Assembly: GCA_022844165.1 (NCBI GenBank)
Contig: JALHMH010000032.1
Coordinates: 28,064 to 54,553 of the forward strand
Length of the DNA stretch: 26,490 bases
Direction: 5' to 3'
Source: Lysobacterales bacterium
Lineage (GTDB): Bacteria; Pseudomonadota; Gammaproteobacteria; Xanthomonadales; SZUA-5
Of the stretch, positions 1 through 26,490 are shown in pieces. Below the pieces are notes generated by a model, which saw only the letters and a list, made by a program, of their open reading frames with translations, searched no databases and had not been told where the DNA came from. Both the position numbers and the translations under genes were made by a program. How positions within the stretch are numbered: position 1 is the first letter of the stretch; every line of letters begins with the position of its first letter.

Positions 1-257
1 CTAAGATTGATCGAGTTGTCCAACGCATCGCCGTTGACTGTTACGGTGATGACATTGGCGCAATTCACGATCGCTGGTGTGACGATCGCATTGCCGTTGA
101 TGGCGACCTGACCTGTGGTGCAGCTCAGGCCCACCGTGGGTTCGTTGACTGCCGTGATGCTCAGCGCACCGGCGGTGAAATCGGTTGTGAATGCGGCATA
201 GGCTGGCGACGAGAGCGCCAGCAGCACGCCAATTGCAGCAAATCGTCGAATGTACAT
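1..257 (-). CDS. Secreted protein, N-terminal part only (runs off the left edge; not in the ORF track)
   Basis: Manual translation from ATG at 257: MYIRRFAAIGVLLALSSPAYA|AFTTDFTAGALSITAVNEPTVGLSCTTGQVAINGNAIVTPAIVNCANVITVTVNGDALDNSINL... This shows a Sec signal peptide ending in AYA and a beta-rich Thr/Val/Asn/Gly mature region. A GAGG RBS lies upstream and there is no stop before position 1. Confidence 0.85.
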   Translation of the reverse strand, partial: MYIRRFAAIGVLLALSSPAYAAFTTDFTAGALSITAVNEPTVGLSCTTGQVAINGNAIVTPAIVNCANVITVTVNGDALDNSINL

Positions 258-375
258 TGCGGATCCTCGCAGACCCCGGGATGGGAGCGCTGCGAACAAT
301 GGATCAGCGATGTTTGGTGCGTAACTGGCGTCGGCAGGTATCGCTCTGCCAACGCTGGTATGTGCCGACCACTAA

Positions 376-753
376 CTAAAGTGAGCTGTCGCCCAGATTC
401 CCGTTCGGTTCGATGCGAAAGTCCAGGCGCAATTTCGTCGACGGCGGTAGCGTCGCTGTGTCCTTTACGTCCGCGTCGTCGTCGAGCACCTGCACCATGT
501 AGGTCCCCTCGTCCAAGCCGTCGAATTGATATTCGCCGTTGGCATCGGTCTGCGTGGTACGCGCCTCAAGCAAGCAAGAACAGGTGAGGATCACCAAGGC
601 TTGCGCCACGGGTGCCCTGGTCTTGCGATCAATGACCTGTCCCGAAATCGAACTGGTCTGATTGGCGATCAATGAGGATGCGAATACCAGCAGGCACAAG
701 CCGACCATCGCGTTCCAGGAACGTCGGCTCGCACCCAATGCCCGAGTACCCAT
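376..753 (-). CDS. Secreted carboxypeptidase-regulatory-like (prealbumin-like beta-sandwich) domain protein
   Basis: A hydrophobic signal (VGLCLLVFASSLIA) precedes SISGQVID...APVAQALV...TQTDANGEYQFDGLDEGTYMVQV, the typical CarboxypepD_reg pattern. The start is uncertain: ATG at 753 is chosen; the ORF track extends to 831 and a later ATG is possible. Confidence 0.75.
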   Translation of the reverse strand: MGTRALGASRRSWNAMVGLCLLVFASSLIANQTSSISGQVIDRKTRAPVAQALVILTCSCLLEARTTQTDANGEYQFDGLDEGTYMVQVLDDDADVKDTATLPPSTKLRLDFRIEPNGNLGDSSL

Positions 754-835
754 GGCGAAGACTCCAGTTCGAGTTTGCTCAGCATAACGCAGGAAGATCT
801 TGATCTTGGACATCCAACTCGCGCACGCCAAGGCT

Positions 836-988
836 TCAGGCCATCAGCACAAACGTCTGCGAACCCGTCAGCACGAAGCCACCCGGCAAACGGTCGACAT
901 CGACGCTGCGCTTGAGGTGCCGAAGTAACGCAGGTGCGTACTGGACTTCATCGACGGCAGCACGAAGAATGCGAAGCCTCCGGTCCAC
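836..988 (-). pseudogene. Fragment of an AAA_14/DUF4143-type ATPase (Walker B region)
   Basis: The minus frame reads ...AVDEVQYAPALLRHLKRSVDVDRLPGGFVLTGSQTFVLMA*, matching the family pattern IDEVQxAPxL...LK..VD....PG.F.LTGS. It ends at TGA 836-838 where SESLAGR is expected, and there is no Walker A upstream. Confidence 0.7.
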
Positions 989-1124
989 CCGAATTCAGTG
1001 ATCCGCAAGCGCGTGCCTTGTTGGTATTCGTCGAGCTCACGAACAGAACACTAAACGAGCGGGCGCCGCAAGGTTGTCGTTGCCTTCGATGCATTTATCT
1101 CTGATCGGTGGTTCGAAGTGTCGG

Positions 1125-1868
1125 TCACGGCAGATCCGTAATCGACTTGTGGCCCAAGCGCGGTGGGGTGAGCGACGTGGCGGCCACCGTTTGACCAGGT
1201 CCGAGTGTGCGATCGAACATGGCATCCGATAGTTCGACGTTGAATTTGAGATCGACGATGGCGGCGCGGAAGGAACCGTCGGCGGCGCTGGTCCACGACG
1301 GGTGCAAAATGCCCCCGGCGCGCACCGTCCATGGGCCGCTCAATGTTCCGGCATTGTCGGCATGCGCCCCGAACGCGTAGGGTTCGCCGCGCGAATCGAG
1401 TTTGAACCACGCCAGCCTTTTGTCGTCTTCGACGACTTCCAAACGGCCGTCAACGGTGCGCACGCTCAGCGCGGCATCGCCTTCGGCAAGGCGGTGAATG
1501 GTGCGATACACATGCGCCGCATACCAGCGCTGATCTTCGGCCCAGGTCGCGTCCGAGATCGGTTCGACCTCACCGGTGCGGGTGATCCGCCAATGCGCGT
1601 CGCCGTTCGCCGCACGTGCGATCTTGAAGTCGTCGCCGAAAGTATCGATGCGATAACGCGGCGCGTCGAAATCGAGGTGAATCACTGCACGAACAACGTT
1701 CGGTTCGGCCAATCGATACTGCATCGCCTCATTGCGTGTATTTGTCGCCGCCGCCCACGCCTCGCGCCCGCCCACCGCGGCGAGCATACGTTCGAGATCG
1801 GCGCGGGCATCGGCACGAGCGTTCGAAGACGACAATAAACCGAATGCGATCAACCATGCGAATTTCAT
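1125..1868 (-). CDS. Secreted/periplasmic hypothetical protein
   Basis: 247-aa ORF with a signal peptide (MKFAWLIAFGLLSSSNARA), an 'MLAAVGGREAW' N-terminal helix and strongly GC3-biased codons. Confidence 0.75.
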   Translation of the reverse strand: MKFAWLIAFGLLSSSNARADARADLERMLAAVGGREAWAAATNTRNEAMQYRLAEPNVVRAVIHLDFDAPRYRIDTFGDDFKIARAANGDAHWRITRTGEVEPISDATWAEDQRWYAAHVYRTIHRLAEGDAALSVRTVDGRLEVVEDDKRLAWFKLDSRGEPYAFGAHADNAGTLSGPWTVRAGGILHPSWTSAADGSFRAAIVDLKFNVELSDAMFDRTLGPGQTVAATSLTPPRLGHKSITDLP

Positions 1869-2038
1869 TGGGTCAAGCCTGTAGGTTTGCGGATGGGGCG
1901 CGTTGCCACGATTAGCACCGCTGCGCTCCTCATCGTACCGAGACCAGGCCCTCGCGCTATCAAATTCTTGCTTGCGCGCGGTTTACATTCCGTCCGCGCG
2001 CCACTGCGGCGCCAGGGCGCGCCGAAGCGATGGCCACC

Positions 2039-2719
2039 TCAGGCGCGCTGCGCTCGCCGCACCTGATTGCCATAGCGCCGGTCCAGATACACACCTGCGG
2101 CGATTGCAACGGCGATCGGCGCGAACCACGGGAACAACTGCCAGACCGGGTCGAGCTGCCCAAAGACACCGCGCAGACCAACGCCCAGGAAAGCGACATG
2201 GGTGGCGATACCGTTACCCAACATCGCACCGTAGTGTTCAGTCAACCACCAGTTGCCGGCGCTGGGAATGTTGCGGCGCTTGCGCAGCATGCCGATGCCG
2301 GTGACCACTCCGATCCAACAAAAGCCCATCAGCAGTGGATTGTCGACCGCGACACCGATCGCGAATACGGTGAGTCCGGAGACGATGTTGAACCACGCGG
2401 TCCAGGCATAGCGCGTGTCGAAGAACGCACTGCGATCGCGCTTGCGTTGAATAGCCCGCCAACTGAGCCACACGGCGGTTCCTGTGATGACCACGAGATA
2501 GGCGAAAAACACGCCAAACACGGTGCGACCCTTGGCCAGAAACACCGCCGCAAGCGGCAGCGATGTGGCCAGGATGCCGAGCATCGCGAGCAGATAGATT
2601 TTGCCGACGGCTTTGTGCAGCGGGCTGCCTTTGCGCGCGATAGCGGCGGTCCAGAAGGTGGCCAGCGCGATCGCACCGGCGGCGATGTGCACGTAAACGA
2701 GGAGTTGATAGGCGCTCAT
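2039..2719 (-). CDS. Multi-pass membrane protein, DUF2306-like
   Basis: About 6 TM helices; motifs HIAAG, RKGSPLHKAVGKIY and WWLTEHYGAMLG...ATHVAF. It lies 4 nt downstream of the DUF2141 gene. Confidence 0.8.
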   Translation of the reverse strand: MSAYQLLVYVHIAAGAIALATFWTAAIARKGSPLHKAVGKIYLLAMLGILATSLPLAAVFLAKGRTVFGVFFAYLVVITGTAVWLSWRAIQRKRDRSAFFDTRYAWTAWFNIVSGLTVFAIGVAVDNPLLMGFCWIGVVTGIGMLRKRRNIPSAGNWWLTEHYGAMLGNGIATHVAFLGVGLRGVFGQLDPVWQLFPWFAPIAVAIAAGVYLDRRYGNQVRRAQRA

Positions 2720-2723
2720 GGCA

Positions 2724-3152
2724 TCACTTCAGATCGATTCGGATGGTACTGCCAGCCTCGCTGTGCTCCACCAGCGCATCGGCAAAGTCGGGTGGGCCAA
2801 AGGTGCCGCCACCGCGCGAGAAGCCGTAAGGTTCGCTGGGGATACCGAACATGCCGCGATCCAGTTTGCCGTTGCCGTTTTCATCCACGTACACGGCGAT
2901 CGCGTAGTTACCGGGCGCAAGATCGGCGATCTCGACCGCCTGCATGCGTTGCTCTGAAGCCATTGCACTCACACCGCGCTTGTTGGCGCCGACTGCCTTG
3001 CTCAACCAGTGTTCGGCGCGATCGAAAGCCGAGACGCGGACATCGCTGCCCGGTTTCAGCTTGCCGTGCACTTCAATGGTCATCGGTGCGGCGATTGCGC
3101 CGTGGGCAATCAGCGTTCCGAGCATGAGAGTTACCTTTCTGCGCTTGTCCAT
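2724..3152 (-). CDS. DUF2141 family secreted protein
   Basis: Signature PGNYAIAVYVDENGNGKLDRGMFGIPSEPYGFS. Start ATG at 3152 has an AGGAGG RBS upstream and is followed by a signal peptide. Confidence 0.88.
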   Translation of the reverse strand: MDKRRKVTLMLGTLIAHGAIAAPMTIEVHGKLKPGSDVRVSAFDRAEHWLSKAVGANKRGVSAMASEQRMQAVEIADLAPGNYAIAVYVDENGNGKLDRGMFGIPSEPYGFSRGGGTFGPPDFADALVEHSEAGSTIRIDLK

Positions 3153-3235
3153 CGATGCAGCCTCCTGTGTTTGGCAGTGAGGACAGGATCGCGAATGGCG
3201 CATTGCAGCCCAAGTGCGGATGCGCACCTCCGCTG

Positions 3236-3251
3236 GGTGAAAAAAGTCACC
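3236..3251. promoter_or_regulatory. Palindrome GGTGA-N6-TCACC (CRP/Clp-like spacing) in the divergent intergenic region
   Basis: The sequence ggtga aaaaag tcacc lies between the divergent DUF2141 and mbtH genes. Its function is not demonstrated. Confidence 0.3.
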
Positions 3252-3564
3252 TCATTGCGCCTGTTCAGATGCGCGGAGTAACGCTTGCGCGCGCAGTGCG
3301 CAAAGCCACAAGCGCTGGGCAGAGATGCTGCCGAGTCCGTTTTACCGTTGCTGTGTCCGGATGCGCCTGCCTGCTCTCAACCTTCCCGATCTTCCTGGCT
3401 CAATCACGAAACAGGCGGGCCAGGCCTTCTGCCGGATACTGCCGACACGAAGGCACCGGATTTTTGAGGCTGATATGCTCCAGCGGTGCGCAGCTTCGAG
3501 CGCCAGCAGCGGAGGCCTTGCTGAAGCGCTGCACAGCTATGACAGAGGATCGGGAGTAGAGCGA

Positions 3565-3756
3565 ATGCCGGAATTAGAGGACGACCGTTTGTACGTCGTA
3601 GTCGCCAACCACGAGGAGCAGTATTCGATCTGGCTCGCCGATCGCGACATGGCGCCGGGCTGGCTCGAAACCGGCTTTCGCGGTTCGCGGCAAGAGTGCC
3701 TGGACCACATCGCGAAGGTGTGGACAGACATGCGCCCACGCAGCAGCAGAGGATGA
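3565..3756 (+). CDS. mbtH: MbtH-like NRPS accessory protein (63 aa)
   Basis: NHEEQYSIW...PGW...CLDHIAKVWTDMRPRS matches the MbtH signature with its three Trp. ATG at 3565 has GGAG upstream; the ORF-track start at 3325 is overextended. Confidence 0.95.
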   Translation: MPELEDDRLYVVVANHEEQYSIWLADRDMAPGWLETGFRGSRQECLDHIAKVWTDMRPRSSRG

Positions 3757-4622
3757 CTGCCCGAAGGCGGCTGCGCGCGACCGAACTGGGTGCCTGCATT
3801 TCGGCGCGCAAGCACAGCGAAGTGTTTCGCGTCGGCGCAGATCGAGTGCTCAAACTGTTCCGCGGGCACGTGCGTGTCGACCTGGTCGAACGCGAGCTGC
3901 GAACGGCGATGCGCGTGCATGCCGCAGGTATCCCAACGCCGGCCGTCGATGCCGCAATCTTCGAAACCGATGGCGGACGTCACGGTCTGATGTTCGAATA
4001 CATTGAGGCGACGCCGCTCTCGAAGCTGTTTGAGCGCCATCCTCTGCATATCGCCCGATATGCTCGCCTGTTCGCCGACCTTCATCGGCGCGTTCACGAA
4101 TTCGAAGCCGTCGACGGACTACCGATGCAACGCATCGAGCTGCGCGACCGGATACTGCAAAGCGGCCGGATGAGCCTGGGGATTCGCCAACAGTTGCTGG
4201 CGCGACTTGACGCTTGCTCCGAGTCCCAGGCGCCACGTCTGTGCCATGGCAACTTTCACCCGAGCAACGTACTGGTCCATGGCGACCGTGCCTGGGTACT
4301 GAGTCTTGGAAACGCTTGCAATGGCGATCCGATCGCCGATGTCGCCAGAACGTCGACCATCCTGGCCTATGCGGATATCAAGTCCTCCGGCTTGGCTGGT
4401 TGGCTTTCCACACACTATAGCCGCTGGCGAAACCGTCTCTACCTCGCACGGTACCTGGACGGAGAACGAAAATTGCAATTACAATTCGATACGTGGTTGG
4501 TGATTCAGATGGCGCGTCGGCTGGAGGATGGTATCGCCAAGGCGGAAAGCGAAGCACTGGAAAAGAATATCCTGCGACGCCTCAGCGCTGGTTCGCAATC
4601 GTCGCCCTCCGGCGCTGCTTAG
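3753..4622 (+). CDS. APH/choline-kinase-fold phosphotransferase homologue, probably catalytically inactive
   Basis: ATGA overlap with the mbtH stop. VLKLF, AGIPTP, LCHGNFHPSNV and GDPIADVART are recognisable, but HGD is HGN and (I)IDW is VLSL. Confidence 0.85.
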   Translation: MTARRRLRATELGACISARKHSEVFRVGADRVLKLFRGHVRVDLVERELRTAMRVHAAGIPTPAVDAAIFETDGGRHGLMFEYIEATPLSKLFERHPLHIARYARLFADLHRRVHEFEAVDGLPMQRIELRDRILQSGRMSLGIRQQLLARLDACSESQAPRLCHGNFHPSNVLVHGDRAWVLSLGNACNGDPIADVARTSTILAYADIKSSGLAGWLSTHYSRWRNRLYLARYLDGERKLQLQFDTWLVIQMARRLEDGIAKAESEALEKNILRRLSAGSQSSPSGAA

Positions 4623-4680
4623 TTTCGTCGCCCTGCCTTTCGCCCGCAAACGACCACGGCCATTCCCATCAGGAGTACTC

Positions 4681-5448
4681 ATGACGGTCACGCAACCACA
4701 GCTCTGGTTCGCCGACGATGCGGCGCCGTTTCTGGGTCTTGAGCCTTTTTACTACGACACCAAAAATTTTCCGTGGGTGAAAAAGGTCGAAGCTGAGTGG
4801 CAGACCATCCGCGATGAACTGCTTGAGCATCTCGCCATCGACCAGGACAGCATGAAGCCGTACGTCAATCGCGAGATGACTTCGCGGCCAAACAGCTGGA
4901 AAACGCTGGGCTTGATGTTCTGGACCATACGTTCGGCAACGAATTGCGCGCTGTTTCCGCGCACCTGGGAAATACTCAAGGACATTCCCAACCTCACGGC
5001 AGTGTCGCTCAACGTGCTCGAACCGCATACGACGATCAAACCGCATGTCGGCAACACCAACGCCATCATCCGTTGCCATCTTGGGCTGGTTGTCCCCGAC
5101 CAGGCACCACGCTGTGCGTTTCGTGTTGGCTCGGAGACGCGTAGCTGGGATGAGGGCAAACTCTTGATGTTCTGCGATGCGCATCAGCACACCGCGTGGA
5201 ACAATACTGACCAAAAGCGCTACATCCTGGTACTCGACATCATGAGACCCGAGTTCGTGCGGCTCAAGAATTCGACCTCGAGTCGCGTCCTGGCATCCAT
5301 CTATCAAGAGGCAGCCTACCAACGGTTTGCGTGGCTAAAGCGGTATTTCGGGGGGCGCCGCGGTCAGGCGTTCACGTTGTCGTTGTTGCGCGCGTTTTAT
5401 CGACTTACGCTCTGGAGCCACCGCTCGTTTTCGGCAGCCAGCGGCTAA
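4681..5448 (+). CDS. Aspartyl/asparaginyl beta-hydroxylase (AspH/LpxO family) Fe(II)/2-oxoglutarate dioxygenase
   Basis: WQTIRDE, IKPHVG...RCHLGL, W.EGK...FCDAHQHTAWN and RYILVLD. ATG at 4681 follows an AGGAG RBS. Confidence 0.9.
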   Translation: MTVTQPQLWFADDAAPFLGLEPFYYDTKNFPWVKKVEAEWQTIRDELLEHLAIDQDSMKPYVNREMTSRPNSWKTLGLMFWTIRSATNCALFPRTWEILKDIPNLTAVSLNVLEPHTTIKPHVGNTNAIIRCHLGLVVPDQAPRCAFRVGSETRSWDEGKLLMFCDAHQHTAWNNTDQKRYILVLDIMRPEFVRLKNSTSSRVLASIYQEAAYQRFAWLKRYFGGRRGQAFTLSLLRAFYRLTLWSHRSFSAASG

Positions 5449-5604
5449 GGCCAGAACATCCATGGGGTGGCCGGTCATCCGCTTGAGTGATTTACGACAG
5501 GTTCGCGGCCGCGGTCAGCTCGAGGACAGTGGAAGTTGGCGGTCTCCGCGGCACGCCGCGCGCCGCCTCGAACGCCCCGCGAACACGCCATCGAGGAGAT
5601 CGAA

Positions 5605-6834
5605 ATGACCGCATCCAACGAACCTGGCCTCGATTCGCACCGACTCGACGAAATCGACCTGATCGATCCGACACTATTCCATAGTGACCGGCATTTCGAA
5701 CTATTCGCTCGACTCCGCAACGAAGATCCGGTGCACCTGCAACGCAATCACCCACGCGTTGGTTCGTTTTGGAATGTCACCCGCTATGAGGACATCCTGG
5801 CGGTCGATCTCGACCACGCCGGTTTTCCATCGCGCGACACTTTCCTGATAGATGATATCGATCCGAACTTTACGCTGCCCATGTTCCTGGCGATGGAGCC
5901 ACCGAAACACACGGCTTATCGCGACTCTGTTCGATCGTTCTTTTCGCCGGAAACGCTCGCCCATTTGGAACCGGTGATCCGCGCGCGGGCCAGTGCGATT
6001 CTGGATTCACTACCGCTGGATTGTGAGATCGATTGGGTCGAACGTGTCGCGATAGAGCTCACCTCGCAAGTGCTTGCAGTGATCTTCGATTTCCCGATGG
6101 AGCGGCGCCGCCAACTCATCGACTGGTCGGACCTGGCGACGCTGGATCCACACGGCCGCGCGTTGAGCTGGCAGGAGCGCCAGTCGGGGTTGATGGATTG
6201 CCTGCGGTCGTTTACGGCACTCAAGTCCGCTCGTAGTGCGGGGCATCATGGCAACGATCTTTTGTCAACGCTGACGCATGGTCCTGCGGCGCGTTTCCTC
6301 AAACCGAGCGAGTTTCTCGGCAATATTCTGATGCTGATCGTCGCTGGCAACGACACCACACGCAATTCCATCACCGGCGGCGTCATTGCGCTGAACCGCT
6401 ATCCCGAACAATATGCGCGGCTGCGTGCCGATCCCGCGCTCCTGCCAGGGGCGGTATCGGAGATTTTTCGCTGGCAAACGCCCATCGCCTACATGCGCCG
6501 CGTTGCTGCTATCGACGCCCAGTTATGCGGAAAGTCGATCCGTGCGGGAGACAAAGTCGTGATTTGGTACGCATCAGGCAATCAGGACGAACGCGTTTTC
6601 GAGCAACCCGAGGCCTTTCGGCTCGATCGCAAGAATTCGCGCAAGTCGCTTTCGTTCGGATTTGGAATTCATCGCTGCTTAGGTGTACGGCTTGCCGACA
6701 TGCAACTTCGCATCTTGTGGGAAGAGATCCTGCGACGCTTTATCGTTGAACAGAGCGGTTCCGCAGTGCCGGTAGCTTCCATCTTCGTGAAGGGCTATTC
6801 GTCTTTGCCTGTGGTGCTGCGCAAGCTGTCTTAG
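5605..6834 (+). CDS. Cytochrome P450, CYP153-like
   Basis: I-helix EFLGNILMLIVAGNDTTRNS, ExxR (SEIFRWQTP) and heme loop FGFGIHRCLG..LA.MQLRILWEE with Cys at 6676-6678. ATG at 5605 follows GAGGAG. Confidence 0.93.
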   Translation: MTASNEPGLDSHRLDEIDLIDPTLFHSDRHFELFARLRNEDPVHLQRNHPRVGSFWNVTRYEDILAVDLDHAGFPSRDTFLIDDIDPNFTLPMFLAMEPPKHTAYRDSVRSFFSPETLAHLEPVIRARASAILDSLPLDCEIDWVERVAIELTSQVLAVIFDFPMERRRQLIDWSDLATLDPHGRALSWQERQSGLMDCLRSFTALKSARSAGHHGNDLLSTLTHGPAARFLKPSEFLGNILMLIVAGNDTTRNSITGGVIALNRYPEQYARLRADPALLPGAVSEIFRWQTPIAYMRRVAAIDAQLCGKSIRAGDKVVIWYASGNQDERVFEQPEAFRLDRKNSRKSLSFGFGIHRCLGVRLADMQLRILWEEILRRFIVEQSGSAVPVASIFVKGYSSLPVVLRKLS

Positions 6835-6879
6835 CCCGGACGACGCAAGAGATAGCGCCGCATCTGCGCATCTGCTCGC

Positions 6880-9800
6880 TCATCGCTGTTCGGCCGCGAG
6901 GTCGACCGCTTCGCCATCGTTGATTGGCTTTGTTGGGTCATGACCTGCAAGGGCAAGAACTCGGCGACAGACATCGTTGAGCAGCCGTGCGGCGATGCAC
7001 GGGTCAATCAGGCACGCATCGAACTTGATCTCGAGCCGCAACCGTTCGCCCGGCCAGAAAAAGAAGTTCAGCGGAATCGTGCTTTGCGCATGGGTGCGCA
7101 GTCCTGAGACGATCGGGTGAGGGACCTCGGCGTAGTTCTCGACGATCACAGCGCAATCGAAGAGTATCCCGCCGCCATTGGGCGCACTGCCAATGATCTC
7201 CTCGGAACTCACGTGCAGATGCGGTTCTCGCGCAATCTGCGCGGTCAGGACGGCATGCAATGCGGCTCTGGCGTCGACTCCTTCGGCCGCTTCGACCACC
7301 AAAGGCACAAGGTTGATGAACAGACCTGCGGTGTGCGCCAGTTCCGGCAGGTCGACCGGTCGCACCCAAACGAATTGCCCAAAGGCCACGCGCTCGCAAC
7401 CGCGCTCTGCGGCAAGTGCGTGTCCGAATGCCGCTACGTAAAGCGTGCTCGCGGGTACGCCGAGCGAACGAGCGCCAAAAAGTACACGGTTGGTCTCACT
7501 GGTCGAAAGGTCGTGCTCTATCGAACGGATTTCGCCGCCTCGCGAGCCAGGCGTCGTCAGCAGCCAGCTTCTGTCTTTGGACAACTGGGCCAGCTGTGCG
7601 CACCAGAACTCAATGCTGGGTTGGCGCGGTTGTGCCTGTATCCACGCCGCGTAAGAGCGATACGACCGTGCGGGCGCCAGGATGCGATCGGATCCGGTGC
7701 GCTCGGCCTCGTAGAGCTCGAACGCCTCGCCAAGCAGCATGACATCCGACCAGCCATCGAGCAGCGCATGATGGTATGTCCACACGAACTGATGGGAGAC
7801 CGCGTCGAGGCGGATCAAGTGCCACCGAAAGGGTGGTTGCGGGAGCAGCGCGAACTCTTCGCGGCGATCAGCTTGCAGATACTGCTCCAATAGCCCGGTC
7901 CTCTCGCGGGCAGGTCGATCGACCCAGCTCATCTCGCGCCATGTCAGTGTGGCCCTTTTGTTGCAAACCAGCATCGGTCGATCTTCGAGCCTGAAGGAAA
8001 AATAGCTGCGCAGCGCTTCGTGCCGTTCGGCAACGCGAGACCAGGCGCGCTTGAATGCCGCGACGTCGAGGTCGTGCAGCACGCCCTCAACCTGTTCGAT
8101 ACAAAAACCACTCCGCGGATAACGCAGCGACTGCGCTAACATCTCCAGTTGCATTGGCGTCGGGCCGCAAATGAACTCGATGTCGCGCCATGATGGATGC
8201 GCGTGGAACTTCTGCAAATCCGCTCGGCCCAGTCTTGCTGCGGTGATAAACGCTGCACGTTGCGTGGTGTCGTCGCCAGGCGATCGATTTTCCCGGCAAG
8301 CTGCAAGTGCCATGCGAAGGCTCGGCGCCCCCAGCAGTTCTGCGAGTTCCAGTAGAAGTCCCGCTCGGCGCAGTGCCGACAGGAACTTCAGAGCCAGCAC
8401 GGAGTCGCCGCCCACGTCGTAGAAGCTGGCGTCCAGCGATGGCGCGAATCCGAACGCCGAAACCAGCGCCGCTACGCGGGGATCCGATTCGTCTGTCGTT
8501 GTCTGACCGTCGCGATCCGGGACGAACGTTGGCAGCGCGCGCGTATCGATCTTCGCGTTCGCGGTCAGCGGAAACGCATCGAGTCGATAGAAATGCGATG
8601 GCACCATGTAACTCGGCAGCTGCGCCGACAGCGCCTCTACCAACGCAGAAGTCGCCTTATCGCCGCCCCTGCCTACAAATCGGCCGCGCTCGCTCACGTT
8701 GTCGTCGATAAGAAAAGCGACCAGGGCGTCGGCGGCACCAGCGCGGACGCGCTCGACATAAGCACCTCTAATGCCGGGTTGGCGCAGCAGGTGGTGCTCA
8801 ATCTCACCCAGCTCGATGCGAAAGCCGTGCAACTTGACTTGGCGATCGATGCGACCGACGACGACGATAGCGCCGTCTTGATGACGGTATGCGCGATCGC
8901 CCGTCTTGAACATACGGGCACCTGGCGTGGCGCTGAACGGATCAGGCAGAAAGCGCGCCGCCGTCGCCAACGGCGCACCGTAGTACCCGCGTGCGACCAG
9001 CAATCCGCCGATGTAGAGTTCGCCGATCGCATGGTCGCCCAATGGCGCGAGTGCTTCGTCCAGCACATACAGCGCATTGCCAGCGAGCGGATGCCCGACC
9101 GGCACCAGGTCCGTCTCCAGGGCACCGGCATCTGGCAGTTTCCAGCCGCAGTTGGTGATTGTAGTTTCTGTCAGACCATAGGCGTTGACGCAAGGCACCT
9201 GGCGGGCATAGTACTGCTGCCACACGCGCGCCTTCGCTGGCGGGCAGGGTTCGCCGCCGATGATCACCAGCCGCAACGACGGCGGCAAAGGCAGACGCGC
9301 GACCTCAAGATGCTCGAGCCATGCCGACCAAAGCGCGGTCGGCAGATTGAGCACCGTCAAAGATTCGCGCCGGAGACAATCGTCGATCGCGGCCATGCCC
9401 TGCGTTTGCAGGTCAGGCGCCACGATGACGCAAGCGCCGGCACAAAACGTCGGCAACAGCTCTTCGATCGAGACGTCAAAGCTCGGGGCGCAAATATGCA
9501 ATACGCGATCGCTGGCCGCGAGCTGGTATCGCTCGATCGCAGCGCGTAGATGCGCGTCGAGGTTGTCGCGGCCAACAAGCACCGGCTTGCTACTGCCCGT
9601 CGTACCGGACGTCTGGATGATATAGGCGCCGTCAGAACCGTATGCCCATTCGCCATCCGGCGCAATTGCGTCGATATCGGGCAGACCAGACCAGTGCAAC
9701 ACGGGCACAGTTGTCGCAAGCGGCGGCTCGGCGATCGAAACAACGCACTGCAGCCCGGATTGCCTGACGTATCCCAGCAACCGCTGAGCGGGCAGACAAG

Positions 9801-10065
9801 CATTGAGCGGCACATAAACGGCGCCGATTCGAAGGATCGCCAGCATCGCGACCACTGCATTCGATGAACGATTCGCATACACGCCGACGTGACTGCCGGA
9901 AGTCACGCCGGCTGCCCTCAGATCGGCTGCGCGCAACGCTGTTGCCGCATCCAGTTGGCGGTAACTGAGCACTCGGCTGCCATCGAGCAGCGCCGGAGCT
10001 GCAGCGCGCTGATTGGCATGCCAGGTCAGTCGCTCGGAAAGCAGATCCGTTGCCTTAGGCTTCAT
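6880..10065 (-). CDS. Stand-alone NRPS with A-T-C architecture (terminal condensation domain)
   Basis: A domain: LSYRQL, QTSGTTG, SFDVS, NAYGLTE, FKTGD, GRIDRQVKLHGFRIELGEIE, PLTANAKID. T domain: FYDVGGDSV, Ser at 8401-8403. C domain: HHALLDG at 7753-7773. ATG at 10065 is the preferred start; the ORF is open to 10209. Confidence 0.92.
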   Translation of the reverse strand: MKPKATDLLSERLTWHANQRAAAPALLDGSRVLSYRQLDAATALRAADLRAAGVTSGSHVGVYANRSSNAVVAMLAILRIGAVYVPLNACLPAQRLLGYVRQSGLQCVVSIAEPPLATTVPVLHWSGLPDIDAIAPDGEWAYGSDGAYIIQTSGTTGSSKPVLVGRDNLDAHLRAAIERYQLAASDRVLHICAPSFDVSIEELLPTFCAGACVIVAPDLQTQGMAAIDDCLRRESLTVLNLPTALWSAWLEHLEVARLPLPPSLRLVIIGGEPCPPAKARVWQQYYARQVPCVNAYGLTETTITNCGWKLPDAGALETDLVPVGHPLAGNALYVLDEALAPLGDHAIGELYIGGLLVARGYYGAPLATAARFLPDPFSATPGARMFKTGDRAYRHQDGAIVVVGRIDRQVKLHGFRIELGEIEHHLLRQPGIRGAYVERVRAGAADALVAFLIDDNVSERGRFVGRGGDKATSALVEALSAQLPSYMVPSHFYRLDAFPLTANAKIDTRALPTFVPDRDGQTTTDESDPRVAALVSAFGFAPSLDASFYDVGGDSVLALKFLSALRRAGLLLELAELLGAPSLRMALAACRENRSPGDDTTQRAAFITAARLGRADLQKFHAHPSWRDIEFICGPTPMQLEMLAQSLRYPRSGFCIEQVEGVLHDLDVAAFKRAWSRVAERHEALRSYFSFRLEDRPMLVCNKRATLTWREMSWVDRPARERTGLLEQYLQADRREEFALLPQPPFRWHLIRLDAVSHQFVWTYHHALLDGWSDVMLLGEAFELYEAERTGSDRILAPARSYRSYAAWIQAQPRQPSIEFWCAQLAQLSKDRSWLLTTPGSRGGEIRSIEHDLSTSETNRVLFGARSLGVPASTLYVAAFGHALAAERGCERVAFGQFVWVRPVDLPELAHTAGLFINLVPLVVEAAEGVDARAALHAVLTAQIAREPHLHVSSEEIIGSAPNGGGILFDCAVIVENYAEVPHPIVSGLRTHAQSTIPLNFFFWPGERLRLEIKFDACLIDPCIAARLLNDVCRRVLALAGHDPTKPINDGEAVDLAAEQR

Positions 10066-10576
10066 GTGCTTGGCGTTCGCGCTGTGAATGAAGATGTTGA
10101 CGAAAGCATGCCCGGAAAGCGGGGCAGATGTTTGCCCCCATGACGTTGATCGATTGAAACGAGACCTCGCCGGACGCGACACGAACACATCCGTCCGAAA
10201 AGGCGCCACTCGTCATCCAGCGCGTGCCAAAGCATGACGATACCGATCGGCGCCTCATCATCAAGTGTGACCTAAGCGCTCACAAATCGCATCTGTTCCG
10301 AATCATTCCCCGTCCGATTTGCAACAGTACGGCTCAGGGCCGTTGCGTTCTACGACAAAGACGAGCCTCGCAAGGCCCGGTTCAGGCGGCTCAATGTCGT
10401 CGAGCTGTGAACGCACTTGACGCTGCTGAGCACCTCATTAGTGCGCGAAAGGCCCTTTCTGCGCCGAACTGGTGCCACTTGCTGCGCCGGATAGAGCTCG
10501 ATTCTGGCAGAGCCCGGCGGTACCACTTGTTTGCATGGCAGCTGCTGCACGACGTCGATTTGCTGAGGTCCACATT

Positions 10577-10613
10577 TTAGACCTTGTGACACTTACGCGA
10601 CAGAGTCTAACAT
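10577..10613 (+). promoter_or_regulatory. Candidate promoter/operator upstream of the FAAL-PKS
   Basis: AT-richer patch with TTGTGA-N18-TAACAT, overlapped by an imperfect inverted repeat TTAGACcttgt...acagaGTCTAA, 33 nt before the GTG start. Confidence 0.3.
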
Positions 10614-10646
10614 TCGCCCGGATATTTCCTGACAGATGAGCATTCT

Positions 10647-13600
10647 GTGCAAAAGAGCAATCTGATTGACGTCGTCCGTGCTCGCTTGGCGCAAACACCC
10701 GAAAGAGTCGCGTTCACATTTCTTGATTACCACCCGCGCACGGGGCAGCGAATCTCTACTTCGTGGACGATGTACGAACTGGATGCGCGGGCGCGTTCGG
10801 TCGCTGCGGAACTCGATCGGCTTGGCGCGCGTGGGGAACGCGCCCTCCTGCTGTATCGCGCCGGACTCGATTTTGTCGCCGGATTTCTAGGCTGCCTGTA
10901 TGCCGGCGTCGTGGCGGTACCAGCGTCTGTGCCCAAGCAGGGCTGGGGCGCAGACCGCGTAAGAACGATCGCAGCGCACTCGGGCGCTCGCTTTGCACTG
11001 TCGACCGCAAGCTCGTTGCGCGCCACCAGTCAGTTTCTCACCGGGCGCGACGATCTGCAATGGTTGCTGACCGACGAAATCGCTCCTGCTGCAAGAGATA
11101 CCGCCTTCATACCAGCAGCGATGCAACGCGAAGACCTGGCGCTTTTGCAGTACAGCTCAGGTTCGACCGGCAACCCGAAGGCGGTGATGATCACGCACGA
11201 CAATCTGCTCAGCCAAGCCTTGCTGGTGCGCGATGCTTTTGCGCTGACCGAAGACGACTGTTCCGTGTCCTGGCTTCCCAATTACCACGACATGGGTTTG
11301 ATCACGTCCGTTGTCTTGCCGCTGTTTACCGGGTTCCACTGCGCATTGATGGCACCGGAAGCTTTCGTGATGAAGCCTTCCCGCTGGCTACAGGAACTGT
11401 CGGAGCGTCGGGTACGGTGCTGCGTCGCACCTGACTTCGCGTACGAACTCTGTACGCGCAGGATTAGCGACGATGAGCTGCGCGCGCTTGATCTCACAGC
11501 GATCGAGCACGCTGTCAACGGCGCAGAACCGGTGCGCGCCCGCACGTTGGCTCGGTTCACGGAGCGCTTCGAACCCTGCGGTTTCGATGGCGATGCATTT
11601 AAGCCCGTCTATGGTCTGGCCGAAGCTACGCTGATGGTCTCAGGCCGGAGCAGCAAGCTGGTCATCGGCTCGTTTGAACGCGAACCGCAGGACAGGCGCG
11701 AGCGCTCCGCAACCGATGCCGCCGATTCAACCGCGATCCGGCTTGTGTCCTGCGGCCGGGCATATGGCGACAACGACATTCGCATTGTGGACCCGGAATC
11801 ACGCCGCGAACTGCCAGCGCTTCACACGGGCGAGATCTGGGTCCGTGGCGGGAGCGTTGGTCGCGGCTATTGGGGAGACGTCGGGGCCAGCAACGACAAC
11901 TTCAGCGCGATGCTCGCCGATAGCGACGGCACGCGGTTCATGCGCACCGGCGACCTTGGCTTCTTCCAGGATGGAGAGCTCTTCATTCGCGGACGTTTGA
12001 AGGACCTGATTCTGATTCGCGGCAGCAATCATCATGCGCCAGACATCGAACAGACGGTAGAAGCTTGTCATCCAGCACTAGCCGTTTCGAGCGGCGCGGC
12101 ATTTTCTGTCGATATCGACGACGAAGAACGTTTGATCATCGTGCATGAACTCGAACGCGACGGCCGCGGCATTCCCGAAGCGCAGCTCGCCGAAATCGCT
12201 ACGACGATCCGTCGCTGCGTCACAGAACAACACCAAATCGCTCCCCATGCCGTTCTGTTGCTCGGCCGCGGCTTACCCAAGACCACCAGCGGCAAAGTCC
12301 GCCGCGACGAGTGCCGCAGCCGCTTTCTCGCCGGGCAACTGAAGACCGCCTATGCCTGGACAGCCTCGCAGTCCGATGATGCGCCGACAAAGACCGGCGC
12401 CGCAGAGGCGGGCTCCGAGCGGCAACAGCAGAAGACCACCCAGTGCGAGCAGTGGCTGATCGATCGGATCGCGCGAGCAAGCGGCACCCGCAGCGACCGG
12501 ATTGGCATTTTGACGCCCGTCTCTGAATTCGATCTCAGCCCCGCCGCGATGATCGAACTGGTCCGCGACTTCGAACGTGAGTTCGGCGTGTTGGTAACGA
12601 TGTCTGTGTTTCTTGAGCATGAAAACATCCAACAGCTGGCCAACCACCTTGGCAAGGCCATCGCAGCGGCCGATGAGGCCGAACCCGGCACCGGCGGTCG
12701 GCTGACAGCGGAGGCGTTGGCAAGCTCCATGGGCAGCGAAGCGCGCTCGTCGGCCGCAGATGCGATCGCCATTGTCGGCATGGCCTGCCGCCTCCCTGCG
12801 GCGAATGGGACGAAGGCCTTTTGGGACAACCTATGCCGTGGCGTCGACGCGGTAGGAGAGGTCCCGCCGGAGCGTTGGGACAACGAAGCACTGTATGACG
12901 AAAACCCGCTCGCACAGGGGAAGATGAATACGCGCCGCGGCGGATTCCTCACCGACGTGGAACTCTTCGATCGGAAGTTCTTCGGCATTCCGGTGCGCGA
13001 GGCAGTACGCATGGATCCGGCGCATCGGCTGCTATTGGAACTGAGCTGGGAAACCCTGGAAGATGCCGGTATCCCCGCTGGTAGCGTTAGCGGACAGCGC
13101 GTTGGCGTGTACATCGGTATTTCCGGAAGCGACTACGCGCAGCTGCAATTCGGCGACGAAATGCTGGCCGATGCCTATGCTGGCGTCGGTTGTGCGCTCA
13201 CGAACTCCGCGAGCCGCATCTCGCACTTCCTCAACCTGCGCGGACCGGCGCTGGCCGTCGATACGGCTTGTTCGTCCTCCCTCAGCGCGCTGCACCTGGC
13301 GGCCAGCGCCGTCCGCTCCGGCGAATGCCAGCTGGCGCTCGCGGGCGGCGTGAACATTATCTTATCGCCTACCGTGACGATGTCGCTCAGTAAGGCCGGC
13401 ATGATGGCACCTGACGGTCGCTGCAAGACCTTCGACAAGCGCGCCGATGGATATGTGCGATCCGAAGGCGCCGGCCTGGTGCTGCTCAAGCCACTCGCCA
13501 GAGCGATCGCCGACGGCGACCGGATCTACGCTGTCATTCGTGGTTCGGCCAGCAATCAGGACGGAAAGAGCAGCGGTATTTCTGCTCCCAACGGCGAAGC

Positions 13601-16600
13601 GCAACAGCGTGTGGTGTTGGCCGCCTGCGAGAACGCGGGCATTTTGCCCGGCAACCTCGACTACGTAGAAGCTCATGGTACCGGTACCGCATTAGGCGAT
13701 CCGATCGAGGTGAACGCCCTGGGAGAAGTGCTCAAGATCGGTGCTCAGCCAGGGAAGACCTATGCGATCGGTTCGGTAAAAACCAACATTGGGCATACCG
13801 AGTCGGCCGCCGGCATCGCCAGCATTATCAAGGCCAGCCTGATCTTGCATCACCGTCAGTTGCCACCCAGTCTGAACTTCGAAGATCCCAACCCGTTGAT
13901 CCCGTTCGAGCGCTACAACATTAGCGTGCAGAAGACCTTGCAACCTCTGATCGGTTTCGGCGGGCCTGCATTGGTCGGTGTCAATAGCTTCGGTATCGGC
14001 GGCACCAACGTGCATTTCGTGCTGGAGGAGCCCGGCGCGATGGCGACTTCCCGCCCGATGCAGATGAACGAGGAGCGACCGTACGTGCTCACGATCAGCG
14101 CTCGCAGCGAGAATTCGTTGAAGCTCAATACGGCCGCCCTGCTCGACTACTTGTCGCAAGAGGGCACGCCGTCGCTTGGCGATATCGAGTACACGTTGGG
14201 GGCGCGTCGCTCGCATCTCGAACATCGTCTTGCGGTGATCGGCAGCGACCGCGCCGAACTGATAACGGCACTGAAAGCTCAAGTCGAAATCAATTATCAC
14301 GCCGACATCCTTCAGGCACACGCACAACCGGGAACCGATGGCCGGCCGAAGCTCGCATTCGTGTTTTCCGGCCAGGGGCCGCAGTGGTGGGCAATGGGCC
14401 GAAAGCTGTTCTCCTGCGAGCCGGTTTTCCGCGACTGCATCGAGCAGTGCGATGGCTTCCTCAAGCCGATGACCGGCTGGTCGCTCATCGAACTCCTGCA
14501 TGCCGACGAAGCGCACTCGACACTCCGCGAAACGGCCTATGCGCAGCCCGCGCTGTTCGCGCTGCATTGCGGCCTCGCGGCTTTGCTGCGTTCGCTTGGG
14601 ATCGAACCCGATGCAGTCGTGGGCCATAGCCTTGGCGAAATCGCCGCTGCGCACATCGCTGGCTGCCTCTCGCTCGAAGATGGCTGCCGACTGGTTGCGG
14701 TCCGTGCCGAACTGATGCAGAAGGCCACCGGTGAAGGACTCATGGCCAGCATCGAAATGTCGCGCGAGGATGTTGAGCGCGAGCTCGCCGGCGTCGGCGA
14801 CGCACTGACCATCGCCGCCACCAATACCCACGGCACTACGGTTGTCTCGGGTGAGCGACAGGCGCTTGAGGCATTGCTGGCGAGCCTCAAGCAGCGCGGG
14901 GTTGTTGCTGTCCAGCTACCGGTCAACTACGCGTTCCATAGCGCGCAGATGGAACCGATCAAGCGAGAACTCGTGCTTCGACTTGCCGGCCTTTCAGCCA
15001 AACCGGCGCGCATTCCATTCATGTCTACGGTAACGGCCGATTGGGCCGGTAGCGACCACTTGCTGGGACCCGAATACTGGGGCGCTAATGTGCGCCAGGA
15101 AGTGCGTTTCGGCGATGCGATCACCGCGCTCGGTCGCCAGGGTGTGCGTGTCTACGTCGAGATCGGGCCGACGCCCGTATTGTTCGGTGCGATCGTCCGC
15201 GGACTCAAACTCGCAGGTATCGGTGGCGATGCGGTTACTACGCTGGAACGGGACGCCGACGACCTGCGCATGTTGGCGCGATGCATCGGCATGCTGCAGA
15301 CGCTCCGCTGTTCTCCAGACTGGACCGCCTGGCGGCCCGCCGCCCGCTTCGTGAGCGGTTTGCCACATTATCGATGGGATCGCCAACGATACTGGATGGA
15401 CGCCGCACACCACGAGGCGCGCCGACGCTTGAGCGCACATCCGCTTGTTTCGCTGCGCATGCCTGTCGCTCAACCCACCTGGCAGTCCCATCTGGACATC
15501 AATGTCGATCCGTATCTCACCGCACTGCGCGTAAGAGGCCGGCCGCGCATTGCCTGCGGGGTGCATGTGGAACTGGCCCTTGAGGCACTGTTTGGTGGCA
15601 GCGACCAGACCAGTCTTCGCGAGCTGTTCGAACTTCAGTTCGACGAAGTTCCAGACGCACTCGATCCCACGCAATTGCCGACGTTGCAAACCACGATTCA
15701 TGGCACCAGGGCCGGTGCGTCCTCCGTTACCATTTCGGCGCAGACGGACGACAGCCAGGGTAAAGCGGCGGCCTGGTTTCCGGTGATGACCTGCCGCACT
15801 GCCGCGGCCTCTTCTACCAGTACGCCCAGGCAACTCGACATCGTATCGCTGCGCGCTCGCTTCACCAATCAGCTAAGTGCAACCGAGGTGTATCGAAGAC
15901 TCGCCGAAGTCGGTGCCGAATATGCGCCGCCGCGCCAGGTCGTACAAGAAATCTGGCGCGACGAGGAAGCGGTGTTGATCGGACTTCGCACTGCGCAGAT
16001 GTTCAAAGCCGATATCGGCAAGTATCAACTACATCCGCTGGTGTTCGAAGCGATCGAACAGGCAGCACGCCTGACGTCCGGCAGCGTGGCGGCGCAACAC
16101 GAGCTGGCACACGTCGCACGCGTGCGGCTGATCGGCGACTGCGCGCGCGCAACGCTTTTATATGCGCGTCTGCGGGTCGTCGGAGCGCCCTCCGATCCCG
16201 CACGCGAGGGCGAATCGACACACACCGACGTCTGGGTGCTGGCAGACGACGGCAGCGTGCTCGCCATTGTCGAGGGAATCCGGTTCCGCGCGCAGCGATC
16301 CGAAGAGGATTTCAGTATTCCGACGGATATCGACCACTGGCGCTACCGCGTGCATTGGCAAGAGCGGGCACTCGAAGCCACCGACCTCGCCGCGACCCCG
16401 GCAAACGGAGCCTGGTTGATCGTCGCCGACCGACGAGGTGTTGGCGAGCAGCTTTGTCGCTGGCTTCGCCAACACGGGCAGGATTACGTCATCGTCGAAC
16501 CGCGCAGTGCGTTTTCGATCCTCGGCACCGATCACTATGAGATTGACGCAAATTCCACGGCCGACCGCGTTCGCGTTTTGCGCGAGGCCTTCGCAGAACG

Positions 16601-19202
16601 TGATCGGTCGTGCCTGGGCGTCGTCCACCTGGGCGCTCTGGACGCGGCCCGTGGCGGCCTCACCCCCGACATCATTGCCGCCGATCAAAATGCAGGCGCG
16701 CTGGGGGCGATGTTTATGGTTCAGGCGGTTGCGCAGAGCGACTTCCTGCGCGCCCCGAGGCTGTGGCTGGTCACTTGCGGTGTGCACGCCGTTTCTGGCG
16801 ATGCCGGCCCCCTGTCGCTATCCCAAGCTCAGCTTTGGGGATACGCCAAGGCCATCGTGATCGAACACGCCGAATTGCGCGTAGCGCGTGTCGATCTTAG
16901 TGCCGCCGTTGAAGCTGAAATTGCGGCACTCGGAATGGAGATCCTGGCCGACGGAAGTGCCGACCAAATCGCGCTCAGGGTCGACCGCCGCTACATCGCC
17001 GAGCTGAAATACGAGCGCAAGCCGACCGGGGAGGAGGAACCGTCGATCGACGCAGACCAGGCCGCAGCGGGCGTTCCGTATCGGCTCTCGTTTGAGCGGC
17101 AGAACGGCACGATCAGGCGACACAAAGTGCGCCGCAGCAGGCCAGGTTCGGATGAGGTCGAATTGCGCCTGGTTACGGCGCAGGTCGCCGTGTGCGGCAG
17201 CGACCTACAGGTTCGAGCATGCAGCGGAGTTCTGCTTCGGAATGGACCTGGCGGCGCGATGGAGCCCGGCCAACAGCTGGTCGCGATCGTTCGCGCGCCG
17301 CTCGCTTCGCATCTTCGCGTCCGGGCGAGCGCTACGGCGGCAATACCGACCGGGCTGGATGCGCCATCGCTGGTATCGGTTATCCAACCACTATTTGCGG
17401 CATGGTGCGCTTTGCGTGAGATCGCCGGCGTCGGCAAAGGCGATCGTGTGCTGATTCGCGGCGAATCCGCCGACACAACTCTGGCTGCGATTCAAATAGC
17501 TCGCCTGCTGGGAGCGCGCGTGTTTGTCTCAACACCGGCAGCCTTGCACCCGTCGCTCGCCGGCCAGCGCGTCGAACTCCTGTTCGACGAGACCGAGCCA
17601 TCGTCGTACATTTCGGTACGCGCCATGAGCAATAACATCGGCGTCGATGTGCTGGTCAATCTCGGTGGCCCGCTCGACACTGCGCGTTGCTTGTTGGCAT
17701 TGCGCAACTTCGGTCGCTGTATCGACCTGACGGCGGATGGCGACTACCGTGCCGCGGTCGCGATGATGCCCAACAACGCAACGTTGCAGCGCCTCGATAT
17801 CGAAGGCTTCCTGAGCGACCGCCCAGACGAAGCGAGCCGACTGCTAAGCGAGGTCGTTGAGCATGTCCGGTCAGGTGCTATCCGGGTACCACCGGCCAGC
17901 GGTGTCGTACTCGATGAGCTCGCGCCGGCGTTGGCGGAACCCATCGGGGCGTCGCTGCTGGTTCAGATGCCGCAGCCGATCGAAGCCGGCAGCGATCAGC
18001 TGCGCTCTGCTTATCGCAGCGATGCCAGCTACCTGATTACCGGCGGCCTGGGCGGCTTAGGCCTGAAGATTGCCGAACGCATGATCGACCAGGGCGCTCG
18101 GTCCCTGGTTTTGTGCGGACGCAGCCCGCCCAATATTGCAGCACTGGACGTACTCGCAGAGTTCGAAGCGAAGGGCGCGCGATGCACGACCATTGCGGTC
18201 GATGTTGCCGACAGTGCGCAAGTTTCTGCGATGCTCGATCGCATCCGGCACGAGCTGCCGCCACTCGCCGGTATCGTCCATGCCGCCGGCATTCTCGACA
18301 ACGGACTCATCACGCAGATGGATGAGCGTCAGTTCCGTTCGGTCATGCCGGCCAAAGTGGATGGCGCATGGAACTTGCACATCGCAAGCACGTCCGATGC
18401 GCTCGACTTCTTCGTGATGTTCTCTTCGCTCGCTTCGATCATCGGCTCGCCGGGGCAATCCAACTACGCGGCGGCCAACGCCTTTCTCGAAGCGCTCGCT
18501 GAACAGCGCCGACTTGACGGCCGTGTCGGTCTGGCGATCGGGTGGGGCCCGTGGGCTGACGTTGGTATGGCCGCCGACGTCCACAACCTGCAGCGTCTGG
18601 AACAGCATGGCATGGGCATGGTGAGCGTAGAAAAGGGCTTGGATTTACTCGAAGAGTTGATTCTGGAGGGCAGCGCAGGCGTTGTGGGCGCGCTGCCGAT
18701 GAACTGGACAGTCTGGGGCCGAACGCGAGCGCAAGCCGCGCGCACGGCGTACTTCGCCGGATTGGTCCCGGCCTCGGCCGTCGTGGTCAGTAACGTCGGC
18801 AAGATTACCGCCGCGAGTCTGGCTGGCAAGGAGGCCGAGACCCAGGTCGAGATGCTGCAAGCGGCGGTCCTGCGCGCGTTATGCCAATCGATGATGCTCG
18901 ACGCCGATAGCGTCGAGCTGAACGTGCCACTGACTGCGATCGGCCTGGACTCGATCGTCGCCCTCGAACTCAAGGACCGGATCGAGTCTGCGATTGATGT
19001 CACTGTGCGCACCAGCGCGCTCATCGGCGGAAAGAGCATTCGCGCACTCGCGATTCACTTCCGGGACGAGCTTACGGGCGTCGCTGCGAGCGCAAATTCC
19101 GAAAGCCAGAATCGCGACGCAGAGCTGTTGGACGGACTGGAGGAACTGACTCAGGACGAGATCGAAAGCATGCTGATGGACCTGGAAACCGAAGCAAGGT
19201 AA
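10647..19202 (+). CDS. FAAL-initiated type I PKS: FAAL-ACP(degenerate)-KS-AT-DH(inactive)-ER(inactive)-KR-ACP
   Basis: FAAL: LQYSSGSTGNPK, SWLPNYHDMGL, YGLAEATL plus insertion, RTGDLG, PKTTSGK. KS: DTACSS, HGTGT, NIGH. AT: GHSLG, YAFHS. KR: GGLGGLG, HAAGILDN, GQSNYAAAN. Terminal ACP: GLDS with Ser at 18951-18953, then an acidic C-terminal tail. No TE. Confidence 0.95.
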   Translation: MQKSNLIDVVRARLAQTPERVAFTFLDYHPRTGQRISTSWTMYELDARARSVAAELDRLGARGERALLLYRAGLDFVAGFLGCLYAGVVAVPASVPKQGWGADRVRTIAAHSGARFALSTASSLRATSQFLTGRDDLQWLLTDEIAPAARDTAFIPAAMQREDLALLQYSSGSTGNPKAVMITHDNLLSQALLVRDAFALTEDDCSVSWLPNYHDMGLITSVVLPLFTGFHCALMAPEAFVMKPSRWLQELSERRVRCCVAPDFAYELCTRRISDDELRALDLTAIEHAVNGAEPVRARTLARFTERFEPCGFDGDAFKPVYGLAEATLMVSGRSSKLVIGSFEREPQDRRERSATDAADSTAIRLVSCGRAYGDNDIRIVDPESRRELPALHTGEIWVRGGSVGRGYWGDVGASNDNFSAMLADSDGTRFMRTGDLGFFQDGELFIRGRLKDLILIRGSNHHAPDIEQTVEACHPALAVSSGAAFSVDIDDEERLIIVHELERDGRGIPEAQLAEIATTIRRCVTEQHQIAPHAVLLLGRGLPKTTSGKVRRDECRSRFLAGQLKTAYAWTASQSDDAPTKTGAAEAGSERQQQKTTQCEQWLIDRIARASGTRSDRIGILTPVSEFDLSPAAMIELVRDFEREFGVLVTMSVFLEHENIQQLANHLGKAIAAADEAEPGTGGRLTAEALASSMGSEARSSAADAIAIVGMACRLPAANGTKAFWDNLCRGVDAVGEVPPERWDNEALYDENPLAQGKMNTRRGGFLTDVELFDRKFFGIPVREAVRMDPAHRLLLELSWETLEDAGIPAGSVSGQRVGVYIGISGSDYAQLQFGDEMLADAYAGVGCALTNSASRISHFLNLRGPALAVDTACSSSLSALHLAASAVRSGECQLALAGGVNIILSPTVTMSLSKAGMMAPDGRCKTFDKRADGYVRSEGAGLVLLKPLARAIADGDRIYAVIRGSASNQDGKSSGISAPNGEAQQRVVLAACENAGILPGNLDYVEAHGTGTALGDPIEVNALGEVLKIGAQPGKTYAIGSVKTNIGHTESAAGIASIIKASLILHHRQLPPSLNFEDPNPLIPFERYNISVQKTLQPLIGFGGPALVGVNSFGIGGTNVHFVLEEPGAMATSRPMQMNEERPYVLTISARSENSLKLNTAALLDYLSQEGTPSLGDIEYTLGARRSHLEHRLAVIGSDRAELITALKAQVEINYHADILQAHAQPGTDGRPKLAFVFSGQGPQWWAMGRKLFSCEPVFRDCIEQCDGFLKPMTGWSLIELLHADEAHSTLRETAYAQPALFALHCGLAALLRSLGIEPDAVVGHSLGEIAAAHIAGCLSLEDGCRLVAVRAELMQKATGEGLMASIEMSREDVERELAGVGDALTIAATNTHGTTVVSGERQALEALLASLKQRGVVAVQLPVNYAFHSAQMEPIKRELVLRLAGLSAKPARIPFMSTVTADWAGSDHLLGPEYWGANVRQEVRFGDAITALGRQGVRVYVEIGPTPVLFGAIVRGLKLAGIGGDAVTTLERDADDLRMLARCIGMLQTLRCSPDWTAWRPAARFVSGLPHYRWDRQRYWMDAAHHEARRRLSAHPLVSLRMPVAQPTWQSHLDINVDPYLTALRVRGRPRIACGVHVELALEALFGGSDQTSLRELFELQFDEVPDALDPTQLPTLQTTIHGTRAGASSVTISAQTDDSQGKAAAWFPVMTCRTAAASSTSTPRQLDIVSLRARFTNQLSATEVYRRLAEVGAEYAPPRQVVQEIWRDEEAVLIGLRTAQMFKADIGKYQLHPLVFEAIEQAARLTSGSVAAQHELAHVARVRLIGDCARATLLYARLRVVGAPSDPAREGESTHTDVWVLADDGSVLAIVEGIRFRAQRSEEDFSIPTDIDHWRYRVHWQERALEATDLAATPANGAWLIVADRRGVGEQLCRWLRQHGQDYVIVEPRSAFSILGTDHYEIDANSTADRVRVLREAFAERDRSCLGVVHLGALDAARGGLTPDIIAADQNAGALGAMFMVQAVAQSDFLRAPRLWLVTCGVHAVSGDAGPLSLSQAQLWGYAKAIVIEHAELRVARVDLSAAVEAEIAALGMEILADGSADQIALRVDRRYIAELKYERKPTGEEEPSIDADQAAAGVPYRLSFERQNGTIRRHKVRRSRPGSDEVELRLVTAQVAVCGSDLQVRACSGVLLRNGPGGAMEPGQQLVAIVRAPLASHLRVRASATAAIPTGLDAPSLVSVIQPLFAAWCALREIAGVGKGDRVLIRGESADTTLAAIQIARLLGARVFVSTPAALHPSLAGQRVELLFDETEPSSYISVRAMSNNIGVDVLVNLGGPLDTARCLLALRNFGRCIDLTADGDYRAAVAMMPNNATLQRLDIEGFLSDRPDEASRLLSEVVEHVRSGAIRVPPASGVVLDELAPALAEPIGASLLVQMPQPIEAGSDQLRSAYRSDASYLITGGLGGLGLKIAERMIDQGARSLVLCGRSPPNIAALDVLAEFEAKGARCTTIAVDVADSAQVSAMLDRIRHELPPLAGIVHAAGILDNGLITQMDERQFRSVMPAKVDGAWNLHIASTSDALDFFVMFSSLASIIGSPGQSNYAAANAFLEALAEQRRLDGRVGLAIGWGPWADVGMAADVHNLQRLEQHGMGMVSVEKGLDLLEELILEGSAGVVGALPMNWTVWGRTRAQAARTAYFAGLVPASAVVVSNVGKITAASLAGKEAETQVEMLQAAVLRALCQSMMLDADSVELNVPLTAIGLDSIVALELKDRIESAIDVTVRTSALIGGKSIRALAIHFRDELTGVAASANSESQNRDAELLDGLEELTQDEIESMLMDLETEAR

Positions 19203-19216
19203 CGACTCACGCTGCA

Positions 19217-19242
19217 CCGGTCCAGACCTGGACCGGCTTTCT
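19217..19242 (+). terminator. GC-rich hairpin with a short pyrimidine tail between the PKS and ABC genes (weak terminator or mRNA-stability element)
   Basis: CCGGTCCA-gacc-TGGACCGG is a perfect 8-bp stem followed by ctttct, 14 nt after the PKS stop. Confidence 0.45.
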
Positions 19243-19268
19243 CACCGCGTCAAAGACGGAATCCAATC

Positions 19269-20954
19269 ATGCAGCTCTTCAAGTTCCTCCTTAAGCACTC
19301 GAGTGCGCTACTGTTGCTGTCCATGATCGTTGGCATCGGCGCTGGCGCCGGAAGCGCCTACATCCTGGCTCTGGTCAACGACAGCCTCGCGAGCATCGGT
19401 CAGGCTGAAACCCAGTCGCAGGTAGCCATGTTGTTCTGCGGCCTGGTGCTGGTGGTCGTTGGCGCCGAGTTGGTGTCCCGGTTGTTGCTGCTCCGAGTGT
19501 CTGCGCGCGCAGTCCGCGATATGCGCATGAATTTGTGCGACCAGATCTTGAAATCGCCTCTGCGTCGTGTCGAAAGCAGCGGTTCAAGCGGCTTGATGGC
19601 GGCACTGACCGAAGATGTGCAACGCATTGCGGAGGCGCTGATCGCGCTCCCGACGCAATGCGTCAACGTAGCGATCGCGGTCGCATGCTTCGCTTATTTG
19701 TTCTACCTGTCGTGGCCGCTGGCGCTCGGCTTTGTCGGAATTTACCTGGTCGGAATCGTGGCGCATGAATTGATGTCGCACGCAGCGCGACCGTCGATGA
19801 AGAAGGCGCGTGCAAAGTGGGATGCGCTAATTGGCCTGTACACGGGCATCATCAATGGCAATAAGGAACTCAAGCTCCAACGTCAGCGTCGGCGCTCGCT
19901 GCGTAACGACGAACTGGTACCGACTGCTGACGAGATGATGCGCCTGGCATGGCGCTCGAATTCGATCGTTGCTGTAGGTGCGGCGCAAACGCAGCTGGTG
20001 TTTTTTGCATTGCTCGGACTCGTGCTCTTCGTCGCACCGCGCTACGGCGTATTCGAACCCAGCGTGATCAGCGGCTTTGTGTTGATGGCTTTGTTCATGA
20101 GCGGTCCGATCGCCTCGGCGGTCGGCACGTCGCCCAAGTTCCACGTCGCCGACGTTTCGCTCAAAACGATCCAGTCGCTTGGGCTGTCGCTCTCAGCCGA
20201 CGCCGTCAGCGATCTGCGCGATGCCGGCGAGACGAACGACGATGCGCCTTTCGCTGGTATCGAGTTGCGCGATGTCGTTTATCGCTACGTTACCGAAGAT
20301 CAGGGCGATCGCGCCTTTGTGCTGGGTCCAATCAACCTCAAGATCCTGCCTGGCGAACTCACGTTCATCGTCGGCGGCAACGGCAGTGGCAAGAGCAGCC
20401 TGATGCGCATACTAACCGGGCTGTATACGCCGACTTCCGGCACCCTGGCGCTCAACGACCGGCTCATCGACGACGAAAATCGGGATGACTACCGCCAGAA
20501 CTTTGCCGTGGTGTTCTCGGACTATCACCTTTTCAAGAGTCTGGGCGGCGTACTTGAACCAGGGACGTTGGCAATCGCAGACGAGTACTTACGGCAGCTG
20601 GAACTGAGCGAAAAGGTGCGCATCGAAAACGGCGAACTTTCGACAGTGGACCTGTCGCAAGGCCAGCGCAAGCGACTCGCATTACTGACCGCTTTCCTGG
20701 AGAACCGTAGCGTCTTCATGTTCGACGAATGGGCAGCGGATCAGGATCCGTCATTCAAGAGAGTGTTCTACCACCGAATCCTGCCGCAGCTTAAGGCACT
20801 GGGCCGCACCGTCATCGTGGTCAGTCACGACGACCAGTACTTCGAGTCGGCCGATCGCATTGTGCGCTTCGCGGACGGCCGTATTGTCGAGGATCGTTAT
20901 CTGCACGGGCAGACGAATGCCGGTACGCCAGAGCAAACGCTCGCCATGGCCTGA
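19269..20954 (+). CDS. Cyclic peptide export ABC transporter (SyrD/PvdE/YojI family)
   Basis: N-terminal TM domain, GNKELKL, Walker A GGNGSGKS, signature LSQGQRKRLAL, FDEWAADQDP and VSHDD. Confidence 0.95.
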   Translation: MQLFKFLLKHSSALLLLSMIVGIGAGAGSAYILALVNDSLASIGQAETQSQVAMLFCGLVLVVVGAELVSRLLLLRVSARAVRDMRMNLCDQILKSPLRRVESSGSSGLMAALTEDVQRIAEALIALPTQCVNVAIAVACFAYLFYLSWPLALGFVGIYLVGIVAHELMSHAARPSMKKARAKWDALIGLYTGIINGNKELKLQRQRRRSLRNDELVPTADEMMRLAWRSNSIVAVGAAQTQLVFFALLGLVLFVAPRYGVFEPSVISGFVLMALFMSGPIASAVGTSPKFHVADVSLKTIQSLGLSLSADAVSDLRDAGETNDDAPFAGIELRDVVYRYVTEDQGDRAFVLGPINLKILPGELTFIVGGNGSGKSSLMRILTGLYTPTSGTLALNDRLIDDENRDDYRQNFAVVFSDYHLFKSLGGVLEPGTLAIADEYLRQLELSEKVRIENGELSTVDLSQGQRKRLALLTAFLENRSVFMFDEWAADQDPSFKRVFYHRILPQLKALGRTVIVVSHDDQYFESADRIVRFADGRIVEDRYLHGQTNAGTPEQTLAMA

Positions 20955-21030
20955 CCAGACCACTGCCATGCATGTGCTCGACGCGAAGCTTCGCTCCCCA
21001 GAAATCCCGGCCCGCAAGGAACATACTCGC

Positions 21031-21765
21031 GTGTCGGCGATCAGCGTGATCAGGCGCGTGGCGTTGCCGAAACTTCGCTTGTTTTGCTTCCCGTACGCTG
21101 GCGCCGGTCCATCGGTCTACCGCGACTGGGCAACTGCGCTGCCAGAACACGTCGAACTGGCAGGTGTTGTATATCCCGGTCGCGAGTCGAGAGCGAACGA
21201 AAGACCGCTGACTAATCTCGCCGCCCTGGTTGGCACCCTGGTCGACGAAATCGGCGGACTCCTCGATCTGCCATTTGCCTTCTTTGGGCATAGCATGGGC
21301 GCTTATGTGGCCTTCGAGGCCGCGCGATCTCTCAGCATGCGGGGCTTGCGTCCCGAGCATGTCTTCGTTTCGGCGGCGGGCGCACCGCACCTGCCCGAAC
21401 CGAACCCAGTGCATGCGTTGGATCCTCGCGCTTTCTTCGAAGCGCTGCTGAGATTGAACGGATTCCCGGCGGAAGTGCTGCGCAATGCCGAACTCGTCCG
21501 TTATGCGCTACCGATCTTGCGCGCCGACTTAAAGGCCTGCGAAACGCATCGCTTCGATTTTGATCGACCGAGCCTGTTTCCTATCACTGCTTATGGCGGG
21601 AGAAGCGATCCCCGCGTTTCGCATGAACGGATCGCGGCTTGGCGCGCGACGGCGGGTGTGGAGTTCGCTCTACGCATGTTCGACGGCGATCATTTCTTCT
21701 TTCGCCCACAGCAAGATGCGGTGCTGTCGGACATGATGAATCGGCTCTCGGAGCCCCGTCGATGA
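21031..21765 (+). CDS. Type II thioesterase (editing)
   Basis: RLFCFPYAGAG, YPGRE, FFGHSMG, LRADL and GDHFF. Start is GTG at 21031 (AAGGA upstream) or ATG at 20968. Confidence 0.92.
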   Translation: MSAISVIRRVALPKLRLFCFPYAGAGPSVYRDWATALPEHVELAGVVYPGRESRANERPLTNLAALVGTLVDEIGGLLDLPFAFFGHSMGAYVAFEAARSLSMRGLRPEHVFVSAAGAPHLPEPNPVHALDPRAFFEALLRLNGFPAEVLRNAELVRYALPILRADLKACETHRFDFDRPSLFPITAYGGRSDPRVSHERIAAWRATAGVEFALRMFDGDHFFFRPQQDAVLSDMMNRLSEPRR

Positions 21766-24700
21766 CGCGAAAGCCCGACATCGCAAAGCTCACCCCCGAG
21801 CAAAGAACTCGTGCAAGATCGAGACTGCTTGCGATCAAGGCGCGGCGCGACGGGGTCTATCCGCTGGCGCCTGCGCAAAGTGCGATGTGGTACCAGCAGT
21901 TGGCCGAACCTGCGAGTGCCGCGTACAACATGCCTTTAGCGTTCTGCCTGCATGGCGAGTTCCCCGAACCGCAGCGCGTCGTCGCTCAATGCCTCGAGGC
22001 TGTGGTGCAGCGGCACTCAGCCTTGCGAACGGTTTTTGCAATCGAGATCGACGAGCCTTGCCAACGAGTTTTGCCGGACGTACCTGTAGCACTCGTTTTC
22101 CGCGATTTGGAAGGGCACTTGCCGACGGACTGGCGCGCCGAGGTGCCTGCGCTCAGCCGGCAGCAAGCTAAAGGCGCATTCGACCTGGAACGCGGCCCGT
22201 TGTTTCGTTTCGAACTCGCGCGTGTTGCCGCAGACCAGCACATTTTGTTCGCCACTTTTCATCACATCGTGATGGATGGTTGGTCGATCGGCGTTTTTCT
22301 CAACGACTTCGCGCAGGCCTTCATCGGCGTCGCCGATGGCAAACCTCCGGCCTGGGAACGCCTCGAAGTCGACTATGCCGACTTCGTCCTGTCTCACGCT
22401 GCAAAAACGGAAGGCGAACGTCGGTCGGTACTAAAACGCTATTGGCAGCAACGTCTGGTGGATGCGCCTGCGTTGCTGGAACTGCCATGCGAGTTCAAGC
22501 GGCCCGCGCGTTACAGCTACAACGGCGCAGTGTATGGCTTTCCGATCGAAAACCAAATCGCACAGGGCCTGAACGAACTTGGCCGTCAGATCGGTGCGAC
22601 GCCGTTCATGGCAGCACTTGCGAGCTTCTATGTGCTTTTGGCGCGTTTATCGGGCCAAAGCGACATCGTGCTCGGCGTCAGCACCGCCAATCGCGACAGC
22701 AAGCAGTTCTGGGGCGTGATCGGTTTGTTCTCCGATATCCTGCCGATGCGCGCAATGGTCGCCTTGAACGGCGGCTTTCGCGCCTTTCTGGGCAATGTGC
22801 GCGCACAATGCCTGCGCGACTACGATCATGCCGACGTGTCCATGACCAGCATTATCGAGTTCGCTCGCCCGCAGCGAGCGCCCGATCGAACGCTTTTATT
22901 CCAAGCTGGCTTCGACTACCAAAATACGCCTTGGCCAGACGTCGTTGGCGAACATGTGACGCTACTGAATGGCGACGCCGGGGCGACCAAGCTCGACCTG
23001 AACTTCAATCTGAGCCGCGTTCGCGACGAACTGTTCGCCGTTTTTGAATACAACACCGATCTTTACTCGGAAGCGACGATCGCCGGCTTTGCTGCCAGTT
23101 ACCGCCATTTGCTCGCGGAAATGTTGAAGCATCCCGATGCGCCGATGGACCGTTTGCCGCTACAACCAGAATCGACGCTACTCGCGGCGGCAGCCGCGCC
23201 GGGCAGTGCTGCGCCCATCGCCGGCACGACGGTGCTCGATGCCATCGCGACCGCAGCAGCGCTGCATCGAAATCCAGAAGCGCTACTTGGCAAGCACGAG
23301 TGCGTCGACGCAGCCACGCTGATGCGACGTGCCGATGCAATCGGCTTGGCGCTGCGCGGCGCGGGCGTCCGACCGGAGGATCGCATCGGTCTGTTCTTGT
23401 CGCGCTCGACGGGGTTTGTTCAGTCTCTGCTCGGTGTTTGGGTTGCCGGTGCCTGTTACGTGGCTATGGACCCCGCGCTTGCCGATGAACGGATCGACTT
23501 CATGATCGGCGACGCCGGCATTCGCGTCGTTTTGACCTCTCGTCTCAATGCTGTCTCGTGGCGGCATCGCGAAGGTGTGCAACTGCTGCTGATCGACGAT
23601 GCCATCGCCAACCCGTCGATTCCATCGCCGACCACGCTCCCAGGTGCACGGGCCGAACATCTTGCCTACCTGATGTACACCTCGGGTACAACCGGTCAGC
23701 CCAAGGGCGTGATGGTCGAACACCGGGCGTTACGCGCCTTCACGGCGGCGGCGATCGCCAACTTCGCCGTATGTGCCCAAGATCGTGTTCTGCAGTTTGC
23801 GTCGGCGAGTTTCGATACCAGTTTGGAAGAGATACTGCCTGCTCTGTGCACCGGCGCAACACTGGTCATTGCCGACGAGGAGGCTGGCAGTTCGATCGCA
23901 GGCCTGCTACAGGCCTGCTCTGCACAGCGCATCAGCCTGCTCAACCTGCCCACCGCAGTTTGGCATGAACTCGTCGAGACCCTGGACGCCGAAGCGATCG
24001 TTCTGCCCGAGACGATTCGTGCAGTGGTCATTGGAGGCGAAGCGGCACAGCCGCAATCGGTCCAGTGTTGGCGGTCGTGCGTGCCAGCGCACGTCAGGCT
24101 GATCAACACCTATGGACCCACCGAGATAACGGTCAGTGTTGCGCACGCCGATCTTGCGGCGACGGATGTCGACGAAGCGCGCCGTCCTGCGGTGAGCCTC
24201 GGGCGCGTGAATGCTGGCGCCAGCGTCTGGATTCTGGATCCGTTCGGCGCACCTGTGCCACGCGGCGTTTTCGGCGAGCTGGCCGTTGGCGGTACCACCC
24301 TGGCACGCGGTTACTGTGGACTACCGGCGCTGACAGCGCAGCGTTTCGTGCCCGATCCCTGGGGCGACGGGTCGCGTCTGTATCTGACTGGCGATTGGGC
24401 TCGGTTCCGCAACGACGGCAGCCTCGAATTTGGTGGACGGCGCGACGATCAAGTGAAGTTGTCAGGGTTTCGCGTAGAACTAGGCGAAATAGAAGCGCAA
24501 TTGCTTCGCCACCCAGCGCTCCGGCAAACCGCAGTGCTTCTGCATACGCGCAGCGCCGATCAACCGCAACGCCTTGTAGCCTATGTTGTGCCACACATCC
24601 GCCCGGGCATCGAAATCGAAGATCTGCGCCGATGGTCGGCACAGAAACTCGCCGCCCACATGCGCCCGGCGACATACGTTGTAATGGATGAACTGCCGCT

Positions 24701-26490
24701 CACAATCAGCGGCAAAGTCGATCGACGCGCGCTGTACGAATTGCCGGCGGAAGCAGCGGCGCCCGGCGCCGCATCGACCGCGCCGCGATCCAACGATGAA
24801 GCGGCTCTTGCAGCGATTTGGTCGGAGGTACTCGGCATCAATGGGATTGGTGTCGAACAGAACTTCTTCGAGATTGGGGGCCACTCGCTGCTACTGATCC
24901 GCATGCTGTCTCGGGTCCGGCGGCAGATGCAGGTTGATTTGCCGCTTGGCCGCGTTTTCGAAGCACCAACAATCGCGTTGCTTGCTGAGTCTATCGCCGA
25001 AGCACGCAACCAACGCCGCGTCTACGATTCGCCGATCGCCATTGCGCCCCGACAATTGGGCGCCGTCGCACTCACTGCACGGCAGTCGCTGGCGCAGCAA
25101 AGATTGTGGTTCTTGCAGACCCTGCAGCCGGACTCTTCTGCTTACGGCAATCCCAGCGCCACGCTTCTCTTGGGGAATCTGGATATCGGTGCTTTGCAAC
25201 ATGCCTTGGATGAACTGATAACCCGTCACGAAATCCTGCGCACCGTATTCGCCGAGATCGACGGTGAGCCCAGGCAAAGAGTGCTCAACGAACTTGCACT
25301 GCCTATTCGCATTGTGGATCTCAGCGGCGCCCAAGTAACGGATCCGCGGGTTGCGGCCCTGGTTGCTCAGGATGCCGCCGCGCCATTTGATCTGATCCAT
25401 GGGCCCTTGTTGCGCGCCAGCGTCGCGATACTCGAACGTTCACGCCACGTCTTGCTGTTCAACTGGCATCACATCATTACCGACGCCTGGTCCCTGGTCA
25501 TATTCCAGCGCGAACTGACCGCGCTCTACAACGCTGCGGTGGGCGGCAAGCCGATCGCGCTGGTGCCTGCGATCGTGCAGTACGCGGACTTCGCGAACTG
25601 GGAGGCGGCTCAACTGCAGAGCGAAGGTTTGGCGAACCAGTTGTTGTTCTGGCGTGAGCGGCTTGCTGGTGCACCAGAAGCGATGCAACTGGGAGCCCTG
25701 ATCGCTTCCAGAAGCGGGCCCAACTGCAGCCGTCGCAGCATATCGCTGCCGCACGCCACTCTCGATCCGTTGAACCAGGTCGCAAGACGTCTGAGGACGA
25801 CGCTATTCGTAGTTTGTCTGGCAGCATTTAAACTCCTGCTGGCGCGCTATAGCGGCAGCACGGATGTCATCGTTGGTACACCGATTTCCGGGCGCTCGCG
25901 CGAGGAGTTCGAGCCGGTTCTCGGGTACTTTCTCAATACGCTGGTGTTACGCACCGAGCTCGCCGACGCGATGAATGTCGGAGATCTCTTCAGGAAGGTC
26001 CGTGAGACCGCCACGCAGGCGTTTGCGCATCGCGACCTGCCATTCGACAAACTCGTACAGGAACTCAGTCGGGCGCGTCAGTCGGGCGGCACGCCGCTCT
26101 TTAACGTGGCGTTCGTACTGGAACACGATTCCAATCAGTCCGTCGCACTCGATGGCCTGACTCTCGTCGCCCTGCCCCGTGGTACCCAGGAAGCGAAATT
26201 CGATCTCTCGTTGAGCATGCGTGCTTTCGAGGATCGCCTCGACATCGAATGCGAGTTCCGCAGTGGTAGCGATGTCGCCATTGAACGAATGCTCAGGCAT
26301 CTATCGATGCTACTGGTGGCGCTGCCGGCTGACCTCACTCGCCCCCTTTCGGCCCTCGACATGCGCCTTGGCGAGGAGCGCTCGGTGCCGGTGTGGGCGC
26401 CGTTGGCGCTGCGGCCGACACGCGTCGATGCGGCGATTGCCGCACAAGCGGCTCGCTCTGGCGGTGCGCCTGCGGTTGCGATGGAAGGTC
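21762..26490 (+). CDS. Multimodular NRPS, docking helix-C-A-T-C-(A...), truncated by the right edge (not in the ORF track)
   Basis: ATGA overlap with the TEII stop. Manual translation: MTRKPDIAKLTPEQR..., C1 FHHIVMDGWS (~22260), A YTSGTTGQPKGV (~23676), SFDTS, NTYGPTE, LTGD, PLTISGKVDR, T NFFEIGGHSLL (Ser at 24885-24887), C2 WHHIITDAWS (~25464). All checked motifs are in one frame. Confidence 0.95.
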   Translation, partial: MTRKPDIAKLTPEQRTRARSRLLAIKARRDGVYPLAPAQSAMWYQQLAEPASAAYNMPLAFCLHGEFPEPQRVVAQCLEAVVQRHSALRTVFAIEIDEPCQRVLPDVPVALVFRDLEGHLPTDWRAEVPALSRQQAKGAFDLERGPLFRFELARVAADQHILFATFHHIVMDGWSIGVFLNDFAQAFIGVADGKPPAWERLEVDYADFVLSHAAKTEGERRSVLKRYWQQRLVDAPALLELPCEFKRPARYSYNGAVYGFPIENQIAQGLNELGRQIGATPFMAALASFYVLLARLSGQSDIVLGVSTANRDSKQFWGVIGLFSDILPMRAMVALNGGFRAFLGNVRAQCLRDYDHADVSMTSIIEFARPQRAPDRTLLFQAGFDYQNTPWPDVVGEHVTLLNGDAGATKLDLNFNLSRVRDELFAVFEYNTDLYSEATIAGFAASYRHLLAEMLKHPDAPMDRLPLQPESTLLAAAAAPGSAAPIAGTTVLDAIATAAALHRNPEALLGKHECVDAATLMRRADAIGLALRGAGVRPEDRIGLFLSRSTGFVQSLLGVWVAGACYVAMDPALADERIDFMIGDAGIRVVLTSRLNAVSWRHREGVQLLLIDDAIANPSIPSPTTLPGARAEHLAYLMYTSGTTGQPKGVMVEHRALRAFTAAAIANFAVCAQDRVLQFASASFDTSLEEILPALCTGATLVIADEEAGSSIAGLLQACSAQRISLLNLPTAVWHELVETLDAEAIVLPETIRAVVIGGEAAQPQSVQCWRSCVPAHVRLINTYGPTEITVSVAHADLAATDVDEARRPAVSLGRVNAGASVWILDPFGAPVPRGVFGELAVGGTTLARGYCGLPALTAQRFVPDPWGDGSRLYLTGDWARFRNDGSLEFGGRRDDQVKLSGFRVELGEIEAQLLRHPALRQTAVLLHTRSADQPQRLVAYVVPHIRPGIEIEDLRRWSAQKLAAHMRPATYVVMDELPLTISGKVDRRALYELPAEAAAPGAASTAPRSNDEAALAAIWSEVLGINGIGVEQNFFEIGGHSLLLIRMLSRVRRQMQVDLPLGRVFEAPTIALLAESIAEARNQRRVYDSPIAIAPRQLGAVALTARQSLAQQRLWFLQTLQPDSSAYGNPSATLLLGNLDIGALQHALDELITRHEILRTVFAEIDGEPRQRVLNELALPIRIVDLSGAQVTDPRVAALVAQDAAAPFDLIHGPLLRASVAILERSRHVLLFNWHHIITDAWSLVIFQRELTALYNAAVGGKPIALVPAIVQYADFANWEAAQLQSEGLANQLLFWRERLAGAPEAMQLGALIASRSGPNCSRRSISLPHATLDPLNQVARRLRTTLFVVCLAAFKLLLARYSGSTDVIVGTPISGRSREEFEPVLGYFLNTLVLRTELADAMNVGDLFRKVRETATQAFAHRDLPFDKLVQELSRARQSGGTPLFNVAFVLEHDSNQSVALDGLTLVALPRGTQEAKFDLSLSMRAFEDRLDIECEFRSGSDVAIERMLRHLSMLLVALPADLTRPLSALDMRLGEERSVPVWAPLALRPTRVDAAIAAQAARSGGAPAVAMEG

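Follow-up and report, generated by a model that had tools for sequence, protein, structure and literature searches.

An APH-fold protein lacking both catalytic aspartates, and a candidate intact partner kinase, in FAAL-PKS/NRPS gene clusters

Results

Gene content of the locus

The window, the whole stretch of 26,490 nucleotides that was analyzed, is one end of a FAAL-PKS/NRPS (lipopeptide-type) gene cluster (Table 1). It holds an mbtH-like gene, the APH-fold gene that is the subject of this study (P0001), genes for two oxygenating enzyme families and transport, a free-standing thioesterase, and three large assembly-line genes. The start codon of mbtH was picked by eye as the Met preceding the MbtH domain. 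The start codon of the thioesterase gene is uncertain, and the ORF as listed overlaps the ABC transporter gene. Among NCBIfam models, the hydroxylase comes closest to two lipid acyl 2-hydroxylases, OlsC (145.5 bits against a cut-off of 450) and LpxO, without reaching the cut-off of either. The cytochrome P450 scores 356 bits against the NCBIfam SolI model, under its cut-off of 850. The solanimycin cluster was considered as the identity of the locus and rejected; the P450 matches SolI only below the cut-off, and the papers on the sol cluster mention no kinase or phosphotransferase (PMC9765074, PMC10204066).

Table 1. Genes and sequence features of the window
Feature	Position	Strand	Evidence or remark
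mbtH-like gene, 63 aa from Met at MPELEDD	3565..3756	+	PF03621, E 2.5e-18
APH-fold pseudokinase gene P0001 (predicted)	3753..4622	+	289 aa; PF01636, E 1.2e-18
ATGA overlap of P0001 start with mbtH stop	3753..3756	+	Also in L008
Lys34 codon (beta3 Lys of VLK), AAA, retained	3852..3854	+	
Glu48 codon (alphaC Glu), GAG, retained	3894..3896	+	
Catalytic loop H165-G-N167-F-H-P-S-N172	4245..4268	+	
Ser184 codon AGT, in the Mg-binding Asp position of the (I/V)DW motif	4302..4304	+	
GDPIADVART motif, retained	4323..4352	+	Clade alignments
Fe/2OG hydroxylase, Asp/Asn beta-hydroxylase family	4681..5448	+	PF05118, E 6e-48
Cytochrome P450	5536..6834	+	PF00067, E 7.1e-22
NRPS module A-T-C, divergent	6880..10209	-	Pfam AMP-binding, PP-binding, Condensation
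Loading and PKS module: acyl-AMP ligase, carrier, KS, AT, DH, KR, carrier	10647..19202	+	Pfam
ABC transporter, membrane and ATPase domains	19269..20954	+	PF00664, PF00005
Free-standing thioesterase	20860..21765	+	PF00975, E 1.8e-45
NRPS C-A-T-C	21639..26489	+	Pfam; leaves window and contig just as a further A domain begins

P0001 lacks the catalytic and the metal-binding aspartate

The original prediction described P0001 as an intact gene, overlapping mbtH, for an APH-fold protein that has lost both active-site aspartates, and each of these features was found in the sequence. The ORF is full length; its ATG (3753-3755) shares bases with the mbtH stop codon TGA (3754-3756), and it is closed by a TAG at 4620-4622. 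In the catalytic loop, HGNFHPSN, His165-Gly166-Asn167 is encoded by CAT GGC AAC, with Asn (AAC, 4251-4253) where the catalytic Asp is expected. The metal site is W181-V-L-S184-L-G (WVLSLG). Two classical requirements of an active APH/choline-kinase-type phosphotransferase, the catalytic Asp and the Mg-binding Asp, are absent from P0001. Other APH kinase residues are present, namely the beta3 Lys within an intact V32-L33-K34, the alphaC Glu, and the second Asn of the catalytic loop, Asn172 (AAC, 4266-4268). The stretch from G191 through DPIADVART to T200 is likewise intact. After the metal Asp, the family has a Trp conserved at 90% or more; P0001 has Leu in its place and the homologue P0002 has Val. 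Also missing from the clade alignment is the Gly-rich loop GRTAE seen in the wider family.

The predicted fold was upheld. P0001 matches the Pfam APH model over residues 22-202 with 68.3 bits (cut-off 23.2), and its AlphaFold2 model has a pLDDT of 95.0 and a pTM of 0.91. The best Foldseek matches of this model are the choline/ethanolamine kinase family (3dxq) and APH(3') structures (E ~2e-10, probability 1.00), and Cph001 is matched at E 1.5e-8. Solved relatives recovered by profile search include viomycin kinase (E 5e-4) and the corramycin phosphotransferase (E 1.8e-3). A score of 60.1 bits against NCBIfam TIGR02172 (cut-off 228.2) marks P0001 as a relative and not a member of that family, and its look-alikes in the ESM Atlas are generic APH clusters only. 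In an alignment of 24 of 71 homologues, the catalytic-loop column holds Asp in 22 rows (21 HGD and 1 HYD), all of which have a (I/V/L)DW metal site; the combination of HGN and LS is confined to P0001 and P0002. P0001 is an APH-fold protein that lacks both Asp, is full length and is under constraint.

The double Asp loss in P0001 is neither a sequencing error nor decay within one strain. HGNFHPSN and WVLSLG are also encoded by L008, an independent metagenome contig with 97.5% nucleotide identity to the locus, in which the MbtH ORF ends at 704 and the match to P0001 starts at 701. Logan contigs from runs X1, X3 and X4 (two studies) have the AGT at 4302-4304 unchanged, and the X1 contig also covers the AAC at 4251-4253, again unchanged. 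Sequencing error, an objection raised with the original prediction, is excluded because L008 and the Logan contigs carry identical codons or residues. That prediction had also proposed looking for dN/dS below 1. The values for P0001 against L008, 0.34-0.44, cannot be relied on, since only 14 codons have changed, 7 of them synonymously and 7 non-synonymously.

The loss is shared by a group of divergent homologues

Both Asp are missing in 11 of 223 proteins (P0001, P0002, P0072, P0073, P0075 and P0221 [one 90% cluster], P0076, P0077, P0079, P0082, P0083), and one of the two is missing in six further proteins. In the group of 11 that clusters in trees, referred to here as the dead clade, identities are 28-70%, and both substitutions recur in a homologue 69% identical to P0001. 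Nine HGN rows of an 88-row tree form one clade (SH-aLRT 91), and ten HGN rows with P0083 form one group in a 36-row tree (SH-aLRT 93), both trees being quick searches with support by SH-aLRT only. End-branch lengths in the dead clade are within the range of those of Asp-bearing neighbours. Three additional double-loss proteins lie beyond the 223: P0224, on contig C185 of a second genome (G005), and P0225 and P0232, which are recognised by motif only and stand outside the trees. The G005 protein sits on a very long branch (2.44), and its placement in the clade is unsure. Strain-specific decay, the other objection foreseen, fails because the substitutions are common to homologues down to 28% identity that are grouped in trees, which points to an old shared loss; P0225 and P0232 also speak against such decay.

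The residues around the lost positions are conserved in the dead clade. C-H-G is found in 11 of 11 rows and Asn167 in 10 of 11, such that the predicted sharing of the D-to-N change held almost throughout. The D-to-S change was shared less widely, the metal-site residue being Ser in 7 of 11 rows, Gly in three and His in one. Glu48 is present in all 11 rows, position 34 is Lys in nine and Arg in two, Asn172 is kept in eight, and Gly191 and Asp196 are invariant (11/11). Nothing in the dead-clade alignments stood out as a conserved acidic residue that might compensate for the losses.

The gene is rare. Within the order, matches came from 3 of 399 genomes, and the gene was not found in the single genome searched from the same genus. 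A genome-contig scan with the two closest sequences gave 41 pattern matches and no relatives. A second such scan, with another alignment, gave 42 pattern matches, of which 15 were relatives, each from Ruminococcus, Lachnospiraceae or Clostridiales; these have 24-45% best-segment identity and form a separate group, and neither of two such loci inspected lies within a biosynthetic cluster. In the metagenome-contig scan, L008 was the sole relative among 154 pattern matches. No longer or fused forms were found at E <=1e-10 among 6121 candidates, which is weak evidence. The dead clade appears to be a small and old group of the APH/choline-kinase fold in which both Asp were lost, most simply once, and whose members were probably then kept full length and constrained.

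A separate paralogue retains both aspartates

The genomic context of the dead copies is readable in two independent lineages, the genome of the window (G000, together with its 97% twin L008) and G005. In G000, a paralogue with HGD and VDW lies at the end of another contig, C3, where it closes a run of genes for NRPS (T-TE), three hydroxylases, a P450, a methyltransferase and the kinase. The contig of the window (C32) breaks off where an A domain begins, and the C3 end, read as its reverse complement, opens with the end of an A domain. No other contig ends in the whole assembly carry pieces of NRPS. No sequence overlap was found between them, and at least one A-domain core is absent. From this arrangement, the C3 end with the intact paralogue is probably the other end of the cluster in the window.

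In G005, contig C199 encodes NRPS (T-TE), a kinase with HGD and IDW, a methyltransferase, a hydroxylase, a P450 and an NRPS on the minus strand. Contig C185 continues with the N-terminus of that minus-strand NRPS, a dead copy with HGN and TGW, and a FAAL-PKS; the two contigs overlap by 75 nt with 1 mismatch. The dead and intact copies are ~7 kb apart, in a cluster homologous to that of the window. Protein identity between G000 and G005 is 53% for the hydroxylase, 52% for the P450 and 45% for the FAAL-PKS, the last over 2357 aligned columns between the window gene at 10647..19202 and the G005 gene after the dead copy. The G005 dead copy does not have mbtH directly upstream; it is preceded by a divergent NRPS gene and followed by the FAAL-PKS gene. 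Coupling to mbtH, which the original prediction had emphasized, is not a feature of the clade; G005, where it is absent, is the one further genome whose context is known.

In the two lineages with readable surroundings, the cluster also encodes a separate paralogue that has both Asp, in G000 probably, by the contig link. Close homologues in the same cluster that retain both Asp had been named as evidence against the original prediction. Such proteins do exist in G005, and probably in G000, but as a second, separate paralogue. With this intact paralogue present, P0001 is better read as one half of a kinase and pseudokinase pair than as a solitary resistance kinase in decay. The kinase activity of the intact paralogues is itself only presumed, as Gln occupies their alphaC-Glu column. 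When the dead copy was modelled in complex with its intact paralogue from G000, both runs, made without controls, scored 0.00, which is evidence neither way. Among the scanned ORFs of the window, the C3 end and G005, only NRPS, PKS, hydroxylase, P450, methyltransferase, ABC, thioesterase and MbtH families were found, and none encodes a phospho-lyase, a LanD-like protein or a phosphatase. Based on these two lineages, the dead-clade proteins appear to be accessories of hydroxylase-rich FAAL-PKS/NRPS clusters.

Discussion

The explanation that best fits the results, to which we give about an even chance, is that P0001 is a conserved pseudokinase paired with the kinase of its cluster, and that its role is to bind or process an intermediate that is hydroxylated or phosphorylated. 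The intact paralogue would be the phosphotransferase of the pathway and would modify a hydroxyl group on the product or an intermediate, in the manner of ComG, Cph and Vph with peptide antibiotics. The dead copy would have lost phosphate transfer and may bind the same hydroxylated or phosphorylated ligand through its preserved cleft, which includes the Lys34-Glu48 pair, the C-H-G-N-F loop and Asn172. It could do so with a nucleotide, perhaps, and without the usual Mg site, and would then hold, shield or further process the ligand. The working analogy is the pair of LanK (a kinase) and LanX (a kinase-fold non-kinase) in class V lanthipeptide clusters. A bolder proposal, unlikely as it stands, is that the dead copy is a kinase-fold enzyme repurposed for non-kinase tailoring, namely phosphate elimination or ring closure in a PKS/NRPS lipopeptide pathway. 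Its substrate would be a beta-hydroxy residue or hydroxy-acyl group that is installed by the hydroxylases and phosphorylated by the intact paralogue. If true, this would be the assembly-line counterpart of the LanK/LanX logic, or of LanM-type elimination within one site, so far confined to ribosomal peptides.

Several other explanations were weighed. The original prediction had offered sequestration, its leading idea, scaffolding or nucleotide sensing as possible roles. P0001 may be a former self-resistance kinase that confers immunity by sequestration, binding the finished antibiotic tightly and leaving it unmodified. We regard this as fairly unlikely, yet it draws on the kinases that inactivate peptide antibiotics among the solved profile-search relatives (viomycin, corramycin), on the conservation of the old substrate-cleft motifs across the dead clade, and on ComG, which is described as a self-resistance factor within a hybrid PKS/NRPS cluster (PMC10996006). 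However, an ABC exporter, and probably an intact kinase, are already encoded in the cluster, one-to-one binding would be costly where the product is exported, and mere peptide binding would not need the strict retention of Asn167, Glu48 and Lys34. The retention of Lys34 and Glu48, together with that of Asn172, is also what would be expected if P0001 still used nucleotides, either as an atypical Mg-independent or very weak phosphotransferase or in another nucleotide-dependent reaction without the classical Asp pair. Supposed pseudokinases have proved weakly or unusually active, including CASK without cations and HER3 with Asn (PMC4718504), and the near-fixed Asn167 (10/11) suggests a specific role and not drift. 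Such an activity is nevertheless quite unlikely given that the base and the metal ligand are both lost, that the metal-site residue varies among Ser, Gly and His with no acidic residue standing out as compensation, and that the GRTAE loop is also missing.

It seems improbable that P0001 is an assembly-line scaffold or chaperone, docking on MbtH, an adenylation domain or a carrier and recruiting the trans-acting hydroxylases. The ATGA coupling with mbtH and the hydroxylase and P450 genes directly after P0001 would suit this role, as would the position of the G005 dead copy between an NRPS gene and a FAAL-carrier-PKS gene, and the kinase-fold protein WaaP is reportedly stabilised by acylated acyl carrier protein (PMC6147952). 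But the mbtH coupling is lacking in G005, and fused forms were not found among longer proteins, the latter being weak evidence. Very improbable, finally, is a functionless gene, either decaying or an artefact of assembly or sequencing. The rarity of the gene (3/399 genomes of the order), the failure to find it in the same-genus genome searched and the additional loss of the conserved Trp185 in the P0001 lineage could be read in this way. This reading is already largely refuted by the full-length ORF and confident fold, by the repetition of the substitutions in independent assemblies and in tree-clustered homologues from 69% down to 28% identity, and by the conservation of the motifs flanking the lost residues.

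In biosynthetic clusters, paralogues that have lost catalysis usually carry the annotation of the live enzyme. Sources label such proteins 'aminoglycoside phosphotransferase', 'RdoA' or 'thiamine kinase', and as a result the genes are misread as resistance or tailoring kinases. The results presented here suggest that a kinase-fold lineage gave up phosphotransfer and yet stayed conserved, tied to hybrid PKS/NRPS clusters that probably also encode a live copy. In lanthipeptides, the same pattern of a dead and a live kinase was recently found to conceal a new class of enzyme. Should more clusters show the pairing, it could provide a search handle for hydroxylase-rich lipopeptide clusters of uncultured bacteria, and a simple bacterial system for the role of a pseudokinase beside its active sister. 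No description of an APH-fold pseudokinase in an NRPS/PKS cluster was found in the literature searched, mostly at the level of abstracts.

Comparison with known systems

The closest parallel, as far as published descriptions allow, is with LanX, RosX and TvaE of class V lanthipeptides and thioamitides. Like these proteins, P0001 has a kinase fold without the catalytic Asp and Mg ligands and is annotated as a kinase, and like LanX it is encoded in a peptide natural-product cluster, probably together with an active-looking APH-family kinase. The latter feature is seen in G005 through the 75-nt overlap with 1 mismatch, and is probable in the genome of the window from matching contig ends without overlap. 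RosX and LanX are described as cyclases with a kinase-like fold that lack catalytic and Mg residues and adjoin the active kinase LanK (PMC12291118), and two APH proteins, CaoK and CaoX, are reported within a single cluster (PMC9486802). LanX has a non-kinase tailoring job (PMC12291118; PMC9486802). LanX occurs in RiPP clusters with a precursor peptide, the decarboxylase LanD and the lyase LanY, unlike P0001, which is found in a PKS/NRPS cluster whose scanned ORFs include neither LanD nor LanY. The analogy is also only partial because the P0001 clade keeps the ATP-binding Lys34 and Glu48, whereas RosX is reported to have lost its ATP-binding Lys and Arg.

P0001 shares the APH fold, and a location inside an NRPS or PKS/NRPS cluster, with ComG (corramycin) and with Cph and Vph (capreomycin and viomycin). 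Its similarity to these peptide-antibiotic kinases is distant (profile E 5e-4 and 1.8e-3; structural match to Cph001). ComG is described as an APH-family kinase encoded in a hybrid PKS/NRPS cluster whose peptide product it inactivates (PMC10996006). ComG, Cph and Vph keep both Asp and phosphorylate the product, where P0001 has Asn and Ser; they are likely a model for the intact paralogue of the cluster.

The spore kinases (BSK; CotS/YtaA relatives) are, like P0001, bacterial choline/aminoglycoside-kinase-like proteins that lost the catalytic Asp. In this family the loss is reported to have occurred repeatedly while fold-stabilising residues were kept, and a non-catalytic role was inferred (PMC2860764). 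Unlike P0001, BSKs are spore-coat proteins of Firmicutes encoded outside biosynthetic clusters and belong to a different subfamily. The BSK pseudokinases, again like P0001, are predictions from sequence.

Among eukaryotic pseudokinases that work with an active paralogue is JAK JH2, with JH1. HER3, with EGFR/HER2, shares with P0001 the replacement of the catalytic-base Asp by Asn and acts through active paralogues (PMC4718504). The catalytic and DFG Asp are reported to be needed for catalysis and not for ATP binding, and HER3 retains ATP binding despite its Asn (PMC4718504). Unlike HER3, a signalling protein kinase that keeps the DFG Asp, P0001 also lacks the metal Asp, and its setting is small-molecule biosynthesis.

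Altered active site of P0001

P0001, the APH-fold protein of the window, scores 68.3 bits against PF01636 (cut-off 23.2). Examination of the codons and translation bore out the original prediction of a full-length ORF that keeps the VLK lysine and GDPxADVART and has lost both catalytic Asp residues. Asn167 (AAC, 4251-4253) lies within the loop H-G-N-F-H-P-S-N and Ser184 (AGT, 4302-4304) within W-V-L-S-L-G; Lys34 (VLK), Glu48, Asn172 and G-D-P-I-A-D-V-A-R-T are retained. The predicted coupling to mbtH is likewise present in the window, as the mbtH stop TGA (3754-3756) shares bases with the P0001 start (ATGA).

The HGD-loop Asp and the metal-site Asp have established roles in APH and choline kinases. 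The same two roles are described for protein kinases, as outlined in PMC4718504. In a motif-column alignment of 24 of the 71 homologues from the first protein search, the catalytic-loop column is Asp in 22 rows (21 HGD, one HYD), all with an (I/V/L)DW metal site; the sole deviating rows are P0001 and P0002, a homologue. Because 22 of 24 rows have Asp at both columns, the positions altered in P0001 are, on this alignment, the catalytic base and metal ligand of the family. The residue after the metal site also differs: Leu185 (4305-4307) in P0001 and Val in P0002 replace a Trp with family-wide conservation of at least 90%, which the other double-loss rows keep; this sub-lineage has thus eroded the metal motif further.

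An AlphaFold2 model of P0001 (pLDDT 95.0, pTM 0.91) resembles choline-kinase-family and APH structures, as well as capreomycin kinase Cph001. A profile of the double-loss clade matched, with weak E-values, solved structures of APH(3'), hygromycin kinase, viomycin kinase and corramycin phosphotransferase.

Gene cluster and intact paralogue

The window covers one end of a hybrid PKS/NRPS cluster. Upstream, on the minus strand (2039-3227), are genes for a DUF2306 membrane protein (a weak match that falls short of the cut-off) and for a DUF2141 protein whose N-terminus is signal-like; the approximately 340 non-coding bases between these genes and mbtH are probably the cluster edge.

Features of the cluster in the window
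Feature	Position	Strand	Remarks
mbtH-like gene	3565-3756	+	63 residues; PF03621, E 2.5e-18
P0001 gene	3753-4622	+	289 residues; PF01636 (APH); ATG 3753, TAG 4622
Hydroxylase	4681-5448	+	Asp/Asn beta-hydroxylase family
P450	5536-6834	+	
NRPS module	6880-10209	-	A-T-C
Acyl-AMP-ligase/carrier/KS/AT/DH/KR/carrier protein	10647-19202	+	
ABC transporter	19269-20954	+	
Free thioesterase	20860-21765	+	
NRPS	21639 onward	+	C-A-T-C; runs off contig

Another member of the family is encoded in the same genome (G000), where contig C3 ends (L032:9814-10674, minus strand), and has L-C-H-G-D and V-D-W. The order at this end (G000:C3:232000-248889, L032; minus strand, 9811-16889) is NRPS T-TE, a tandem of three paralogous hydroxylases from the Asp/Asn beta-hydroxylase family (pairwise identity 42-51%), P450, methyltransferase and kinase. 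The window contig stops just where a new A domain starts, and the reverse-complemented C3 end opens with the last A-domain motifs followed by T-TE; only these two contigs of the 59-contig assembly have NRPS pieces at their ends. A search for nucleotide overlap between the two ends found none. The complementary A-domain ends suggest that both loci probably belong to a single cluster, as its two ends, and that the assembly lacks one or more A-domain cores between them.

Among NCBIfam models, the window and C3 hydroxylases come closest to the lipid acyl 2-hydroxylases OlsC (145.5 bits) and LpxO (83.9 bits), with neither score near its cut-off; hence the group that is hydroxylated may be an acyl chain or a residue other than Asp/Asn. 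The window P450 scores 356 bits against the NCBIfam model of the solanimycin P450 SolI (cut-off 850). The sol cluster, as described in PMC9765074 and PMC10204066, is without kinase, MbtH and Asp-hydroxylase genes. The solanimycin pathway was therefore rejected as an identity, and the P450 is a related one from a different pathway.

The linkage of intact and double-loss proteins is firmer in G005, a genome of another genus of the same family. Contig C199 of G005 encodes NRPS T-TE, an HGD/IDW kinase, methyltransferase, hydroxylase, P450 and an NRPS running off the end on the minus strand; C185 begins with an NRPS N-terminus (minus strand), followed by an HGN/TGW protein (P0224) and a fatty-acyl-AMP-ligase (FAAL)-PKS. 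C199 and C185 share a 75-nt overlap that contains one mismatch. Judging from identities between G000 and G005, the clusters are homologous but old: hydroxylase 53%, P450 52%, FAAL-PKS 45%, reverse NRPS 34%, intact kinases 33% and double-loss proteins 28%. This context covers two lineages, with one of the two cluster joins inferred. In G010, a related genome that is only 80% complete, an intact kinase follows an NRPS on a 4-kb contig and a double-loss protein was not found. Gln occupies the alphaC-Glu column in the Asp-bearing paralogues of C3, G005 (L030:1540-2514) and G010 (L031:3038-3991), versus Glu in all 11 double-loss rows.

Putative single origin and continued constraint of the double loss

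Exhaustively searched at E <=0.001, a set of 1.84 billion representatives returned 3456 relatives. Both Asp residues are absent from 11 of 223 proteins gathered (P0001, P0002, P0072, P0073, P0075, P0076, P0077, P0079, P0082, P0083 and P0221; P0075 and P0221 form a single 90% cluster) and one from six (P0029, P0078, P0093, P0109, P0140 and P0206); the remaining proteins with a readable loop have both. Later double-loss finds are P0224 and P0225 (HGN/TGW) and P0232 (HGG/TGW). In an 88-row quick maximum-likelihood tree, nine HGN rows group as a single clade (SH-aLRT 91) nested in a 20-row group (SH-aLRT 98) that includes Asp-bearing proteins, among them the C3 paralogue. In a 36-row tree with G005 and G010 proteins added, ten HGN rows and P0083 (HGA, LHW) form one group (SH-aLRT 93), within which P0224 is a long branch (2.44). 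These trees, supported by SH-aLRT from quick searches only, suggest that the double loss arose once.

P0001 is 70% down to 28% identical to other members of the clade, and the former active site is far from drifting across these rows. Cys-His-Gly, Glu48, Gly191 and Asp196 are present in all 11 rows, Lys34 in nine (Arg in two) and Asn172 in eight. The D-to-N change is shared (Asn167 in 10 of 11), and the D-to-S change is shared in part, the metal site being Ser in seven rows, Gly in three and His in one.

Relatives are rare: three of 25 genomes of the family (E <=1e-30), three of 399 of the order (E <=1e-35) and two of 400 sampled from the class (E <=1e-25). A search of one genome from the same genus (99% complete) yielded none. 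In a different family of the class, an H-N-D/I-D-W member (L025, G164:C9:24999-28745; ORF 1432-2292, minus strand) comes after a Gly-rich repeat protein and immediately precedes a fatty-acyl-AMP-ligase-type gene. This neighbor is a further hint of a link between the APH subfamily and biosynthetic genes for acyl activation. A separate APH-family group of approximately 250 residues (L009-L023; Ruminococcus, Lachnospiraceae and Clostridiales MAGs and isolates) has the loop L-C-H-G-N-F. Its metal site is I-N-W at L016:9803-10561, where both Asp are gone, and V-D-W at L009:3271-4041; the two loci read adjoin housekeeping-type genes, without a biosynthetic cluster. In this group, which belongs to the same wider family, the catalytic Asp seems to have been lost independently.

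Possible function

Sequencing error and recent decay were both considered. L008, a metagenome contig 97.5% identical to the window over 1510 aligned bases, has the same mbtH neighbor, ATGA overlap, HGN and LSL. The Ser codon is unchanged in contigs of three public runs from two studies (X1, X3 and X4), and X1 also covers the Asn codon; the substitutions are thus not errors. P0002, from a different metagenome and 69% identical to P0001, has HGN and LSV, and both losses recur in more distant relatives, so the change is not strain-specific. The dN/dS against L008 is below 1 (0.34-0.44, from only 14 changed codons). Given this recurrence in independent assemblies and relatives, with site motifs kept, decay is scarcely credible, and it is the only rival that the evidence rejects.

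In peptide-antibiotic clusters, kinases of the APH family transfer phosphate to a hydroxyl of the product, as reported for ComG (PMC10996006), and the intact paralogue would be the phosphotransferase of the pathway. With base and metal ligand both gone, the classical mechanism is closed to P0001. The parts that it keeps would give the cleft its shape and hold a phosphate-bearing ligand in position, and Asn167, being near-fixed, is more likely to make a specific contact than to leave a void. According to the account in PMC4718504, the two Asp residues serve catalysis rather than nucleotide binding, and HER3, in which the catalytic Asp is likewise Asn, still binds ATP (about 1 uM). It seems most likely from these retained parts and this precedent that P0001 is a ligand-binding or ligand-processing partner of the pathway, which may bind or process the same hydroxylated or phosphorylated intermediate as the intact paralogue. 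Sequestration of a ligand as immunity is unlikely. An atypical enzyme that still uses a nucleotide is more doubtful, and there is only a slight chance that P0001 is a scaffold of the assembly line, associated with MbtH or with a carrier protein; the ATGA overlap is common to the window and L008, and no mbtH lies directly upstream of P0224 in G005.

Bacterial pseudokinases resembling choline and aminoglycoside kinases were already predicted among spore-coat kinases (PMC2860764), and kinase-fold non-kinases are proven in lanthipeptides (PMC12291118). A literature search, with subscription journals and supplements outside its scope, did not bring up any APH-fold pseudokinase or kinase/pseudokinase pair in an NRPS/PKS cluster. 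Class V lanthipeptide clusters are described as encoding two APH-family proteins (PMC9486802), and RosX, which had long carried a kinase-homologue annotation, is reported to lack catalytic, Mg and ATP residues and to be a cyclase (PMC12291118). The analogy is partial, since the double-loss clade, unlike RosX, keeps Lys and Glu, and the G000/G005 cluster is not ribosomal, with no lyase or decarboxylase gene seen in the scanned ORFs. LanK/LanX is nevertheless the closest worked example, with two APH-family proteins per cluster, one of which is without catalytic and Mg residues.

Follow-up and report, generated by a model that had tools for sequence, protein, structure and literature searches.

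A probable, apparently uncharacterised FAAL-PKS/NRPS lipopeptide gene cluster with an uncommon set of accessory genes in a Lysobacterales bacterium

What does a run of synthase and oxygenase genes at the end of a Lysobacterales contig encode, and does it belong to an intact gene cluster? We addressed this question in a 26,490-nt stretch of contig C32 (GCA_022844165.1, JALHMH010000032.1:28064-54553), hereafter the window, which starts just past a 389-N scaffold gap and stops at the contig end. A preliminary description drawn from the sequence had placed here a FAAL-primed PKS/NRPS lipopeptide cluster with an unusual accessory set, and had recognised no named pathway. Our main searches were Pfam and NCBIfam profiles run on the window proteins, sequence matches to PDB entries, and tblastn for NRPS genes across the genome.

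Results

Gene content and extent of the cluster

Each part that the preliminary description had listed was recovered at its place by Pfam and NCBIfam, and the proposed class is supported (Table 1). The cluster is genuine, with all listed genes whole as far as the contig end; it is a genome-mining lead and represents no new type of system. What is uncommon is that one lipopeptide cluster combines oxygenases with a dead kinase and an additional, stand-alone NRPS module. When the steps proposed below are included, the joint best explanation, which we consider on balance probable, is a hybrid lipopeptide gene cluster built around a FAAL-primed PKS/NRPS line, intact and orphan, of which the window covers the first ~23 kb.

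Table 1. Features of the cluster, in order along the window (positions counted from its first nucleotide)
Feature	Position	Strand	Evidence
MbtH-like protein, 63 aa	3565..3756	+	PF03621, 63.2 bits vs cut-off 27
APH-fold pseudokinase (APH1)	3753..4622	+	PF01636, 68 bits; start overlaps MbtH stop
AspH/LpxO/OlsC-family Fe(II)/2-oxoglutarate dioxygenase	4681..5448	+	PF05118, 163 bits vs cut-off 22.6
CYP153-family cytochrome P450	5536..6834	+	best PDB match CYP153A7 (3rwl), 414 bits
Stand-alone NRPS A-T-C, 1061 aa	6880..10065	-	Pfam; C domain HHALLDG
Divergent intergenic region A-T-C / PKS	10066..10646	.	presumed promoters
FAAL-ACP-KS-AT-DH(inactive)-ER(inactive)-KR-ACP synthase, 2851 aa	10647..19202	+	Pfam and NCBIfam domains
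Cyclic-peptide export ABC transporter (SyrD/PvdE/YojI type)	19269..20954	+	TIGR01194, 456.5 bits vs cut-off 286.2
Type II (editing) thioesterase (TEII)	20968..21765	+	PF00975, 156 bits; GHSMG motif
NRPS C-A-T-C-A(start)..., cut by contig end	21762..26490	+	Pfam; both C domains with HHxxxD

The left border of the cluster lies at ~3228-3564, because the genes further left are unrelated and on the minus strand; the true start of the MbtH gene is the ATG at 3565, with GGAG upstream. An additional ORF at 10224-10580, within the intergenic region, looks non-coding, its translation being rich in Arg and Cys, and it had no Pfam or NCBIfam match. The cluster appears to be uncharacterised, judging by NCBIfam cut-offs, homologue source names and full-text paper searches. 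None of the proteins reached a pathway-specific NCBIfam cut-off, the source names of the A-T-C homologues were generic, no named pathway was matched, and full-text literature searches returned no matching cluster, in agreement with the preliminary description.

The FAAL-PKS synthase and the expected acyl chain

The synthase carries a complete PKS extension module. The KS Cys and both His residues (DTACSS, HGTGT, NIGH), the AT motifs GHSLGE and YAFHS, the KR Rossmann motif GGLGGLG with its Tyr (YAAAN) and the ACP2 motif GLDSI are all intact, and the domains score above their Pfam cut-offs. FAAL models headed the matches of the N-terminal domain (PRK05850, 428 bits; FadD21, 370; FadD32, 367), against 132-275 bits for generic long-chain acyl-CoA ligases, all of these scores lying below the full-protein cut-offs. 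Similarly, the best full-length NCBIfam matches of the synthase were the mycobacterial Pks2/Pks13 and FadD21/28/32 models, all below cut-offs.

The remaining two reductive domains are catalytically dead: DH has Leu in place of its catalytic His and Glu in place of the second-motif Asp, and the ER domain has lost its Gly-rich NADPH motif (GGVG). KR is left as the only intact reductive domain, as had been noted earlier, so that the 3-hydroxyacyl start proposed at the time is the chemistry one would expect. Replacement of the DH His (by Leu, Pro or Ala) together with loss of the ER NADPH motif occurs in all three homologous synthases aligned, namely those of the window, of its paralogue in the same genome and of assembly G001, and is thus a design feature, not decay.

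This shared inactivation bears on another reading, which we regard as highly improbable: a relic in decay, or a locus for a siderophore and not for a lipopeptide antibiotic or surfactant. The cluster is absent from the sole same-genus genome searched, and the SyrD/PvdE-type ABC pump family also exports pyoverdine precursors, both of which would fit such a reading. However, the large ORFs are all open (2851, 1061 and >1570 aa), the catalytic motifs of KS, AT, KR, ACP2, T, C, TEII and TE are intact, and neither a TonB-dependent receptor nor an N-hydroxylase nor any other chelator-forming gene was found in the window, at one end of a second contig, C3 (see below), within 20 kb of upstream C32 sequence or within the paralogous cluster.

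For the lipopeptide cluster that we favour, FAAL would adenylate a fatty acid and load it onto the synthase, the single KS-AT module would add one C2 unit, for which the AT motif YAFHS suggests malonyl, and KR, acting alone, would leave a 3-hydroxyacyl thioester. It is this thioester that the first C domain of the NRPS encoded downstream would join to residue 1, with at least one more module following. MbtH would aid the A domains, TEII would edit mis-primed carriers, and the TIGR01194 pump, which has ABC_membrane and ABC_tran domains and exceeds the subfamily cut-off, would export the product.

NRPS proteins and predicted residues

The downstream NRPS had been described as C-A-T-C; these domains are present, but the protein goes on, and its last ~22 residues form the start of a second A domain. 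Specificity codes, which we read by hand from motif positions, were DTENVGTVSK for module 1 (DTENVGTVAK in G001 and DAENIGTVTK in the paralogue of the same genome) and DVENIGAITK for the stand-alone A-T-C protein; the codes did not occur in any paper text searched. The two window A domains have closely related codes, and both have Glu at specificity position 239, where an acidic residue presumably marks a basic amino acid substrate. Residue 1 and the residue loaded by the A-T-C protein are therefore read, from hand-derived codes and this general rule, as probably similar and cationic. The earlier proposal of a basic residue 1 and a second, similar residue on the A-T-C protein is compatible with these codes. 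The code pattern of the A-T-C protein is kept in 9/9 metagenome homologues examined and also in G047 and G073; an opposite-strand A-T-C-like gene at locus L006 has a different, Leu-like code.

Continuation on a second contig

Judging by domain content, the rest of the NRPS is most likely to be found at the end of contig C3, and a contig from a public run extends 1784 nt beyond the window end. The C3 end begins just before an A10 motif and carries T-TE, followed by three AspH-like genes, a P450, a methyltransferase and an APH gene. The TE is found on this fragment only, and we infer its join to the window: the line would cross the assembly gap to a ...A-T-TE terminus, with the three AspH-like enzymes, the P450, the methyltransferase and an active APH-family kinase encoded behind it. 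With this continuation, the cluster would likely comprise four AspH-like genes, two P450s, a methyltransferase, and a pseudokinase alongside an active APH kinase. The preliminary accessory list of two oxidising enzymes and one kinase-like gene thus holds for the window, but would be incomplete for the cluster as a whole.

The C3-end block could instead be a third, separate cluster, the window cluster being truncated or otherwise ended, an alternative that we consider unlikely. The contig ends share no sequence overlap, and no overlap or read joining C32 to C3 was found. The assembly has no contig <13 kb, and short stretches of NRPS sequence may therefore have been lost from it. In G001, the two blocks share a 47-kb contig with the TE-side block upstream of the cassette, and gene order is therefore no proof of the join; moreover, both ends of that contig fall inside NRPS genes, so more NRPS DNA than was assembled may exist.

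Several findings nevertheless speak against a separate cluster. The genome is 99.97% complete, and tblastn matches to NRPS fell only on C32 and C3, besides one weak AMP-ligase match on C14, which leaves just two NRPS-bearing contig ends. Their strands are compatible, and one end starts an A domain whereas the other opens at an A-domain end. The kinase/pseudokinase pair and the AspH paralogue pairs are common to G001, where they lie on one contig. At L006, a T-TE NRPS end, whose best match is the C3 fragment (37% identity), lies directly upstream of AspH-CYP153 and the opposite-strand A-T-C-like gene, tying such an end to the cassette. We therefore retain the continuation on C3, with a module count of at least two.

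Accessory enzymes

The AspH-type protein of the window had OlsC as its best NCBIfam match (145 bits, cut-off 450), followed by LpxO (83 bits, cut-off 500). OlsC was likewise the best match of all five AspH-like proteins of the genome (133-148 bits, with 68-89 bits for LpxO). Scores so far below the equivalog cut-offs led us to reject identity with either OlsC or LpxO, and the proteins score about equally against human AspH. Both Fe-binding His residues align with those of human AspH and are kept in 6/6 paralogues and orthologues aligned.

The P450 is identical to CYP153A7 (3rwl) at 202/392 positions (51%) and contains the heme-Cys motif FGFGIHRCLG and the I-helix motif. Membership of a CYP family follows from at least 40% identity to a named member, and the label "CYP153-like" in the preliminary description proved apt. 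The protein thus resembles the CYP153 alkane and fatty-acid omega-hydroxylases. Unlike them, it has no adjoining ferredoxin or ferredoxin reductase partner among the window ORFs, and it is set in an NRPS/PKS cluster beside an A-T-C gene. Full-text searches pairing CYP153 with nonribosomal peptides and lipopeptides returned no paper on such a cluster, as judged by titles and abstracts.

The APH protein of the window belongs to the APH fold family but lacks the residues of an active kinase: its HGD motif reads HGN, the catalytic Asp being replaced by Asn, and a Ser stands where Asp would bind Mg, so that it had rightly been called a pseudokinase. Its G001 orthologue carries the same HGN and Ser (2/4 aligned APH-like proteins), whereas both Asp residues are retained in the C3-end copy and in the second copy of G001; G000 and G001 thus share the kinase/pseudokinase split. 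The window protein had no PDB match at E<=0.01, and an Atlas search with it returned APH-family clusters only. The active kinase might mask a hydroxyl of the product for self-protection, and the conserved pseudokinase might serve a non-catalytic role.

Distribution, and the roles of the A-T-C protein and the oxygenases

The AspH-CYP153-A-T-C-FAAL-PKS arrangement recurs in three other gammaproteobacterial assemblies, at 30-55% identity only, and synteny of the form AspH-CYP153-(opposite-strand A-T-C)-FAAL-PKS was seen in 3/29 loci found with the P450. The A-T-C protein is present in 4/399 genomes of the order. A complete paralogous cluster, with its own AspH-like gene, lies elsewhere on C3. The A-T-C orthologues of G047 and G073 belong to a different cluster.

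In the window cluster, the A-T-C protein may pass the amino acid on its carrier domain to a nucleophilic group of the lipopeptide, creating a branch. It could also be an in-line module of the main line, split between the C and A domains, which would place its amino acid in the backbone; this we find rather doubtful. By PDB similarity its C domain is nearest to those of PvdL, McyB and SrfA-C, the ordinary peptide-bond-forming kind, and in G047 and G073 the gene is co-directional among NRPS and PKS genes, behind another x-A-T-C protein, as an in-line role would predict. In the window, however, the gene and the synthase genes are transcribed divergently, the visible portions of the downstream NRPS (C-A-T-C-A... 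and, on C3, ...A-T-TE) form a self-sufficient line, and tblastn found no acceptor protein starting with A-T in the genome.

As for the oxygenases, the CYP153-family P450 may hydroxylate the end of the acyl tail, and the AspH/OlsC-like enzymes may hydroxylate either acyl C2 or peptide residues. A possible, though not favoured, alternative is that the oxygenases have amino acids, and not the lipid, as their substrates. In that case the AspH-like enzymes, possibly together with the P450, would beta-hydroxylate residues bound to carriers, notably that of the A-T-C protein, or residues in the peptide, and the lipopeptide would be poly-hydroxylated while its tail stays ordinary. Carrier-bound amino acids are the substrates of CmlA and of several TauD enzymes. 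The A-T-C gene of G047 and G073, which has the same code, adjoins genes for a CmlA-like di-iron beta-hydroxylase and for TauD dioxygenases, and a TauD gene also precedes the second x-A-T-C protein, a neighbourhood that favours carrier-bound amino-acid hydroxylation and possibly an in-line role. A parallel comes from the empedopeptin cluster, in which Asp and Pro residues are hydroxylated by the products of two dioxygenase genes adjoining those for the NRPS, the enzyme family not being given in the available text of that source (PMC8069584). Four AspH-like paralogues would also suit several residues better than a single acyl C2, and PF05118 is named after peptide Asp/Asn hydroxylation.

Nevertheless, 0/4 hand-derived codes of the complete paralogous cluster, and likewise 0/4 derived for G001, resemble the usual Asp or Asn codes. 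Furthermore, OlsC, an acyl 2-hydroxylase, is the best family match of all five AspH-like proteins, and it is to an alkane omega-hydroxylase, not to the P450s that hydroxylate carrier-bound amino acids, that the P450 shows its 51% identity. We therefore keep acyl-tail oxidation by the P450 as our working proposal; what the product is, which residues it contains, what the oxygenases act on and what role the A-T-C protein plays are all points that we infer.

Comparison with known systems

In the logic of mycobacterial glycopeptidolipids, a FAAL/Mas-like PKS makes the 3-hydroxy fatty acyl chain that a short NRPS line (two NRPSs) receives, with MbtH nearby. The window is similar in that a 3-hydroxyacyl chain would be handed to a short NRPS with an MbtH gene near, and in its top models (Pks2/Pks13, FadD21/28/32). 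It differs in the fusion of FAAL to the PKS, in its probable release by a TE and not by a reductase, in the lack of glycosyltransferases and in its taxon.

The viomycin and capreomycin phosphotransferases are APH-family self-resistance kinases, and here too an APH-fold kinase would lie within the cluster for a non-ribosomal peptide that is probably basic and hydroxylated. Unlike in those systems, one of the two APH copies is catalytically dead, and no NCBIfam or PDB match tied the APH proteins to Vph or Cph.

The acyltransferases OlsB/OlsA or OlsF make the ornithine lipids, whereas the present product would come from a PKS/NRPS line, and the AspH-like proteins, although they match OlsC best, widely miss the OlsC cut-off, as they do that of the lipid A enzyme LpxO. 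Still, if residue 1 is ornithine-like, the first enzyme-bound intermediate would have the skeleton of a lyso-ornithine lipid. This resemblance allows a speculative picture, to which we give only a slim chance, of a two-headed, ornithine-lipid-like cationic lipopeptide. The line would make a 3-hydroxyacyl-(Orn-like)-peptide, CYP153 would hydroxylate the far end of the tail, and this hydroxyl, or another one made by an enzyme, would be esterified with a second cationic residue by the C domain of the A-T-C protein. The OlsC-like enzymes would add 2-hydroxyls as on membrane ornithine lipids, and the kinase with its conserved pseudokinase partner would phospho-mask the product in the producer. If true, this would amount to a new route to an aminolipid-type amphiphile, and to a new job for CYP153 and for a terminal NRPS C domain.

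The window P450 and A domains give best or high NCBIfam matches to SolI and SolG of the solanimycin cluster of Dickeya solani, but at scores well short of the cut-offs (356 bits vs 850 for SolI; 294 and 408 bits vs 2200 for SolG). The sol cluster, with its hexaene PKS, transaminase, FMO and MATE pump, and with no FAAL, AspH or APH in the available text, also differs in gene content (PMC10204066), and membership was rejected on both counts.

In the desmamide pathway of cyanobacteria, and also in micacocidin and puwainaphycin-type loading, a FAAL fused to a PKS module loads a fatty acid, and one malonyl extension followed by KR reduction gives a beta-hydroxyacyl-ACP that is passed to the NRPS (PMC11837247). 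The accessory set proposed here (CYP153, four AspH-like enzymes, the pseudokinase/kinase pair and a stand-alone A-T-C protein) goes unmentioned in the available text of that source (PMC11837247), and the window module further differs in retaining dead DH and ER domains and in its gammaproteobacterial host. The FAAL-PKS loading, the extension, the KR step and the hand-over to the NRPS, as predicted for the window, would be the same.

Gene content and borders of the cluster

All genes listed in the preliminary description were borne out by Pfam and NCBIfam. A scaffold gap of 389 N directly precedes the window (G000:C32:28064-54553, G000 being the source genome), which runs to the contig end, in an assembly of 59 contigs, all of at least 13 kb, with a completeness of 99.97% and a contamination of 0.02%. 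GC content is even across the window (0.58-0.64), and an Rfam search of the window matched no RNA family.

Genes of the cluster within the window, with coordinates after refinement of starts
Feature	Position	Strand	Evidence
MbtH	3565-3756	+	Pfam/NCBIfam
APH-fold protein	3753-4622	+	Pfam/NCBIfam
PF05118 dioxygenase	4681-5448	+	Pfam/NCBIfam
P450	5536-6834	+	Pfam/NCBIfam
A-T-C NRPS, called protein 1061 aa	6880-10065	−	Pfam/NCBIfam
FAAL-ACP-KS-AT-DH-ER-KR-ACP	10647-19202	+	Pfam/NCBIfam
ABC exporter	19269-20954	+	TIGR01194, 456 bits vs cut-off 286
TEII	20968-21765	+	Pfam/NCBIfam
NRPS	from 21762	+	Pfam/NCBIfam

Because unrelated minus-strand genes lie left of 3228 and housekeeping genes lie beyond the N gap, the start originally proposed for the cluster, 3565, can be taken as its true left border. 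The four small minus-strand genes at 376-3227 (a CarboxypepD_reg-like gene, a secreted protein without family match at 1125-1868, a weak DUF2306 match and DUF2141) are not kept beside the cluster in Lysobacteraceae bacterium NML91-0213 (G001). Four ORFs (3-587, 2030-3127, 3155-3559 and 10224-10580) were treated as non-genes, since none matched a Pfam or NCBIfam family and the printed translations of three (3-587, 2030-3127 and 10224-10580) resemble wrong-frame junk. The housekeeping genes upstream of the gap are accompanied by a two-component system, a GAF/HisKA_3 sensor kinase and a LuxR-type response regulator just upstream of the gap (G000:C32:23089-25394; L004 14990-17295), which are possible regulators of the cluster.

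The NRPS appears to continue on a second contig

The downstream NRPS had been read as C-A-T-C. These domains are present, but the protein does not end there: its last ~22 residues start a second A domain. A tblastn search with all window proteins located NRPS sequence in the genome on only two contigs, C32 (that of the window) and C3, plus one weak AMP-ligase match on C14. On its minus strand, C3 encodes in its final 1.4 kb an A-domain tail from just before A10, followed by T and TE domains. Beyond these lie three genes of the PF05118 family and genes for a CYP107/105-like P450, a methyltransferase and an APH protein in which both catalytic Asp residues are retained.

We infer from sequence that the window NRPS joins this fragment. 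Compatible strands and complementary domain phases support the join, as does the absence of other NRPS contig ends in the genome. Further support comes from a 47-kb contig of G001 (C13), which carries both homologous blocks, and from a locus in another gammaproteobacterial assembly (L006), where a T-TE NRPS end, whose best match is the C3 fragment (37%), lies directly upstream of AspH, CYP153 and an opposite-strand A-T-C-like gene. Against the join, the gene order in G001 departs from a simple colinear arrangement; an 8-kb stretch with methyltransferase, PhyH, DUF998 and MacAB-like genes separates the two blocks there. No overlap was found between the C32 and C3 ends, the 600-nt ends have no other match in the genome, and a blastn search with the whole NRPS and the C3 end gave a single weak 207-nt match.

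Four public runs, annotated as drinking water metagenome, contain parts of the window end (26372-26490 and beyond). A 1,903-nt contig from a public run reaches 1,784 nt past the window end and supports the join; it is not independent support, since the best-matching run may be the sample from which the genome was assembled. The public-run contigs cover the last 3 kb of the window in short pieces only, and uncovered stretches are uninformative. Word depths at the window end are low, about 2-9, which may lie behind the fragmented assembly of the NRPS. Scans for relatives that bridge the gap yielded 49 metagenome loci with the second C domain, the best 41% identical and none useful for this purpose, and 29 genome loci with the P450, the best at 55%.

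A paralogous cluster and its repeated A-domain core

A complete sister cluster, with four modules and a TE, lies at 77-107 kb of C3 (G000:C3:77002-107232; L002, L003). Its FAAL-PKS is 43% identical to that of the window, and its ABC exporter and TEII are each 50% identical. It encodes two NRPSs (C-A-T-C-A-T and C-A-T-C-A-T-TE), a MacB-like permease, one AspH-like protein, a PPTase, a LysR regulator and a DapF homologue (142 bits, over the TIGR00652 cut-off).

In modules 2 and 4, the A-domain cores form a 1,429-nt direct repeat of 98.8% identity, suggestive of recent gene conversion; the repeat shows how assemblies of this kind come to be broken. What is missing from the window NRPS corresponds approximately to the same A-domain part, and we therefore state the number of modules as two or more. 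In G001, the 47-kb contig (L034-L036) both begins and ends within NRPS genes of the same orientation, and the first of these NRPSs is cut after its second C domain, very close to the point in the domain order where the window NRPS is cut, consistent with a repeated A-domain core having broken both assemblies.

Synthase and accessory enzymes

The synthase was compared in a three-way alignment of the window protein, the paralogue from the same genome and the G001 homologue. As previously proposed, KR is the only functional reductive domain to be expected: in all three sequences, the catalytic His of DH is replaced by Leu, Pro or Ala and the Asp of the HPxLLDxxxQ-type motif by Glu, and the Gly-rich NADPH motif of ER is lost. 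The KS, AT, KR and ACP2 motifs of the window synthase are intact. ACP1, between FAAL and KS (12450-12650), scores as PP-binding (40 bits). Its Asp-Ser position reads DLS in the window, DAA in the paralogue and GTE in G001 in a MAFFT alignment that is weak in this region, and the phosphopantetheine Ser may thus not be conserved in this synthase family.

The early assignments of the P450 and the APH protein also held. The former is CYP153-like, with 202 of 392 residues identical to CYP153A7, and the latter is a pseudokinase, in which HGN replaces HGD and Ser replaces the Mg-binding Asp. The APH protein had no PDB relative at E<=0.01, and an ESM Atlas search returned generic APH clusters only. 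All five AspH-like copies in the genome match OlsC best, far under the OlsC cut-off; both Fe-binding His residues are present in each of the six AspH-like sequences aligned. No extra HH....GD motif indicative of dual E/C or E domains occurred in the four NRPS proteins scanned.

Predicted A-domain specificity

Specificity codes were extracted manually, using the positions of the A4/A5 motifs. The first module of the downstream NRPS carries DTENVGTVSK in the window, DTENVGTVAK in G001 and DAENIGTVTK in the paralogue; the A-T-C protein carries DVENIGAITK in the window and DLENIGAITK in G001. The pattern D-[VI]-E-N-[IVL]-G-[AG]-I-T is kept in all nine metagenome homologues of A-T-C and in two other genomes of the order, G047 and G073. 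By sequence, the Glu found at position 239 points to a side chain with a positive charge. These codes presumably share Glu239 and Asn278 with an ornithine code; in the main texts of papers, the codes searched gave nothing beyond irrelevant chance matches of a 6-letter string, and no paper text confirmed the likeness. The remaining modules of the paralogue we take to be Leu-like, Ala and Leu-like, and none of the derived codes, in our estimation, resembles Asp or Asn.

Distribution and context of the A-T-C gene

Among 5.8 billion proteins, A-T-C has one relative at 70% and about eight of the same length at 34-43%, all with generic names. A sample of 399 genomes of the order yielded it in four, including the source genome; neither it nor the FAAL domain was found in the single same-genus genome searched (99% complete). 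In three of the 29 P450 loci from species-representative genomes (L005, L006 and L007), an AspH gene and an opposite-strand A-T-C(-like) gene adjoin CYP153, with identities of 30-55%; L007 also has an APH-like gene and a FAAL-PKS.

In two of the four carriers, G047 and G073, A-T-C sits in a different, larger FAAL/PKS/NRPS cluster. Its neighbours there are a CmlA-like beta-hydroxylase and TauD dioxygenases, along with a P450 that shares 61% identity with that of the C3 end. The local order (G047:C1:2,091,000-2,107,000, L094 and L095; G073:C11, L098-L100) is P450, TauD, x-A-T-C, CmlA-like hydroxylase, A-T-C, TauD, C-A-T. These clusters were rejected as complete references for the window cluster, from which they differ in being larger and in lacking CYP153, AspH and APH.

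Proposed biosynthesis

The domains indicate that a fatty acid is activated, extended by one C2 unit and reduced by KR alone to a 3-hydroxyacyl chain, which is condensed with the first residue and then with at least one more, with editing by TEII and export by the ABC transporter. The TE on the C3 fragment would probably release the product. CYP153 may omega-hydroxylate the tail, and the AspH/OlsC-like enzymes may hydroxylate the acyl C2 or residues. Alternatively, the hydroxylases could act on the amino acid bound to A-T-C, for which the main evidence is the hydroxylase-rich A-T-C context in G047 and G073. Since the C domain of A-T-C comes after the T domain of the same protein, A-T-C would by canonical logic donate its own amino acid, and might thereby form a branch on the product. 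The active kinase may phospho-mask the product, with the conserved partner non-catalytic. A siderophore reading was rejected, as neither receptor nor chelator-forming genes were seen in the window or the 20 kb upstream, at the C3 end, or within the paralogous cluster.

Comparison with known systems

No cluster protein reached any pathway-specific NCBIfam cut-off. Identity with solanimycin was rejected on the portion of its description available, since scores fall far under the cut-offs and the two clusters differ in gene content. The core, in which FAAL feeds one KR-only PKS module and then an NRPS, is known chemistry, and the cluster does not represent a new class of system; the available text on desmamides describes the same loading by a FAAL-fused PKS/NRPS (PMC11837247). 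In the empedopeptin pathway, according to the available text, dioxygenase genes beside the NRPS genes hydroxylate peptide residues, but the pathway begins with a starter C domain rather than a FAAL-PKS (PMC8069584). Within the portions of the full-text literature available, no cluster was found that pairs a FAAL-PKS/NRPS line of this kind with enzymes of the CYP153 or PF05118 families.

The host lineage belongs to poorly studied gammaproteobacteria, mostly known from metagenome assemblies, and the one sister species searched lacks the cluster. The cluster is a sound genome-mining lead and a well-defined target for heterologous expression; its product could be a new hydroxylated, probably cationic lipopeptide, and it could reveal the roles of AspH-type enzymes and CYP153s in non-ribosomal pathways. 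What makes it valuable is the rare and conserved set of accessory genes around a known core: a bona fide CYP153 in an NRPS cluster, as many as four dioxygenases of the AspH/OlsC type, a pseudokinase/kinase pair that is conserved, and a stand-alone A-T-C module whose code is kept across two cluster types.

Follow-up and report, generated by a model that had tools for sequence, protein, structure and literature searches.

A stand-alone A-T-C NRPS protein with a DCL-type condensation domain beside oxygenase genes: a candidate trans-acting donor module

The window analysed here, a stretch of 26,490 nucleotides of contig JALHMH010000032.1 from a Lysobacterales bacterium (genome G000), carries a putative lipopeptide gene cluster in which a minus-strand NRPS gene lies between oxygenase genes and a FAAL-containing polyketide synthase gene. 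The same gene was found in three further genomes (G024, G048 and G074), of which G024 offers the closest context. The genes and domains are as follows.

3696-4622, plus strand: APH-family phosphotransferase gene at the left cluster edge (Pfam APH; 30% identical to its G024 counterpart)
4528-5448, plus strand: oxygenase gene of the Asp/Asn beta-hydroxylase family (Pfam PF05118; 53% identical to the G024 orthologue)
5536-6834, plus strand: cytochrome P450 gene, CYP153 family, convergent with the A-T-C gene (Pfam p450; CYP153A7 match)
6880-10065, minus strand: stand-alone A-T-C NRPS gene (ORF list, translation, Pfam)
7018-8160, minus strand: condensation (C) domain of the A-T-C protein, DCL-type clade, with HHALLDGWS at 7747-7782 (Pfam, tree, context-trained profiles, PDB matches)
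8161-8310, minus strand: T-to-C linker (with FITAARLGRADLQKF), conserved in the family, with no significant likeness to E-to-DCL junctions
8311-8439, minus strand: carrier (T) domain, with GGDS at 8401-8412 (Pfam PP-binding, motif coordinates)
8551-10026, minus strand: adenylation (A) domain, residues 62-553 of the 1109-residue frame (Pfam AMP-binding, a sub-threshold AMP-binding_C at 469-553, TIGR01733)
10647-19202, plus strand: FAAL-ACP-KS-AT-DH-ER-KR-ACP polyketide synthase gene, divergent from the A-T-C gene (Pfam)
19269-20954, plus strand: ABC transporter gene (Pfam ABC_membrane, ABC_tran)
20860-21765, plus strand: free-standing thioesterase gene (Pfam Thioesterase)
21639-26489, plus strand: main NRPS gene, C-A-T-C, cut by the contig end, carrier motif GGHS (Pfam, tree, profiles, motif)

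The open frame of the A-T-C gene runs for 1109 codons from a GTG at 10209 to 6880, and the ATG at 10065 gives a product of 1061 residues that is identical to entry P0003 of the protein collection, so that the limits 6880-10065 given in an earlier note on this DNA are correct. The Pfam matches on the 1109-residue frame are AMP-binding (residues 62-410, E 1.4e-62), PP-binding (591-633, E 1.8e-06) and Condensation (684-1064, E 2.7e-40), after which the frame stops; the protein is intact and is the stand-alone A-T-C enzyme that the note had described. All the motifs quoted there were recovered, namely GGDS, LRRAGL (8356-8373), FCIEQ (8092-8106) and RHEALRS (8005-8025), together with FITAARLGRADLQKF (8206-8250), DIEFICGPTPMQLEML (8137-8184) and WTYHHALLDGWS (7747-7782), as was the contrast between GGDS in this carrier and GGHS in the sole carrier visible in the main NRPS. 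As a module the protein is additional to the visible collinear line and lies outside it. Both C domains of the main NRPS are of the LCL/starter type by tree and profiles, and no remainder of that gene was found in the assembly.

Seven further database proteins and three further genomes carry the A-T-C gene, which is therefore real and conserved and not a chance open reading frame. The family comprises eight protein-database entries, one of them a 660-residue fragment, and four genomes, all from one order; the non-fragment relatives of P0003 are A-T-C proteins of 1046-1094 residues. Pattern scans of species genomes (39 loci) and of JGI metagenome contigs (80 loci) gave no family member, the C domains at these loci reaching at most 175 bits where those of family members exceed 229 bits. 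A class-level sample, with 399 other genomes scored, likewise contained no member, and a renewed search of G048's family (41 genomes) yielded nothing new. We regard the A-T-C family as conserved, but rare and uncharacterised.

The A domain scores 337.7 bits against TIGR01733, and alignment gives it the specificity code DVENIGAITK, the ten positions being picked by GrsA numbering. The code D[VI]EN[IV]G[AG]ITK is common to nine of ten family members and to both types of gene context, the exception being the G024 member. A literature search for the code and for guessed variants of it returned no relevant paper; an acidic side chain at position 239 of the code would hint at a basic one in the substrate. 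The carrier reads GGDS(V/I/L) in seven of the eight family members typed by profile, the exception being GGNSI in G024, and GGDSI in the members of G048 and G074. The earlier note had taken such a carrier as a sign of a following epimerase, and this stood in part: GGDSI occurs in 218 of 219 reference carriers that precede an E domain, but it is also present in 34 of 40 carriers fused directly to a DCL-type C domain. On the difference between E-type and LCL-type carrier profiles the family, at +0.3 to +5.6 bits, leans only marginally to the E type, whereas true E-type test carriers reach at least +12.8 bits and LCL-type carriers at most -1.5 bits.

For the C domain, the DCL-like character proposed from the motifs was borne out by a tree, by context-trained profiles and by matches to solved structures. 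In a tree of 110 domains, which held no labelled dual E/C references, the family formed a 100* clade on a stem of 0.6 inside the 99* DCL-type clade, not away from it, and outside the 97* LCL clade, which takes in the six remaining C domains of the genome. The context-trained profiles gave 288.5 bits for DCL, 133.0 for LCL and 39.5 for E, and assigned all nine family domains profiled to the DCL type; held-out controls were assigned correctly in 40/40 DCL, 35/36 LCL and 40/40 E cases. The top 50 full-length C-domain matches outside the family comprised 26 that follow an E domain, 22 at a protein N terminus, one after a T domain and one other. Ten PDB sequences matched at 100-145 bits, namely PvdL (four), McyB, SrfA-C, two surfactin synthetase chains, BacC and TycB, whereas the LCL-type chain 2jgp gave 19 bits. 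Clade and profile class are thus those of the DCL-type domains described by Rausch et al. 2007 (PMC1894796), and the HHxxxDGWS and FENY-type motifs are shared too. The family is nonetheless a divergent version, scoring 259-357 bits where canonical DCL domains score about 520, with the consensus C1 motif YPLSPMQ.GML altered to ICGPTPMQLEML.

This divergence, seen also against the Pfam Condensation profile (141.9 bits, compared with 280-375 for the six other domains of the genome), led us to weigh whether the domain condenses at all. It might instead act as an epimerase or dehydratase on its own carrier, or as a scaffold that recruits an oxygenase, in the manner of the glycopeptide-synthetase X domain or a siderophore-synthetase interface domain. 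The oxygenase genes that adjoin the gene in all four contexts are consistent with such a role, as is the link between GGDSI carriers and trans-acting beta-hydroxylases made in published work (PMC8161544). Published X domains, however, have lost the second His of the catalytic motif (PMC1894796), whereas HHALLDGWS is retained in all ten A-T-C family members, including those of G048 and G074, and GGDS and HHALLDGWSD are invariant across six aligned family proteins. The match also spans positions 8-410 of the 456 in the Pfam profile, and from motif and full-length fold we predict a catalytically competent domain. As for epimerization, the E profile reaches just 28-45 bits across the family. Dual E/C domains resemble the present one in directly following a GGDS-type carrier and in lying on the DCL/dual side of the tree, but the N-terminal HH[I/L]xxxxGD that defines them (PMC1894796) does not occur in the translation, the family having MLAQSLRYPRSG there and no HH between C1 and C2. 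A non-condensing function is on balance improbable.

The earlier note had also proposed that the protein descends from an A-T-E-C module by excision of the epimerase, and this part of its account found no support. No E domain precedes the C domain, which follows the carrier after 81-87 residues (carrier Ser to motif C1), close to the median of 78 at other junctions between GGDS-type carriers and DCL-type C domains. Profiles of E-to-DCL junctions gave -1.4 to 5.8 bits on the T-to-C linkers of all eight family members compared, whereas held-out true junctions had median scores of 47.7 and 34.6 bits, and between 8 and 492 of 800 shuffled linkers scored equally high, so that the linkers behave like shuffled sequence and show no detectable E remnant. 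Loss of an epimerase does occur among comparator proteins, since C domains after E and after GGDS-type carriers intermingle in the tree, even as sister pairs within one protein, and since one comparator (P0264) retains an obvious E remnant of 40 bits. The family may therefore have descended from an A-T-E-C unit with no surviving E remnant, although excision from this particular protein cannot be shown from sequence. For genome mining the result is a caution: a DCL-type C domain behind a GGDS carrier is not, taken alone, evidence of epimerase loss.

The reading that goes with epimerase loss, in which the leftover DCL-type C domain attaches an amino acid to a hydroxyl or amine of the lipopeptide as a branch, deserves consideration apart from the linker. 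Besides the C domain's class and the comparator losses, the nearest A domains agree with it, 13 of the top 20 matches lying in A-T-E modules compared with 205 of 619 overall. So does the surplus of C domains: every visible main-line module in G000 and G024 owns a C domain, which leaves that of the A-T-C protein over. On the other side stand the linkers, with no detectable E remnant, and the marginal carrier, the frequency of GGDS carriers fused to DCL-type C domains with no E between them, and the best PDB match, PvdL, whose C domain we take to use a fatty-acyl donor and hence to need no epimerase. The acceptor of such a branch is itself a supposition, the clusters of G000 and G024 both being incomplete. 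We consider the full account, epimerase loss and branch together, rather unlikely, while noting that C domains that form esters are known (PMC8949500).

What the branch might be attached to depends on the neighbouring oxygenases, which in G000 and G024 are the P450 and the PF05118 protein and in G048 and G074 a CmlA-like protein and a TauD protein. The P450/PF05118/APH cassette is syntenic in G024, the P450 orthologue there being 52% identical and in the same position. As a default we had supposed the P450 to be a carrier-dependent amino-acid beta-hydroxylase, and this was dropped once the enzyme proved CYP153-like: it scores 414.3 bits against the CYP153A7 chain 3rwl and 131 bits against the chain 4l0e/4pwv/4pxh, which we take to be a carrier-dependent amino-acid hydroxylase. 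The same comparison speaks against a C domain that recruits an oxygenase to its own carrier. For the PF05118 protein the nearest named NCBIfam models are lipid 2-hydroxylases, OlsC at 144.9 bits and LpxO at 83.2 bits, both below the cut-offs. Separately, Sol models of the solanimycin cluster gave matches below their cut-offs to the P450 and to the A-T region; the two clusters are unlike. One example of an acceptor would be a fatty-tail hydroxyl introduced by the OlsC/LpxO-like hydroxylase or by the CYP153-like P450, and a branch onto a hydroxyl from the adjacent P450 is possible. In its fullest form, in which the oxygenases serve to make a hydroxyl on the tail built by the FAAL-containing polyketide synthase and the DCL-derived C domain esterifies its own amino acid there, the proposal makes the family a dedicated installer and is likewise unlikely; if true, the lipopeptide would carry its decoration on the distal end of the lipid, as a branch beyond what collinearity predicts.

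The contexts in G048 and G074 suggest a different partner. Here the A-T-C gene neighbours genes for proteins of 1481 and 1489 residues with the layout C0-A-T-E, whose N-terminal domain is C-like (Atlas score 0.98) and has no His motif; the N-terminal 428 residues of the 1481-residue protein of G048 are a degenerate C domain. An open reading frame of the present window, 2030-3127, was considered as kin of this degenerate domain and found to be unrelated. The E domain of the C0-A-T-E proteins is a true one, at 293 and 322 bits with the context-trained profiles, and the next NRPS gene opens with a canonical DCL-type C domain (520 and 527 bits). This canonical domain might be read as leaving the C domain of the A-T-C protein free for a non-condensing role, but the true E domain already accounts for it, and the assembled G000 and G024 contain no other DCL-type C domain. 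In these two genomes no partner of the C0-A-T-E type was seen, both clusters being incomplete: G000 has no E domain among its seven condensation-family hits, and G024, in 290 contigs, has four such hits with neither an E domain nor a module that lacks a C domain. An ordinary collinear partner beginning with A-T, which the earlier note had set against its branch proposal, is thus not visible here, whereas in G048 and G074 the succession of a dead C domain and an A-T pair may amount to one.

A precedent for such an arrangement is AmbB from the AMB pathway of Pseudomonas aeruginosa, a proven stand-alone A-T-C protein that performs its condensation on AmbE in trans (PMC8968710 and PMC4357302). There the protein's own carrier is the donor, as we propose for the A-T-C family, the partner AmbE has no working upstream C domain, a feature that the C0-A-T-E layout parallels, and the gene adjoins oxygenase genes. 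The systems differ in that AmbE ends in C*-T2-TE where the candidate partner in G048 and G074 closes with a true E domain, and in that the C domain described here is DCL-type, with no partner visible in this window. The 35 PDB sequences that matched with E values up to 1 include no AmbB-named chain, so the likeness is one of architecture, not of kinship or orthology.

The C domain described here ends its protein and has no acceptor carrier in cis, so that its nucleophile may be soluble, a side chain or a lipid, as with the free or terminal C domains that act on untethered acceptors, namely VibH, SgcC5, AngM, Fum14, the terminal C domain of glidonin synthesis (PMC10587159) and the ester-forming C domain of vioprolide. 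It differs from the free C domains in being fused to its own A-T pair. Chain 4znm was the only PDB match of the free-C kind, and a weak one at 24.8 bits.

We take 4znm to be SgcC5. Considering these comparisons together with the architecture, our preferred reading, to which we assign a probability of about 0.55, is that the A-T-C protein is a trans-acting donor module that hands its loaded residue to a partner outside the main line. The A domain would activate one particular amino acid, the divergent GGDS-type carrier would hold it, possibly during modification by a neighbouring oxygenase, and the intact DCL-clade C domain would take the aminoacyl group off its own carrier and pass it to a nucleophile of a different protein or molecule. 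We infer the direction of transfer from the T-to-C spacing, which is typical of donor junctions; the acceptor, too, we infer. In G048 and G074 the simplest candidate is the adjacent Asp-loading module with its dead C domain, and the A-T-C protein, lying beside it, may therefore form a split initiation module with it in the style of AmbB with AmbE. In the present cluster the acceptor, which is out of view because the contig breaks off within the main NRPS gene, would lie beyond that end or be a side-chain or lipid hydroxyl or amine, giving a branch. Certain features count against the donor reading: the main NRPS owns a starter-type C domain and no acceptor is seen before the contig end; the C0-A-T-E protein of G048 and G074 could itself initiate, which would make the A-T-C protein an extra; the G024 hits include no module that lacks a C domain, and the family member there departs from the shared code; and a DCL-type donor site with no epimerase to supply a D-residue is unexplained.

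Stand-alone modules that act in trans violate the collinearity rule by which peptides are predicted from genes. Because one substrate code is kept and oxygenase genes are always adjacent, the A-T-C family marks clusters whose products standard tools will mispredict. If its C domain complements a dead C domain in trans, or esterifies a lipid hydroxyl, the protein would be a compact part for the engineering of branched lipopeptides.

The open frame of the A-T-C gene (adenylation, carrier and condensation domains) runs on the minus strand from 10209 to 6880 (1109 codons in the ORF list), and the ATG at 10065 gives a protein of 1061 residues, identical to entry P0003 of a protein collection. Pfam places three domains in this frame:

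residues 62-410, AMP-binding (A)
residues 591-633, PP-binding (T)
residues 684-1064, Condensation (C), after which the frame ends in the translation

Pfam and the translation thus bear out the earlier note in that the protein terminates after its C domain; all of the strings it quoted were found where it had placed them, and the carrier of the main NRPS is indeed GGHS, with only one carrier visible there. Searches of two protein collections returned seven further entries whose C domains score 303-707 bits, and the best non-family score was at most 179 bits. Six are full-length relatives of 1046-1094 residues (P0004, P0006-P0009 and P0219), and P0005 is a 660-residue fragment without an A domain. 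The motifs GGDS and HHALLDGWSD are invariant across six aligned family proteins. When whole genomes were searched, three of 398 others in a sample of the order carried the family (G024, G048 and G074); a class-wide sample gave none among the 399 others scored, one further genome being unscored. Scanning contigs from genomes and metagenomes by pattern gave no additional members. The gene is a real, intact stand-alone A-T-C and its family is rare but conserved.

The C domain had been called DCL-like, the type normally found downstream of epimerase (E) domains, and pairwise scores, a tree and context-trained profiles all indicate that this class call is sound. Across the 266 proteins retrieved by these searches, each C-like domain was labelled by the domain that precedes it. 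By pairwise score, the best 50 of 438 full-length non-family C matches comprise 26 after an E domain, 22 at a protein N terminus, one after a carrier and one other; C domains after a GGHS carrier scored 20-48 bits (n = 10) and those after a GGDS carrier 30-157 bits (n = 48). The tree covers 110 domains, with eight E domains as its root (IQ-TREE quick search, LG+G4). The window genome's six other C domains all fall within a clade of LCL domains, the other main class (support 97). The A-T-C domain lies outside it, in a clade of 73 rows (support 99) that takes in 28 after-E, 22 after-GGDS-carrier and 14 N-terminal domains, and within which the family forms a group (support 100) on a stem of 0.6. 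The context-trained profiles, correct for 40/40, 35/36 and 40/40 held-out controls, typed all nine family C domains tested as DCL (DCL 259-357 bits, LCL 104-142, E 28-45). Among solved structures, ten distinct sequences matched at 100-145 bits (PvdL (four), McyB, two surfactin synthetase chains, SrfA-C, BacC and TycB), several of which we take to be DCL catalysts, and chain 2jgp, presumably LCL-type, scored 19 bits; these matches agree with the DCL-type class. Dual E/C domains differ, their hallmark being an N-terminal HH[I/L]xxxxGD motif (excerpt of PMC1894796) that is absent from the family C domain in translation and alignment.

The earlier note went further and derived the protein from an A-T-E-C ancestor, with E excised and the C domain repurposed to add a branch. 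Its background statements hold in our reference set, where 218 of 219 carriers before E read GGDSI (67 of 80 before LCL read GGHSL) and TPSDFPLAGLSQAQLDRL is the consensus of the E-to-DCL junction. In the family itself no trace of an excision is detectable. On held-out E-to-DCL junctions the median profile score was 47.7 bits over 45 residues and 34.6 bits over 29 residues; the eight family T-C linkers scored -1.4 to 5.8 bits, which does not raise them above LCL linkers or shuffled sequence, 8 to 492 of 800 shuffles matching or exceeding them. Family carriers lean only marginally to the E-type profile (+0.3 to +5.6 bits), true E-type carriers scoring at least +12.8. A GGDSI carrier with a DCL-type C domain is also common without E: of carriers joined directly to such a domain, 34/40 are GGDSI and 39/40 type as E-like, and after-E and after-T C domains are interleaved in the tree. 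GGDSI carriers have been tied to stand-alone beta-hydroxylases (excerpt of PMC8161544; cf. PMC11472818). The A domains closest to that of A-T-C are followed by T-E in 13 of 20 cases, as against 205 of 619 overall, which favours descent from an A-T-E unit. E deletions do occur: the multimodular NRPS P0264 keeps a plain remnant of what is apparently one within its chain. Near residue 3389 a carrier precedes an apparent first E motif that runs directly into TPEDFPLARL, the junction at the end of E, and on into a DCL-type C domain; the junction profile gives the remnant 40 bits. An old loss of E is possible, traceless and not required by the architecture; excision is unproven on these comparisons, and the full account of excision followed by branching appears unlikely.

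The gene lies among the following features (Pfam):

3696-4622, APH-family kinase, left of the A-T-C gene
4528-5448, PF05118 oxygenase, left of the A-T-C gene
5536-6834, P450, convergent with the A-T-C gene
10647-19202, FAAL-ACP-KS-AT-DH-ER-KR-ACP synthase, to the right and divergent
then, in order, an ABC transporter, a free thioesterase (20860-21765) and the main NRPS, C-A-T-C (from 21639, plus strand)

The P450 is CYP153-like (414 bits against chain 3rwl, CYP153A7), and none of the ORFs examined was recognised as its ferredoxin or reductase partner. For the PF05118 oxygenase the nearest models are the lipid 2-hydroxylases OlsC and LpxO, both scoring under the cut-off. The listed ORFs overlap by about 127 bases at thioesterase/NRPS (21639-21765) and about 95 at kinase/hydroxylase (4528-4622), and the real start codons probably lie further downstream than the longest ORFs imply. 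Neither Pfam nor NCBIfam recognises anything in ORFs 3-587, 1125-1868 (minus strand), 2030-3127 and 3155-3559, and the contig upstream carries unrelated genes (an RTX/CHRD protein, a histidine kinase and AceK), so the left cluster edge is probably near 3700.

To the right, the window reaches the end of its contig, C32, where the main NRPS runs off after C-A-T-C (21639-26489). No continuation was found in the 59-contig assembly, despite a marker-gene completeness of 99.97%, nor any E domain, protein beginning A-T or further NRPS fragment; the remainder is therefore unassembled, and the genome does not reveal how large the product is. It holds only seven condensation-family matches, the A-T-C member being by far the weakest (141.9 bits versus 280-375). 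A second NRPS locus, on contig C3 (90756-104632), has two genes of 2183 and 2443 residues, each C-A-T-C-A-T; its first C domain is sister (support 100) to the first of the window's main NRPS.

In G024, of the same taxonomic family and another genus, the cassette recurs as an NRPS end (A-T-TE), APH, methyltransferase, PF05118, P450 and convergent A-T-C, with identities to the window of 52% (P450), 53% (hydroxylase) and 30% (kinase). The window's 3696-6834 segment is syntenic with it apart from the inserted methyltransferase. G024 has only four condensation-family matches and no E domain, though its assembly is in 290 contigs. G048 and G074, from another family of the order, share a different cluster: P450, TauD, a 1481/1489-residue protein, a CmlA-like diiron hydroxylase, the family A-T-C, a second TauD, C-A-T (its C domain a canonical DCL, 520 and 527 bits), KS-AT-KR-ACP and two separate C-A-T proteins. 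In G048 the genes for these last two have PanD between them, and the line closes with a four-module NRPS with TE; in G074 Pfam recognises nothing in the ORF that takes the place of PanD, and the sequence analysed ends short of any terminal NRPS. The 1481/1489-residue protein (C-like, A, T, E) is located at:

L143:7532-11977 in G048
L146:4939-9408, minus strand, in G074

At its C terminus is a true E domain (293 and 322 bits). Its N-terminal ~430 residues are barely detected by Pfam (E 0.081) and are grouped with condensation domains by a protein atlas (score 0.98, 30/30 matches); they lack the His motif in both genomes and so constitute a dead C domain (C0). The A-domain codes in G048 are DLTKVGHIGK (C0-A-T-E) and DLTKVGHVGK (next module), which we take to be aspartate codes. 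TauD and CmlA-like hydroxylases flank the protein. Given another A domain of this kind and, in G048, the PanD gene, the product looks like a hybrid peptide-polyketide with hydroxy-aspartate.

Oxygenase genes directly adjoin the family gene in all four contexts. Nine of ten family members, from both context types, have the ten-residue code D[VI]EN[IV]G[AG]ITK, the G024 member having DALFLGNVVK (positions picked by GrsA numbering). Among other NRPSs the nearest codes resemble DVELIGAITK, and a literature search found no paper with the A-T-C code.

The distance from the carrier serine to the first C motif is 81-87 residues in the family (median 78 at ordinary donor junctions), suggesting that the protein's own carrier would be the donor to its own C domain. 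The intact His motif speaks for genuine transfer chemistry rather than a mere scaffold, and a non-condensing role for this domain seems improbable. We favour, with a probability of roughly 0.55, the reading that the A-T-C protein is a donor module, one that would require an outside acceptor. In the window and G024, both incomplete clusters, each main-line module that can be seen carries a C domain of its own, which favours a side-chain or lipid acceptor; a candidate is a hydroxyl installed by the CYP153-like P450. The related SolI has been proposed to oxidise an acyl chain while it is bound to a carrier (excerpt of PMC10204066). In G048 and G074 the A-T-C protein may give the first residue to C0-A-T-E, its live C domain standing in for the dead C0, which would be the neatest bookkeeping there; equally, C0-A-T-E may start the line by itself, leaving A-T-C as a tailoring module. 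Supply of C0-A-T-E in trans by the A-T-C donor would follow the logic proven for AmbB/AmbE, where the C domain of AmbB serves a partner without a working upstream one (excerpts of PMC8968710 and PMC4357302). The A-T-C protein belongs to an already known class of trans-acting NRPS modules.
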